Shown here: piece after piece, positions 1 to 64,000 of the stretch | Layout: each line of letters opens with the position of its first letter | Position numbering within the stretch: position 1 is the stretch's first letter | DNA from: Amphiscolops sp. MND2022 | Taxonomy: Eukaryota | Length of the DNA stretch: 64,000 nucleotides | Reading direction: 5' to 3' | Assembly (NCBI GenBank): GCA_964187785.1 | Contig: OZ076409.1 | Coordinates: 33,234,001 to 33,298,000 of the forward strand | Program-made: the position numbers and the translations under genes | The notes under the pieces: generated by a model | The model's input: only the letters and a program-made list of their open reading frames with translations | Database searches by the model: none | What the model was told of the DNA's origin: nothing

Positions 1-299
1 GGAAATCTCTCTCCACCAATGAAATGAGCGCGTGAGACGTTATTTAGCTAATGAGATTTGTTTACTTGCTCTCTTTCCGCGTGCGTTGTTGCTTTTAATA
101 ATATCACTACTGTATTTCTAAGGAATGTGTTGTCCAGCAGTGTTTATGCAATATGGTAATGGTATCTTCGAGAAAAGTGATGATCACTCTGCTTTCAGTA
201 CTGGACGTTGCGTGTACTGGACGTTGGAATTTTAATAATATATGGATAATAATAATAACGGATATTTTGCATCAATTCAAAATTAACGGATCGGGTTTC

Positions 300-2430
300 G
301 TTAAGACGCTGACTGGTGTGGAAATACAAAACTGATCAGGTAGCTTACGAACTGTGCATTGCTGCATTCAATCATGCTGCATCAAATGTCAACATTTTAA
401 TTGACATACACATGAAAACTAGCAAACATCAAAAACATGTTACTTTGAAAACCTAAACGACGATAAATTTGTCTTTTGCTAATAATGTTGGCAAAAGGAA
501 TCCGTTTTTCACTGCACTTACGAAAGCTTTATTTGCAGCGAATATTCCATTGGAAAAGTCAGAAAATAAAAAACTCAAGTCATTTTGGAAACTTGTTGGG
601 CAAAAGTCATTCGCAACGAGTCAACATTTTGTAAGTTTGTATCTAGGTTTGTACCTACAATGTTTGAGCAAACATTGGGGAAAGTGTAACGACAAGCTCT
701 CACCATTGTCGCCGTAACCATTAGAGTTGGAGGAACACATGATATGGATATTTGCCCGGGACAGGCGCCCATGGCCATGAGCTCATTTTGCCTCCTTCGG
801 GTAAAAACTGTCCCGTCAGAGGAGGATTCCGCTTCTTGTGAAGTGCTCGCCGGCCTGATCCAGTCTTTAATTGCTGTCAGTAGCGCGAATTACGCTTTTT
901 TTTCGAAACTATCACTTAGACAGCCTTTAAAAACGTTCCAAAAGGAAATTATGTTAAATTCTCGTTATTCAGGGTGACTTGGGGAATAATATCTAAAATT
1001 GCGAAATAAGATCTAAAGTTGTCAAAGTAGCCATAAACTTACAACAATGTACAGCAATCTACAGCAATCTTGTCCACAACAGCGATTTGGCAACATCCAC
1101 ATTCAGCTCGCAAGCTGGGGCACCACAGGCACAGATTTGTGAATTAGACGAAAAGACTCATTTTTACGGTTTTCCCTACTTAAGGTAGCATACTGCTGAA
1201 ATCAATGTTAGCACCTTCGAAAGAGTCTAATTTCAGTGGTTTTTGCAGTCTCTGGCGTCTGTTCGGGCGGCTGGCCTTATGTTTTTTCTCGATCTTTGCT
1301 CTTGTTGTCGAAGTAACTGCCAATTTCGTTGAAACAGCGAAAAGAGCAATCACATGCTCAGTGCCACGTCAAACATCGAATTAGAATTTTTGACAAAATT
1401 TTCTGAACATGTTCAAATCCCAAATTTCAATATCGACTGATTTTGCTGTCTCAGAGGGTGCCGTTACAAAGTGAATCATGACATTGGAAATTGCGAATAC
1501 TTTGTTATGATTGATGAGTCTACTGATTCATGTGGATGTTTTTTATTGGTGTTTTTGATCAAAAGATGGACCTAATTGGAAGATCCTTTTGGATCGATAT
1601 GCAAGAATTTATGGAACACGAAAGTGCATCTCTTTGTCAATTGGTGATTCCAACATTGCAATCATTTTTCAAACTAAATTGTCATGAAAAGTTCAGATAA
1701 TTGAGTACAGATGGGGTAAAAGTTTTATGATAAAAACATGAAATGATCAGAGAAACTTGTCGCGCGGTGTTGAACGTGTTGCTGAATTGGATCTTATGAA
1801 AAATCTGCTATCAACCGTTTTATTTTTAGTTGTCCGTAGGACTCGTCAATGTTTGTTTAAACTTTGACTTCGCTGGAAATATTACCTATACAAGATCCGT
1901 CGTGTTGGATTACATTGCTTTTATCGGCATGATGTTTTGCGAAATATATGACGCTTTCTGGGTGTTTTCACGCTTTTGGTCGAAAGTGACTAACGGAATC
2001 AAGAAATAGGTAATCACCGTGAAGATCAAATGAACAACCTGAAGTTACCAACATTGGTAACTTTTATTTTGGGAATCTTCAGACGTCGGAGAAGTCATAA
2101 CATTACTGCAAGGGAGACAAACCAAGCCACAATCAGTTGAAAATGTAGAATAATTAAAGAAGTTCCGGAATTTGAAAATTTTGCAAGCTCTCCTCGGTAA
2201 GGGCGAATCTGACATCGAAAGCGTTGTTAAACTTTTGTGGGCGCCCATCGACAAGAATTCGCCAATGCGTCCTGCTGACCTCAAGCGAATTTTCGCAACA
2301 AAAGGAGACGTGACGATTCCGAAAAGACGATCACTTGCTCTGAACATTGACGCTATCATGTGATTAGTGATTTCATTACAATGACTCTGACGAATGAAAT
2401 GTTGGAAAAGCTAGCGTTTTTAATGCACGT
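300..2430 (+). pseudogene. Decayed hAT-superfamily (CGGBP1-like) DDE transposase, interrupted by solo LTR at 685-1468
   Basis: Fragments: C..C...H..T.KH zinc-finger remnant (~350-440); TKALFAANIPLEKSENKKLKSF (469-590); right after the LTR, YFVMIDESTDSCG (~1500-1535, DETTD-type motif); TDG near 1706; C-terminal MTLTNEMLEKLAF (~2382-2420). Many stops and frameshifts; boundaries approximate. Confidence 0.7.
685..1468. mobile_element. Solo LTR, diverged relative of the LTRs at 4662-5432 and 11429-12201
   Basis: Starts TGTAACG, ends CGTTACA. Shares long blocks with the 4662 LTR (gggacaggcgcccat, gaaaagactcatttttacggttt, gaaacagcgaaaagagcaatcacatgctcagtgccacgtca). Flanked by AAG on both sides (682-684, 1469-1471). 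Confidence 0.9.
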
Positions 2431-2523
2431 TGTAACGCACTTTAGGTGTTTCTAGAGTAATTCTTCGCTCACCTTTGGCTAGCTTTTTTTACGCTTTAAA
2501 ATCCGACCACTGAACGAGAACAA

Positions 2524-2770
2524 CCCTGGTTGAAACTGCTTGAACTTTTTACATGTTTTCGTAGGTTACCAAGATTTCCATGATTTTATAAAATTCTCAA
2601 AGAAATGTCGATGCATTAAATCTTCACTGATTCGATTTAATTTTATCAAGCTGCCTATAAAATGCATCTTAAATTTGGCGGCAATTCTGCACCGCAACGT
2701 TTCGCAGGTTTCATAAAGACGCCGTTCTAATTTTGAAAGCAGCTGAGACCTCAATCAATTTTACCGCGCT
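2524..2770. repeat. Dispersed MITE-like repeat (CCCTGGTTG terminus); second copy at ~35138-35340
   Basis: 2524-2650 is the approximate reverse complement of 35226-35340. 2690-2768 matches 35139-35218 directly. Confidence 0.6.
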
Positions 2771-4661
2771 TTCAATGCAAACAAATTTCAGTCACATGAT
2801 AAGTTTCAAAGTAGCGTCATATTCAGCGTGCTCTTTGACTAACGGTGATGACATAAGGTACATACTTGAGAAACTTACGCGTGAAAACAAAGTGATCGCG
2901 GCGGTGAAGTCGAATTGTTTTCAGTTTTAATTGAAATAGTGGAAGCTGCATTGTAATCCTACAAAATGTTTCCATGCACAGTCCGGGAATTTTCCATGTT
3001 TTATAAAAAAAATAGCCTGCATGTTTCCATGCAGCATGTAAAACGTTCAAGCAATCTCGACTAGGGAAGATATCAAAATGATTATCTTTTTTTACACTTT
3101 CACCTGGCATGCCAAACTGAATGATAAAAAAATTTCAAATGGGTTTTTATTACGCTGTGCTTTTTCATTTGCTCGAAGATTCCATCCCTTATTTTTTGTT
3201 GAAAAAATACCGTTTTTCAAAATCAAGAGAATTTTCGGCACTTTTGAAGGCAGTCTTCTGCATTGTTCTTGATTTTTCGCAGTTAGCACAGGTTTGTGTA
3301 AACCTGATAACTTTTTTATGTTCAGCTCAATGTTTTTCGATTTTATTTTTATCAACTACTCCCCTCAATTCGCAAGTCCTAAACAGTGTCGAATATCTTC
3401 AATTTCCAAAATTGAAAGATTTTTGAGTTTTTTGTATTTGGTCCAGCACTTTTTCAATGCCTTTAAAATACCTAAGGTTTTGAGCTAATTAGTTTTCAGT
3501 CCAAATCATTATTTTACAAATCATACGTAACGTTTTTGCTGCTCGACAATTTATGGGACCAGTTCATAAACAGTCGAATGCAAAGCACTTTTTGAAGCTC
3601 AACGCCCATTAGCAAACTTTCAGAATGGCATCTGAAAACTATGATGAACTAATTCTGGCTATTGACAATGAGCCCTTGAAAACAATGTTAACTCTGACTC
3701 AGCAAATCTAAAACCATAGAAAATACTCAATTTAGAGAGCAAGAGAAAAATTTTGGAAGGACAATATTAAGGTTAATACCCTAACTTTATCACAAAAAAA
3801 TGATCTGATAACTTCGGTCCTTTATTTGTTCAAGACGTTTCTGGAGATTCAGCTACTGCGGCAAGACCTCAAAGCGTCCCATTTTGGGATAAAGCTTAGA
3901 CGGCAATAAACCTCGACCGGTAGTAGTAGTGCAAATTGTCTATTATCATCAAAGAATGATGTTTCACTTTAGACGATCAATGCTGGGCAAGCTAGAATGA
4001 AAATCTGTCCATAGTACAACTGCTGTTTGAAAAGAACGCCAATGACGAAGGACGCATCACAACCACATGTCATTGTGACGTTAAGTAGTTTCTGGAAAAA
4101 AGCAGAGGGGCTATTTTTCCCGAAAGGTAACTTCAACCAAAATGAGAGACGATTTATCACATAAAACCCTGAACAGCAGAGGAAGTCACAAGTGAAAAGA
4201 TTTGTGCTCTATTATACTTGCAAAACACGAATGAAAGCGATTCGAAACTACGATAACGCTAACGCAGGATGACAAATCAATGGAATCCTGAATGATTTGA
4301 GCGTTGTGCTTTTTCCTTTTTGCTTATCACCATTTTTTGGTCCCAATTAGCAATTGAAGTATTTGAAAAAAACTGTTTGATAAGAGGAATAAGAGAAACC
4401 TTTTTTTTCATTTTCGATTTTGGCACTTTGGTTTTCTCGGGAATTTTGCGCTCGGACCTTTTTTGGCGTCAAATATTTTCTTGCCTTCCTGATACACTCT
4501 ATTGTTGAGTGTAACGCTCAATCCTCCTGTATAATAGAACCGGGAACCACCAAAACAATAATGTCAGAACCATCCAAGTTATAGAATCAAGCAGAAGCTC
4601 TCAAGCGTACAAATTAAATACAAGGATAGTACTGTAATTATGTCAAATACCAAAAAGTTGA

Positions 4662-5432
4662 TGTAACGGCAAGCAGTTATCGGTCGCTTAACACGTTAAC
4701 AGAGGTGGAGGAACCTGCAGGAATGGGTGATTCGCTCGGGACAGGCGCCCATCGCCACAGATCCATTTTGCCTCCAGGGGTGAAATACGTCCCGGGGCCG
4801 CGGGTGCTTCGACGAATACTGTCCAACCGGTCCTAGTCTTTGATTGCTAATAGTAACGGGCATCTTTCTGACTCTTTAAAGACCACCGCTTAACTAGCAT
4901 ATAAAAACAATGCCAAGAATAAGGTAAATTTCCAGTTCCAGAGTGACATGTGAATAAGATCTAAAATTGGGGAATAAGATCTAAACTAGCGCTAGCGCTA
5001 CTGAATACAGCCAAAATCACTGAAAATACATGAAAACAGGCACGAATATGGCAAACCACACAGCTAAAAAGCTGGGGCGCAGGGGCTCCAAGCACCAAAC
5101 AAGGATCTTTAGGCGAAAAGACTCATTTTTACGGTTTCCGCTACATAGGGTAGCATAATGCTGAAAATCGATAAAACCGGTGTTAGCACCTCAAAAAGAG
5201 TCTATTTTCAGTCCTTCTTGCCGTCTCTGGCTTCTGTCATGGCGGCGCGCCCGTGTTTTTGCTCGTTCTTGCTCTTTGTTGTCGAAGTACCTGCCAATTT
5301 CGTGGAAACAGCGAAAAGAGCAATCACATGCTCAGTGCCACGTCACACATCGGATTAGAATTTGACAAAATTTCTGAACATGTCAAAGTTGCAAAATCGG
5401 TTGATATTGCTGTACCAGAGCTTGCCGTTACA
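4662..5432 (-). repeat. 3' LTR (771 bp)
   Basis: Direct repeat of 11429-12201; by eye only 5 substitutions and one 2-bp indel. Confidence 0.95.
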
Positions 5433-5444
5433 TCTCTCCCCGGG
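5433..5444 (-). promoter_or_regulatory. Polypurine tract (CCCGGGGAGAGA on minus strand)
   Basis: Abuts the LTR; resembles CCCGGGAGGA before the 3' LTR of the 47576 element. Confidence 0.7.
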
Positions 5445-6573
5445 CTTTATGCATTACGTCCCTGTCATGCGGAGAGGCTGGCATTGAATACATCGCCACA
5501 TCATGAGTGCAATCCACGGGGGTCTCAAACTGGTGATGTTGCAACGGTCCAGTGGCACTGTCATCTTTTGCTGATTGGGCAACCATGAGGTCTTGCCTCT
5601 TGCCATCCAGAGAACCTGCATCGTCCAGAAACTGTTGAAACAGAGCTAGCTCGAGAGCTAGAAAACCAGTACTCAAAAATGCACCTTGAAATTGATCAAA
5701 TCCAAGATTCCATACATCAAAAAAGCACCACTTTTTTAGCACGAGTTTTCTGCAAGAGTCTGAATAGGATCCTGCTAGCACTTTGGTTTTTGGACGTCTA
5801 AAATTTCTTTTACGGAGCGCTCACGCTCCAAAGCGCACGTGGTTCTCAGCAAAACATCTTTTCCACGGCAATAAAGTTTCAGTTTGAGTTTGCAGCACAG
5901 TTAAAAGTTCTTTTCGCTAAGAGTTCTTTTCAGCAGTAAAACCACTGTTTAAAAGAAAGACAAGCTGTTTCTTTGATACTTTTTTTACAGTTCGGGTTGG
6001 TTTGGGCAACACGCACTGATGTGCAGCTCCATACCTGTATAGAGTTCAGTGGCATCTGTCAAGGAGCGCATCAGAAGCAAACTACGAACTGCTCGTAAGA
6101 GTAAGCGCTGGAGTAAAGCAAACAAAGGTAGATCAAATCTTGCTATTTGCAGATCAGGAGCGCGCGCGCTCCTTATTTTTTCAGATATCACGTTGGAATC
6201 TGGAGGAAACGTCTGGAAATCTTGAAAAAAAAACCAAAAAAAGCACCTTTCGGGCGTAGCAATACATGTAGAGTTTTTGGGTTATTTATTGCACTGGGGC
6301 TCCCCGGGCTTTAATCGTTGAGCACCTTCATTAATATAAAGATAGCAATGACTAACAAAAAATGCGAGAGAAAGGATTGGGCGTTGAAGACACCCCTTCC
6401 CCCCTTGAGAAGTAGAATGGCATTTGGACTGGGTAGACATCACCATCCAATAGCAGCAGGACATGCAACAAGCATGAAGCATCAGGAAATCCGATAAAGA
6501 AAATTCTGGAGACTGGGTCTATCTCAAGACTGGAATAGCTGTTCGGAGGACGGCCACGCCTATGTCCCTTCGG

Positions 6574-7437
6574 TCAAAGCGACCATGGTAGAACTTGGCG
6601 TGGTGGACGGCCACGGCGACGTCCATCAAAAAGGGAAAACAGAACTTTTTGCCATGAGTGCTCAAAGTCTGTGCGCGGTGGTCGACCACATCTATGACCA
6701 GTTGGTCGAGTTTTAGCTAAACCACCAGGCAACCAATTGATAAAGACTGGCGGGTCCACCTGAATAAAATCCCGTAGCCCATCTTTAGCAGAATGTGGCT
6801 CAAAGGAGTCTTTCAGCAAACTCGGTAGCAACTTCGTAGTTGATATTAGGGACTTTGTTCCAGGGAAGTGAGAGTTGCTTAAAGAATCCTGCGATAAGGA
6901 AATGGAGGATGAGATAGATACTCGTTCATTCTTCGTATCACTTGAGTAGAGGTTGCGCTCGCGCAACCCATTATCACCGGCGTGATATTCAGGCAAAGTG
7001 TCAGCAATACCCATGGTTGTAGTGTCCAAAGATATTGGGTCCACCCCCATGTCTTTTGTTGGCGGTGTCAATGGTTCTGTTTTGACGTCGTTTGAAACAT
7101 CGATATCGGCATTTATGAGGTGTGCCTGCACTTCTGCATTTATCGACTGCATTTGTGCTAGCGTTCGCGCTAGCAGTTTCTCCCTCCGAAACTTCAGATC
7201 CTCTAACTTCGTCGATCGGTCATGTTCACCTACCATATGGGAACCATTTTCCACCTTCATGACTGGTTCATCGACTGGCTGGGCTACACTGGTGCCCTTC
7301 CCCCTCTTGAAAAAGGAACGGAAGACCTTCCAACGTTTCATTTCAGCTTTAGATGTAGTCCAGAGTGCGTCGCAGGCAGTCAACACTGCTGACTTAAACT
7401 GTTCAGGATCAAATTTCGAAGTTCTAGTGGAGTCCAT
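6574..7437 (-). CDS. Orphan 287-aa protein inside LTR element (coiled-coil stretch, Ser-rich linker, two GRPPR AT-hook-like motifs)
   Basis: Longest intact ORF in the element, ATG start, sense to PBS/PPT. Contains RCGRPPR and RRGRPPR near the C-terminus. No family recognised. Confidence 0.5.
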   Translation of the reverse strand: MDSTRTSKFDPEQFKSAVLTACDALWTTSKAEMKRWKVFRSFFKRGKGTSVAQPVDEPVMKVENGSHMVGEHDRSTKLEDLKFRREKLLARTLAQMQSINAEVQAHLINADIDVSNDVKTEPLTPPTKDMGVDPISLDTTTMGIADTLPEYHAGDNGLRERNLYSSDTKNERVSISSSISLSQDSLSNSHFPGTKSLISTTKLLPSLLKDSFEPHSAKDGLRDFIQVDPPVFINWLPGGLAKTRPTGHRCGRPPRTDFEHSWQKVLFSLFDGRRRGRPPRQVLPWSL

Positions 7438-10400
7438 TATTTATGACCCCTGCCGGCAATTTTTTTGAATCGTGGGATTTGCCTCGTTTGCACCCAGGAA
7501 GGTCTACTGGGCCCCTTCCGTTGGAAAATGAAGGCTTTTTGGGTCTGCCTCCTGTACAGCGGAAGTATTGAAGATTTACAATGATAGATTTTCTGGTGTT
7601 TTTTGAATTTTGTTCAAGACGTGTGTCTGAACAGAGTCAAATTCAGTTTTATCATTCGTACTGGGTACAAAATGACACAGCACAATTTGTCAGCCACACA
7701 AGTCAGAAAACTAACCTTCCGTAGCTGATAATTGCCTCCAGCACCAAGCTAGAGCCTTTTTCAACGATTTTTTGATTTTTCAACTTTTTTATAAAATCAC
7801 TCAGATGGCTTTTACAATTGCTGGAAACGTGGTATCGGGCTCAAAATTGGTCACGCGATCACACATATAGCCAGCTACACTACAGTAACAACCAATGAGA
7901 ATTCAGACCACTGGGCAAGATTTAGATCTGATACTGACGTTCCGTATCACCGTGTCTCGATTGACACGATTTTTCACATGCAATCAAAGACTCTCGTCCA
8001 CAGTGCTGAGCTCTCGAGCTCACTTTTTCAGCAACGGTGCACCAAATGACACTAATAAGAATAGTCCAGGGCAATGTAATCCCAACTTCCCAATAAGGTG
8101 CTCCGATAATTCCCAAAAAATGATCCAATTCGTTACAATACACAGGATATCACAACTTCAAGTAACAAAATGCTATGATCCAGCAAGGCAGCCCACTCGA
8201 TACTGATCAAATATTACACGCACAGCAATGAACGAACTACTGGGAGTTCAAATTAGGGGTTTCCACAGGTTTCCAACACGTAGAAATGACTTTTTTCTCA
8301 CTTTCCCAGTTTTCGTCTCGATGAAACCTTAAACTGATACAATGACCATGCACGTCCAAGAAGAGTCAAAACTAGTTCCAAGGGTCGGCGTGTGCTGAAA
8401 CGTATACAGCACTTCAGGATTGATGTACTGACTTAAAAAGTGAGTCCAGAATCGGGGTATTAGGATCCAGTCACAGGTCAGAGGTTTTCCAGATGTTTTT
8501 TGGGTTTAAAAAAACTCCAGAGGCTAGCGCTAACGCTAGAAACGCAGGATCGACTTCAAGATCAACCACACAACCCCACATAAGTTGAGGTACAAGGGAA
8601 GAATAGTTGATTTGTGCTGAGATGACTAGGTGAAGTTTCAACACAGTACAGACGTTCGGTATCACCGTGTTCCAAGATGTACTGTTTTTCACGTGTCCAC
8701 CCAGATTCTGGCGAACTGCAAAGAGCGCTCACGCTAGTTTTTTTGGGCAACAATACGATAAGCTTGCACTGGTTACGATAGTGGGCAGCAATTTGGCCCC
8801 ACTCTTTGAATAAGGTGTTCAGGCAATCCCACAAGACCGTATAATTCGCCTTCTTGTGCAGTTTGTTTTAGTCAATTTCTCAACAGATACAGTACCAATT
8901 GACCCCAAATTTGACAGGCGCTGCCAGTGGGCACCAGCCACGCTGTTAGAATAGTGAAACAGACGCTGGTAGGCTTGCAGGTGGTCTCTTCGAGGATTTG
9001 GCCCTCTGCTCGTCTCGGTGAGGACTTAAGAAAATTGATGTTTTTCAACGTCCAAGATTTTTCAAAACACGTTCTAAGGCTCGTAGGCTGTTCAAATTTG
9101 CACCGCGCTTTTCCACAAGCACACTGGGCCAGAAAATCAACCTGGTTTGGGGCAAGAAGTCTCCAGTCACCCACAGGAAGAATTTCAAAGAATTTTTGGA
9201 TTTTCCACAAATAGCACCACAACACTCAAGAGGCTCGTGTGTGCACTGGAAGCGCCGTATCGAGCCCAAAATTGACCAGCAGATCTTAGGTACACGTAGG
9301 TTTACGAAAATGAACACAGAATTGAGCTGCACCCCTTCTACACAGTTTCACCTAGGTACAGACGTGCGGTATCACTATGTACCAAAATACACTGCTTTTC
9401 ACGTCTTTTTCACGATTACGGTCCACTGGAAGGAGCTAGCAAGCTCAAATTCTCTGCAGCAACGTAAGAACTAGCACAAGTTACGATGGTGGGCTGCAAT
9501 ATAGCCCCACCCGTCGGCTAAGGTGCCCGGGTTACTCGGAAAAATTAAGAAAAAACTGCCTTTTTGCGCACCTTTTTGGGTGCCACGTTTTTCCTATTTT
9601 CTCAACAAGTATCACACAAATTGGCACCAAACTTGGTAGTTTATGCCAATGGGCACCTACAATGCCACTAAAAGGGTCGAATTAAAGCGCGAGCGCTTAT
9701 TTGAGGTTTCGACTCACTATGTACGTTGTACACGAAAAAACACTGTTTTTGACAACTTTTTTCACAAATCGACCAAGAGGATCACCTCAGAAAGTGATAC
9801 GGCAGGCAAAATGGGACCAACGTGTTGCCCTACTATCCGTAGCACTGGGATAAACCCTCAATTGGTTGTGCCCGTTGGGTATAAGGCACTGACAGTCCTG
9901 CAGTTTTGGATTTTTTCGGTCCTCTGACGCTTCTCTGAAGTCGAAACGTCAGAGAGCTTTTCTCGACTTTGGTAACCGATACGCTCAACAAAATTTCGAC
10001 ACTAACGTAAATTTTGGTGGTAATTACGAAAATGCAACCACTTTTTGGCTAGGGTTCAGGAATCGATGACCCGACCCTAGCTCAGAGACAGTCCGGTTTT
10101 GTGGGAACTTGATCAAATTCAGTGCGTTTTTCCACTTTTCTCAGCACTGAATGGGAGTTTTTACACGCCGTTTTCACCACCACGCGTTATTTTTACTACA
10201 AAAACAGAAAACGAGAGCGCGCAGGCTCCCAGGTCACGAAAACACTGAGTGCCCCAGAGGTTTTTAATGATGCACTCTGGCACTCCTGAAACTCGCCAAA
10301 AATCAAGGTTTTTCGACCTCTTCTCACCAAGAAAACGTTACAAGCTCTCTTAAATCCTATTTTTGGTACTGTGGACTGTGCCCCAAACTAACAGCAGCAC

Positions 10401-11395
10401 GGAAGAGGCAATTACATCACAATCCAGCACTCGCCCAGTGGCATTTCATAGTGGTTTTTTGCCAATTTCGCCAAAAACCGTGTTTTTTCATGCAAAATGT
10501 GTTTCAAAAAGGACTCCAACGGCCTTTCTGGTTGTCGTTACATTATGTAGCATAACCTTCAAGGATTTGGGCTGCTTCCTATTCATTTTTGCAACTACTG
10601 TGGCTAATACTTCGAGCGCTCGCGCTCGTACCAAGAAAAGTACTCAAAAATGCCAAAAATCACGTTTTTGCGACTTTTGCACTAAAAATCGCACTTTTTT
10701 CACAGAAAACAGGTGCAAAATTACACAATCAGTTGCAACAGGGTAAAACTAGCATGCACAAATGATTCCCCGTCAAAAAATACACAATCTAAAACTTTTT
10801 TCATACCATACTCCAAAAAACTGATTCTTGCGGAATGAGGGGTGGTACCTTCGCCGTCTTTTTTTCTCAACAACCAGACCAGCCAGAGAGAAACGATTTG
10901 GACCGTCGGCAACGTCAGAGTTTGTTCTAGCTTTCCACCAAAAACCATGCTTCTAGCACGTCTCCACGGGAAATGGGAAAGGAGAGTCGGGAACACTCGT
11001 TTCAGCTCATCTATCGGTCAGATGGAACATGGCGCATCCATCAACTGAATACCTCGTACATAGCCAAAAACGCTGAAATGAGCTGTAAAACACTTGTTAC
11101 CACATGCGTAACGGCTTTCTAGCTGTTCGCTAAGCCATTACAAAGGTACCCGCTGATGGGAACGTGCAATTTTAGACGATACCTGTCAACAAATACCTGT
11201 TATCAAAACGTACCATAGGTTTTCGGAAAAATCCCCCGAAAGACTGGAAAAACACCAAAATACAACGTCATAACATCTAAAAAATTTGGAAAAACTCTGG
11301 GTAAACGTCTCCTTCCAGAGTCCAATCGTTCTTGGCGTCCAATACCAGCGGGTCGGAAATTTCAAAACCATATAATAGGGCAGTAATCGGAAGCG

Positions 11396-11413
11396 ATCCC
11401 TCTGTGGTCGCCA
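11396..11413 (-). promoter_or_regulatory. Primer-binding site, tRNA-Arg(TCG)-like
   Basis: TGGCGACCACAGAGGGAT on the minus strand, identical to 48310-48327. Complementary to a tRNA 3' end ...UCCCUCUGUGGUCG-CCA, resembling metazoan tRNA-Arg(TCG). Confidence 0.8.
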
Positions 11414-11428
11414 AAAAATGAGGTCTCA

Positions 11429-12201
11429 TGTAACGGCAAGCAGTTATCGGTCGCTTAACACGTTAACAGAGGTGGAGGAACCTGCAGGAATGGGTGATTC
11501 GCTCGGGACAGGCGCCCATCGCCACAGATCCATTTTGCCTCCAGGGGTGAAATACGTCCCGGGGCCGCGGGTGCTTCGACGAATACTGTCCAACCGGTCC
11601 TAGTCTTTGATTGCTAATAGTAACGGGCATCTTTCTGACTCTTTAAAGACCACCGCTTAACTAGCATATAAAAACAATGCCAAGAATAAGGTAAATTTCC
11701 AGTTCCAGAGTGACATGTGATTAAGATCTAAAATTGGGGAATAAGATCTAAACTAGCGCTAGCGCTACTGAATACAGCCAAAATCACTGAAAATACATGA
11801 AAACAGGCACGAATATGGCAAACCACACAGCTAAAAAGCTGGGGCGCAGGGGCTCCAAGCACCAAACAAGGATCTTTAGGCGAAAGGACTCATTTTTACG
11901 GTTTCCGCTACATAGGGTAGCATAATGCTGAAAATCTATAAAACCGGTGTTAGCACCTCAAAAAGAGTCTATTTTCAGTCCTTCTTGCCGTCTCTGGCTT
12001 CTGTCATGGCGGCGCGCCCGTGTTTTTGCTCGTTCTTGCTCTTTGTTGTCGAAGTACCTGCCAATTTCGTGGAAACAGCGAAAAGAGCAATCATATGCTC
12101 AGTGCCACGACACACATCGGATTAGAATTTTTGACAAAATTTCTGAACATGTCAAAGTTGCAAAATCGGTTGATATTGCTGTACCAGAGCTTGCCGTTAC
12201 A
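11429..12201 (-). repeat. 5' LTR (773 bp)
   Basis: TGTAAC...GTTACA; near-identical to 4662-5432. Confidence 0.95.
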
Positions 12202-13693
12202 TGACATAAGTTAACCCAGCTAACAAGCTGGGGGTTTCCACCGGCACTAATTATGCGAAATTCGGACTGCATGTTCTGGAAGGTTTTCTTCTCATTTCCA
12301 AAGAAGGCAGTACGCAGCTCTGCATTTGTTGAAATACAAGCTGTGAAAGCACGTCTGTTTTGCTGGTTAAACACGTCTTTTCACACGTCCGCACGCTTCC
12401 GCACTTTTTGCGGGACTGGTACCTGACCTGCCTCTGCTGTAAGACACTTCGAGCTTGAAGGAATTTTTGGTCCCTGTTATCACATCGTTTTTGGTGCATC
12501 ATGGGGATTCGTTACACATTCATCAAAACGGCTATAACTGATAATTGTCACTATGCATGTAAATATCTGCATATTTCAAACGTTTTGAATGTTTTATTGC
12601 TTTCAACATTCAGTCGTACAGTTACCGATTATAACTTGATAAAAATATTAATTTGTCTGAATGATCTGTCGGCAAAATATTTCGTAAGGTATTGTGAGTT
12701 TAATTTTTACTGGCTTCTGACGGCCCTCGTTTCCACCAACAAGAAAGAAACTGCCTTCAGGTGCAATTTGGTACAGATGCGGCGTATGCTGCAGCCTTTG
12801 ACGGTTGGTTAGGTAGTTTTTCCCGAAAGAAAAGTCAAAAGTTGCTAGTTTGGTTGACTTTTTTTTCAAGTTTGAAGCTTTTCGTCCCAGCTTTCTGACA
12901 AAAAGTGAGACTGTTAGCTTTATACACGCGTAGGCATGCTGGTATATTTTCATGGAATACTGCCTAGTCATGAACAATAAGCAATTAACTTGGATGCGAA
13001 GAATCGAGAAACGATGTGCAATGTTCCGAGTCGAAAGTGAAAAAAAAGAGACTGCGATGAATGTAAAGACTTTGTAAACCGATATAGATCGAGGTACAGC
13101 AGGTGAGGATGAACCAGAATGATAAGTTGAGTGGAAAATTTTGCCTGTTGTGTGTAGGCCATTTAGGTAACGAAAAAGCCTCACCCACAATTGAATTATT
13201 CATCTTTCAAATACAATCATACATTTTAAATAGCACACTGCGGCCTACGGTGTGAGAACAGTTGTAAAATGCATACTTGAACAGGTTTTCAAAAGTGAGA
13301 AATTGACGTCATCGTAACATCTAGCAACATTTTTGATAAGTGCTACAAAACAATTTTTACAGACAGTTAAACATTTCATCGTTTCCAAAGATCATTGAGC
13401 GATATGGTTAAGATAAAAGATTTTTCTGAGCGTGATTTTTACCAGTTTGAAGATGATCGATGCACTGCTATTAGTTCTTTGAAAATGATTGTTGGGTGCT
13501 GAAAATTAGTTAGTTTTCTAGCTTTAAGTCTCAATTCCATGAATCATGTCCCAGAAGAACGATTCAGTCTTCCAGGACAAAATGCATTGCTTTTTTGAAA
13601 TTCAATTTGAAATTCTTATGAAATTTTTGACATTGTTGATACAAATGAATTTTTCAACAGTATAATACGAAAAAAGGTGTATCGATCCCCTAT

Positions 13694-15190
13694 AGTAGTA
13701 TGCGAAATGCCTATCCTGATCAGTCAGACCATCAAATTAAGCATATTTTCAGGGCAAATCATCTAAAATTAGTCAATTTTCGCAACTAAAAATTAACAAA
13801 ATAAAAATCACTGAAGAAAAATTTTCATTGAAAATGTTTGTCACAAGGAAAAAATCACTAACCTCTACGTTGCTGTGTATGGTAATAAAGACAATTTTTC
13901 GGAATGAAACGTAGCAATCAAGTGGAAACACCCTTTTACATGGTATTATTATAAAACTTGAACAACAAATGCGCACAAGTGGAAACAATCCAAATTTATA
14001 TCTAACCGTTACAAAACGAAATGTGAAGCCAGTTTTGCTGTATCGGAAGCCAGCGTTGCTGTATTCGAATCCAGCGTTGCTGTATTATTTCCGACAAGTT
14101 TAGAAAAAACGATAACATATTATATTCTTATCAGTTTTTCTAAGCTTGTTGGCTTTTTCACCATGTTAAAGCATAGTAAGAATTTGAATTCCGACGAAAA
14201 CAAATATGATGTCATCTAGCCGAAGTGTGATGTTAACCTCGGTGCAAGTGAAAAAAGATACAAAACCATTTTAACGTTTTCATCTTGAACAAACAGTTTG
14301 GCTCAAAATATATATCAACTTACCGAACCACATGGAAAAATAAAAGATATCTGCGATTATGTGGCACAAAAGCAGGAGGATCTGAACAGAGACAATCAGT
14401 TGATTAACATTGCGTATTTAACTGAACTGGCCAATCGTATAGAAATTGTTGAAGAGTCTATTGTTCGAACACACATCATTTTTGCGACTAATATTTTGGA
14501 AACCTTGAAGAACATAACAGAGAAACAGGAGAAACGACGTGAGATAATGAAGACGTTTAGTGCAGTGCAACTCCAAAATGATGTTAAAACCAAAGAAAAC
14601 GCAAGCGGGCGGAAGTAATACTCCATACAAACGTCAAAACTCACTTGAAAAAGTAATCTACAAACAAATGATTGCAAACATTGGTGTTGGAAGTAATTTT
14701 AAATGTTGTAGTAATTCTATCAAAAATTAACTTTTCATTCAAAGCGTTTTTAGACTGAAACTTGAAACCCTTAAACATATGCATATTCATGGTAGAGATT
14801 ATAAAAATTTCAGAAAACCCTACATTTGATACATCATTGGAAAGGTCTCTAAACGCCAATGATGTTAAAACATTTTCATCATAATAAATGTCTCATTAGT
14901 TAGGTTATTCAAGTGAACAGCTGAAATTAAGGGAATATCAGGACCTAAATAATATAATAAAGAGTCAAGAAAAAATGGCCGAAATAATCCATTCCAAAAA
15001 AGTAGATTTTGAAAATGAATTAGATTCCTTATCAGGAGATACGTTTTCATCAAAAACGAAGAGTTTTCTGTATCTTGAACCCAGCAATCAGCACATGTGA
15101 AAACAGGTGTGCATATTGGGTTTTTCTCCAGTTTAAAAAGAAAAAAAATTGTTCAGAACAAAAAGATATATTCATGGAAAAATAACTAAA
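13694..15190 (+). repeat. Polinton left TIR (copy 1), about 1.5 kb
   Basis: Reverse complement of ~32945-34440 (e.g. gaattagattccttatcag vs ctgataaggaatctaattc). Inner boundary approximate. Confidence 0.85.
14298..14618 (+). CDS. Hypothetical 106-aa coiled-coil-like protein encoded within the TIR (copies at 18572-18892 + and ~33500-33828 -)
   Basis: Open in both left-TIR copies. The homologous frame SIVRTHIVFATNILENLKKITEKE is present in the right TIR. Non-ATG start. Confidence 0.45.
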   Translation: MAQNIYQLTEPHGKIKDICDYVAQKQEDLNRDNQLINIAYLTELANRIEIVEESIVRTHIIFATNILETLKNITEKQEKRREIMKTFSAVQLQNDVKTKENASGRK

Positions 15191-15488
15191 ACAAACAAAG
15201 CTTAGAAAAAACTTCGAACAAAATTTTTTTCTCAAGTAAAATAATTTTCATTCATGTCTGTGACAAATTTTAATACCCACAAAATTAAAAAAATATTTTT
15301 CACTAAACTTTTGAAAAATAATTATTGAAAAACTTTTATTTAAACTATTTGTTCTTTAATAACAAGAAATGAAGAATTGCAGTAGTTGTAATTTAGATTA
15401 TAAAAAATCCTCAAACTCCGATCGTTATAAATCAGTAAAAAAATCTTGGAAAAATAAATCAGTATTTTTGTAAAAATGTGATTTTCAT

Positions 15489-16613
15489 ATGCCCTTATCA
15501 GATAAAAGTTCTCATTTAAGTTCAGATGAAAATGAATACCGCACCGATAAAATGTGGTGTGAAGATTTAGGTAAATATAAATCTGATAAAATAAAATACT
15601 TCCAAAGTGAAATTCACCTTTTAAAAAGTCATCACCATCAACGAAATATCTTTGGTCAAGATGGCTTCGGTGTGGAATCATTTGTGAAGGAAAAAACATA
15701 CATCAAACTTAAAACAAATCCAACTGAAAGTCAACTAGAACAGGTCAATGAATTACTAAGTAAAAGTTACGTTCCCCGATATATATATATCGATTGAGAT
15801 ATTTAGCTAAATTTTCAAAAAACGGTAATGGAGAAAAAATGTTTTTCACAAATGGGTTAAATCAGATTTTAATTACAATCCCACGAATCAAAATGTTCAC
15901 AACACATTATTACAGAAACTAGATGATGAACAATTGGAAGGAACAGGTTTTGTGTTTCAATATATTGTCGATGTTATATTAGAAATATATAAATATATAT
16001 AAATATAATTATAGAGTTTATATATAATGATATTCAAGCTTCTTCATACATTGAGTTGCCAGAAAAATATAAGAGTAAAAAAGCAAATATAATTATAAAA
16101 AATAATGATCAATTATGTTTTCGTGGTGTATCTCAGCGTATTTGTATCCCGTTGAGGATAAAAAGAATAGAACATCAAAATTTGTTATACATATGCCTAC
16201 TTTATGTACCGAAGGTTTAGAATTCCCTATGGAAGTTAAGTTTGAAAGACTTAATAAATTGAATACCGGAGGTCAGCAATGTGGTATAAATGTTTATGAA
16301 CTCACTGGAACAGTGCTAACACCAATCCATACAAATACGAACTAGATCAACCACAAATAGATTTGTTGTTGTGTGAAAATCAATATTTTCTAATAACATA
16401 GTTGCATTGTCTAATTAATATTAAATCACGCATGAACAATGTACGTAGGAGATGTTTAACAGTTTTCAGTTCAAAACCAGTTCTAATTGATCGTATAGAA
16501 AGATGTATAAAACAGCAACCAACTAAAATCAGTTTCAGTTGGAAGGATCACTTAAAATTCGAAGACCACCACATGAAAATACCTTGACCTGATAAAGTGT
16601 ATGCAGATTTCGA
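15489..16613 (+). pseudogene. Truncated duplicate of the 5' part of protein-primed DNA polymerase B
   Basis: Same sequence as ~19477-20615; cut at the duplication junction. Confidence 0.85.
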
Positions 16614-17967
16614 CTACGTCTTTTCACACGTCGTTTCAATACGTCTTTCCACACGTCCGCACGCTTCCGCACTTTTTGCGGGACTGGTACCTGACCTGCC
16701 TCTGCTGTAAGACAATTCGAGCTTGAAGGAATTTTTGGTCCCTTTTATCACTTCGTTTTTGGTGCATCATGGGGATTCGTTACACATTCATCAAAACGGC
16801 TATAACTGATAATTGTCACTATGCATGTAAATATCTGCATATTTCAAACGTTTTGAATGTTTTATTGCTTTCAACATTCAGTCGTACAGTTACCGATTAT
16901 AACTTGATAAAAATATTAATTTGTCTGAATGATCTGTCGGCAAAATATTTCGTAAGGTATTGTGAGTTTAATTTTTTCTGGCTTCTGACGGCCCTCGTTT
17001 CCACCAACAAGAATGAAACTGCCTTCAGGTGCAATTTGGTACAGATGCGGCGTATGCTGCAGCCTTTGACGGTTGGTTAGGTAGTTTTTCCCAAAAGAAA
17101 AGTCAAAAGTTGCTAGTTTGGTTGATTTTTTTTTCAAGTTTGAAGCTTTTCGTCCCAGCTTTCTGACAAAAAGTGAGACTGTTAGCTTTATACACGCGTG
17201 GGCATGGTGGTATATTTTCATGGAATACTGCCTAGTCATGAACAATAAGCAATTAACTTGGATGCGAAGAATCGAGAAACGATGTGCAATGTTCCGAGTC
17301 GAAAGTGAAAAAAAGAGACTGCGATGAATGTAAAGACTTTGTAAACCGATATAGATCGAGGTAAAGCAGGTGAGGATGAACCAGAATGATAAGTTGAGTA
17401 GAAAATTCTGCCTGTTGTGTGTAGGCCATTTATGTAACGAAAAAGCCTCACCCACAATTGAATTATTTATCTTTCAAATACAATCTTACATTTTAAATAG
17501 CACACTGCGGCCTACGGTGTGAGAACAGTTGTAAAATGCATACTTGAACAGGTTTTCAAAAGTAAGAAATTGACGTCATCGTAACATCTAGCAACTTTTT
17601 TGATAAGTGCTACAAAACAATTTTTACAGACAGTTAAACGGTTCATCGTTTCCAAAGATCATTGAGCGATATGGTTAAGATAAAAGATTTTTCTGAGCGT
17701 GATTTTTACCAGTTTGAAGATGATCGATGCACTGCTTTTAGTTCTTTGAAAATGATTGTTGGGTGCTGAAAATTAGCTAAAAATTAGTTTTTTAGCTATA
17801 AGTCTCAATTCCATGAATCATGTCCCAGAAGAACGATTCAGTCTTCCAGGACAAAATGCATTGCTTTTTTGAAATTCAATTTGAAATTCTTATGAAATTT
17901 TTGACATTGTTGATACAAATGAACTTTTCAACAGTATAATACGAAAAAAGGTGTATCGATCCCCTTT

Positions 17968-19352
17968 AGTAGTATGCAAAATGCCTATCCTGATCAGTCA
18001 GACCATCAAATTAAGCATATTTTCGGGGCAAATCATCTAAAATTAGTCAATTTTCGCAACTGAAAATTAACAAAATAAAAATCACTGAACAAAAATTTTC
18101 ATTGAAAATGTTTGTCACAAGGAAAAAATCACTAACCTCTACGTTGCTGTGTATGGTAATAAAGACAATTTTTTGGAATGAAACGTAGCAATCAAGTGGA
18201 AACACCCTTTTACATGGTATTAACATAAAACTTGAACAACAAATGCGCACAAGTGGAAACAATCCAAATTTATATCTAACCGTTACAAAACGAAATGTGA
18301 AGCCAGTTTTGCTGTATGGGAAGCCAGCGTTGCTGTATTCGAATCCAGCGTTGCTGTATTATTTCCGACGAGTTTAGAAAAAACGATAACATATCATTTT
18401 CTCATCAGTTTTTCTAAGCTTGTTGGCTTTTTCACCATGTTAAAGCATAGTAAGAATTTGAATTCCGACGAAAAAATATATGATGTCATCTAGCCGAAGT
18501 GTGATGTTAACCTCGGTGCAAGTGAAAAAAGATACAATACCATTTTAACGTTTTCTTCTTGAACAAACAGTTTGGCTCAAAATATAAATCAACTTGCCGA
18601 ACCACATGGAAAAATAAAAGATATCTGCGATTATGTGGCACAAAAGCAAGAGGATCTGAACAGAGACAATCAGTTGATTAACATTGCGTATTTAACTGAA
18701 CTGGCCAATCGTATAGAAATTGTTGAAGAGTCTATTGTTCGAACACACATCATTTTTGCGACTAATATTTTGGAAAACTTGAAGAACATAACAGAGAAAC
18801 AGGAGAAACGACGTGAGATAATGAAGACGTTTAGTGCGGTGCAACTCCAAAATGATGTTAAAACCAAAGAAAACGCAAGCGGGCGGAAGTAATACTCCAT
18901 ACAAACGTCAAAACTCACTTGAAAAAGTAATCTACAAACAAATGATTGCAAACATTGGTGTTGGAAGTATTTTTAAATGTTGTAGTATTTCTATCAAAAA
19001 TTACCTTTTCATTCAAAGCGTTTTTAGACTGAAACCTGAAACCTTTACACATATGCATATTCATGGTAGAGACTATAAAAATTGCAGAAAACCCTACATT
19101 TGATACATCATTGGAAAGGTCTCGAAACACCAATGATGTTGAAACATTTTCATCATAATAAATGTCTCATAATTTAGGTTATTCAAGTGAACAGCTGAAT
19201 TTAAGGGAATATCAGGACCTAAATGAAAAAGAAACAAGGGAAAATGGCCCAAATATTCCATTCCAAAAAAGTAGATTTTGAAAATGAATTAGATTCCTTA
19301 TCAGAAGATACGTTTTTATCAAAAATGAAGAGTTTTCTGTATCTTGAACCCA
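17968..19352 (+). repeat. Polinton left TIR (copy 2)
   Basis: Starts AGTAGTATGCAAAATGCC, preceded by CCCTTT (mutated TSD). Confidence 0.85.
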
Positions 19353-19476
19353 GTAGAAATGAAGAATTGCAGTGGTTGTAATTTAGATTATAGAAAATCC
19401 TTAAACTCCGATCGTTATAAATCAGTAAAAAATCTTGGAAAATTAAATCAGTATTTTTGTAAAAATGTGATTTTCA

Positions 19477-22400
19477 TATGCCCTTATCAGATAAAAGTTC
19501 TCATTTAAGTTCAGATGAAAATTAAAACCGCACCGATAAAATGTGGTGTGAAGATTTAGGTAAACATAAATCTGATAAAACAAAACATTTCCAAAATGGA
19601 ATTCACCTTTTAAAAAGTCATCACCATCAACGAAACATCTTTGGTCAAGATGGCATCGGTGTGGAATCAATTGTGAAGGAAAAAACATACATCAAACTTA
19701 AAATAAATCGAACTGAAAGTCTTTTAGAACAGGTCAATGAATTACTAAGTAAAAGTTACTTTGCCCGATATATATATCAATTGAGATATTTAGCTAAATT
19801 TTCAAAAAACGGTAATGGAGAAAAAATGTTTTTCACGAATGGGTTAAATCAGATTTTATTTACAATCACTCGAATCAAAATGTTCACAACACATTATTAC
19901 AGAAAATAGATGATGAACAATTGGAAGGAACAGGTTTTGTGTTTCAATATATTGTCGATGTTATATTAGAAAGATATAAATATACACAAATATAATTAAA
20001 GAGTATATATATATCATGATATTCAAGCTTCTTCATACATTGAGTTGCCAGAAAAATATAAGAATAATAAAGCAATTATAATTATAAAAAATAATGATCA
20101 GTTATGTTTTTTGTGATGTATCTTAGCGTGTTTGTATCCCGTTGAGGATAAAAAGAATAGAACATCAAAATTTGTTATACATACGCCTACTTTATGTACC
20201 GAAGGTTTAGAATTTCCTATGGAAGTTAACGATATACCTAAGTTTGAAAGACTTAATAAATTGAATACCGGAGGTCAGCAATGTGGTATAAATGTTTATG
20301 AACTCACTGGAACAGTGCTAACACCAATCCATACAAATACGAACTAGATCAACCACAAATAGTTTTGTTGTTGTGTGAAAATCAATATTTTCTAATAACA
20401 TAGTTGCATTGTCTAATTAGTAATAATTCACACATGAACAATGTACGTAGGAGATGTTTAACAGCTTTCAGTTCAAAACCAGTTCTAATTGATCGTATAG
20501 AAAGATGTATAAAACAGCAACCAACTAAAATCAGTTTCAGTTGGAAGGATCACTTAAAGTTCGAAGACTACCACATGAAAATACCTCGACCTAATAAAGT
20601 GTATGCAGATTTCGAATGTTTTAGTGAACCTAAAAATAACTCCAAGTTATTCTTTGAACAAATTCCAACTGCTGTAGGTTGTTATCTAACTTCTCCATTT
20701 GGAAACAAGTATTACTCATACTTCGGCGAAGGGTGTGTAAAATGGTTTGTAAATGAAATGTTGACACTAGAAAAAAGTGTATCGGAGTGCATTTTAAAAC
20801 AAAGATTCCACTAAAAATATGTCCTCAAGAAGAAGTAAAGTTCCAACAATTCGAGGTGTGTTGGTTGTGCGAACAGCCTTTTTCTCAAGACAGAGTTCGA
20901 GATCACGATCATCTTAAGGACACTAACTACCGAGGAGCAGCCCAGTGTAAATGTAACATGAAGGTAAAACAAAAGCAATCAAGTTTTGTTCCTATATTTT
21001 TCCACATCTTTTCTGGATTGTCAACTTATTTTTGAACAACTCTTAACACAAGCTTTGAAAATTGGGTATGAACCAAAAAAATTTCCAAAGTCAATGTAAA
21101 AGTATGTTAGTGTACAAGTAGGTTGTTTGATTTTTCTTGATTCATACCGTTTTTTTCTTCTAGTTTGGATAAATTAGTTAGGAGTATAAACAGTGTCCCA
21201 AAAACGCAACGCGCCTTCGGCATGGATGAAAATTGTTTTGATGATTAAATATTAAAAAAATATATTGCTTTGTCCCCAAGAACAATTCAATCTTATCAAT
21301 TTTCAAGAACCATTAAAACTAACAAAAGAAGACTTTTGGTCAACACTAAAACAAGAAACCCCTCCAGATGAAAAACTTAATCGTACACAAGAATATATTA
21401 AAAAGTTTAATATAAAGAACGGACAAGAATTAACAATGTTATACTTAAAAATGGATGTTCTACAATTATCTGATGTCTTTGAGAACTTTGTTGAGAAGTC
21501 TACTCTTATGTATGGTATTAATCCATCGTATAGTTACTCAGCACCAGGTTATACATGGAAAACCGGCTTGAAATTGACTAATATAAAAAAAGAAGTATTA
21601 TTAATTTTAGAAAATAATATACATGGAGGAATTTCGAGTGTTTTGGGTGATAGGCATGTTGTATCGGATGTCAACAAAAAAAATCTCATACATTGATGAA
21701 AATATTCTATATGTATGGGCTATGAGTCAAAGTCTTCCTATTGTCGAATTCAAAAAATTACCTTTTATTCCGAATAATTACACAAATAATTACAATCATC
21801 TAGAGCAAATAGTAGAAGATTTCACAAATACCAGATGATAATGAATATGGATTTGTTATAGAATGTGATTTAGATTATCCACAACATATCAAAAAAAGGA
21901 AATTTTTCATTTATGTCCTTATCAAGTAGAAACTAATTGTGAGTTGATCTCAAATTATATGAATTTTATGAAACAACCGATTTACAAACCAACCCAGAAA
22001 CTTGTGTGTGACTTAACAAACAAACAAACATATATGATGCACCACAGGATGTTCAAATTTTACATCAACATGGGTATGAAAGTAACAAAGAGACATAAAT
22101 TCTACCGCTGCAAGCAAATTCCTTGGTTAGCAAAATACATTGATCATAGCACCCAAGAAAGCACCAAAGCAAAAACAAACGTTGAAAAAGTCCTGTACAA
22201 GGTAATGAACAATGCTTTCTTTGGTGAGACTATAGATAACATAAGAGATAGAACCAATCTAGAATTCCTTGATCATTCTCAAATGAATCAAATTTTGAAA
22301 AGACAATCCAAGTTAAGTCGCAAAGGAATGGTGGATCATTATTCTATGTTTAGTGTGTACAAGTTTGATAAAAAAAACAGTCTTTGATGAACGAATTTTT

Positions 22401-22491
22401 TTGGGGTTCTCTGTGTTAGACTCAAGTAGACTATTAATGTATGAAATTCATTATAATAGTTCAGTGACCAAACAACCAAGAACTAACAACT
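19477..22491 (+). pseudogene. Protein-primed family B DNA polymerase (Polinton pPolB), frameshifted; 3' end lost in the N-gap
   Basis: Motifs: VYADFEC (exo I), CWLC...VRDHDH...YRGAAQCKCN, LYLKMDVLQLSDVFENF, ILENNIHGGIS, YIDENILYVWAMSQSLP (motif A), KVMNNAFFGETIDNIRDR (motif B), IFLGFSVLDSSRLLMYEIHY. Confidence 0.93.
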
Positions 22492-22691
22492 NNNNNNNNN
22501 NNNNNNNNNNNNNNNNNNNNNNNNNNNNNNNNNNNNNNNNNNNNNNNNNNNNNNNNNNNNNNNNNNNNNNNNNNNNNNNNNNNNNNNNNNNNNNNNNNNN
22601 NNNNNNNNNNNNNNNNNNNNNNNNNNNNNNNNNNNNNNNNNNNNNNNNNNNNNNNNNNNNNNNNNNNNNNNNNNNNNNNNNNNNNNNNNNN
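22492..22691. other. Assembly gap (200 N)
   Basis: Run of N. Confidence 1.
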
Positions 22692-23906
22692 ATTAAGTCG
22701 AAATATCTTCGCCCATTGCTACTAATACTTATCAGTTTGGGTGTTAAGACCATAGCATAAGCTATAAAATCTGATAGATCAGTGGCAGCACTAAGTTTAA
22801 ATTCCAATCAAACAGGATGACTCACAATATGATCTTTTTGTTTGGAAAAGTCTAATACATTTAAAAAATATATAATTTGTCCTGATATTATGCAAATCAA
22901 AAAATAGCCTCAATAAGTTGGTTTCACTTTTGAATCGATAGAATTTTTCTATTCTTCTGTATGCTTCACGGTAGTTGTCTCTATCATAGTCATATTCAAT
23001 TCCATCAACAGGATATTTGTCTGATCATATTTTACAAACATCATTTGAAAGAAGCAAACGATCAAATATTGCATTATCATGTGTTTGTGAATACATTTTA
23101 TTTCTAGCATGAAATCCAACTATCACGGAAGTTGGTGTTGATTCTCCACTATTTCTCAAGTCAAAGGTCAAATAATTATTAGTAAAACATCTTTTCGAAA
23201 AACAATCCGTTCCACATAAAAATATCAGTTGGATGTTTACTTTATTCAGTCACAGATCCATCAAAATTTGTTCGTTTTCTAAGCTAGGTGTATAATGTGG
23301 AATATACCAACCTAAACCTTCATGAACATTTTTTTGCAGCACCTACCTCAATTCGTTTTAAAGTAAGAGTATAGCCCAAACCATATGTTACTTTTTCTTG
23401 ATCAGCAAACCCGAATAAATCATTTAGCTTGATGTTCACAAAGAATGTTCCTTTCTCTGTCTTTTTGTTTTTTAGTTCTTGTCCTCTGATAGTTCTGATA
23501 GTGACTGATTCTTCAAACCCATACATCAATTCGCTGGTTTGTTGTTGGGAAGTTAAAACGTGTATGCATTATACTTATAATATGGAGGTATATCAACGTT
23601 TTCCAAATTTCTCCCCGAATTGATTGCCAGCTCAGCTTCAAATAAAGCTTTAGGCCCAAAATTAACTAGTGCTATTTGATCATTATCTACATATCTTGTA
23701 TCATCATGTTTACTACTTCAAACTCTACTGATAAATATGAATTTTGTAAACAACTACATGCGACTTCTCCTGGCAAACTAATTGATAACTTTGAGTTCCT
23801 AATATGGCTTGTAGTTTAAATAATTGGACTATATTTCGTAAAATCTTTAGTAAAATTTTTTGAATAGGTTTACCAAGAGCACTTGTTTCAAAGAAAATAA
23901 TTCCAT
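22692..23906 (-). pseudogene. Polinton major capsid protein (double jelly-roll), decayed
   Basis: Translated pieces: LQNSYLSVEFEV..DDTRYVDNDQIALVNFGP; NIKLNDLFGFADQEKVTYGLGYTLTLKR; C-terminal LEFKLSAATDLSDFIAYAMVLTPKLISISSNG. All resemble Polinton MCPs. Confidence 0.8.
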
Positions 23907-24049
23907 TTATAATAGAATGAAGTCTAAGATTTGCATTATCAAACCGAAGGCGCTTCTCGTGAATATGTCTCATGATGATTTAAATTTTAAGTTGATAATA
24001 ATTTTACTAGATAAGGATAGCCTAAAAAAGTAAACTCAGAATTTAGTTT

Positions 24050-24502
24050 AGTTTTATTGCTTCTATACACTTCGTATGTTTGTTTTAGTTTGTTGTATTC
24101 ATTCAGATCTATTTTATTGTCTTGTAGACACTTTGTGTGTAGTTTTTAGAAGTTGTTTATTGTTCCACCAGCAAGTGTATATTTTTTAATATTGTGTTGT
24201 TCGTTTCTTTCCAGATACTCACCAATAGGCTTACTGAATATTCATACTACTGAACCTATACCACTCGCGTTGTGTACAACAACAAGTCCAACGCTGGTAC
24301 CACTTAACGTGATACATGTTGAAGAAACATCCAATAATAAAACTCTATCAGTAGATTGAATCAAACCGTTCATAACTTTATATATCTTAGATTTCTTTTA
24401 AAATTTTTCAGCTTTTTGATTATACAAATTTCAAATACCTTTCATGATTTGAATTGAATTATTAAAGGTATTTATTTCTTTCAATCGTATATTTAAACCA
24501 TC
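24050..24502 (-). pseudogene. Small Polinton protein with a Gly-rich hydrophobic segment (possible membrane protein)
   Basis: Minus-strand translation SSTCITLSGTSVGLVVVHNASGIGSVV...KCLQDNKIDLNEYNKL, with internal stops. Confidence 0.55.
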
Positions 24503-24545
24503 TGAATGCACCGAAGGCACTTCGCGTAAACAAGGATACAGTTTT

Positions 24546-25094
24546 TCACTCATATAGTTTATTTAAAAACATGGTTTTTGAATTGCATTTAAGGAAATCT
24601 TTGAAATGCAAAAAGTTGATAAGGAATATCTGATAATTTTTTACAATTTTAGTGTCAAAAAATATAAAATTGAGCTGAGTATCGGTTAGTTTCAATCCAT
24701 ATTTAAGTTCAACAATATCATTGTACTGGTTTTTCCTCAAACTATTCAACACGGTTTTTTTGTTGAATAGTCTAAATCCGATAAATAATACACACCATCT
24801 GATGTTTGTATTTCTGTTCCGTATTTTTCGAACAAGTTTTCGTTTGTAAAGGTTAGATACTCATTAAAGATTTGGTCTTTTTTCCAAATAAGTCAAACAA
24901 TCCTATATTATATAGTAAATGAATAGTATCTTTGACTGCTTCACTTTTACATTTTTCCAGTTCGAAGAAGGGTGACTCTCGAAGTGATGACGTAAAAAGG
25001 TTTGTTGATTTTCAACAAATTTGGCTGCATCCAAAACAATTTCTTTTTTCTTTTCGGGTAGTTTATTTTTAGTATCGTGTTCTAAAAATTTCAT
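24546..25094 (-). pseudogene. Hypothetical Polinton gene, frameshifted
   Basis: Two co-oriented ORF pieces (24903-25094, 24546-24752) between recognised viral genes; no family recognised. Confidence 0.4.
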
Positions 25095-25379
25095 TTATTT
25101 TTGCATTTTCTATATTTTTATTTATATCTGAGAATAACTTTGCATTGTTTTTTATATTTGATCCACCGTACTTGAGTTGAATTTCTTCTTTATTTTGTAG
25201 TTTAAATTCAATAATATATGTTTCTAATTCATTAGACATATCAATAAGTTTAATGTTAATTCATTTGGTTTGTAATTCCAATTCTTTTTCAAGATTCTCA
25301 ATCTTATGTTTTTTGCAAACTCTCGCACTATAACCAAACTTATGAATTGCCATTATTTAATAATGTATAAATACTCTAA

Positions 25380-26251
25380 TATATGGGAAAAATTCATACT
25401 TTCTAACGTTTTGTTGTTAGATATAAAATTGAATACACTTCTTAAAAGTTTTTGTTCATTATACTCTCCGTCTGGTTGTTCGTTGTTTTCATCTTCTAAA
25501 CCATACGTAACGGGATTCGTTTTGTTAATTTTATGTTTTTCAAAAAGTTCTCTATTCCAATTGGTTGTATAACCTTAACTGTATAGATTCCGTTTATCAG
25601 GAACTCTTACAAAATCTCCCACTTGGAATTTAGGTAATTTATATTTATTATACGAAGCCAGTTTTGCTGTATCATTACTAAATATTAGATTAGGGATTAG
25701 TTGTTGATTAGTTGACATTTCAAATGGTGTCACCTTGGTAGTTCCATGGACACGATTGTTAAATTTTCCAATAGCAGTATCAAAATGATTCAACCAACAA
25801 GCTTTACCTTCAATATACATTGGTTCTTTAATTAAATCCAAAAGTGTTCTTTTGAATCGTTCAACAAAAACAGCTTTCATATCTGAATTCGTTGAATAAA
25901 TTTGAATGTTTTGCTCTTTAGGAAAATCTAAAAATGTTTTATTATGAAACTTTACTTCTGTCCAACCAAATTTTTTGAGGTTTTCTTTTTGTTTTTGCTT
26001 TCATGTTTTTTAATGCAGTTTTTATTTTTTCCGGATTTATCTTCAAGAGGAATCGCCCATGCATATTTAGTATGATTATCATTTATTTTAAAAATAAACT
26101 CATGGTTTTTGTTGTATTTTGCTAAGCTAGATCGCTGTACCAGATCGATACTCCAACACTCCTCTTTATAGTGAGTTTGTATTTGGATGCAGTCAAACTT
26201 TTTAAGTACAGGAGTGAATATTTCTTTCGCATTTTCTTTTTTCTTATTCAT
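25380..26251 (-). pseudogene. Polinton retroviral-like (rve) integrase
   Basis: WSIDLV (first D), TKYAWAIPLEDKSG, KAVFVERFKRTL (E), NNRVHGTTKVTP, KFQVGDFVRV, KGYTTNWNRELF, TYGLEDEN. Frameshifted. Confidence 0.92.
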
Positions 26252-26508
26252 TTAATAATCTGGACTTTTTCACCTAATCGGTGATAAAGCAAAGCTGGCT
26301 TCGCATACCGAAGGCGCTTCGCGTAAGGTTGATATTATACTGTTCCGAAGGCGCTTCGCGTACCGAAGGCGCTTCGCGTAGTTTTTTCGGAATAAATGAA
26401 CAAAAAACATTAATTTTTTTTGCGTGTAATTTGTATGATAACTTTATATATTTATTGGTATTATATTAGGCCTAGACATCACAAAAAATTTTACTAAAAC
26501 TTAAAACA

Positions 26509-27375
26509 AATCAAGGGATTTAAATATTCTCATTTAACTTATCTACCAGAAGAAAAATTACCCCAACCAGTCAGTATTACAAATTGTCAAATGTTAATTC
26601 ATGGTACTAGTGGGTCAGGTAAGACATTTTTCCTTTAGTATTATTTAAATCAAACTAAATCAAATTTTATAGTATTCGGTAGTGATGAGACTGAGTTTCA
26701 CTATGATTGGTATGTACCTTTGTTGCAGTTAGAAAAGTTTGATATTGAATCACTTTCTAATAACACGATAAATTTAGAGGATGCAGGTGCATAAAAATCC
26801 TTAACACGAAAGTAGAAGACTTATTCCGGTTTTGTAGACATCATAATACACAAGGTATTTATCTTTGCACACTATGCAAAGGATGTTTTCCCAATAGTGA
26901 GAGAGAATTGATTTAAGTTATTTATAACAATTGTCAACCAAGATAGTTTCTTTGAAACAATTACAAACACTCATTCATTCAAAGATCTCAAGTAGAAACA
27001 ATACCGTGATCAGTTAGAATTTGGTATAATTGAATATGATACTAGATCACAAAAGTACAAAGTATTCAACCAGAAGTATCAGGTAGTTTTTGATACAACT
27101 AAACATAAATAGAGTCCTCAGGGTTATGTGTGTTTTGAGGCATAAATTTTTACTGGTGATGAATAAAATTGACTTAAAATCTTTTTGGAGGAAATGTTGG
27201 ATCAGACAATAGAATTAACCCATCAAAATATTCCTTATTATTATGTGAAGTATTGTAAACAAAATAAAATAAAAGTGAATGAATCCAAAATAGACAACTA
27301 GATAGGGCGTATGCAACAACCTAAATTTTCAGACAATCTTGAAGAGAATTTTAAGACTATAATATTAGCCCAGTG
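26509..27375 (+). pseudogene. P-loop ATPase no. 1 (FtsK/A32-like), decayed
   Basis: MLIHGTSGSGKTFFL Walker A at ~26591-26635; INLEDAG Walker-B-like at ~26768; later CRHHNTQ motif. Many stops, so absent from the ORF track. Confidence 0.7.
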
Positions 27376-27585
27376 AATCAGGTTTGGTGAAAATAATTAA
27401 ATATAATTAATTGTAATTAAATAATATATAAAGTAATGAAAATATTGCATCTGTTTTCTTAGTGATTTTTTAGTAAAATCACTAAGCAAATTCACTAAGA
27501 GGCTATATTCTCAGTCAGCCTTGTATCTCTGCACTCGAGAAGATATACCTTAAGTGACTTAGTGATTTAGTTATTTTTTACTATA

Positions 27586-30006
27586 TGAACGAAGTGTTTA
27601 ATTTGTAATGAATGTAGTGAAACTTCGCTGTGCGATGATTGTAGTAATAAAAAGAGACGTAAGAACTGTATCATAATGAAGACAGATTGTTTTTCAAACA
27701 AAAATGGTAAAATGTATGGTACATGCAAAGAATGTTTCAATAAAAAGTTGATGTGTAAATACAGTAATCGTGAATTCAATAAAACATTCTTATCAAAACA
27801 TGTCGAGATGCCTTATAAAAAACTTCATTCGAATAATACCGAAGGCGCTTCGAATATTACCGCAAAGCTGGCTTCGCATAAAATGATAAATCATAATGAT
27901 GAAAATAATAATGATGAAAATAATAGAACAAAAATAGTTGGTCCAACATTTTGTGGTAAGACCCATTTGTTTTTAAACAAATTACAATTAATTCGCTTGG
28001 ATAACCCTGAACAACGAACAAAAATAATAAGCAGATCACCGGAACAATATACAAATACAGCTTTGCTGGCCTTCGGTATAGAAATAGAAGACACTTCATT
28101 GGAAGAAGATGTAGAAGATGGAACAATACAACATTTTCAAAATTGTTGTGTTGTATTTGATGATATGTTGGATAGTACTCGAAAACTAATAGATCCGTTT
28201 TTTACTAGAGGATGACATAATGATTTAGAACTGTGATGATTTTCAACTGTTAGGGAAAGCAACCATTTGCGAGAAACAGGTGGAGGACGGACGGCAACTG
28301 AGCAACCAAACAGTGAACGCTGACTCTGCAAACCGCAAACATGACAGTCTTACCTACTGACAGTCTGGCACCAACTCTAACTCATTTGTTGAACAATTAA
28401 CTGCGTGCAGTGTCGTTAGTCGTTACTCCATATTCACTCGCACAATGTCTAAGCAGCTTCGGTCTGATGTATCCCGTGCGCGCATGTTTGCGTCCGAGTT
28501 TACTTGTTTCGAAGTTGATGGTGCGTTATTATTTTGCAAATTCTGCGAGACGGCGGTAGATTATACAATCAGATCGCGTGTTACTCAGCGTAGTAATACT
28601 GTTAAGCACCAAACCGCTTCTCATAGACAAAAACCCAATCAAACGTTTTTACAGGCCGCTAATACTTCCAAAACTGACAAGTTTACCGCAAATTTGTGTC
28701 AAGCATTGCTTGCCTCTAACATCCCAGTTTATAGGCTTAACTCTCAACCATTTCGGGAATTCCTACACAAGTATACCCAAAGGCAAATCCCAGAAGAATC
28801 CACACTGCGCCAAATCTATATAGCGGCGTTTTACCAGTAGAAATTCGAGAAGCTACAGGCACTTTTCGCTGGGAAACGATTTTGGCTTAGATTCGACGAA
28901 ACTACAGATGCAAAAAACCGGTTAGTGGCTAACGTCCTTATGGGTATTCTGGACAAAAACGAAACTCAAATTCCGTATCTTGTTCAGCTAGTTTTTTTTC
29001 GAGAAAACAGACTATTCGGGCATCTCTCAAAGCATCATTAGCACACTGAAGTTGGTCTTCAAGTGTGGCATTCTTTACGGTAAAATCCTCGTGTTGCTGA
29101 CAGATGGTGCTTCTCATAACAAGAAAGGTCTTTGAGGAATAATTCCGAAACTGATGGAATACAAACTCTTGTGGAGAAAGACAACCGACATCAGGTTGAA
29201 GCAGAACTGAATTGCATTCGCTCAAAGTATGGTCTTCTTAGCAGTTTTTTCCCGCAGTTGCAGAAAAGACTGTCAATCTTGGAATGCATTGAAAAACTGG
29301 ACAAGATAAAATCCCAGCTGTTTCACGATATTGGAAAAAAGAAACTCATTGCTAAACTGGATTGCAGGAAATTCTTCAAGTAGAAGATCAGCTTGTATCC
29401 GGAACACTGATTGAGGGACATTTTCGTGTTCGAAAATTGTCTATGGAGGACATTAGAGCTGCAAAGTTTGCCCCTTCAGCAGCCAATGACGTGGAGCGAA
29501 ACTTCTGCATTTACTCCGATATTCTGAGTTGCAAACGACACGCCCTTACAGAGGACTCTCTGACAAAACTTACGTTTACGTTTTTGTACATAAATTCCCA
29601 ACTGTGAAGTCTGCGTATTTTTGGTTTAATCAACTATTTTTGCAACTATTTCTGATTTTCTGTTGACCATTGTAGTTACTATTTTAGAAGTTTAATGAAA
29701 CTCTTTTCCGTGCGTTATTTATCACAGTCATACTTTAATTTGACTAAAGGCACCATACACAACAATAGTAAAATAATAATTTTTTTCCAACAATCATTGA
29801 GTGATGTAGAACATGTATACAGAGAAATAGCAGGTTTCGATATGTCTTATGATGAATTCAAAAGTTTCTGCAGAGAAGCATGGAATGGAAAATATAATTA
29901 TCTAAAAATAAACAGGCTAGAAGGTAAACACGGGTACAAGTATAAAATATGCAGTGAATCTATTCCGAAGTATAAGTTCTTCAATCCACAAACGGGTCCT
30001 TTTTAA
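27586..30006 (+). pseudogene. Packaging ATPase no. 2 (A32-like) with N-terminal Cys-rich zinc-finger region, split by a hAT insertion
   Basis: IVGPTFCGKT (Walker A), CCVVFDDML (Walker B), FTRG*HNDL before the insertion; YLSQSYF...TIHNNSKIIIFFQQ...MSYDEFKSFCREAW after it (29715-30006). Confidence 0.88.
28230..29712 (+). mobile_element. hAT (CGGBP1-like) DNA transposon relic nested in the Polinton ATPase
   Basis: ORF pieces LFCKFCE...TVKH, LLASNIPVYRLNSQPFREFL, FDETTDAKNRLVANV, LTDGA, KFAPSAANDVERNFCIY. Higher GC than flanks. TIR/TSD not clean, so ends are approximate. Confidence 0.85.
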
Positions 30007-30049
30007 ACAAAGACATTAATCAAATGCTGAAACACAAATCAAAGATTTG

Positions 30050-30978
30050 CAAGCTAACTGAAGGAGCTTGTAAAATTTTGGTGTTGATTTGTTGTAATAC
30101 ATTCATAATCCAGTAGTTTATCAACAACTGCTACGATTTTTCACAAAGCATAGGATTATCATTACCTCCTACTTTTTCTAAAAAAGTAATTTGAGTTGAT
30201 CTACAAGCTCATCTGGATCAGATGGGAGGAAGACATACTGTTTCAATCCACTTCCTATTTGGGGTTGAATTAAATACTTCAATATATTATATCCACTTGA
30301 TTTTTTATCTCCATAATTTATATCACACTCCATGTCATTTAAAAAAAATTAAATTAGGTTCACGTTTTGTATTTCTTTTTCTATTTGTGTGTTCTATAAA
30401 TTATGAAAGATCCGAATCATTTAAATTATACATGTTGTTATTGCTTAGGAAGGTTAGTGTTGAACCTTTGATTATTACTCCTTGTGATTAGTAGGGTTAA
30501 TTGCAAATAAATTTGGATTACCTTCCACGCGTTGTAATCTGAATTGACTTTGGGTGTTGAGGAGGTTAGAAACTATTTTAACGATATTAGAATCAACTTG
30601 GCTTGAATTAACAAGATCTGTAACAAGTTGATTTCTACGGTTAGTACTTCCATCATATTCTTGTATTCCTTCTTTAAAAGATTTTCGTGAACTTTTAGTC
30701 AAAGCGTTACTCGATTCTCGTATTGCTCTGGTTTGGTCTTATATTGCTTTTGTTGTAGTTTGAGTAGAATCTGGTAGTACTTGTATTTGCTTTTCAGATT
30801 CTAGCTTTGTTTAGTTTTGTCTTTCTTTGGTTTTGGCTTTGTTTCTGGATTTCAGTAACGGGTTCAAAAACTTCCATATCATAAGGAAAGTCGTGCTTCC
30901 CAAGTTTCTCTTCTAACCTTTCTTGATGCAGAGATTTTGTTTCTTACATTTTTTTTGGCTTTTGTAAATCATCTCCAT
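30050..30978 (-). pseudogene. Conserved Polinton uncharacterised protein, decayed
   Basis: C-terminal PSDPDELVDQLKLL..EKVGGNDN...IVAVVDKLLDYECI motif typical of Polinton core ORFs; N-terminal FEPVT motif. Confidence 0.65.
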
Positions 30979-31049
30979 TATGAATTGAATAACATTAATA
31001 TCAAATTATCTTTTAATCATAATAATTTTGAATTGATATTTAATTAATG

Positions 31050-31430
31050 AATTTTACCTAAATATAAACACTTTCCTTGATGAACGAATTTTATATTATC
31101 AGGAGCAGTTGCAGCAATAACTTTTGGATTTTTACTTGCTGCTGCAATTCCAACATTTGCTGCTATTTCGAGTGCTCTTCCAGGATTATTCAAAACTTTT
31201 TCCAACATGTTTTGCTGCTTTTCCTAGCGAACGTGAAACTTTCGTAAAAAAAAATCACCCAATCCTTCTGCTTGTATAGTTCGATCTGATACTTACTTCT
31301 TTTACACGTTACACAAGTACCTCTCAAAAGTTTAAATTTCAGTCCAGTTTTTTATTTTGAATAATATCCTCACGAATATTTGTGGTAGCGGAATAATACT
31401 TTCCACAAACACAATATGAATTACTTTAGA
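31050..31430 (-). pseudogene. Small Polinton virion-type protein (Cys-pair N-terminus followed by an amphipathic GLGDFF segment)
   Basis: YCVCG...GTCVTCK...TIQAEGLGDFF...NNPGRALEIAANVGIAAASKNPK...GKCLYLGK. Confidence 0.55.
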
Positions 31431-31499
31431 GCTCATTAAAGCTCATAAAAAGCTCATTAAAAAAATATAATCATTTTTTTCTTCGCTTCGCATTAGAGT

Positions 31500-32408
31500 T
31501 AAACCTTTAAGATTCGAATTGTGAATGTTAATTTTTCGGAATTGAAATTAACTGGGTTATGGTTGGAGTCGTCTAGGAAAAATTGAATAATATCCAGTCG
31601 TGTTTTGTTCATTTTTGATACAAAACAATAATGGGTTCTTTTATAATTTTGTATCCAGGAGTTGCGCTTAAATTGAAAGAAAACAAAATTTGTTTTGGTA
31701 TACCATTAACAATTGAACCATCTACACTATCTTACTTCAGATGAACTTTGTCTGTGGTTGTTATCATAACTGGTTTTTCTGATTTATGAGATACTTCTGA
31801 GTAGTCGGTGTTTGTAAATCCTAAAAGGGTGGTAAGTTCGGAGTTAAAACGTATGTCATTATATTTGTTAAAACTGATTTCATTGATATTCTATCTGCTT
31901 GTATGTTGAGTTCAAAATCAGAATCAGAAAGTATTTGCTTGATGGTATTATTGATAACAACTAATTCATATACTCCTGGTGTTAACTCACTTTCAAAGAA
32001 ATCATTTTCAATTACAAATTCAGGAATATTTATCTTATCTTTATCGATACGCTAAGCGCCTTCGGTATCGAGAGATTCCTTGTTAATTTGCTCACTTATT
32101 TTTTTAAATAGTCAAACATTTTACTTGTAAGGTTCTTATTTTAAGAATAACTATCAATAATATTTTATTATCTTTTTCTATATTATGCGAAGCCAGTTTT
32201 GCAGTACCGGAGGTTTTACATAAATACTCAACATTTGCTCCTAATTGAGTGAACTAATGGTTCTGGCAGCTCCAAGGGAACATCGCATGAAAAAGATTAT
32301 TTTGTGTAATCATTTTATATTCTAGATTTTCCTGAGGTTTGGATGATGTAGTTTCAACAATATCCAAATTAGATTTTGCAATACTCAACAAAACAGATTC
32401 TTTATCAT
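31500..32408 (-). pseudogene. Polinton minor capsid protein (penton), decayed
   Basis: LTPGVYELVVIN, LLGF, KVHLK*DSVDGSIVNG..KQILFSFNLSATPGYKIIKEP, FLDDSNHNPVNFNSEKLTFTI. Confidence 0.82.
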
Positions 32409-32549
32409 TGTAAAATTAAAAAACTTGATAGATCCATTTATTAGGAAACAAATCTATTCGCATGTTTGTTTGAATTTTGACTTGGATTTTTGCGACTCAA
32501 AGATTCAAATTGAGATGAAAAACTTTTAGCTTTTTTCATTTATTGAGTT

Positions 32550-32935
32550 TAAAAGTCTGATAGTATAATTTTGAAACTTCTATTTTAAAGCCTATAATTT
32601 GAGTGAGATATAAAACATACAAACAATACGCTGCACAATAACTATCATTTTTTCTGAAATTGATATTCTGAATAAATACCTCTATTAATTTGTTTTGTTA
32701 TGTTTACAGGCGGAGAAAAGCCATATTAATCAAAATAGTTTTGATTTGTATACACAACTCAGTGTGTTCCTAAGGAGGGATGTAAGTTAACTATTCTTGC
32801 CGTAGTTGTATCATCTCTCATGTACACTCCACGGAAATCATAAATCATTAATTCATTAGGTAGTTCTTTGATTTTTTTATCAGAAGTTGCTTCATTTTTT
32901 AGTCCGTATTTTTCAACGAATTCTTTGAATGATAG
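32550..32935 (-). pseudogene. Adenovirus-like cysteine protease (adenain/C5), decayed
   Basis: IVNLHPSLGTH*VVY (catalytic His), YFD*YGFSPP, QFQKNDSYCAAYCLYVL (catalytic Cys). Confidence 0.85.
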
Positions 32936-32944
32936 CTATTTCCT

Positions 32945-34440
32945 TTAATAGTTATTTTTCATCGATTTCATTTTTTTTCGTCGTTAAAATCACTCATTTT
33001 CGAGAAAAATGAGAAAAACCAATTTTCACATCTATTTTGGCAAGTGCTGATTGCTGGGTTCAAGATACAGAACACTTCATTTTTGATACAAATGTATCTT
33101 CTGATAAGGAATCTAATTCATTTTCAAAATCTTCTATTTTGGAATGGATTATTTGGGCCATTTTTCCTTGACTCTTTATCATATCTTTTAAGTCCTGATA
33201 TTCCCTTAATTTTAGCTGTTCACTAGAAAAACCAGACTTTAAGATGATGAAAAAGCCGGATGTTTTAACATCATTGGCGTTTCGAGACCTTTCGAATGAT
33301 GTATCAAATGTAGGGTTTCTGAAACTTTTATATTCTCTACCATGAAGATGCATATGTTTAAGGGTTTCAGGTTTCAGTCTAAAACCGCTACTAAATTCAG
33401 TCTAAATTTAAAATTACTTCCAACACCAATGTTTGCAATCATTTGTTTGCAGATTACATGTCAAGTGAGTTTTGACGTTTGCATGGAGCTTCCAGTTTTA
33501 CTTCCGCCCGCTTGCGTTTTCTTTGGTTTTTAACACCATTTCGGAGTTGCACCGCACTAAGCGTCTTCATTATCTCACGTCGTTTATTCTCTTTCTCTGT
33601 TATTTTCTTCAAGTTTTCCAGTATATTAGTCGCAAAAACGATGTGTGTTCGAACAATAGACACTTTAACATTTTCTATACAATTGGCCAGTTAGGTTAAA
33701 TACGCAATGTTAATCAACTGATTGTCTTTTTTCAGATCCTCTTGCATTTGTGCCACATAATCGCCGATATCTTCTTTTATTTCTCCATGTCGTTCAATAA
33801 GTTGTTTTATATTTTGAACCAAACTGTTTGTTCAAGATGAAAACGTTAAAATGGTTTTGTATCTTTTTTCACTTGCAACGTGTATTTACTATGCTCAAAC
33901 ATTGTGAAAAAACCGACAAGTTTAGAAAAACCGATATGAAGAATAATAAAATGTTATCGTTTTTACTGGACTTGTGGGAAATAATACAGCAACGCTGGCT
34001 TCGCATACAGCAACGCTGGCTTCGCATACAGCAACGCTGGCTTCGCATACAGCAACGCTGGCTTCGCATACAGCAACGCTGGCTTCGCATACAGCAACGC
34101 TGGTTTCGCATATCGCTTTGTAACGGTTAGATATAAATTTGGATTGTTTCCACTTGTGCGCGTTAGTTATTCAAGTTTTATATTAATGCCATGCAACAGT
34201 GTGTTTCCACTTGAATGCTACATTTCGTTCCAAAAAATTCTCTTTTACTATACACAGCAACATGGAGGATAGTGATTTTTTCCTTGGGACAAATATTTTC
34301 AGTGGAAGTTTTTGTTCAGTGATTTTTATTTCGTTTGTTTTTTTTTAGTTGCGAAAAATGATTAATTTTAGGTGATTTGCCTTGAAAATATGCTTAGTTT
34401 GATGGTCTGGCTGATCAGGATCTGCATTTCGCATACTTCT
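32945..34440 (-). repeat. Polinton right TIR, about 1.5 kb
   Basis: Inverted, noticeably diverged copy of 13694-15190; followed by TSD CCCTAT. Confidence 0.88.
33984..34109. repeat. Tandem repeat, 6 x 21 bp ATACAGCAACGCTGGCTTCGC within the right TIR
   Basis: Directly visible; left TIRs hold 3 degenerate inverted copies (~14025-14087, ~18299-18360). Confidence 0.95.
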
Positions 34441-37368
34441 CCCTATGGCGAAAAGCACGTGCCACTTCTGTATCTGTAGAAAAAAGAGAAGTCGAGAAAA
34501 ATTTTAATTAGACAATTGGCTCCCGGGAATCGCTACAGATTACTAAAGCAAGAAGAAGCGGAAATAAAATTCTAAGGTAATGGCTCAGAAAAGGGCTTTA
34601 GCGACGTTCGTCACGTGCAAATTTGTTGCTGTAAATCGGTAATTGGACCTATTGTAGTAGAAACTTGAATGCTGCAATTCAACTAATTTCCATTTTGGTT
34701 CTAAGATCTCCAGCTCACAAGCCGGGCGCCACTTGTAAAGCATTTTTCAAACTATGTGCATGAATGTAATAACTTCTGGAGTATATGGTAATGTTCCATA
34801 ATAACCTATGGAGGTAATTTGGTAAATTGGACACTCAATGAGTTTTGCAACAAATTCCATGACATTTTTCTCGACTTTGTTTTCGATGACTATAGCTACA
34901 GTTAGGCCGTGTTTCTGGAAAACAAGCTGTCAGTCACTATTACCAGTTACAGACTGACATTCATCGGCAGGCATCCGACTTTGGAGATGAAATGGTTCTT
35001 TTGATACACAAGACTGTCCCTGGCATTTGAACCCCATCACCTGAGGCTTTTCAACCTCGTAGAAATAACAGAAAATGCTTAATGTGAATTAGAAACAGTA
35101 ACATTTTTGTATCAGCATTCTTCCGACGATACAACATGGCACCGCAAAGTTTTGCAGGTTTCAAAAAGACGCTGTTCTAATTTTGAAAGCAGCTGAGACC
35201 TTCATCAATTTTACCGCAATTTCGAAATAAAATTAAATCGAATCAGTGAAGTTTTGTTGCATGGACGTTTCGTTGAGAATTTTTTAAAATCATGGAATTC
35301 TACCAAAACATGTAAAAAGTTGAAAAAGTTCCAACCAGGGCAAACCCATTGAAACTTCTACGATTATTTTGAAATAAAGAGATTGAAAATCAATCAAAAC
35401 AATTCTGCGAAAACTTCAAGTGAAAAGAGCTTCAGTTTGGAAAATGCGAATTGAAAGTAAAAGAGCCAACAATGGCGAAAGTCGACAGCACATCCTTCAA
35501 GCTCAAAATAACAAATGATGAAATGAGAAAAAATGTAAAAATGTTTAAAACTTTTCGAAGTTTTCATTTTTTGGTCATAGGGAGGGGTATCACGATGACT
35601 TTCAGAGTTTTACACATTCTGATATCTATGTCGCATTCACCCCATTTCAGGCTATTTTTGACGATTTACATGTCAGGCATCGCACACAAAATTTTTCAAT
35701 CTGCTCTGTTTCAATTGCTTGTAAAAAGATTCCCCAAAACTATTTAGTTTCAATTTTTGCTGCTAGTCAAATTAGCCAAAATTTGCGACAACCCATAAAT
35801 TTTCAGAGTTTATGTCAAATGCAGAGTTTATGCCAAAACGCGGGAAAACAAAACTAAACTCGAAGCTTCAAAAACTAGAAATAGTAAATCTCGTGAAAAA
35901 CGATCCCGATTGCTTTAATTGGCTCGAATAAAAATACGGCTATCCATTTCATAACACTGCTATCAATTCTATAAATCAAATTGAACTTCAGCTTATCAAA
36001 CGTGAAATGTATTAAATTGTTAATCAAGTCATACCCGAACTTTATGAAAATTTTTTTTTGCTGCAAAACCATATAAAACTATAACACGTTCTAAATTTCT
36101 GCCCTGCAACAGATTCAAGTTATTTTACAAAAAAATCATTAGTTCTCAAGTACAGTACTGTGATTAAGAAATCGTCCCCGTATGCGCTGAGCGTCGTTAT
36201 AAACCTATCAGAATTCCTTATTTGTTCTCACTTTCAATTCTGATTGGCGCGTCCAGGGAAATCTCGGGCGCAGAAAGAACTCTTCTGCTATCTTCCCAGT
36301 TCTGGGCAGGTTTTCTAAAAAATTTTAAGGTCATAGGTTTCTACAGATTATCTAGAATTCAATGATATATTTTTTTATTCAAACTTATTCCGAATGAAAA
36401 AATAATCGATGAAGCTTTTTCACCGCGAAACGTTAATTTCTTATCTTAATACATGTAAGTTGACGAAATTTTTCGAAAATGGTTGGTTATTTTTGAAATC
36501 AAAATACATCCGTGCATTCAGCGGATTTGTGGTAATTAATGGAGCATAAAACATTCCAATAAAACTGTGGATAAAACGGTCAAAAATTAGAAAAACGGGA
36601 AAAAGTCCCAAATTTGCTCAAAATCAGCTATTTGTATTTTATCGCCCTTATTGTATTTACTTTTTTTGACTCTCACTGCCAGTGACTGTTAGGTCAACAG
36701 AACCAAAAATTATACTGTCTTTGAAAAACTGGAGTTTGGGGAAAACATAAATTACTACTTGATGGCAATTGTCAATATTAATTCCAAAATGAGTATTGTC
36801 TTCAAACATCCACTTACAAAACACGAAATTGGGAAGAATGAAACATTTAATTTGGCATGAAATTTTCCATAAATATTACGAGCAAAATGTTTTACGCAAC
36901 ACATCTTCCACCGTTAATCGGATTGGGGGAAACATTGAATAAACGGATTCATAATAATAAACGGATGAAGAAGAAATTAAATATAAAATGCGATATTTTG
37001 AAACGATCACCAATTGCTCCATGAATATTAAACAGTTCATTAACTATTGTCTTCGATAACGAGTAAAACAGTCAGCACTTTACAATGAAAATATCAAGTA
37101 TTTTAAACACCGAATACTACAACAGGGAAAAGACTTTTTAAAGTTGATCACACAAATTGATTTAAAGTAAGAAAATCAAAGACATTTGCATTTTGGTTTT
37201 CCTGTGCATCCAATCATTCAAACTTGTGATCTGAGGTTATGCAGTCAAGGTATGCTCACTTGGTCGAAACCATGACATCAACTTTTAGGACATCAAAACA
37301 GTTCCACGTCATTCGTATCCTCCAATGGAGTTACTAGAAGGAAAGTCGTGATCGGTGTGATTAACCAA

Positions 37369-37537
37369 TCAGCTTTGATTGTTGAGCATGGCGGCATTCT
37401 CTCTTCGTGTTTGCTCCATGAGTTTCTGGGCACTGTGCATACCTAGATTGGGTTCCATCGGGTCTGGCACTGCCATGTAGGAGACCACGCTGGGACTCCT
37501 AGACAGGTCTTTCACTATGTGCGGCATACTCGTGGCC
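37369..37537 (-). CDS. Host GPCR terminal coding exon (cytoplasmic tail)
   Basis: CAG acceptor at 37538-37540. Phase matches the preceding exon (AG|G = Arg). Reads ATSMPHIVKDLSRSPS...NNQS to a stop. Confidence 0.7.
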
Positions 37538-38345
37538 CTGCGGAGAAGAAATGAAGAGTGAATCATGCAGGTTCACCGTCAATACGAACTATGGCTGGTT
37601 CAATGGAAACCTGATTCATTAGCTGCAAGCCTACTAAACTACTACAGGTCATGACAATATTCCACCTTCAATCAGGTTTTCAATCATACGTAATCCATGC
37701 CAAAACGGGTCCTTTATGATTCCTTTATGTTACTGAAGTAAACTGAAGTATTTCACAAAGTTCTATCACAAAACAGAAAGTAGGAGATATCTTAAATTCT
37801 ACTAAAATCTTTTCAGAAGTTTCTATATAAAACACCTTACACCTGATTGCTCCTCGAAAGTTTGAGTTATTTGAGGCAATTCATTACAAACCTCTTCCAA
37901 TTCTCTGTTAATATCTTTTGAAGTAATGTTTAATTGTTTAAATTTTGGATTCATGCATTCATCTAAAACGTCAGTTTTTAACGTAGTTCAAGTCTGCTTA
38001 GACTGATAAAAATTCAAGAGTCAAGGAGAATATTCAATGTCTGGCGAATCAACGAAGACAGTGCATTACAATTTGTTTCAATGATCCCCCATTTGCAAGA
38101 CTTCAAAAACAGCTAACTTCATTTCATGTCCTAGCCGCCATTTAGCATCTGCAGATTTACAGTAAAAAACATTTACTGCTAGTTTCGTGGAGTCATTAAA
38201 AGGAATCACGAATGACTTCAAAACGTCATTTTTGGGAGTGGGCAATAATGAATTACACATGCTACCAAGTTCAACAACTTCCAAAATGTTTATGGCGGTT
38301 GGATTTTTGCAGGCTATTTTTTGTACAATAGATTAGTGTTCCAAC

Positions 38346-38495
38346 CTGTAGGAGCTGACGGAGGTGCAAGGTCTAGCGGGGTGTGGCCGGTAGGGCTGGG
38401 GGGTCATGGTGCTGCGTGAAGCATTGCAGATCTTCTCCTTGTCGTACTTGACACAGGGCACAAAGCGAAAAATGTACTTGAAGCCTTCTCGGAAC
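38346..38495 (-). CDS. Host GPCR exon: helix 8 and tail
   Basis: AG/GT bounded, 150 bp. FREGFKYIFRFVPCV resembles the tachykinin receptor RFRxGFKxAFRxCPF. Confidence 0.85.
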
Positions 38496-38965
38496 CTGTC
38501 AACACACAGCAAATTATATCACAGCACAATCAAATTGAAATTTTAACCCAGAATGAGGTCATCCAAAGATCTGGTGCTTAAATTTAAATCGCAATATCTC
38601 CAAAACTATTCAAGTCCGACAAACAATCTTTAGCACGTTCGAAAGAAGACAATGAGGGCTTTCGTTTTGATTTTTAAACTACTGGGCTAGTGGCCCGCTG
38701 GCGTGTAGCTTCGTTACACTGGCTCAGGACTTTGCCCCAAAACTTTACACGCGTCGTCTCTGACTGCAATTCATCATGTTTCAAAACATGCTAGGGCCAC
38801 TTTGACTCAATCTTGTCCCCAGTGGTATGAAGTGGCTACACAAGAAAACAGGAAAAAAAGGAAATTTTGCGCTCAATCCTTTTTAATTTTCTGGTCCCGT
38901 TTTTTTTTAATTTGGAGACATCAAGTTAACAATCCGTGAAAATGCGTGCAATGCTACGTAGCATG

Positions 38966-39049
38966 GATGACGGTAAGGTTGACTAAGATTTTCAGACGAT
39001 ATTACGTACGTAATATCATCTGAAAATCTTAGTCAACCTTACCGTCATC
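38966..39049. repeat. 84-bp near-perfect palindrome
   Basis: GATGACGGTAAGGTTGACTAAGATTTTCAGACGATATTACGT followed immediately by its reverse complement, with one mismatch. Confidence 0.95.
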
Positions 39050-40327
39050 TGGTACCTTCGGAAGTTTACAGATCTTAAATGGTGCAAAAACGTACCACAG
39101 TGCTATTTAGGAATTACTCAAACAGAAAATTATCCACGAGTTTGGATTTTAAGATGTGTTTCCACACGAATAGACGCGTCGAGACGCGATGTTTCCAAAA
39201 CGTAGGATTCTATTCACAAAATTTTAAATTTTTTTCATTTGCTACTTTATCAGTAATATATTTCAAACAATGCTGAATTTTAGTCGGCGCCTTTTAGTAA
39301 TATTTTTCCTTCAAGCACCCTGAAACGTCCCTTCTTATAAATTTTATAAATTTCACCTAAGAACGCCGGTTGGAAAGAAGCGATAGTCTATAGGAGCGTG
39401 TGGTTTAGGGTGTTTTTGGGTTTGAATCCTGAGCTGGACAAAAGTTTTTTCATGCTGGCAAAAACTTTAGGGTTTTATTCCGGCACTCTACAACTTTCTG
39501 CGACAAAAGTTTCATTTAGTCAAAGGCTTGGAAAAGTTTTCTGCGAACTTCAAGGGTATCTTTTTGGGTGTCAGTGCTATGAGAAATTCTTGGAAATTTT
39601 TTTAATTGGATTTTTTGATGTTTCGAGTTTGGGAAAAAACTGTTTTCGAGTCGATGGGTACCCCTTCGTATATTTTTGGCACTTGTATTTTGATGAAAAA
39701 TTTCATGATAGTTTCCTTTTGAATATTCTAAACACTTTGTTCATTTTGAACCTTGAGCGAGCCGCAGACTTGGACCGTTCCAGCTTGTTCTATTTCATAC
39801 AATTGAGCGCACTTCGTTTTGGATGTGAACTTTCGCAATATATATATCATCGATTGAACACACAAAAAGTTGAGGTTAAAAACTAGTTCTACATTTAGTT
39901 AGCAGTTGAGCGAATGTTGACTCTGTTGGATGTGAAATGACTAGATAGTAGCCGGAAACCACTTGATGAATTGGGTTTCTTTTATCAGCAATTTTATAAT
40001 CATGGATGAGAAAGCAAATGTTATTTTTGAAAAGTACTATCAAAGTTTCCCTGAGATAGCGGATTTTTCTACAAAACTTCGATGACTTATCAGCAAATTC
40101 AATTTTCATCTCCGATCAACTACAGCTGCAGTTAATTAGCTGAGTTAAATTAAGTTGGTACGTGATCTTAAAAATATGTTCTTCCTGAGCTCACCTGGGC
40201 ACTTACAAATGCAAAACTACGCAATTTATCGATATTGTCGCAAATCTATTTAACGCTTCCTACTAACTCGGACATCTTATAGCCATTCTTTAAGTCTTAT
40301 CTGTAGCTTGAGTTGAGTCATGCTTAC

Positions 40328-40404
40328 GTGGCATTCAGGCTGCAGTAGACCAGCGGGTTGTACATCGTGTTGCTCATAGCCAGCCAAAAGGAGATGAGGT
40401 ATAT
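40328..40404 (-). CDS. Host class A GPCR exon encoding TM7 (tachykinin/RYamide-receptor-like)
   Basis: ttttgcag|[25 protein letters not shown]|gtaag. WLAMS...YNPxxY signature; phase-2 intron joins to the FREGF exon. Confidence 0.9.
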
Positions 40405-40599
40405 CTGCAAAACAACTTAAATTTAGGCCGAAAACAAAATGAATTGATCAGTTGATATCATGGGCTGAAAATAAATTGGACTAAAAAGCATGGATTTAAG
40501 CATTTAAAAATTCATTACAACAATTACTCATTTTTCATGTTCTTTGTCCAGCTGTATTCAGATCTCATATCCAACAAGACGCCCGCTAAGCACCGGGAA

Positions 40600-40691
40600 A
40601 ACTTCCGCCAAAAATGTAACGTATCAGCCCGGGTTCGAAACCATGACCACGTGTCTACCAGGCAGACACATTACCAACTGTGCCATGGGAA
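40600..40691 (-). mobile_element. tRNA-derived SINE head / tRNA pseudogene
   Basis: Minus strand has an A-box TGGCACAGTTGG and a B-box GGTTTCGAACCC followed by a T-run; no intact cloverleaf. Confidence 0.6.
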
Positions 40692-41658
40692 TAGAATTTA
40701 CTAAGTACGACTTGCTGATCAAGTGAAGGGATCAAGCAGCCGTTACAACTAGAATTGTCAAGTAATTAAAATAGTCAAGTAACTCTAGTGTTACTGGTCA
40801 AGTGAGATGAATCTTGGAGATTTGGCAGAATTTGGAAAAAAACGCAACACAAATCATGATTTTCCTCCACCATTTATGTGGGCGGGAAATAACAAACATT
40901 CTATGGTTTCAAACAACGATAGTGTCAGAATTCTAGGAAAATTGACGTAGTTGAAAGTTGTTTCCGCAGCTGTAACAATTCAACAACAATCTTCAGCAGA
41001 TACCTTTAATGTATTAATGTATAATTTTTTGTTGACCCTCCATGGATATCTTAGTAAGATCTTGGAACAATCTTGGCTAAAGATCTTGCCATGGTATTCA
41101 TTTTGCCATGGTAAGATCTTATCAAGAGAGCCACGTTCCCAAGAAACATCTTCTTAAAAAACTCCTCTTTGGCTAGAAAAAATCCGGGAGGAAGTCAACA
41201 AAACATCTATGCGGTTTTACATTGTTAGACATGACAATTTCCGGTGAGCAAGGTATGAAATGTGATTGAAGAGTCCTGATGCTGTTTATTGGAGTCACTG
41301 ATTAAATTGTTCTATCAATTGCAAAACCGTCGCTAACGACGGCGTCAGAAAAGCCTCGAACTGAATCACTACCCAAAGCGGGGCAACGACCTCCGTTTCC
41401 AGCAGTAATAAGGCTACTGAAGCAAGCTCAAACAAAATTGCAAATATGAATTGACAAAAATTTCTGGATTTCTGATTGTTTCCTGTGTAACTTTCCGATA
41501 GTGGCTCTGAACGTTTGAGAGCATTTTCTCCGTCTCTGGAATCGACAGTAGTGATGTTACAAGTTTTCAAAAGCCCTTGAAACGAGCTTTCATTCGGAAC
41601 ATCCGCATTTCTCGGTCTTAAACAGGTGAGGAGTTATTTGGATTATCGTCAAAATTTC

Positions 41659-42007
41659 GGAGTGGGCGGAAATAAGTCGAAGAAACGGGATCGAAAATCA
41701 GAGTTAGTCCTCAGGTCGACATACCAAATTTTTGAATGGGATCGAAACAACTCGGATCGAATTTTTTATAACGTAGTCAGATATGTTCACATACCCCTAG
41801 TGCCTTGAATGCAGGAGCGAAGCGAAGCGGAGCGACGTGCCATAAGGCCATGCCTCAATGTTGCTACTTGGCGAAGGGAGCGAAGCGACCGAGCCATACA
41901 ACAAATACGATAAAATTCGACCGCATTCCATTCGATCCCTGCAATTCGATCAAAAGGTTCGACCTCTGTCTTTTCGACCAGAAAAATTCGACCTATTTAC
42001 AGCCACC
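41659..42007. mobile_element. Foldback/MULE-type MITE with TCGAA subterminal repeats
   Basis: Imperfect TIR GG..GGAAATAAGTCGAA / TTCGACCTATTTAC..CC; 9-bp TSD CAAAATTTC (41650-41658, 42008-42016). Confidence 0.75.
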
Positions 42008-42113
42008 CAAAATTTCGGAAGCCAGAATAAGTTATCGTAATTTTTCGCAAATTTTTGCATGCAATTTTGTTTCAGCGAGTTGAAGCACTTTGAATATGAA
42101 GACGAGTAGAAAT

Positions 42114-42667
42114 GGTTACCAGTCACTTGGCTTAATACCATTTGGCTTAATTTTTTCGTCGAGTCATTTGGCTTAAAAATTTTAAGCCAAGTGACCACAA
42201 AATTAAGCCAACTCCATTCCAACTCAAGGAATAAATATGTCAACTCCCGGAAATATCATGTGGGGCATATGCGGTGTATGCACGCTCGCCCTCACCGTCG
42301 CAAAGACCAGCTCCCACTACGATCGCTTCGCGATCTTCGTTCCCGCTAGGTCTTTGCTCCTGTTCGACCTCGCTTAGCAAGATGGGAATATAAGCGGCCC
42401 CAAGGGGCCGCAGGGCACTAGAGGAAATGGGGACATATCCGAGGGGTACTTGATATGACATGTTATATTAATACGCTGACTTCGTTATAAAGATAAATTC
42501 GACAAAATCTGCCACGTGTTTTCAACTAAGTGGTTTTAAGTCAAATGACTTTAAGCCAAGTGACCAATACTCGAGACACTTAGCTTAAAAAAATTAAGCC
42601 AAGTGACCAATTGTATTAAGCCAAATGACTTTAAGCCAAATGGCATTAAGCCAAGTGACCATTTACC
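42114..42667. mobile_element. Foldback MITE with TTGGCTTAA subterminal repeats
   Basis: Inverted ends GGTTACCAGTCACTTGGCTTAATACCATTTGGCTTAA / TTAAGCCAAATGGCATTAAGCCAAGTGACCATTTACC; 8-bp TSD GTAGAAAT. Confidence 0.85.
42259..42444. repeat. About 185-bp GC-rich structured cassette (copy 1; copy 2 at ~45346-45530)
   Basis: Two near-identical copies; hairpins GATCGCTTCGCGATC and GCGGCCCCAAGGGGCCGC. Confidence 0.9.
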
Positions 42668-43804
42668 GTAGAAATAAATATTGTTGGGTGAAATGAGCGA
42701 GCCCATTAGATTGAGTATTCTCGGCTGCTTGTACCTAAGGTATAGTGTTCTTTATAATTTTAGAATTTTGTCCATCGTGACAAGATACGATCTTGGAATA
42801 ATGTATTATCTTCCCTAGTTGAGACTACAGGAACTTTTTGCATGCTACAGGCCTGCATGCAGGGTAAATTTTTATGAAACCTAGAAAATTCAGTGGTAAT
42901 TCAGGTGGTAAATCATGTAGAATTACACTGCATTTTTCACTACTGCAGTTAAATTTGAAAATAAATACATCATCACCGACACGACCACTTTGTATTTACA
43001 CTTTGTTTTCTCAACAACTCTTCAGATGTGATCACCGCTTTTCAAATAGGACGCTAAACATGACGCTACTTTGCAGTTTAATACGAGACTGAAGTTATTT
43101 TGCATTAAAATGGTTGTTAAACTGAGAGCGATTTATTTGCTTCTAAAGTTAGAACTGCTCCTTAGTGAAACCTGCAAAATTTCAAGGACTAAAATTGCCG
43201 TCAAAACTTTGACGAATCTTTCAAGCAGCTTGATAAAAGTCGAATACAACAGGTAAATATTTTCGCATGAAAGTTTCCGCAAGAGTTTTATAAAATCATA
43301 ATAAAAGTTGCTGGCAACATTAAAGTACATGCAAAAAGTTCAAGAAGTTCGAGCAAGGGTTGGTAAGATTCTTAGTAAGAATCTTGCCATGGGATCCATG
43401 GTTGCCAAGATGTGGTAAGAATTTGACAGGATCTTGCCACGACAGCTAAGATGCTAGTTAGAGGGTCAACACGGGATACCAATACATTGTATTTACCTTC
43501 AGAAACAGATTTGTATGAATTATGCTTTTGAAACAAATCTTGCATGCGTTCGGCATTTAAAAACACTACCATCAGTGCAGATTAATGAAATAAAACAAAT
43601 GTGCACCCTAGTTGGTGAGAAATGCGATCGTTGCTTTGGTGTTACAAGATCCTCACTTTTGATACATTTCTTGGAAAATCTTGTTATCGCATTCCATGTC
43701 TGAATCTTATAGAAATGCACTTTTCAAATCTTTTAGGTAAATGTTTTCTTCAACCCCTAGGGCTCCCTTAAACAATATAGAAAGCAAGAAACATTTTTGA
43801 AGAT

Positions 43805-44003
43805 CTTTATCTGACTCAACGATCCTACAGGGCACGTTAAATGTTTTTTTTTCTACAGAGTATGCATTACCAATCAAGAATGCTTAAAACCTAAAACTGA
43901 CAACTTTATCTAACTCAACGATCCTACAGGGCACTTTAAATGTTTTTTTTTTCTACAGAGTATGCATTACCAGTCAAGAATGCTTAAAACCTAAAACTGA
44001 CAA
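43805..44003. repeat. Tandem duplication, 2 x ~99 bp
   Basis: ctttatctgactcaacgatcctacagggcac...aaaactgacaa repeated. Confidence 0.9.
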
Positions 44004-44907
44004 AATTGCCCGAGTCCTAAATACCCGGAGATACTTGCCATATCAACTTTCACAATATCGTATACTGAAATTTGAAATCAAGCCATTGTAAGCCAGTTGA
44101 AATTCGGAAATACTTTTCTCTTATTTCTTTTGAATCATCAACTTGCTGTTGTCGAAGACAAAAAAGACAAAAATTTCAAAAAACAATTGTCACAGGCTGC
44201 CGCCTGTGACGGATCTATGATTACGACAACAGCGGACGGACAAGAGATCATGCCAGGTACATTGTCGACCTTTTAGAAAAAGGTTCAACGAACTCTTAAC
44301 GAAACTTACATTTACTTTATGTCCTACACCTTAGTATATTTTACAATACCAATTTAGTAATGGAGCTTCTAGTATTAGTCTGTTAAGTGAACGATTTGGT
44401 TATTTTCAAATCAGTTGTTGAAACTTGTCAAAAGACGCTGTAAATGTTGCATGTAAACTGATGCAAGTTAAATACAACTGTAAGACAGTAACGGAAACGT
44501 GTTCAAGTGATGTAGAGTGTTATTCCGGAAACGTCACTTGTGCACGTAGTCGCGTCCAATCAGAATTCACCATTTGTTATTTTATTGATGCTTTTGTATA
44601 TTATTGGCCGAATAAGGCCAATTGACGCAACTCTACTTCTTACTAGTATTTCAGTTAAACGGACAATTCCGGCTGTTTCATGTAAAGATGTAATTGTGAG
44701 GTTAATTATTTATTTTTATAACTAACTAATATTTATGGTGTTTGTATTTTACGCGTTAGATAATCACTTCTGTGCAGTTATAATCAACTGATACCCCAGA
44801 CTTGGTAATACTTGCCGGTGAAGGCCATATACCTATAAATCAATGGTGTTTACTTGATATGAGGCAAATATCCCTTTCAGGCCAGATTGTGTAAAGTGCA
44901 GTACCAC

Positions 44908-45982
44908 GGGGAACAGGAATAACGTCTAAGGAATAACGTCTAAAAGACCACCGGGAATAACGTCTAAAGGAATAACATCTAAATCTGAAATGAACGGGAA
45001 TAACGTCTAAAAAAAACGGGAATAACGTCTAAAAGTGGAATAACGTCTAAAAAGCGGAATAACGTCTAAAAAGAGGAATAACGTCTAAAACTGACATACG
45101 TTTAAAATGCCAAAAAACCATCAAAATACGTCTGAAAAACGGGAATAACGTCTAAAATTGGCAAATACGTCTAAAACGTCAAAAAATCATCAAAATACGT
45201 GGCAGCGGGAAGAACGTCTGAGGAATAACATCTAAAAACAGAACGGGAATAACGTCTAAAATAATCATTTTTTGAGACTAGCGTCTAAAGATTTAGACGT
45301 TATTCCTGTCTCGAAAAAGGCTCTCTGAAAGCGAAAATATCAAATTGTGGGACATATGCGGTGTATGCACTCTCGCCCTCACCGTCGCAAAGACCAGCTC
45401 CCACTACGATCGCTTCGTGATCTCCGTTCCCGCTAGGTCTTTGCTCCTGTTCGACCTCGCTTAGCAAGATGGGAACATAAGCGGCCCCAAGGGGCCGCGG
45501 GGCACTAGAAGGAATGGGGACATATCCGAGGCACGTTTTATATTTTAAATCACTTTTTAGTTTTAGATCTTAAACGATTTATTTTTTCCAATTTCATGTG
45601 TTTTTCCCGTTTTTCAGTCGTATTTTGATGACTTTCGGATATTTTGGCGTTTTTTTCAGGATTCTACTCGTTATTCCTTTTTCGGACGTATTTGCATAGT
45701 TTTTTGATATTTCGGACGTTTTTTTCGATTTAGGTATAAATACATATCGGACACATAGACTTTTGCTCGTATTCCGTGGCCTTCGATAATTTCATAGTTC
45801 ATTCCTTAAAACTAGAATAAGGGAAGAACTTTTCAGCATCAGAAACAATATTTCAAAATCGGGAATAACATATAAAAAAACGGGAATAACGTCTAAATCT
45901 TTAGACGTTATTCCTGAAAAATGAGTAAAATTTAGACGTTATTCCTTTAGACGTTATTCTTTAGACGTTATTCCCGCCCCTA
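44908..45982. mobile_element. Foldback/MULE-type element with GGAATAACGTCTAAA arrays
   Basis: More than 10 direct copies on the left, inverted TTAGACGTTATTCC copies on the right; 9-bp TSD CAGTACCAC (44899-44907, 45983-45991). Confidence 0.85.
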
Positions 45983-45999
45983 CAGTACCACCTGTACTA

Positions 46000-46810
46000 A
46001 ATTGAATTAGAGTAAAGATAAGAAACGTGATAAAAATACTTCTATTGAGTAAACGTTTTCGACGTTTCTGTCATTGTCAAATTCTAAAAACAAATTATAC
46101 ATAAAACAATAAAAAACAACTGTAAGTTTTCAAAAAATGTAAACATTAAAACAAGTAATCCAGCACACTGGTTAACAGCTATCTTTACTTACACATTGAG
46201 ACATCGAAGCTCATAATTTCTGACAGCCAAACATAACGTTTGGGACGGCTAAATTCTTATGGTTAACAATCGCTGTCTGTATTCGTCTCGGGTGTTTAGA
46301 GCCGGTTTCCGTCTGTCAATGTGGAGTGCCTCCAGCGTCTGAAATGTGACTTGGTCTCCTGCGGTGTCAATAATTTTCCAAGAGTAACTGCTTGAGCCTC
46401 CCATGCATGTTTTCAGATGTTGTCCGAGGGGCTGCGATTCTCTATGATGTTCATTGAAACGAGTAGAAAAATGTCGGACAGTTTGACCAACATAGCTGAG
46501 CTTGCACCCAGAACATGTCATTTCATATACTACTCTACTTTTTAACATTCTAGAGAACCCACTCTTTAAACTCGGCAATAGGTTTTTCAGTTTGTTCGTT
46601 GTAAAAATCGGCTGTATTGGTATGAGTTTTCTGAGTTTTTGAACAAATTGATCAGTAACCCGCCCCCTGTACTGAATAATAAAGTGGTCTTTCTTTGTTT
46701 CCTTGTCCCTGTGTGCATTTCCAACACTGTTGGAAAATCTCTCTCTGCATTTCTCGAGGGTATCTAGCACGATACCATCAGTAAACTCTTCCGGATATCA
46801 GTTCTTCTTG
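46000..46810 (-). mobile_element. 5'-truncated Penelope-like element: GIY-YIG endonuclease C-terminus plus 3' tail
   Basis: ORF 46249-46770: VVYEMTCSGCKLSYVGQTVRHFSTRFNEH...LEALHI..RKPALN (CxxC within GIY-YIG, PLE type); upstream N*YP remnant. Confidence 0.88.
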
Positions 46811-46982
46811 GCTACCATTCTTCTTGGCTGAATTAGCCCTGACTACCATAACTGTTGCAATGTTAGATTAATTATCCAGATAAGGCCATAGAACTATGTT
46901 TGTCCTAACATGTAATCATATATTCTCATGCTTGATTAAACTCAGCAGTGCTGGCGTGGCGGAGCGTGCCATCTCTACATAC

Positions 46983-47013
46983 CTGCCATTGCGAAGAATA
47001 CTTGTTGACATCC
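46983..47013 (-). CDS. Candidate 31-bp micro-exon of the same GPCR (extracellular loop 3)
   Basis: ttccatcttag|G GAT GTC AAC AAG TAT TCT TCG CAA TGG CAG|gtatgt. Ends in phase 0, giving DVNKYSSQWQ-IYL, comparable to the tachykinin receptor ..IQQVYL. Confidence 0.5.
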
Positions 47014-47354
47014 CTAAGATGGAAGTGTTTATTAGAATACAATAGTTTGTTTGAAGTTACGGCTTACACTTTATTACCCTCTAAAATGTTGCTCACGTGA
47101 CCCGCCAATTATGTAGAAAATGTGAGTGTCACCTTTCAGGGATATATACTCTTATATAAAGAAGCAAAGGAATGAAAGCATTCTTGTTTCTTATTATTTT
47201 CCGACACCTCAGTTTAAAATGGGGAGGAAAATCATCATCTGTGTTGCGTTTTTTTTACTAATTCTGCCAAAATTCCACTTTTATTACTCCACTTGCTCAG
47301 TCTCCCTACTCAGCCTTCATACTGAGAGTATCCCTACTCAGCCTTCATACTGGC

Positions 47355-47497
47355 AATAATATCTAAAAACAAAAATAAGAATAAGATATAAAGGGAATAA
47401 GATCTAAAATTTCAGGACGGGAATAAGATCTAAAGGGAACAAGATCTAAAATCACAAAATTTTAGATCTTTTTCTTTAGATCCTATTCCCCCTCCCA
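47355..47497. repeat. Short foldback relic of GGAATAAGATCTAAA repeats
   Basis: Several direct copies followed by inverted TTTAGATC copies ending ATTCCCCTCC. Confidence 0.6.
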
Positions 47498-47575
47498 AAA
47501 TAGCTATGGCTCAGTGGGTGAAGGCGAAAAGGGAGGAAAATATCCCGGTGCTTAGCGGGTGTCTTGTTTTACCAA

Positions 47576-48293
47576 TGTAACGTCAGCCACTGGCATGACA
47601 AAATTTCGATGAAAATTTCGAAATGTGCGATATCAAAACAGCACATTCAAAATGGCCGACCTAGCAGGTACCAAGACGTGAACGAGAGAAAAAAGTGCGC
47701 GAAAGCAGAACAAAAAAGAAAGCACGTGAGAAGATATCAAAAAAAGAAAGAAGAACGCCATGGAAAAGAAGGAGAATTCAGCAGAAGAAAAGGTCAATCC
47801 AATCGGAATGTTGTGCCATCTCTCCGAAAAGACACCCGAATATGAAGAACGATGCCAGAGGCTGAGTCGATGAAGAACCCTAAACTGTAATGTTGTTGGT
47901 GCTTATCCCCGTATTTTGTTGTCATTTATCAAGTATTTGGGTGATGTTAGACCTACTAGGTCTCAATTTTAGAACTTATTCACCAAATACAATGTATTTT
48001 AGCTAGACACCTTTTTGGACCTCAGAAGTATGTAGGAAGACATAGGAACGTGCTAGAAACCTTAGGAAACGTTTTTACAGGCTTGTGGGGCGTGTCCGGA
48101 CTTTGAGGGTGCCGGCGCGTCGCTTCGGAGCTCTAAATTGAGAAGCCTCCTTTGACGATAGAAAAGTCCCCCTAGGAGACCATTTTGGGATTAAAAACTA
48201 GTGCTTAGGGATGTAGTAAGACAAGGGTCTCCTGTTTAAGCACCCTAGGCATTGTCCCTCTTCCTAGATGTGCGTCGCTAGCCGGTCGTTACA
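47576..48293 (+). repeat. 5' LTR (718 bp)
   Basis: Direct repeat of 62975-63689 with scattered substitutions. Confidence 0.95.
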
Positions 48294-48309
48294 TCTGGAA
48301 TAGTTTTTA

Positions 48310-48327
48310 TGGCGACCACAGAGGGAT
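48310..48327 (+). promoter_or_regulatory. Primer-binding site, tRNA-Arg(TCG)-like
   Basis: TGGCGACCACAGAGGGAT, 16 nt downstream of the LTR end. Confidence 0.8.
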
Positions 48328-51250
48328 ATTTTTCATTTTGCGTACAAGTAGGAGCAACTTCTGCTTTCCTGCCCTGTTAGGTCTGGATCTAGGAAGAGCT
48401 AAAGGGAGGGTCCTAGATTGTTTTTATAGCTTTTTTTCTAGCCCTCTGGGCTCTGTACAAGTGTTGTTTCTACGTTTCCCGCATGTTTCTGAGGTCTATA
48501 ATGAGAAATTAACAGTTTCTAACGGTGTTCCCCCCTGATCTTTACTTGTACTTAACAGAAAAGCAAATCCGGGCTATCCGGAACGTGTTTTAAAGGGTTT
48601 TCCAGCCTTTTTTCGGCTAATTGACAATGTAGAGGGACCGAGAGGACAATTAGTGAACGCCTCAATCAGCTGAGTGCAAGACGTCAGGTACTTCACGTCA
48701 CCACCTCACTCTCCCCTGCAGTGGCCGAGTCTACAAGTACAGCTGAGTTATTTCATTCCTATCGCTTTTAAAGACCCAAAATGAGTAATCCCAGGCCTGT
48801 TCCCATTGTAACTAACTGAGAAGAATACCCAGAGGGTGTTCCGATCAGTTGTTAAAAATTCGAGCTTGACAACCTCGAAAATAACGCTGTTTATGGCTTA
48901 AACCCCGAAATTTTCGTTTTTGAAAGCAAAAATTTTGTTAGACGAAATACGGCCAGTGGGAATAAAAGAATAACGTTTTAACAGACCCGGTGGGTCTAGA
49001 ACAAGAAATTTTGCAGGGCCACTTTTTCGAAAATAACGAAAACCCGAGTGAATTTAATTGAAAAATCGTAACAATCGGCCATTTTGACCCAATTTGACAC
49101 GGGCAAAGCCTTGGGCGTTAATTCCCAAGCCTTTTAAAAGCCCCAAAAGTTCTGTTGTCGAGCTTTGTAGTCTGAGACACTAGTACCAAGACGTTTTTTT
49201 TGCATTCCCCCAATATAAATTGAAACTTTATTAATCCCTTTCTTTTATTACACACAGGCCTGAGCAGAGGAACCCATAGACCCGAGTGTTATTGAAATCA
49301 AAATAAATATTGAAACCACCGCAAACCCCTAAATAAAGTTTTAGTACATCCGAAAGCTTCTGAAAAAGACCATTTGAAACATTGGAATACCGAGAAGTAC
49401 AAAGTTCTCAGCGAAAACGAACATTTTCTGTACTGTCCCGAGATTGTAAAAAGTGTAACTTAAATAAAAAGTTTAAAGACCTTATTTGGAACCAGGTTTT
49501 GCCTGCCTATTTTCTGTTAATACCAAGTATAACGTTGCAAACGCAGAAAACGGCGAGTGATTCCAACCAGTGGTTGCCGAGAAATAGTCAAAAACGTGTC
49601 ATTTCAGTGACAATTCCAGGACATTGGAGTAGCGTTCCCAGAGCAGGTCGAAATCTCTCCTAGTGAGAGCAGCTCAAAACAGATTGAACCATCGTATAGA
49701 CCACAAAAAGTTACGTTAGTGGTGTAACTTTCGTTGCGCTAGTATTACTGGTGATCGGGAAAACTTAGCCGCAGTTTTGCCCAAAAAGTGTACGAAATTG
49801 TAGAAAAAAATCAAATTTTAGTTGAGCATAGTGCAATACCTAGCAGGTATCCCAGCACTAAAATTCTTGCATTTTCGATTTATGCAATTTGAGCAGCCGG
49901 CTACTAGCGAAAACTGAGAAATTGACATTTTTGTGAATTTTGACCCGAAAAAGTGGTACCTCAGGTACATAAATATTTCGCCACCTCGAATCGCCAGATA
50001 CTGATCCAGGCACCCCGTCGCTAAATTTTTCTATTGTGTGGGCATAGTTTACGCTCGCATGCAAAATTTCAGGTAGCCTGGACGCCTAGAAGGCGAGTTT
50101 AACAGGTTCTTGTGAATTTCGTGACATAATAAAATTTTCAAAAAATGATGTAAAAAGACCGTAACACCCACTGAATCAATTTCTGCGCAATCGGTGACCA
50201 ATTTCCCACGATTCAACTGGTATAGTACATGGTGAGAAATTTTCGAGTCGCTACTAGCGCTGGAAGCAATTTTCACCATTTTCAAGCGTGCTATTTGACA
50301 TAAAATTCATCGATTTCCCAAAAATCTAACGAAAAATCGCTCGCTCCATAAGCCAAAACAAGCAAGTAAAGAACACAAATACCCAACTAGCGCAGAAAGC
50401 GTCTCCAACGCATCCCATTAAACCGATAATACCACTTAAAAAGCGTTTGCAAAATCAAGGACTCCCCGTGACACACTTATTGAGATAGAGAACTAGCAAA
50501 CCAATAATCAAGTCTATAAGAAAAATGAACGTTTGACGGCATAACACTACCATTACGGTACCCACCATCCCACCAAACTCAGTGCCTATCTCCATACAAA
50601 CTCCCAAAACCAACCTCCGTTTTCATTTAGCCCTTGACACTCGAATACATCAGTTAGAAAAACGTAGCGAAAGTTGAGCATCACAAACCCCAACAAGCGC
50701 ACTGCGCTGAGGCACTTTCAACTCACCGCCAAATTAAACAGCCACCCAAAACTCCAATTATGATTCCGCCATTTCACCCACGGCTCCCCTAGTAAACACA
50801 CAGTGCACAATAATCTGTGAACCCCGTCCCAGTAGACACAAAAAAATTGTTTATTGAAGTCGTACCATCTTCAACTTGCAAAAGGAGAAATCAAAACTTT
50901 CCGTTGACCTTAGTATGAAGTATAGCTTTAGTTATTTGAGTTAGCAGCAATATTACCGTTTCCTTAACTGACAATAATCTCAAAGAAAGATTATACCCGT
51001 GGAGGCGAAACGTCACCGTTCAGGCCCACTCATTCCTGTAATCAAATCAATCATTCGAACGGTAAACCGAATCAACTTACTTCCGTTTCCAAGGGGGAAG
51101 GATAGAGTTAGTAACCCCGCCACGAACCAAACCAACAAACTTAATCGCAATAGGTTCGCAAGCTACGGAATCAGCGAAGATGGATAGAGATTGCCTTGGA
51201 AACTTTCATGCCACGCATCCATTCGGCAATGAAGTGGAAACCAACATTAG

Positions 51251-53900
51251 GTGGACACTCTCACCGAAAATCTTCTTGACTCTACCATCACAGAAATATT
51301 CTCAGAATTCATGCCTGACTACGTCTCCAACTCAGAGCAGATTACAGAAATAACAGCTGCAGCCGAACAGCCCAGTTCGTCGCCAGCTTCCCCCAATAGC
51401 GCCAATCTGCTAGATAGTGCTGAAAACGCCACGCAAGGCAATGCGTGGCCCCCTCTAGAAGTCACTGACTATAGTTTAAAGGAATGGCTAAATTCAAACA
51501 ACAAGCCATCATGCGAACTGAGCACCGCAGAAGAAATCACATCGCAAGATAGCGATTTAGCCACTCCACTGGCGGCTCTCCGAACCCCATCAATCCACAG
51601 GGACCCACTGCGTTCCCTTGCACTGACCAATAGTGCAGATCGAGAACCCTTTTCAAGCGCATACACTCAACAAGCAGGACCATCTAAGGCATCGAACAAC
51701 CAAAATGAAAACCCGCCCAAACAAATCGAAGATAACCCACTGCGGTACGTCTTCAAAACGCCCCCACCAAGAAGCTTGAGCTTCGGTCTTGCAAATACTG
51801 AACGACCCACCTACACGCCTAGCTCCAAAACCAGTGCGGAAACAGCCCCAGATTCCACCGTCACGAAGATACGAAAAGAGTCGCAGGCAGTCAGAGAAGA
51901 CTTCCGAACCAGTCTCGCCCAACGATCCCAAGTGCACTCACGATTGGCACGAGAAAATGGCGAACACGCGATGCGCGCCGACGCCATCATGAGGGACATG
52001 GACAAAATGAGAAAAAGACTCCCGGAAATACAAGCGGAAGGACGCCAAAACCAAGTAAGACTTGAAGCATCAATGGCCTCGCTCAACGATCTAATCAAGC
52101 AGCGGGAAAACCAGGCCGCCACTCGCATGGCCGAAATGTCCGCCGTGATGAAAGAAAGAGATCGTCAAGCTGACAAACGCCTGAAACTAATGACTGACTT
52201 AATGCAGCGCAGGGAAACCGACGCAGACGCCCGTATGATAAATTTGATGACCACAATGAAAGATCTGACGTTAGGAGTGAGAGCAATGGCATCTCAAACA
52301 GTCGCTGCACAAGCGAAAGCAGCGCCAGCGGCGCCAATCGCACCCCATTCCAGCGACCTACCTTCTACTAGTGCAGTCCCGCCCCCACTGCAAGCCACCT
52401 ATCGAAAAGTAGCACTACCCAGCGTCGAGCAAACCAAACCACTAAAGCTAATACCGCCCGCAACATACAAGAGAAATCCCCCAAAAACCAGCAAAATGGC
52501 GAGAATCCTCCAGACTGAGTCCCGCAACGTTGGCACGGATCCACTGTCTAGCATCTCTCTTGATCCCTATGCCCACGGTGCGGTGCATCAGCGACGGGAA
52601 ACTATTATTCACCTGCGAGCGGAATGACCACGAGAGAGTCAAACTACCGCACTGCAAGGACCACAGCAAGCACCAACCAGCCGAAGCAGGCATACATAGA
52701 TTTGGTCTCGCCGGTGGCTACTAGCACACAGCGTAAACTTACGACTAAACGAATGTTGGAGCAAGACCCAACCGAAATGGGAGAAACCCCAGAATCTTCG
52801 AATCCAACCCCCGATAACCCCAGAACAAGTCAACGGCATGCGCTGGCAGAAGCCATATCAACCGCGATGTCGAAGGGCCTCGAACCACTACTGGCAGTCA
52901 AGGAATCAAAAATCAAACCCACGAAGTATCGGGGAACGAAAGATGGCAACGCCGACGGATGGATGATGTTAACGAAAAGCCATCTGGAAAAAGCGCACGC
53001 CATGGCAACCACCCTCGATAAAGCCTGGACAATTTTCAAATACCTTGAGCACGAAGCCAGAGATTACATCATTAACAAGTCCGAGGCGGAGAGAGATACT
53101 GACGAAAAGGTCTTTGCGTTGCTGACACGCCGATTCGGAACGGGATCAATCAAGATTCATATCCAACAACAATTCAGAACCAGAAACCAAAACAGCGAAG
53201 AGGACTATATGCAGTATCTAGACGCCCTTGAAGGCCTAGAAGAAGTAACCGTTCGACGATACGAAATCATGCGAAGATTCATAGAAGGAGTACGCAACTT
53301 TGAGTTAAAACGAAATCTCGCGTTAATGAATGCTCCGGAACAATACGTGGAAGCTACTCCAACAACGGAAGCGGTCCGCTTCACTGTTCAACAATACCTG
53401 CGCATGCGTGGCTCCTCGCATCCAGAAAACTATCAAATGGCCCCTCAGCACACAACAACCCCCACAACCCCATCAACAACCGAAACTGCCTCTGGCAGTT
53501 CCCACTCCAGCACAACTTGCTCAACAACCCGTCCAACAACCACCGCTCCAACAACCTGCGCCATATAGGCAACAACCTCAAAGAGCGTGTTTCAACTGTG
53601 GCGACCCATCACACTTTGTAAAAGACTGCCCACTAAGAGATCGCGCAAGAAAGCCGGTACAACAACATGTCAACTCTTGCCATACAAACCCATCCGGAGG
53701 ATGGACTTGCTCATCTCAACCACACGGAATAAAAAACGAAGCTTACCCTGCGTCATTACCAATCCAGGGAACTGTAGCCTTCTGCGTCACTTGTGGCTGC
53801 ACCGAACACTCAGCATCCAAATATATCGCCCCAGAAAACCCCAAGCAAGAAGATCAAATCAGGGCAGCATGGTATACCCCTCAAACCAGCCAATTCGATA
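51251..53900 (+). pseudogene. gag: Gag (long disordered/coiled-coil N-terminus, capsid, zinc knuckles), frameshifted
   Basis: Coiled coil at ~51870-52290; capsid-like KPTKYRGTKDGNADGW...FRTRNQNSEEDYMQYLDAL...RFIEGVRN; CFNCGDPSHFVKDC knuckle plus a degenerate second CVTCGCTEH. Confidence 0.88.
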
Positions 53901-54395
53901 ATTCGTCACAGGATGATCAAGTCCGAGTGATTTCAGTAGCTGAAGCCGGAGGCCCATCACGGCCCATTGTTGTCACTTGTGGCGAAAAACAGATGCTCAC
54001 CACGCTGGAGGCACCCGCGCCGGACTGCACTGGGACCCTCATTTCGATCCATCTGCTCCTTTCGGCCGAACAAAAATCACTCCCCGAATTGACATTGGCC
54101 CAGCTAGAGGAAAAGCTATGCAGAAATACCTTATACACTATCGTCGCTCAACCACTACCGCACTTCGCCAGAGAAGACGAAACCAAACTGGCACCCATCC
54201 AAAAGGTAAAGACAGACAGTTTCTCGAGTCCCAGTGGATATCCATGTAGATGGCGTAGACATGAAATTCGACGCATTAGTAGTCCTAGAAGGACACTTCC
54301 CGCAGGGACTATACTTAGGCCGCCAAGAACTGCAATGCTAAAATATCGGCGTCCAAGACGCACAGGGGGAAGCTAGGATAGACGAAAGGGTTTCA

Positions 54396-54857
54396 TTGGT
54401 AGTTGCCTTTGGCACCACCCTGCAAGAACCCATCCCGCTGTATGACATGATAGACACAGGTTCAGGAGTCTCCATCCTCTCACTTTTCGCACACCAAAAG
54501 ATCGCCTCCGCCCACACCTTGAGCCTTCTACCATACGATATCCAACTGTTTGCAGCCAACGGCAAAACCATTAACACCATCGGTATAGCCCAAAACGTAA
54601 ATTTCCAACTAGGTGGTCACACGCTGAAAACGAACTTCATCGTCATCGCAGATCACTTGGGAGCAGAGGACTTCTTGTTAGGCCGCAACTTTCTGCGCAC
54701 CTCTAACGTCCTCTTCGACATAACTGCAATGAGAGTCACCATTCGCGACCCCAAAGCTCCTCGCCATTCCAAACCAATCCATGAGGTTAGTAACCATGAA
54801 CCTTCCCTAGTTGTTTCCACTGAAAAAGTAGTATTAGGCCAATTTGAACTGAAACTT
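54396..54857 (+). pseudogene. Retropepsin aspartic protease
   Basis: MIDTGSGVSIL, LFAANG, FLLGRNFL. Confidence 0.9.
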
Positions 54858-55630
54858 TGTACGACCGATTCGGGCAACACTTGACTGTTAGTCATGATTG
54901 ATCACTTCACTAAATTGGCAGAAGCCATCCCATGGGCCCACGACGAATACGACGCGCAAACCACGGCTACGATCATCCTCAACAAATGGTTTGCCAGGCA
55001 TGGCACCCCAGCACGGATGCAATTAGACAATGCGACAAACTTCACGGCTGAAATAGCTCAAGAATTAATGAAGGCATCGCAAGTCACTAAAGTGACGTCC
55101 ACGCCCGCACATCCAAGAGGTAATGGACTCGTCGAACCCCAGAAGAGAACCTTGCTTACCTTGCTTAGAGTCTACACGTCACGCAAAATGCAAGACTGGG
55201 ATGAGCATATTGACGGAGTGTTGGGTGCCTATAACTCGACTCTCGCCGTACATGCTCCAACATGGCCCAGAAAAATCCATTCCACTGTCATTCATATACC
55301 CAGAATTCGCAGCACGAGGATTCGACTCTAACTAGGTATTCGTAAAACACCTGCTGGCAAGGCAACAAGAAATCCATGAGTTAGTTCGAAGAAATACCCA
55401 TCAAGCCCAGCCCAGGCAAAAATTGAAATTTGACCGCCACCTCAAGGCAAAAGCACACGCTGTTGGCGACGCTGTTTGGGTTTTCTGCCACATAATCCCC
55501 AAGGGTGACACCCACAAACTGATTCGCGCATGGCGCGGACCCCACAAAGTAACCGATGTATTACAAGACGGACGTCTCTACGTACTTGATATTGGCCAAA
55601 AGGTCCATTATGAAAGATTAAAAAAACACG
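54858..55630 (+). pseudogene. Integrase core (N-terminus deleted) and GPF/Y-like region
   Basis: GNT*LLVMIDHFTKLAEAIP, LDNATNF, TPAHPRGNGLVE, YNST, VGDAVW, WRGPHKV, VHYERLK. Confidence 0.92.
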
Positions 55631-57940
55631 TACACGCCCCTTGTGACTGTGCCACACACCAACCCTTCGGACCAAACCAGAACGTAGCCACAATAGCCGA
55701 TCCATATGTGGAGGAATCTAATGAAGAAATCACCTCGGACATCTCCTGAGATTCATTTCTACCGGAACAACTCCCAGAGCCATCGTTCGAATTAGAACCA
55801 ACAAGGCCGGTTCGCCCGCGAACTATCCAAACCCGCACACAGACTGCTCTAGAACAGGGAATCCCACGAAGAAGATTCAGTCACTTCGATTACCCATCCG
55901 ACTCCGACTCAGATCCAGCAATAACAGAACCACCAATCCCAGACCCAGCTCCCCAGGCGGTATTCCCAGAACTCGACGACTTGGATCCCCTATTCTCCGA
56001 TCAAGAAGAAGTTTAACCAGAGATGCTCACCGAGAGTTTGATACCATCACCCTCAGGGACATCAGTTCCATTGTTATCCAACCCATCGCTTACAGACACC
56101 CTAAGCAACTTCCCCGTCTTCGTCCTGAGTGAGTCAAGACCCTTACCACAGGCAGAGCAGCCACAAAGGACCAATACCGAGCAGGAGAGTCAGAACCTTG
56201 AAACATCCACACTCCCAGTCCAACCAAACGATACAAGCGGACGAGGAAGACCACGAGGTAGACCCTCTGGTCGCAGAAACCAACGTACTACTTCCTCTAG
56301 TAGGGACGCAACATCTTCTCGGAAGCCACCGCTGCGGTCCAGAAAAGGCCCCAGAACGAGATTCTCTACTAGAGCCCAACCTGGAACTCACGATAGAGCC
56401 ATGAAGTTGCCTGAGATTCTTGAGAGCCCCTCATCCACTCAATCCGGCTCACGCGGAAATGTTTCAACACAGGCACCACGATACCAGCTACGAGCAAATG
56501 GAGCACCACGTTATAAATGTGGAACCTGCGGTTCCCGTAACTGTACTTGCGTACGCCAGATCATCATCGAGCCTCCGAATCTTCGATTGGCCCGGGGAGC
56601 GGTGATCCCAGCTTGTGAGCTCGCTCTGGCACGCACACTTCAATACCCGCAACATAGGATCCTAGCTGTGCGAGCCCAACGTCAGGAACACGAACTCTCA
56701 CCTATTGTACGACACATCATCGTGACCGTGGAGAAGACCTATACCAGTACAGAATCCGGAGTAGTGCCACCTCTAGAATCCACGTTAAAAGCAATGCATG
56801 ACTCTTCCTCTGACTGCCCTACTTACCGCTTTAAAGAATGGACTTCTAATGAGCGTGGTGGACTGGAATGTACACTAACCGCTATTATTCCTCCGTTACC
56901 ACCCTCAATTACTTTCGGAGAAGTGGCTAAAGCGTGCACCAATACACAGATGATTCGTTGCATCAATGCGCACCATTTATGGGAGAAGTATCAGGTGGTC
57001 TTCCCCCCCGGGTGACGTCCACCAACCTACCCACGGCTGGTCGCTCTTGGTCACTTCCCTCGATCACTCCTCCCTAGTTTCCCCAACAACGCTATTGATA
57101 TGTCTGGAAAACTTGCGCACCCTCGTAGAGGTAGATGACACTCTCTGTTTCCACCTTGCCGTCATCTACCGCGGAAAGTTTTTGAGTCAACATTGGTTAC
57201 AACTAATAGCTATCACCTTCTGCCGACAAGCCAAGATCCCCATCTTAGATCGATTAACCTACACACCGGAAGCGCCAATCACTCCCCGCAAAGCCCTCTC
57301 TGTAATACACGACTGGTCATGCATCAATATGGGCGACCGCCCCTTACGCCACACGGTATGGGAAGAGCGTCGAGCAATTTTCGAACATTTGACACCACAG
57401 CCAATCGACATCAACGACGACGCTGCAGGAAAATGGCTCATAACGCAACCAAGAACCAGACCAAGCTACGTGCCCTGGATAACTTACTCCAACACGGATA
57501 TCCTACAGGCCCCAGGCACCGTAGTGCTATGCTGTCCAGCAGACTCATTTTCTTACTCTGCAACAGCTTGCTATGTCATTCGCGAATATGGGCAAGAAAA
57601 CATATTCCGCCTAAAGCCGTCAGTCGGCACAGCCGTACGCTTGGACCGCTCGCCTACTGCACCCTGGAACAATCAAATTTTTCTCCTGCGTACCGGAGCC
57701 TCCAATAAACATCCGCTACTGCATGAAACCCTACACGCATGCCTCACGCATCTCCTACATCAACTCCATCAATGTCGCGTCACGCGATTTCACTTGCCCA
57801 TCTATGACCCAGAACGATCAATCAACTTATTATCAACTTAATACGCCACGCTCCGCAACCACTTCACGGGTCATTACCTAGAAATAATTCTCCACGACCG
57901 CGTTTACGTTTCCATTGCATCGGTAACTTCGTCCATGTAA
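55630..57940 (+). pseudogene. Long Pol C-terminal extension: acidic/Pro-rich linker, GRP motifs, Cys cluster, two macrodomain-like modules
   Basis: RGRPRGRP, PRYQLR, CGTCGSRNCTC, then TDILQAPGTVVLCCPAD...YG...VGTAV...IFLLRT...LHACL...VTRFHLP...F...LEIILH, matching the Poa1p/TARG1 macro pattern. Confidence 0.6.
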
Positions 57941-58289
57941 GGATCACGGACATTCCCTGAAACTGAAAGGCCAGAGGCCTTCCCGTTTTTTTCTCCACCA
58001 CTCTTTCATATGTTAGTTCCGTATGACAGAACGCACTCTAGCTCTTTTAACGATCGAGTATCATAATAAAGACCTTATAGTCCTAAGCACTGTCTTTTCC
58101 AATTATATACCCCTGTCTTTGTCCCATCTGCTTTCAGTCTGTTCTCGATCTATCCTTTTATGTTCACTTGCAACTTGCGTTTCAGTTTTGTCCTGTTGCT
58201 TCGCCCTTGCGCAGATATCCTACATTGCACCATCACCTTGGTTCGCCAATTTTGTTGTATCACCCCCAGTGCTATCCAACCCACCATCA

Positions 58290-61200
58290 ATGGATGCTTC
58301 TTCACGCAATCGTTTGCCCGCACCTACCAGTCAATAAAACCAACGATAACGTCCTGCCAATTCCTCCACTACCAGCACCCCTACCTCTGTTGGCGAGGCC
58401 AATGGTCGAGTCGACCAGCTTGCCTTAGTCCAACAAGCGCTACAAAATGGGGCCACCCCCACAATGATCGCTGGCTTTGCCATGATCATAGCCCAGATGC
58501 AAGCGCAAGCAGCGCACCCAGAAGTTCTACTAACCATCACCAGTAGCATAGGGCCGCTTCAGCGTTCCGCCACCTTCCGCGATGGAGCTTGGCATGGCTA
58601 CGACCTGACTCATAACCTAATCGATCCACGCTCCCACATGATTTACGGAGAACCTACCAGGCCTCCCATGGACCAAGAACGATCGTTTAGAATCTCCCCG
58701 ACTACCATACAACTACCCCCAATCGCAGGCTGTGGCCCCTTCCCCCGCCGATACAACCTACAACATTCAACTGCAACCTACCCTTAGTTCCTCCCCCAAT
58801 TTTGACACCACCCATGCCCATGGCATCTGAAAGCGTGCATTCATTCACACACTCGTCAACTAACTTCATGCTCCCTTCCGCCTTTCAGGGGGGAGGGGTG
58901 CAAGTGAGTCCAACCGAAAATGAACAAACCACAACAGAAGGACAGACAAGAGAAAATCGTCAAAGCAGAACGGTCACCTTCGAAGACTCATACGAAGAGT
59001 TGACGCCATCCTCATCTAGAAGCGAACCTCCGAGAAACAAACATAGTCGCCTGATAGGCTTCCAGAAAGACCCCAAGTTGAAAGAACGTCAGCGGGAGCA
59101 ACAACGGACAGAAAGTAAAACCACCAATGCCCCCATAGACCTTCGAGATAAACTCAATGGTGGAAAGAGAGCCGGGGAACAAGGCGACCAATCGAGTTCA
59201 AGAGGGAACAGGGGAGTTCCAGCCCCTTCGCCTAGTCAACCAGAAGCCGGGAGACAAAACGTAACAAGAGAACTGCTCACCGCAACAGAAATAAAACAAT
59301 TGGACATAACTGCAAGAGACGCAGTGCGTCTCCAACGAGAAATTCCGAAAGCATCTGATGAAGAGAATCCCTCAAGGCAAAAAATTGAAAGTGCAACCAG
59401 TAAAGGAGACTATGCAACACAACGCACTATAGAGAAGGCCAACATTGGAGTGCTCTACACAAGGCCAGTTAAACAACCGATATTCACAAAATGATGGAAC
59501 CCCGCCATGGTTCGAACGTCTCCGAAGGGATTTACACAGAGATGACTCCTCTTACCTCCAACCCTTGCAGACCATTAGCGAGCGGCTTACCCGTCAAAGG
59601 CCTGGTAGATTCGGAGAAAACCAACTGCAGACCAAAAACTACGCTAGAGACCCAATTACTCTACTGCCAATGTGAAAAGATTTGCTACAGAAAACGAGGA
59701 TCGCACTCTTCGTCGACTCGACAATCAAATCCTCGTACAACGCCAATAACACCTTGATTGATGTCAGATTGATGAATCTGCCCTGCACCTCGCTCGGCGA
59801 GATGGTGGAAGTCACTGACAAAATATTCACGCCAGCGGCGGCAGAACCAATACCCGTACCCTCAATCTTGGTATCCTCAAACGTGATCGATCACCTCGCC
59901 TTGCGAGGAACGTTGAGGTATTTTGATATGCAACACACCCGGTTCACAGAAGGATTCGTAACTGATGAAGTAGTAGCCTATGTGGAAACGATGTCTAACA
60001 TCGCCACGAGGATGAGAAACAAAAAGCCAAATACATATACCGTGATTGTGTCACCCCCTGGGTTCATATATCTCCCAAGAGCATTACAACAATTCTTGTA
60101 TCTGGTGCTAGAAACTTCTTATGCAAGGGACTTACATTTTTATTTTGTAGCGCCAAACCTCAGAATCAATGTGACAACATCGCGCCCTTGTGAAGCCTCT
60201 TACCCCGCTTTCTTAGCAGAAATATCCAAGGCCGTACAAGGATACACTGTATATAGGGGAAATTCGCAACTTCTAGTCGACGAGGCAACAGCTTATGACT
60301 ATGGGATGCAAATGTCGCCCAGATCGTTAGACGAAAATGGTGTGTGCCAGGTGAACGATCCTAATGAACAAGAGCGCAAACACCTTGTGGATAATTTATG
60401 GTGCGAACGGAAGGACGAATCCTCTCTAGACGATAAGACCCATGATCCAAAGTTCCACAAAGAGCTACTAGCTCTATTCAAGGTGACGGAGACAATCAAA
60501 ATGGAGCCAAAAAACACCACAGTGTTTCCAATAGCTGCTATATCAACAGACGCGCAACCCGGAATGGTATCGCCCACACTGACACTACTGATAGTGATGG
60601 CACGGAACCTGGCAAAGCAAAACGAGACGAAACCCAGGCAAACCTACCAAAAATGGCACCAAGCCTTGCGCGAAACTTTAAATCAAGTCGCTCTGCGGCT
60701 AGAAATTCCGTTCCCGGTACTCCTATATAACATATCCCCATTCTGGCTCCCAGTTTCGTACAAACAGAATATTACTTGGACGACCAACAGACACGCTTAT
60801 ATATGGAAGCTATGCAAGGAGCCACGATAAGCGAGATCTTGGGATATTTGATGGCAGTCGGGCTACACACAGTGTTCAAAGGACGTTCTGGCCTTCTTCA
60901 AAAACTCATCTGATAAAGGAAGCTTGTCTCTCTTCAGCTTCTTAGTGTATGCCCAGAACCAAAAGAATTAGAATTGGCTACAAGCAATCCTATACGCCTT
61001 GGACCCAGCAGGTCCCTTACAGTTAAAGAAAAGCAACTGGAGCTCAACATCGAAACCCTCCTCGCGTGGATCTACTCCACCTGGGTCAACGTTGCAGGAA
61101 TAATGCATCCTCTGGATGAGAACCCTGCAGTCAACAGAGAACCCAACCACCTCCCAGGTTTCTTGTTCCCCTCGCAGATTGCCACACTCATGCTGGTAGA

Positions 61201-62408
61201 AACGGAAGACCTGATACCCCTAATCGCCCCCATACTTTGGCCAATCGTCGGTGCAGTTATGGCGTTGCGATTCCCAACGCAGGTCCTGCGAGTAGCAGCA
61301 AATGCCCCTTCCCTTTCTATTCTACACTTTGTGATATCGGATGGATCCCAGCGGGGTCCTACCTACCAAAGAGCAGTCAGCAGCTTTGCCTCTCTACGAC
61401 CACCCTTGGCCTACACAATCATCAAAGACAAGAAACAAGTGGAACACAACTTCGCATCAATTATTCGAGGACGTGCGCGATGCGCCCTCCCACTGCCCAT
61501 GGAGTTCCACCCAATCGAATGGCTACACATTCCCCTAGATCGTGAGACAGGCGCGGCGGAGTCTTTCGCAAACTGGAATGCAGAAGTAGTCCTGAGAGTT
61601 CTAGACACAATAGTCCAGAGACTGGGCGGCAGGAAACGAGGTGAAGAAACCACCGGGTTGCGATACCCCTATGTTTGCGACCCATCACATGCCATCGAAC
61701 CAGCCCTCGTGCATGCCCAGCTCGCATCCTGGACGCAACGACGTGCTGGTCAAAACCAGAATTGGTGGACTTGGCTGTCAAAATGAAAGCCAAAATAACC
61801 TTGGTGGGCAAGGAACCGAACAAAAAGACCTTGCCAATCAGCACAGAGGTCCCTACAATCCGCGCGCTGCGCTGGAAATTATTCCTAAATCTGCACAGCA
61901 GACAAAACAGAAAGGACAGTCGGTTGGCGAAGATTATGCACGTGGAATCCAAATCTTCAGGAGACTATTTGTGCAATATGGTCACCCAGAATTAGCCAAT
62001 AGCCTACCCGACTTCCCACAGGGAAGTACCTCTGACCAAAACGTTACAACAAGTGCGACTGCCCCTGGCAGTTCACAACAGTTATCAACAGGCATACTAC
62101 CCTCGAACAGAACCGAAACACGAATGGAAGAAGATCAAGAAGACTCACCCATTATTGTCGATCCTAACGATGAGCCAATGACGGACGACAACTTCATCTT
62201 ATCGGATGGGGGAACTCCTGCCCAAGACGAACCCGAGGCGGGAATATCGCAAATGGATGCAGCCGACATTGAATCCGAGCTAGATAATCTGCTAACTATA
62301 GACGACTCTGTTCAATATCCTCCCTTGGTGGCGGATCCTTCTGCAAACCCAGGAACAGCAGTCACATTATCCATCCCTGACCCACAGCCGAATCAAAATA
62401 ACAAATAA
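58290..62408 (+). pseudogene. Extra sense ORF in env position (roughly 1,350 codons if frames are joined), with SGNH-hydrolase-like core
   Basis: Chain of long co-linear ORFs (58464, 58802, 59682, 60974, 61641) separated by single stops or frameshifts. RIALFVDS...LPCTSL...ILVSSNVIDHL...RNKKPNTYTVIVSPPG recalls SGNH blocks. Confidence 0.65.
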
Positions 62409-62974
62409 AGAAGCTACCTACGCTAACCAAGTAGAAACTAGACAGAGAAACACGCCAGTTACTTTCAAAAACATAAAAACTTTGTTTTGTTTGAATGGCC
62501 CTTTGTCATTTACTTTCAGTTTGTGCTATATACATTGCATCCTCAAGCGATATTCACTATATACATTATGTTTTGAAAAGTACTCGCTTAAATTTTTGTT
62601 GAACCGCATTGCGTTACTGGGCCCTGAAACAGTGTCCACCCCCTCCCACCTGGTAATTCACTGTTGCTACAAAGATCCAAGTGTTATTACTCATGCAGTG
62701 CAAGAGCAATTTTAAAAGAATTTTTTTAAACCCAGACTGTTAATTTTAGAATCAACTGTCATACTTGTAATATTATCCAGTACTCCTAAACTTGTTAAAG
62801 CCTGTCAACACTAGTGCGAAAGGAAATAATAGGAAAAAAGTAGAAAAACAAAAGAAAAAGAAATGAAAACAATAGGGTTTTGTCTGATTGTCTAGGCGAC
62901 TCTCATCGCAGTTACCCTCTGGGTATGATCATCCTCTCATTTGTCGAGGACGACAAACTACGGCCCCGGGAGGA

Positions 62975-63689
62975 TGTAACGCCAGCCACCGGCATGACAA
63001 AATTTCGATGAAAATTTCGAAATGTGCGATATCAAAACAGCACATTCAAAATGGCCTACGTAACAGGTACCAAGACGTGAACGAGAGAAAAAAAGTGCGC
63101 GAAAGCAGAGCAAAAAAGAAAGCACATGAGAAGATATCAAATAAAGAAAGAAGAACGCGATGGAAAAAAGAGAATTCAGCAGAAAAAAAAATCAACCAAT
63201 CGGAATGTTGTGCCATCTCTCCGAGAAGACACCCGAAAGTGAAGAATGATGCCAGAGGCCGAGTCGATGAAGAACCCTAAACTGTAATGTTGTTGGTTCT
63301 TATCCCCGCATTTGGTTGTCATTTATCAAGTATTTGGGTGATGTTGGACCTACTAGGTCTCAAGTTTAGAACTCATTCAACAAATACAATGTATTTCAGC
63401 TAGACAACTTTTTGGACGTCACAAGTATGTAGGAAGTCATAGGAACCTGCTAGAAACCCTAGGATACGTTTTTACAGGCTTGTGGGGCTCGTCTGGACTT
63501 TGAGAGTGCCGGCGCGTTGCTTCGGAGCTCTAATTTGGGAAGCCTCTTTGACGATAGAAAAGTCCCCCTAGGAGACTATTTTGGGATTAAAAATTAGTGA
63601 CTAGGGATGTAGTAAGAAAACGGTCTCCTGTTTAAGCACCCTAGGCATTGTCCCTCCTCCTAGATGTGCGTCGCTAGCCGGTCGTTACA
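62975..63689 (+). repeat. 3' LTR (715 bp)
   Basis: Preceded by CCCGGGAGGA, followed by TSD CAA. Confidence 0.95.
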
Positions 63690-64000
63690 CAAGCTCTAGT
63701 TCCTCTTAGTTGAGAACATGCTTTCCTAAAAAATTTGGCCTTCTTGAAAATTTCCCATAATTGTTTCCAGAGCCCCTGCGTGTGTTGTTCTGTTGAAGTA
63801 GTTTATCTGCTGTTTCACATTCTTTTTGTTGCAATGACTCAATGAAATCGTTGCTTGAAATGCAAAATGATCATTTTCAGTTCAAATTTCAACACGTGAA
63901 CGGAGAATTAATAACGTTTTTTTTTCCAACGCGTTTGCCTTGAGCCAGTTTTATATTCCAAACATAATTTAGAGACTCTTCATCAACATTCAACTTTCAT

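Follow-up and report, generated by a model that had tools for sequence, protein, structure and literature searches.

We are largely confident that a lineage of Ty3/Gypsy retrotransposons in the genome of Amphiscolops sp. MND2022 leaves exact 3-bp duplications of the target site (TSDs), most likely through a 3-base stagger made by its own DDE integrase, and that this trait arose independently of Troyka. Three insertions of the lineage lie in the window, the 64,000-nucleotide stretch of contig OZ076409.1 (positions 33,234,001 to 33,298,000) analysed here. The initial annotation had given each of them a 3-bp TSD, and re-reading of the flanks verified all three: AAG/AAG around the solo LTR (682–684 and 1469–1471), TGA/TGA around the family B element (4659–4661 and 12202–12204) and CAA/CAA around the family A element (47573–47575 and 63690–63692). 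As had also been stated, none of these duplications reaches 4 bp, and all five LTRs in the window have the ends TGTAACG..CGTTACA.

Insertions in the window

The features of the three insertions are listed in Table 1. One correction to the earlier reading concerns strand, as both the 4662–12201 element and the solo LTR lie in minus orientation. The strand of the former was set by its primer site at 11413–11396, while that of the latter was inferred from the side on which the primer site is found in paired copies of family C. The solo LTR and the family B LTR share approximately 81 % identity over one end.

Table 1. Positions of the features of the three insertions, numbered from the first base of the window
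Feature	Position	Strand	Basis or detail
Solo LTR, family C, 784 bp, TSD AAG	685..1468	-	Sequence; strand from paired copies
Family B non-autonomous deletion derivative, 7.5 kb, TSD TGA	4662..12201	-	LTRs 99.1 % identical
5′ LTR of family B element, 773 bp	11429..12201	-	LTR comparison
15-nt spacer and 18-nt primer site, family B element	11396..11428	-	Match to host tRNA-Arg(TCG) 3′ end
Short polypurine tract adjoining 3′ LTR, family B element	5433..5445	-	Read from sequence
3′ LTR of family B element, 771 bp	4662..5432	-	LTR comparison
Decayed family A element, 16.1 kb, TSD CAA, frames broken	47576..63689	+	LTRs 92.8 % identical
5′ LTR of family A element, 718 bp	47576..48293	+	LTR comparison
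16-nt spacer and 18-nt tRNA-Arg(TCG) primer site, family A element	48294..48327	+	tRNA match
Broken gag, family A element	51251..54376	+	CX2CX4HX4C zinc knuckle at approximately 53582-53632
Aspartic protease remnant, family A element	54342..54881	+	Deletion junction near 54840-54849
Integrase core and GPY/F-type module remnant, family A element	54885..55746	+	
Predicted TARG1-like macrodomain remnant, pol C-terminus, family A element	57440..57930 (bounds approximate)	+	
Second large ORF remnants, family A element	58350..62408	+	Weak SGNH/GDSL-like lead
Short polypurine tract adjoining 3′ LTR, family A element	62962..62974	+	
3′ LTR of family A element, 715 bp	62975..63689	+	LTR comparison

The family B element retains the leader, part of the 5′ end of gag-pol and the 3′ region of the 15–16.5-kb copies of this family and is without the pol enzymes. 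The same deletion layout was found in another copy. The lineage thus includes non-autonomous members, as had been proposed, with deletion derivatives present alongside members with long open reading frames (ORFs). In the window copy of family A, the RT, the RNase H and the zinc finger of the integrase have been deleted (approximately 2.8 kb is missing relative to the long-ORF copies), and the protease adjoins the integrase as a result. A Ty1/Copia order, or the Gmr1-type order in which the integrase precedes the RT, was considered and rejected, as the adjacency of protease and integrase in the window is due to this deletion and the long-ORF copies have RT and RNase H before the integrase.

Length of the TSD across the genome

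When the three window LTRs were used as queries against the genome (1.07 Gb), 90 loci were found. Half of these (45) yielded 33 scorable insertions, namely 21 single LTRs and 12 pairs, and the other 45 were set aside as a partner or a clear end was missing. An exact 3-bp match was present in 29 of the 33 insertions, and these first 29 TSDs included 19 different triplets. Long-ORF copies had a 3-bp TSD in five of six cases (one, with an altered 5′ end, was unscored), as did nine of ten further copies of this type (one was without a pair). In this first set, 43 of 47 scorable insertions therefore had an exact 3-bp match. In one of the 47, located inside a T run, the match was also found at 4 bp, and none matched at 5–7 bp. 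When the pairing of the flanks was shuffled 10,000 times, the same 47 insertions had 1.8 3-bp matches on average and nine at most, hence the observed matches are not due to chance.

A pattern combining the LTR end and the primer site was found at 3,851 junctions in the genome, compared with 27 for a control pattern. Twenty junctions were sampled, picked for subfamilies untested up to that point; 12 were unscorable, being in tandem or having the second LTR beyond reach, and the remaining eight consisted of six with an exact 3-bp match and two with one mismatch. The 3-bp TSD seen in the window is accordingly a genome-wide property of the lineage, with an exact match in 49 of 55 scorable insertions, absent in six, and a TSD of 5–6 bp in none.

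Other Gypsy families of this genome served as the control. Of 20 copies examined, the 12 that could be scored, partly by eye, had TSDs of 5 bp (nine copies) or 4 bp (three copies). As other Gypsy families in the host generate 4–5 bp, the short TSD is a trait of the lineage and not of the host.

Empty sites and target sequence

Uninterrupted copies of other repeats, containing a single triplet, provided empty sites for three insertions (L035, L350 and L354). The two sides overlapped by 3 bp for L035, in nine of ten matches for L350, with an overlap of 4 bp in the tenth, and in all seven matches for L354. The empty site of L009, which is in a T run, gave an overlap of 2 bp. For the window insertions of families A and B, the 19 and 19 loci searched, respectively, included no empty site, and the flanks of the solo LTR had no empty-site match among the loci otherwise analysed here.

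These data bear on the possibility that the stagger is an ordinary 5-bp one and the ends of the element have been mis-set, in which case the T and A read as terminal would be target bases, in the form AxyzT. The solo LTR in the window does fit this form (A-AAG-T). However, A and T are at the required positions in only four of 43 sites, TG and CA are likewise present at the inner LTR ends, beside the primer site and the polypurine tract, and the empty sites contain the single triplet. Mis-set ends are refuted by these three observations, and we consider this explanation extremely improbable.

The target triplets were rich in A and T, which made up 97 of 129 bases (p 0.01) and 36 of 43 central bases (p 0.007). 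An A three bases before the triplet or a T three bases after it was found at 44 of 86 positions (p 0.0003, one of eight such tests). Under the bending rule for retroviruses, the shorter the TSD, the richer the target centre is in flexible YR steps. Central YR steps were not enriched here (20 of 86 compared with a background of 22 %, a small sample), and the lineage is therefore a poor fit to a simple extension of this rule.

Structure of the elements

Using the integrase fragment from the window as the query, 19,810 candidates were found in the genome, many with open frames of approximately 3,250 aa. The long copies are 15–19 kb in length and have a single gag-pol frame encoding, in order, CCHC, protease, RT, RNase H, HHCC and integrase core, with the D,D,E triad intact in the long-ORF copies. 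Family A has an additional second ORF of approximately 1,400–1,600 aa. Across the lineage the LTRs are 710–784 bp long, and in one subfamily the LTR begins TGTAGCG. A DIRS-like recombinase or a DNA transposon generating 3-bp TSDs was also considered, and was rejected on the basis of the DDE integrase, the direct LTRs, the primer site and the variable triplets.

The primer site corresponds to 18 nt of the 3′ end of the host tRNA-Arg(TCG) with CCA added and is set 15–16 nt from the LTR, with approximately 3,850 such junctions in the genome. This offset is common to the listed subfamilies, whereas it is 0–1 nt in the control families with 4- or 5-bp TSDs. The LTR-primer-site pattern was also found in viral contigs, with at least 120 matches. 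RNA folds of the LTR-spacer-primer-site junction in six sequences revealed no common structure (z −1.0 to −2.8).

The C-terminus of pol is predicted to be a TARG1-like macrodomain. A profile built from this genome alone ranked TARG1 at the top, with a weak score (E 0.13), and a plain search of the PDB found no match. A single-sequence model had a pLDDT of 36, while the model made with relatives in the alignment had a pLDDT of 77 and matched TARG1 with an E of 3e-9. The relatives of the lineage exceed the Pfam cut-off for Macro. For the second ORF there was only a weak GDSL lead, and no Pfam match in the part scanned.

Placement within Ty3/Gypsy

Among solved structures in the PDB, Ty3 was the best match both for the integrase (E 3e-30) and for RT/RNase H (E 2e-73 to 4e-73). 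In FastTree phylogenies, the lineage formed a clade with a support of 1.0, and together with relatives from other datasets it made up a larger clade among Gypsy-type sequences (support 1.0 for RT-RH and 0.999 for the integrase). Near-identical copies and multi-domain chimeric matches were omitted from these trees, which include few named references and have weak deep nodes. The RT-RH of the relatives is 48–54 % identical to that of the lineage, compared with 40–44 % identity between the lineage and generic Gypsy proteins. No LTR pair was found in the long metagenome loci of the relatives that were examined.

Proposed origin of the 3-bp TSD

Integrase joins the two CA ends to target bonds that are offset from each other, leaving gaps whose repair creates the TSD (PMC10045372, PMC4422553). 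Retroviral staggers are described in the same sources as 4–6 bp, with the length set by the spacing of the active sites and the bending of the target. The unusual integrase stagger proposed in the initial annotation is the most likely mechanism for the lineage. With the primer site set off from the LTR, reverse transcription would leave 15–16 extra bp beyond the right-hand CA, a long end that the integrase would remove. The enzyme would then carry out strand transfer of the two CA-3′ ends at host bonds separated by 3 bp, and filling of the gaps by host repair would produce the 3-bp duplication. Deleted copies such as that at 4662–12201 would be mobilised in trans, and solo LTRs would arise by recombination between LTRs with the TSD retained.

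An alternative is that the integrase cuts at 4–5 bp and the duplication is shortened to 3 bp afterwards, by end processing (for example of the overhang from the offset primer) or by host repair. The primer-site offset, being peculiar to the lineage relative to the 4/5-bp controls, does indicate that end processing is unusual here. However, TSDs of 4–5 bp are retained by the control families of this host, which speaks against general repair as the cause, and a uniform outcome with both element ends intact is hard to get by trimming. In addition, Troyka reaches 3 bp with a primer site that adjoins the LTR, according to the supplement of PMC11673190. We therefore regard later shortening as improbable and favour a 3-base stagger made by the integrase itself.

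Three changes in the integrase core were found in all of the aligned 3-bp families: the loop that precedes the first helix has an insertion of two residues, the D-x-G following the second catalytic Asp is replaced by D-N-A, and the TPYHP loop reads T[AP][AG]HP, with loss of the aromatic residue. As a set, they were seen neither in eight control integrases from the same genome nor in the outside relatives. Judged from the sequence alignments, these changes are possible causes of the short stagger and can be regarded as candidates only, because they represent a single phylogenetic event (a correlation with n=1) and two Mag-like controls with 5-bp TSDs also lack the aromatic residue of the TPYHP loop.

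Novelty and implications

On balance, we lean towards the view that the lineage belongs to a clade of giant Gypsy elements with a macrodomain, present in several hosts and so far undescribed, in which a standard TG..CA integrase has gone below the 4-bp limit of retroviruses and Gypsy/Copia/BEL elements by way of a few changes in its core, perhaps trimming an end of 15–16 nt instead of 2–3 nt. It is possible, though we think it rather unlikely, that Repbase, or papers beyond those searched, already record a 3-bp TSD for this Gypsy clade or a related one. A range of '3-6 bp' is given for LTR retrotransposons, with the groups unnamed, in the part of PMC10045372 drawn on here. Against this, the 2025 Troyka paper, a source that draws on Repbase, assigns 4–6 bp to LTR retrotransposons other than Troyka in its relevant text (PMC12440569), and the literature searched, which did not extend to Repbase or most subscription papers, showed no report of 3-bp TSDs in an LTR lineage with TG..CA ends. 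An earlier record of this kind would bear on novelty and not on mechanism.

If this view is correct, the lineage would be the second among LTR elements to use a stagger of 3 bp and, with its close relatives, would form a natural pair for finding what determines stagger length. With a 3-bp Gypsy integrase in the same genome as families of 4 and 5 bp, and with candidate residues to hand, this question becomes testable. Programs that find LTR elements commonly default to a TSD of at least 4 bp. Those that require this length would miss approximately 3,850 elements in this genome or misplace their ends. In PMC12440569, the 3-bp TSD serves as a hallmark of Troyka, a proposed superfamily, and its presence in a Gypsy lineage as well means that by itself it is not diagnostic.

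Comparison with known systems

The association of Troyka with 3-bp TSDs, made in the initial annotation, is supported by PMC12440569, the relevant text of which describes TSDs of this length for no other LTR group. Troyka (Kuafuorterviruses) and the lineage also have in common the order gag-PR-RT-RH-IN, usually a single gag-pol frame, and non-autonomous derivatives. These likenesses would be explained if the elements were Troyka or had a Troyka-derived integrase. Descent from Troyka is not supported by the five defining features compared. Troyka has CG..CG ends (CGCCA..TGGCG), LTRs of 100–400 bp, a CX2CX8-10HX4C knuckle and an integrase without the GPF/Y motif (PMC12440569), and an RT motif of IADD, VADD or LADD (PMC11673190). 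In contrast, the lineage has TGTAACG..CGTTACA ends, LTRs about 2–7 times longer (710–784 bp), a CX2CX4HX4C knuckle in Gag, AYIDDIV in the RT of long-ORF copies (the RT is deleted from the window copy), and a WRGPH module that aligns with YVGPF of Ty3 and WRGPF of the relatives. The internal region of Troyka is 1.5–7.7 kb while the elements here are 15–19 kb, and the macrodomain, the offset primer site and, in some families, the second ORF are additions relative to Troyka. The RT and integrase trees gave matching clades and hence no sign of an integrase swap. A scan of the genome for the LTR-end and primer-site motif of Troyka found one match, the same number as for the control, with no RT nearby. 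Membership of Troyka is thus not supported, on the basis of described features rather than of a joint tree, as the trees did not include Troyka sequences, and we consider a Troyka origin of the elements or of their integrase very improbable.

Outside the LTR retrotransposons, DDE enzymes work with a 3-bp stagger in DNA transposons such as most IS3 subgroups and Zator (PMC10045372). Unlike the lineage, these have inverted repeats and are without LTRs, RT or a primer site. The Vesta LTR retrotransposons of bdelloid rotifers include a GDSL/SGNH ORF3 (PMC5408684), and the extra downstream ORF here may likewise have an SGNH fold. The second ORF of the lineage differs in its length of approximately 1,400–1,600 aa and in having no Pfam match in the part scanned. 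The text on Vesta in PMC5408684 does not mention a TSD or target site.

The closest likeness is to Ty3/Gypsy (Metaviridae), with which the lineage shares TG..CA LTRs, a tRNA primer site, a polypurine tract and the order PR-RT-RH-IN, as well as CCHC, YxDD, HHCC, DDE and a GPY/F-type motif. It departs from typical Ty3/Gypsy elements in its TSD of 3 bp rather than 4–6 bp, a length that is not a taxonomic criterion, in its primer site set away from the LTR rather than 0–1 nt from it as in the Gypsy controls of the same genome, in the predicted TARG1-like macrodomain at the end of pol, and in the three changes in the integrase core.

Primer site offset and primer tRNA

Of 100 listed junctions from the lineage with 3 bp TSDs, almost all have a gap of 15–16 nt between the LTR end and the tRNA-Arg primer site, with a run of T residues preceding the primer site. 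A genome-wide search with a pattern combining the LTR end and the primer site returned 3,851 matches, compared with 27 for the control. The sites of the two elements in the window are listed below.

Spacer and offset tRNA-Arg primer site of each element in the window
Element	Position	Strand
Family A	48294–48327	+
Family B	11396–11428	-

The primer tRNA of the lineage is tRNA-Arg(TCG). Genes for this tRNA form a tandem array with a period of approximately 173 bp (L170, at G000:C9:57.54–57.58 Mb in the host genome), which holds most of the 255 tRNA pattern matches listed. Two primer sequences are in use among the families of the lineage.

Other features of the window and host genome

The region at 12367–20615 of the window contains approximately 4.0–4.3 kb duplicated in tandem (94–97% identity), with a related inverted copy at 33011–34440. 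An assembly gap (200 N) occupies 22492–22691. A short, high-copy, MITE-like repeat with an internal palindrome (47330–47569) stops a few bases short of the family A insertion. An ORF at 46252–46797 (- strand), possibly a Penelope-like remnant, gave a weak GIY-YIG match below the cut-off (E 0.004).

By manual examination, the LTRs of a Gypsy family outside the lineage (L171–L173) start with TG or TA and end in AA rather than CA, and the TSD is 4 bp. At loci L559, L591, L593 and L036, several elements were found in tandem, sharing the middle LTR.

Relatives from another dataset

One of the two primer sequences also occurs in L220, a relative found in another dataset; its primer site appears to be offset by 7 nt. 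The relatives L214, L217, L218 and L221 have the same layout as the 3 bp lineage, with a multi-knuckle gag, a Macro-type domain ending pol and a second ORF of 1,500–1,700 aa in which SGNH-like motifs, identified by eye, are retained. In L221, the Macro-type domain scores above the Pfam cut-off.

Follow-up and report, generated by a model that had tools for sequence, protein, structure and literature searches.

The textbook view is that integrases of retroviruses and LTR retrotransposons trim 2–3 nt and leave 4–6-bp duplications at the target. Removal of 2–3 nt by retroviral integrases is described in the available text of PMC12789967, and among 13,566 plant elements target-site duplications (TSDs) were 5 bp in 93.4%, 4 bp in 6.2% and 6 bp in 0.4% (PMC6317226, partial text). 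Troyka elements (Kuafuorterviruses), which are animal LTR elements with PR-RT-RH-IN order, make a 3-bp TSD, and their PBS lies 0 nt from the LTR in 3/3 readable examples (PMC12440569, PMC11673190). Sireviruses (Ty1/copia) have a conserved intervening sequence between LTR and PBS, which becomes part of the cDNA end and which, according to the authors, integrase removes; at 5 nt including TGG it was termed unusually long (PMC2829016, partial text). Tf1 of fission yeast, which is self-primed, also carries extra sequence at the right end of its cDNA, in this case a single-stranded copy of the PBS, and forms tandem elements sharing one LTR (PMC11042837, partial text). Vesta LTR elements of bdelloid rotifers have, downstream of pol, an additional ORF encoding a GDSL/SGNH domain; the available main text of PMC5408684 mentions neither PBS nor TSD.

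The window, a 64,000-nt stretch of the genome of Amphiscolops sp. MND2022, contains two LTR elements, A and B, whose LTR borders follow from comparison of each element's two LTRs and from flanking TSDs of 3 bp (TCA in A, CAA in B):

4659–4661, minus strand: element A, downstream TSD copy (TCA, 3 bp)
4662–5432, minus strand: element A, 3' LTR, TG..CA, 13-bp terminal inverted repeat, no spacer after the LTR
5433–5444, minus strand: element A, short PPT CCCGGGGAGAGA, directly adjoining the 3' LTR
5445–11395, minus strand: element A, interior with leader, gag start and 3' region; pol absent
11396–11413, minus strand: element A, 18-nt PBS, perfectly complementary to positions 59–76 of host tRNA-Arg(TCG)
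11414–11428, minus strand: element A, 15-nt LTR-PBS spacer TGAGACCTCATTTTT, first half purine-rich, T-run last
11429–12201, minus strand: element A, 5' LTR, 773 nt
12202–12204, minus strand: element A, upstream TSD copy (TCA, 3 bp)
47573–47575, plus strand: element B, upstream TSD copy (CAA, 3 bp)
47576–48293, plus strand: element B, 5' LTR, 718 nt, TG..CA
48294–48309, plus strand: element B, 16-nt LTR-PBS spacer TCTGGAATAGTTTTTA
48310–48327, plus strand: element B, 18-nt PBS, tRNA-Arg(TCG)
51251–57841, plus strand: element B, broken gag-pol with gag, CCHC knuckle, protease, integrase core and macrodomain-like C-terminus
58350–62408, plus strand: element B, broken second ORF whose SGNH-hydrolase-like domain is predicted from a fold model of an intact relative
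62964–62974, plus strand: element B, short PPT CCCCGGGAGGA, directly adjoining the 3' LTR
62975–63689, plus strand: element B, 3' LTR, no spacer after the LTR
63690–63692, plus strand: element B, downstream TSD copy (CAA, 3 bp)

The two LTRs are 99.1% identical in element A and 92.8% in element B, and between the elements the longest common alignment of LTR interiors is at most 27 nt. The interior of element A is 89–96% identical to portions of a pol-coding relative, and the element reads as a non-autonomous deletion derivative. In element B, pol lacks everything from RT through RNase H to the integrase N-terminus, a deletion matching about residues 1280–2222 of an intact relative. Both PBSs consist of the same 18-mer TGGCGACCACAGAGGGAT, which matches the window only at these two places when up to 3 mismatches are allowed (chance expectation 0.02) and occurs 3,067 times across the whole genome. 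The earlier note had called it tRNA-Arg-like and had named the lack of a complementary host tRNA as a refutation; all 18 nt proved complementary to the 3' end of host tRNA-Arg(TCG), for which the genome has 255 gene-like matches. That two elements with dissimilar LTR interiors share the 18-mer is unsurprising. Given that A and B belong to sister subfamilies of one lineage, with autonomous relatives 74% identical in RT-RNase H, and that the PBS is recopied from the tRNA, identity is expected.

Elements A and B are both defective and belong to one giant Ty3/Gypsy lineage, a large, young, gypsy-type family. Its elements measure 14–19 kb, with LTRs of 686–788 nt (TGTAAC..GTTACA) and terminal inverted repeats of 7–13 bp. 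Stop-free RT was found in 33 copies among the matches listed, mostly within ORFs of 3,000–3,300 aa. As in Ty3/Gypsy (Metaviridae), the order is gag-PR-RT-RH-IN (PR-RT-RH-IN by Pfam in two intact relatives), the RT motif is YIDD, the zinc knuckle is CX2CX4HX4C, and TG..CA LTRs are accompanied by a tRNA PBS and a PPT. RNase H directly follows RT (RVT_1 runs to residue 1689, RT_RNaseH_2 begins at 1755), with no retroviral tether domain. The integrase has HHCC, an intact DD35E and a GP(F/H) module, which in both intact relatives reads GPH and lines up with GPF of Ty3, and its best PDB match is Ty3 (E 2.7e-28). Unlike Ty3/Gypsy, the lineage has a spacer of 11–23 nt (usually 0–5), a TSD of 3 bp (typically 4–6 bp, although TSD size is not a basis of classification), a length of 14–19 kb, a macrodomain-like Pol tail and an SGNH-like second ORF, the last recalling Vesta. 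The RT tree, built by a quick method from 86 rows with two named proteins only, as outgroups, assigned no named clade. This genome lacks the sister clade (57% RT identity); metagenome relatives at 50–58% share the multi-ORF layout, and LTRs are absent from their assemblies. A tentative candidate for a 29-nt spacer was noted in L176. Every match in an atlas search was below 0.9.

Membership in Troyka was rejected because five defining features fail: Troyka ends are CG..CG (CGCCA..TGGCG), its LTRs measure 100–400 bp with interiors below 7.7 kb, its zinc finger is CX2CX8-10HX4C, its RT motif is IADD, VADD or LADD, and the GPF/Y motif is absent. The 3-bp stagger of the two groups is likely convergent. 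In the lineage, the TSD was 3 bp in 40/43 insertions (22/22 with paired LTRs, 18/21 solo LTRs; 2.4 expected), 4 bp in two, both in T-runs, and 5 or 6 bp in none. This count left out 7 loci without an LTR match and 4 of 25 apparent solo LTRs, namely two 5' LTRs with mutated PBS, one 3' LTR with mutated PPT and one mis-called end. Flanks prefer A/T 3 bp out on both sides (37/39 and 36/39), a symmetry as for concerted integration. A link between long spacer and 3-bp TSD, suggested earlier, amounts to their joint occurrence in this one lineage; the Troyka PBS adjoins the LTR, and a 3-bp TSD can therefore be made without a long spacer.

The spacers of 15 and 16 nt reported earlier for the window are representative of the family, in which 54 of 60 distinct PBS sites have 15–16 nt (range 11–23 nt). 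An LTR boundary reaching the PBS in other copies, which the earlier note had named as refuting its reading, was not seen: all 59 sites with a recognisable LTR end have at least 11 nt. In other Gypsy and BEL/Pao families of this genome, spacers measure 1–5 nt and TSDs 5 bp. Searches of the literature, Repbase and GyDB aside, brought up no earlier description of a comparably long LTR-PBS spacer. The parallel in Sireviruses concerns another superfamily, and its 5 nt include TGG, whereas the 15–16 nt here exclude it. Partner 3' LTRs for copies with 11-, 14-, 18- and 23-nt spacers were searched for and not found.

The spacer is absent after ordinary 3' LTRs (30/30), and the match to it after 3' or solo LTRs is at most 1 nt in 51/51; ordinary 3' ends stop exactly at CA. 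Under the established model of reverse transcription, a new 5' LTR-PBS junction has no template route other than minus-strand strong-stop DNA, and a spacer that is inherited must therefore be on the cDNA end. This differs from Tf1 in that the extra DNA is a templated spacer before a tRNA PBS. Six aberrant 3' LTRs retain spacer DNA:

C1:32282814, C7:28930667, C7:28947129 and C9:56834788: full-spacer ends, PPT-preceded, ending 0–2 nt beyond the full spacer, PBS absent
C10:44554143: 9–10 spacer nt, a second att copy, then the TSD
C13:11977583: 5 spacer nt, then the TSD; joined without CA

These ends, four of them at the PBS border, make it likely that the spacer is on the cDNA end and is removed at CA. 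They are few and were picked by patterns favouring such ends from 22 distinct matches plus 3 from a further search; one search by design returned just breaks close to the PBS, and one case was a chance find. L324/L325 are a single junction and L332/L333 a single duplicated locus. Rejected candidates were 5' LTRs in which the PBS was damaged or the spacer had an indel (L076, L077, L326, L327, L329, L331, L334, L356, L360, L415, L417), one inner LTR carrying a deletion of the PBS (L357), fortuitous matches in the flank (L328, L355, L358) and an insertion into a spacer (L362); L361 and L416 were also left out, as ambiguous. Tandem elements with one common LTR occur in the lineage, as in Tf1, and the aberrant ends could alternatively be tandem inner LTRs altered by later deletions.

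Reading from genomic copies, we put at about 0.65 the probability that the spacer is present on the cDNA end and trimmed at CA by the element's own integrase. A standard tRNA-Arg primer site 15–16 nt behind the LTR would leave finished cDNA with the spacer on its right end; integrase would nick the spacer away at the terminal inverted repeat's CA, probably guided by att sequence rather than distance from the end, and joining would then be made with a 3-bp stagger. The earlier claim that a long cDNA overhang must be removed is thus supported by the inheritance logic and the six spacer-keeping ends, while its alternative, atypical priming, is not.

The spacer could instead be lost otherwise than by a single integrase cut, through plus-strand synthesis stalling within it or through nibbling by a host 3' exonuclease up to an att site blocked by bound integrase, which we regard as rather unlikely. 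The C13:11977583 insertion, joined 5 nt beyond CA and still with a 3-bp TSD, fits partial nibbling as well as a mis-cut, the T-rich end would easily fray, Tf1 cDNA ends are ragged with the single-stranded PBS kept (PMC11042837), and some rotifer LTR elements encode 3'-5' exonucleases (PMC5408684). Yet ordinary 3' ends lie exactly at CA in 51/51, partial trimming accounts for only one of the six aberrant ends compared with four of full length, and neither Pfam nor fold search found an exonuclease domain. Among the matches listed, two modelled accessory regions gave no predicted nuclease fold (models weak overall, mean pLDDT 56 and 52, each covering part of its protein).

Priming by a 3'-extended RNA covering the spacer, with RNase H removing the RNA to leave a DNA end near CA, appears highly improbable. 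The T-run beside the PBS, whose length varies slightly between copies, could pair with an oligo(A)-tailed tRNA, but spacers differ in sequence among subfamilies that have one constant PBS, this PBS matches the tRNA over a standard 18 nt and ends at tRNA position 59, and tRNA gene trailers read AC(A/T)TTTT, unlike the spacer complement. The four fossil ends with whole spacer and no PBS also count against such priming, and a search of U5, spacer and leader for another site of tRNA pairing gave nothing beyond shuffles (spacer-tRNA fractions 0.10 and 0.68).

Foamy virus integrase cuts LTR-LTR junctions in vitro (PMC1180852, partial text), and the long terminal inverted repeats of the lineage would suit the route proposed for that virus, in which ligation of the ends first closes a 2-LTR circle and integrase then cuts the junction at both CA sites. 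We consider this improbable: no spacer-bearing LTR-LTR junction was present in the first 50 of 135 places, the junction pattern was no commoner than its control (135 vs 133), and an asymmetric 15–16-nt insert would break the junction palindrome.

Returning to trimming by integrase, a CA dinucleotide lies inside the spacer, nearer the cDNA end, in 17/20 spacer variants, and joining there was never seen (0/11 and 0/3 matches). The integrases of the lineage carry a two-residue insertion and Asp-Asn-Ala near the active site, absent from 29/29 aligned outgroup rows shown. This insertion and the Gly-to-Ala change could be responsible for the long trim or the 3-bp stagger, as read from one lineage, since spacer and TSD are not readable in the nearest outside relatives. 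Only tentatively, at somewhat less than even odds, do we propose that this retroviral-type integrase behaves at one end as a DNA transposase would, cutting att 15–16 bp inside the cDNA while ignoring the nearer CA, that its 3-bp stagger evolved independently, and that the two-residue insertion lies behind one or both traits. If so, the lineage would give an LTR-element example of long, asymmetric 3' processing that is both natural and abundant. Since it thrives while losing 15–16 nt at one end and joining with a 3-bp stagger, the lineage offers a natural test of end recognition and target bending, and it points to specific integrase residues. It also gives LTR elements a second way of making 3-bp TSDs besides that of Troyka, so that a 3-bp TSD alone does not identify Troyka. 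Common pipeline defaults require a TSD of at least 4 bp or a PBS at most 5 nt from the LTR, and pipelines with such defaults would miss or mis-delimit thousands of lineage copies.

The first half of the spacer may persist as the 3' arm of a U5 hairpin before the PBS. Whole-segment z-scores ranged from -3.1 to +1.0, and the cognate spacer ranked first in only 2/12 copies. Cognate U5-spacer pairs beat swapped pairs with p 0.007 across 12 related copies and 0.09 across 6 groups, which is no more than suggestive of such a hairpin.

The two elements of the window, A and B, are defective Ty3/Gypsy LTR elements, listed here with their target-site duplications (TSDs).

12201-4662, minus strand: element A, LTRs 99.1% identical, TSD TCA
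47576-63689, plus strand: element B, LTRs 92.8% identical, TSD CAA

Element A is missing pol, and element B is without RT, RNase H and the start of the integrase. What the earlier note had read from the sequence held on re-examination: the identical 18-nt primer-binding site (PBS) has its sole matches in the window at the one site in each element, spacers of 15 nt and 16 nt separate it from the 5' LTR, and the dissimilar LTR interiors gave no alignment with each other. An extra copy of the PPT word, including its upstream bases, lies at 6297-6308 (minus strand), ∼860 nt ahead of element A's true PPT, and an older element-A-like LTR remnant (∼81% identical) at 750-1468.

The RT-RNase H of the autonomous relatives of A and of B is 74% identical and groups as a single supported clade in a quick tree, and the integrase of this lineage has Ty3 as its best match. 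The 18-mer occurs 3,067 times in the genome. Given that RT was stop-free in all 33 RT matches listed and that LTR pairs are up to 100% identical, the family is young. Five PBS copies ∼14 kb apart at C1:34043020-34099403 form a tandem element array with shared single LTRs, and further inner LTRs of tandem elements were found at loci L101, L122, and L132. Exactly 3 nt separate LTR-end and LTR-start words at C1:92082984, C2:74856651, C2:74859596, C4:61585416, and C4:68788570, as if two elements had used one target site.

The long spacer is real and points to a variant form of Ty3/Gypsy end processing. On contig C1, 27 of the first 30 PBS copies had spacers of 15 or 16 nt (11, 14, and 18 nt in the others), as did 54/60 distinct exact-PBS sites overall (range 11–23), a non-random set that includes one site without a recognisable LTR end. 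At 30 3' LTRs and 21 solo LTRs, the sequence just downstream agreed with the spacer for no more than 1 nt. A 3-bp TSD bordered 22/22 paired LTRs and 18/21 solo LTRs, where 2.4 were expected from shuffling. In the same genome, inspected by eye, other Gypsy families had spacers of 1–4 nt in 10/10 copies, with 5-bp TSDs in seven and no clear TSD in three, while both LTR ends could be placed in 8/12 BEL/Pao loci, the five clearest having 5-bp TSDs and spacers of 1–5 nt. The long spacer and the 3-bp TSD are traits of the lineage and not of the host. An unrelated LTR element at C5:43953364-43944167 has the LTR end TA, an adjoining PBS, and a 5-bp TSD.

Some BEL/Pao elements carry spacers longer than 10 nt. 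Our literature search, covering sources outside Repbase, GyDB, and most subscription papers, returned neither a TG..CA Gypsy element with a 3-bp TSD nor a spacer of 15–16 nt. The large element table of PMC6317226 may hold long spacers among its entries.

The earlier note had suggested a possible link between spacer and TSD. Troyka, like this lineage, has 3-bp TSDs, according to the accessible portion of its description (PMC12440569). In the first 400 nt of six Troyka elements, the part of the supplement of PMC11673190 used here, a PBS-like TGG lies by eye immediately behind the TGGCG LTR end in the three forward-readable elements, so that a long spacer and a 3-bp TSD are separable. Troyka identity for the lineage itself is ruled out, as five other features fail.

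The 18-mer has a matching host tRNA, as the earlier note had anticipated: the final 18 nt of tRNA-Arg(TCG) with CCA are the exact PBS complement. A pattern search for the tRNA T-arm plus PBS complement gave 255 genome matches, assigned to tRNA-Arg(TCG) by ARAGORN and to the tRNA family by Rfam. The pairing ends at tRNA position 59; in retroviruses, the modified A58 stops reverse-transcriptase copying. The same 18-mer is expected in related elements, since each cycle rebuilds the PBS from the tRNA. Genes for this primer tRNA are themselves strongly amplified, with 99 of the first 100 matches listed (255 genome-wide) in a tandem array from C9:57537789 (period ∼172 nt). A lone tRNA-Arg(TCG) gene on C3 has a tRNA-Sec gene 425 nt upstream (L031:938-1023).

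Minus-strand synthesis would start at the base preceding the PBS, and the new 5' LTR-PBS junction would be templated by plus-strand strong-stop DNA, itself copied from that minus strand. One generation would thus suffice to lose a spacer that initiation had bypassed, and by this scheme it has to be part of the cDNA; the same inheritance argument is made for the LTR-PBS sequence of Sireviruses in the available part of PMC2829016. Our search for 3' LTRs that keep the spacer gave 25 distinct hits, of which 18 were set aside and seven represent five events; a sixth was a chance find. In four cases, an LTR preceded by a PPT carries the full spacer plus 0–2 T, without the PBS, and is fused to other same-family parts, the junction in one being an inverted copy of the final 38 nt. 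A full-length element whose 5' end is normal terminates in LTR, 9–10 spacer nt, a repeat of the last 8–9 LTR bases, and TSD, an arrangement suggestive of slippage at the end of the cDNA before it integrated in the usual way; another ends in LTR, five spacer nt, and TSD. Such ends may alternatively be tandem copies with later deletions; they are a small set picked by pattern, and rare (six events vs. 2,018 LTR ends in one subfamily).

On the simplest reading of these sequences, a single integrase nick at CA would take the spacer off. In its favor, LTR ends are exact, no CA within the spacer, closer to the cDNA end, was seen used in the copies examined, and Pfam and fold searches of the lineage proteins returned no nuclease. 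Related DDE transposases cut inside long flanks, and murine leukaemia virus reportedly tolerates wider spacing (work of Colicelli and Goff from 1988), both of which we count for the integrase nick. Against it, one partial trim exists, and retroviral integrases take off 2–3 nt, as stated in the accessible part of PMC12789967. Lineage integrases have a two-residue insertion between catalytic aspartates 1 and 2 and a Gly-to-Ala change two residues past the second, both absent from sister-clade, metagenome, and 5-bp-TSD integrases in our alignment. As a lead from one lineage, these residues could underlie the unusual end traits.

Pairing with U5 is a suggestive reason for keeping a long spacer. 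In predicted folds, spacer bases were paired in 25/26 distinct copies, mostly with U5, and the spacer T-run was mostly unpaired in 4/5 copies tested. The own spacer did better than its shuffles at ≤0.03 in 6/12 copies, and the test of cognate vs. swapped spacers gave p = 0.007 when 12 related copies were compared and 0.09 for six groups.

The Pol polyprotein runs ∼900 residues beyond the integrase core (L139:8614-9906; window 56954-57841), and its C-terminal end is predicted to fold as TARG1-type macrodomains do (Foldseek E 1e-7); two macrodomain-like units probably lie there in tandem. A second ORF of ∼1,400 aa (L052:3923-8134; window 58350-62408), with similar ORFs in metagenome relatives, has a helical domain without matches as well as a domain resembling SGNH/GDSL hydrolases (E 6e-4 to 1e-2). 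Elsewhere in the window, 21869-22387 and 27589-28215 hold fragments, without Pfam support, that we take to resemble Polinton polymerase and ATPase, and 46249-46797 (minus strand) holds a Penelope-type GIY-YIG ORF (Pfam E 0.004). The stretches 12367-16613 and 16635-20615 are a direct duplication of ∼4.2 kb (94–97% identical), with a related inverted piece at 33011-34440.

Follow-up and report, generated by a model that had tools for sequence, protein, structure and literature searches.

A large third open reading frame with a predicted, probably non-catalytic SGNH domain in a decayed Ty3/gypsy-type LTR retrotransposon of Amphiscolops

SGNH domains are found repeatedly in retroelements, among them CR1/L2, RTEX and Penelope elements and the LTR elements of bdelloids; those described from ORF1 and ORF3 keep their catalytic residues. 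According to the accessible text on ZfL2-1, the esterase encoded by its ORF1 associates with liposomes and anionic lipids even when the active site is mutated (PMC3905857). Third open reading frames (ORF3) of GDSL/SGNH type are found in Vesta LTR retrotransposons of bdelloids (Rodriguez et al. 2017; accessible sections of PMC5408684). The sequence-only reading of the locus reported here had cited ORF1 of non-LTR elements as the established setting for such domains, which is correct, but the bdelloid LTR elements provide a second one, with ORF3 proteins that are smaller and keep the catalytic residues (PMC5408684, same sections). In a literature search that took in few subscription papers and not Repbase, we found no published account of an ORF3 like the one below. 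A term search of PMC13524379 returned neither SGNH nor esterase, the accessible parts of 10.1101/2022.08.27.505549, PMC6338049 and PMC7250577 contained nothing on such an ORF3, and those of PMC6431247 restated the bdelloid case with nothing further on it.

The window, by which we mean the entire 64,000-nucleotide stretch of Amphiscolops DNA analysed, carries an LTR element of ~16 kb of the Ty3/gypsy type that lacks RT and RNase H and has ORF3 between Pol and the 3' LTR (Table 1). Paired TG...CA LTRs flank gag with its CCHC knuckle, protease and integrase, and the protease precedes the integrase; the integrase and the GPY/F-like module, recognised partly by eye, point to the gypsy assignment. 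The loss of RT and RNase H maps to the junction directly after the protease (~54850-54885), and none of seven RT/RNase H/HHCC motif patterns matched in the three sense frames. The gag region gave a PNMA match short of the Pfam cut-off (E 0.029). No significant match to the Pol extension was obtained in Pfam, PHROGs, NCBIfam or PDB sequences, and a macrodomain seen by eye at 57479-57937 was unsupported, as hhalign scores stayed at shuffle level in a comparison with YmdB-type macrodomains only. The 5' leader is long (~3 kb), and the stretch just after the 5' LTR is a putative primer-binding site. No clean target-site duplication was seen at the element. The polypurine tract (PPT) named in the sequence-only reading is in place against the 3' LTR but is only loosely purine-rich. 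The best explanation is that the copy in the window is a dead, RT-deleted member of a large Ty3/gypsy-type LTR retrotransposon family.

Table 1. Features of the LTR element and of its ORF3, with positions in the window
Feature	Position	Strand	Basis
5' LTR (TG...CA)	47576..48293	+	93% identical (669/720) to 62975-63689; ends read
Primer-binding-site-like stretch, begins TGG, 16 nt past LTR (putative)	48310..48326	+	sequence
gag, frameshifted pieces; CCHC knuckle near 53582-53632	51251..54376	+	Pfam zf-CCHC, E 1.2e-4
Aspartic protease	54342..54884	+	Pfam gag-asp_proteas, E 7e-6
Integrase core and GPY/F-like module, broken	54885..55749	+	Pfam rve, E 2.6e-7; GPY/F by eye
Long Pol C-terminal extension; Cys cluster near 56520 and macrodomain-like end, both by eye	55750..57940	+	
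Polypyrimidine tract; acceptor-like AGs ending at 58137 and 58214	58094..58243	+	base composition
ORF3, broken here	58290..62408	+	tblastn colinearity with P0077, P0006, P0008, P0010, P0011
N-terminal conserved block with W-x-G-x-D-L-T-H motif (D 58602, H 58611)	58410..58703	+	16/98 positions invariant
Pro/Ser/Thr/Gln-rich variable linker	58704..59300	+	11/205 positions invariant; 20% identity to distant lineage
Basic segment directly before SGNH domain	59301..59687	+	net +5 to +8, pI 9.6-10.1, 5/5 relatives
SGNH-fold domain (predicted)	59688..60260	+	structure model, VIA fold search, hhalign, residue counts
Conserved ~460-aa region, probably mostly helical	60261..61640	+	27-34% identity to distant lineage
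19-residue Pro-rich hydrophobic segment before R-F/Y-P	61211..61267	+	Kyte-Doolittle
Acidic, poorly conserved tail	62025..62408	+	pI 4.1-4.8
PPT position, loosely purine-rich, abuts 3' LTR	62946..62974	+	sequence
3' LTR	62975..63689	+	pair of 47576..48293

The polypyrimidine tract upstream of ORF3 is the most pyrimidine-rich 150-nt segment of the internal region (71% vs a mean of 49%, SD 6%; T content 42% vs 22%), and ORF3 starts at the first ATG downstream of the AG at 58214. This acceptor-like tract suggests that the ORF3 RNA may be spliced.

Both ends of ORF3 are exact (ATG at 58290, TAA at 62406-62408). Residues 1-1382 of P0077, an uninterrupted natural protein, map in order onto 58290-62405 by tblastn, with 79% identity in the first HSP and 55-69% in most HSPs, and P0006, P0008, P0010 and P0011 show the same colinear mapping. 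The proposal of a nearly continuous 4.1-kb frame between Pol and the PPT was thus right in its coordinates but not in its continuity, since the comparison with P0077 revealed at least seven frame changes (near 58710-58745, 59485, 60740-60760, 60905-60940, 61010-61045, 61685 and 61860-61910) and at least four in-frame stops (58335, 58347, 59673 and 60969). Uninterrupted relatives of ~1,360-1,440 aa come from multi-copy families, and conservation reaches down to ~30% identity. Among the 90 listed members, drawn from six clusters, 24 have at least 1,340 aa; the clusters hold 51-342 proteins and the distant lineage 491. The family numbers 564 representatives (E 0.001 or lower), for the most part fragments. 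These reading frames show a single ~1,400-aa predicted product in the relatives and support the suggestion of one large non-Env ORF3; the failure to recover one ORF, which would have counted against the sequence-only reading, did not occur. This window and the copy numbers suggest that the relatives also lie inside LTR elements.

Neither ORF3 nor its relatives had a significant match in Pfam, PHROGs or NCBIfam. A Lipase_GDSL_2 match in one of 50 rows (E 0.07; P0057 residues 291-359) was dismissed as chance because it falls outside the SGNH domain. A PDB sequence search with a single ORF3 piece gave no match; matches to designer PPR proteins in PDB sequences were sums over repeats, each with E above 3, and one to CBP80 (E 0.17) was not significant. 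ESM Atlas yielded no usable match for ORF3, its helical scaffold clusters (0.80 or less) being at chance level. Scans of the viral_contigs and metagenome_contigs collections turned up no relative, and no named cellular gene occurred among the ORF3 matches with reported names (18, 9 and 4 proteins) or among 240 cluster members.

The globular alpha/beta region recognised in the sequence-only reading was confirmed by modelling as SGNH-like. The AlphaFold model (pLDDT 84.5, pTM 0.82; model residues ~2-196, corresponding to 59679-60263) was compared with 48,161 chains in a VIA search, and the best match, with Z 11.7, rmsd 3.5 and 166 aligned residues, was to GDSL/SGNH hydrolases. The best 50 matches were all SGNH-type, most by title and a few presumably so; TesA (1jrl) matched with Z 10.9. 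Compared to an SGNH profile built from 20 sequences, the domain gave an hhalign score of 31.4, while none of 30 shuffles scored above 17.0, and hhalign against TesA alone gave no match. These results place the modelled central domain of ORF3 within the SGNH/GDSL fold, and its match is to SGNH proteins rather than to an Env or a named host gene. The domain is among the best-conserved parts of ORF3, with 43 of 190 positions invariant, and its net charge is near neutral (-1 to +3).

Residues were counted in 36 long relatives (at least 1,190 aa, leaving out the tandemly duplicated P0016) and in a wider set. The Ser at the nucleophile site (59718) was kept in 36/36 long relatives and in 32/33 proteins of the wider set. 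In global mode, which had low probability on its own, hhalign placed V/M-D-S-T on G-D-S-L and F-V-D-S on L-G-D-S; the residue before the block I Asp is V, M or I instead of Gly. Gly was absent at the block II site from all 36 long relatives (Cys in 33, Leu in 3; register from the global alignment and secondary structure) and from all 42 rows of the wider set that have a residue there. After strand 3 lies an N-x-x-D-H motif (59880-59894) with Asn and Asp each in 35/36 and His in 36/36, the His being Tyr in the distant P0166; its register relative to G-x-N-D is ambiguous. The catalytic His site is occupied by Arg (60183) in all 36 and in all six lineages (less than 45% identity), and the wider set has Arg in 36/40 and His in 1/40, a degraded fragment. 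Local hhalign (E 3e-4) aligned T-T-S-R-P over D-x-x-H-P, with R-P over H-P, and no long relative (0/36) has the acid-site Asp. Arg at the catalytic His site, together with the non-conserved Asp site, therefore makes it probable that the domain is a pseudo-esterase, and membrane penetration of the lipase type is unlikely because block V is without its His and Asp and block II without its Gly.

Outside this domain, the N-terminus had been described as disordered, but this does not hold throughout, since a conserved ~100-aa block precedes the variable linker (~58410-58700 for the block); DLTH is present in 62/68 stored proteins chosen by motif search. The ~460-aa region had no significant family or PDB sequence match, and its helicity comes only from a low-confidence model (pLDDT 36; 675 aa, 8 sequences). 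The hydrophobic region already pointed out was located to a segment with a Kyte-Doolittle (KD) peak of 1.83-2.22 in nine long relatives and 1.58-2.11 at the same site in the distant P0256, P0248 and P0253. This segment could be either a buried helix or a monotopic anchor; its three prolines and a Glu within it in P0248 mean that it may be a mere buried helix. It lies ~390 residues from the C-terminus, where the acidic tail that had been noted is indeed present (net charge between -17 and -25 in four relatives and -6 in the distant one), and only 5/262 positions are invariant over residues 1121-1382.

The absence of a signal peptide and furin layout was also upheld. By hydropathy, the maximum KD of the first 43 residues did not exceed 0.54 in 9/9 long relatives and was -0.54 in P0253; a furin-like R-x-K/R-R site occurred in 1/9 long relatives and is not conserved, and no Cys was invariant among the six proteins compared. 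No Env/F family sequence match was found in Pfam or PDB, the C-terminal ~460-aa region being represented by the pLDDT 36 model only, and ORF3 has no clean C-terminal transmembrane anchor. Because a signal peptide, a conserved furin site and invariant Cys are all lacking, ORF3, judged by its sequence, is neither an Env nor any known fusogen, and its layout appears to be that of a cytosolic protein. No sign supporting the suggested role in fusion or cell-to-cell transfer emerged.

We tentatively favour, at rather less than an even chance, the reading that ORF3, expressed by way of a spliced RNA, is a targeting scaffold that sits in the cytosol in association with a membrane. The protein would be translated from a subgenomic RNA and remain on the cytosolic side, with the SGNH domain acting as a binding module and not as a hydrolase. 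This domain and the preceding basic segment would dock on anionic lipids, the remodelled Ser/Arg pocket would hold a phosphate or carboxylate, and a monotopic anchor and scaffold would be provided by the Pro-rich hydrophobic segment together with the helical region. The probable task of ORF3 would be to bring RNPs or particles of the element to a membrane compartment where they are assembled or trafficked, much as a matrix protein does and not as a fusogen. The reading draws on a single ORF under constraint in relatives, the SGNH fold, the lost triad, the cytosolic layout, the conserved basic and hydrophobic segments and the acceptor-like tract upstream. Membrane binding is plausible by analogy, because liposome binding by the ZfL2-1 esterase does not depend on the active site. 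Against the scaffold stand the near-neutral charge of the SGNH domain, in contrast to the basic membrane face of the ZfL2-1 esterase, the prolines and the P0248 Glu in the hydrophobic segment, and the high conservation of Ser, Asn, Asp and His near the active site, which would fit an unusual enzyme too.

Such an enzyme, using the Ser as nucleophile and the His of N-x-x-D-H or D-L-T-H as base in a rearranged acyltransferase or deacylase, is a doubtful prospect, and lipids, glycans or host proteins are to be regarded just as doubtfully as its substrates. These two His are the only invariant ones in six proteins compared, the Ser and the N-x-x-D-H residues are held as counted above, and SGNH proteins whose D/H precede S/G/N, or come from another chain, exist (accessible text of PMC10792757). 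The block V loop, however, is still present and occupied by Arg, block II has no Gly, D-L-T-H lies ~375 residues off beyond a variable linker, and the N-x-x-D-H His gives way to Tyr in P0166. Alternatively, the pseudo-enzyme may bind the genomic RNA of the element, as the Oskar OSK domain does mRNA, for CERV- or Rev-like export or localisation of unspliced RNA or its protection from silencing; we consider this the main rival, unlikely yet deserving of serious attention. The OSK domain is an SGNH-like fold that has lost its catalytic residues and binds RNA (accessible parts of PMC5785220 and PMC10792757), OSK (5a4a) appeared in our fold search (Z 8.7, rmsd 4.4, 159 aligned), the old His site is now Arg beside a basic flank, the 5' leader is long, and CERV, the product of a spliced LTR-element mRNA, is required for genomic RNA export (PMC10309623, accessible text). 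Nevertheless, OSK ranked 49 among the best 50 matches, beneath ordinary esterases, and no longer has the Ser retained in ORF3; no RNA-binding family matched in Pfam, PHROGs or NCBIfam, and RNA binding leaves the conserved hydrophobic segment unexplained.

It is quite improbable that ORF3 substitutes for Env in the full sense, the strongest form of the sequence-only proposal, and is responsible for budding, fusion or the direct passage of particles from cell to cell. Its env position with an env-like splice-acceptor region and its one conserved hydrophobic segment would suit that role, and sORF2 of the Drosophila MDG1 group gives Env-independent transfer (accessible text of PMC11952523 and PMC13486581). 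That protein, however, is a short transmembrane one compared to the ~1,400 residues of ORF3, the Env-type features listed above are missing, and the authors on the bdelloid GDSL ORF3 favoured auxiliary over env-like roles (PMC5408684, accessible sections). Decidedly doubtful is a ~1,400-aa transmission module, likewise independent of Env, in a lineage of very large gypsy-type elements, in which a captured SGNH esterase, now a pseudo-enzyme or an enzyme with a split set including D-L-T-H, is joined to the ~460-aa region, possibly a new fold; if true, ORF3 would be attached to the inner leaflet of the membrane and convey particles from one cell to another or to the germline. That ORF3 is a captured host gene, or a passenger that plays no part in transposition, would agree with the dead copy in the window but is very improbable given the full-length colinearity at ~30% identity between lineages, the many uninterrupted copies in several families with invariant motifs, and the lack of a named cellular gene among the matches with reported names and the 240 cluster members. 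The best explanation of ORF3 is that it is an accessory gene conserved in a family of large LTR retrotransposons of the Ty3/gypsy type.

ORF3 adds to the env position a large protein family that has no Pfam match and includes the conserved ~460-aa region. With fold and Ser held and the His site fixed as Arg over six lineages, binding would be separated from catalysis, and the choices between enzyme and binding module and between lipid and RNA can be tested directly on one 190-aa domain.

Compared to known systems, the element resembles Vesta in being a Ty3/gypsy-like LTR element whose non-env third ORF follows pol and has an SGNH fold, and in the membrane or auxiliary role proposed (PMC5408684, accessible sections). 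By description, the Vesta GDSL ORF3 amplicons are 1.3 kb, with catalytic residues kept and no TM/CC domains (same source), whereas the ORF3 reported here occupies the same position over 4.1 kb without the intact G and H, its His site being taken by Arg, and contains in addition an N-terminal block, the ~460-aa region and a hydrophobic segment. The ORF1p esterases of CR1/L2, RTEX and Penelope elements and of ZfL2-1 are likewise retroelement-borne SGNH domains, and ZfL2-1 differs in its intact S143-H282-D279 triad with measured activity and in lying upstream of RT, after a coiled coil, in an ORF1p of ~300 aa (accessible text of PMC3905857). The ZfL2-1 PDB entry was not among the best 50 fold matches; by eye, a fourth-strand Ser of ORF3 (35/36) may match its transposon-specific S228. 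Oskar OSK shares an SGNH fold without the triad and is a binding module, but it is a host germ-plasm protein in which Asp replaces the Ser that ORF3 keeps (accessible parts of PMC5785220 and PMC10792757). Cer1 CERV, which acts in RNA export, and MDG1-group sORF2, which acts in cell-to-cell transfer, are further non-Env proteins of gypsy-type elements; the accessible text of PMC10309623, PMC11952523 and PMC13486581 mentions no SGNH fold for them, and it is by description only that they stand beside ORF3.

Natural relatives show that the third ORF (ORF3, 58290-62408, + strand) is a single ORF in its family. Its longest piece, 59676-60830, matched 18 unnamed ENA proteins (675-1,429 aa, 58-85% identity), five of them without interruption and close to full length at 1,277-1,429 aa. 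Six of the relatives' clusters comprise between 51 and 342 proteins each; of the 90 members listed, 24 reached at least 1,340 aa. A profile search returned 564 representatives at E ≤0.001, with 16 of the 150 listed less than 40% identical to the close families; an additional search recovered a distant full-length lineage, P0253-P0255 (P0254 represents 491 members), colinear with ORF3 end to end. The relatives presumably also lie inside LTR elements. One of them, P0016, has its C-terminal half duplicated in tandem, in frame. The sequence-only reading had placed the ORF3 ends exactly, because the uninterrupted relative P0077 maps residue 1 to 58290 and residue 1382 to 62405. It had also called the coding nearly continuous, which was mistaken, the window copy being broken by at least seven frame changes and at least four in-frame stops. 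As to its concern that no single ORF might be restored, the uninterrupted, colinear relatives provide one.

The SGNH domain of ORF3 goes unrecognised by sequence libraries. An AlphaFold2 model of the window's own uninterrupted 59676-60455, built on an alignment of 50 rows, reached pLDDT 84.5 and pTM 0.82, and its best matches among 48,161 solved chains were GDSL/SGNH proteins (3p94: Z 11.7, rmsd 3.5, 166 aligned). PAF-AH (Z 11.0) and Oskar OSK (Z 8.7) also matched, the usual best Z by chance being 7-8; Foldseek (PDB and viral models) and a second VIA pass were concordant. The matches were confined to model residues ~2-196. As modelled, the central domain has the SGNH fold that had been suspected from sequence.

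Using hhalign, 35 ORF3 rows aligned to 20 bacterial and phage SGNH domains with a score of 31.4 (E 3e-4, 92 columns), compared to at most 17.0 in 30 column shuffles and 14.7 reversed. The alignment sets T-T-S/W-R-P of ORF3 opposite D-G-I-H-P, followed by the final helix. Global mode sets F-V-D-S-T opposite L-G-D-S-L, a match of low probability alone that agrees with strand 1 of the model. Among 36 non-independent proteins of at least 1,190 aa from three lineages (duplicated P0016 excluded), the nucleophile site was Ser and the His site Arg in all 36, while neither Asp at the acid site nor Gly at the block II site occurred in any. Because Arg was found in all six lineages defined by a 45% identity cut (19/22, 4/4, 2/2 and three singletons), it is, as judged from these proteins, the natural state of the family and not decay. 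Blocks II and V thus predict that the domain is not an active SGNH hydrolase.

The N-terminal motif is invariant in full as W-x-G-x-D-L-T-H-x3-D-x-R-S (window 58590-58640); its D-x-x-H has the same spacing as the acid and base in SGNH enzymes. The family has no signal peptide, conserved furin motif or invariant Cys, extending what had been noted for the window copy, and the protein is predicted not to be an Env; its relatives share this lack of Env features as they share the His-to-Arg state. The hydrophobic region and acidic tail described earlier were also recovered, the former as a single Pro-rich segment (KD 1.6-2.2) in every lineage covering it.

Features of the LTR element (window positions) and of ORF3 (P0077 residues; invariance among six proteins from three lineages)
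Feature	Position	Strand	Remarks
LTRs	47576-48293 and 62975-63689	+	93% mutual identity, TG...CA ends
Leader between 5' LTR and gag	48294-51250		~3 kb
Pol C-terminal extension	55750-57940		unusually long, no family assigned
Conserved N-terminal block	residues 38-135		W-x-G-x-D-L-T-H; 16/98 invariant
Variable linker	residues 136-340		11/205 invariant
Basic segment	residues 341-470		pI 9.6-10.1 in 5/5
SGNH domain	residues 471-660		43/190 invariant
Conserved region	residues 661-1120		86/460 invariant
Variable C-terminal part	residues 1121-1382		acidic tail at end; 5/262 invariant

In the 16.1-kb LTR element carrying ORF3, Pfam marks a fragmented gag that has a CCHC knuckle, followed by a protease and the core of an integrase; the element's leader contains no ORF of at least 125 aa. 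This copy is a non-autonomous deletion derivative, since the protease frame joins the integrase core directly near 54850-54885 and none of seven motif patterns for RT, RNase H and HHCC was found in the three sense frames. The integrase zinc finger is missing at this junction alongside RT and RNase H; ORF3 is kept. The Pol extension includes a C-x-x-C-x4-C-x-C cluster near 56520. Its end, 57479-57937, by eye resembles a TARG1-type macrodomain, for which Pfam, PHROGs, NCBIfam, PDB sequences and hhalign (against YmdB-type macrodomains only) gave no support. The flanks (47572-47575 CCAA, 63690-63693 CAAG) form no clean target-site duplication, possibly through mutation or recombination between two copies. 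Immediately upstream of ORF3 lies 58094-58243, which has the highest pyrimidine content of any 150-nt window in the internal region and also carries acceptor-like AGs; the ATG at 58290 is the first 3' of the AG at 58214. Splicing of the ORF3 RNA is plausible, the AG criterion being weak by itself (18 internal sites pass a stricter version).

Relics of other mobile elements elsewhere in the window suggest a eukaryotic source, probably an animal. Fragments at 20404-28212 resemble, by eye, the protein-primed DNA polymerase, integrase and P-loop ATPase of Polinton-like elements; Pfam returned no match to them at E 0.01. A GIY-YIG-like frame (46249-46797, minus strand; Pfam E 0.0038, below cut-off) is possibly a Penelope-like relic. 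Direct repeats 6,767 bp apart at 4661-12142 (first 300 nt identical, GC-richer interior, additional copy near 750-1400) possibly mark another LTR-like element. Tandem duplications occur at 12367-20538 and 33071-34440 (spacings ~4.0 and 4.27 kb). A copy in inverted orientation lies at 33-34.4 kb, and 33963-34130 is a tandem array of a 21-nt unit.

We tentatively favor, at somewhat below even chances, a cytosolic accessory protein. It would be translated from spliced RNA; its pseudo-esterase and basic segment would bind anionic membranes, and its helical region would anchor and scaffold the element's particles or RNP. This is the location, ligand and role we infer for ORF3. A precedent exists in the ZfL2-1 ORF1 esterase, for which the available text of PMC3905857 describes liposome binding that survives active-site mutation. 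Two points speak against this reading: the SGNH domain has a net charge close to zero, and burial of the hydrophobic segment is possible. Less probable, though still a serious alternative, is a role as an RNA-binding factor comparable to Oskar OSK or Cer1 CERV.

A simple dead-enzyme interpretation is at odds with the strong conservation of Ser, Asn, Asp and one His following strand 3, and with the ambiguous register of block III. Besides this His, just one more is invariant, within the N-terminal D-L-T-H, and rearranged or shared triads are known among SGNH proteins, according to the portion of PMC10792757 available; we nevertheless regard an enzyme with a rearranged base as improbable. Slightly less credible still is the boldest reading, an Env-independent transmission module of partly new fold. 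With the corrections given, the sequence-only observation is confirmed, and its interpretation is partly supported: it was right about a non-Env ORF with an SGNH core, and in its strongest form, a true fusogenic Env substitute, it is quite unlikely. MDG1-group sORF2 demonstrates Env-independent transfer, but is itself a short TM protein (accessible parts of PMC11952523 and PMC13486581). A mere passenger gene seems the most far-fetched option.

Within the literature covered, to which Repbase and most subscription papers did not belong, no account of this ORF3 family was found. An SGNH third ORF in an LTR element is already known, because Rodriguez et al. 2017 described GDSL/SGNH ORF3s with suggested auxiliary roles in bdelloid Vesta elements. 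As far as the accessible text of that paper goes (PMC5408684), the Vesta ORF3s gave 1.3-kb amplicons with intact catalytic residues, whereas the ORF3 studied here is three times that size, with several domains and a remodelled catalytic site.
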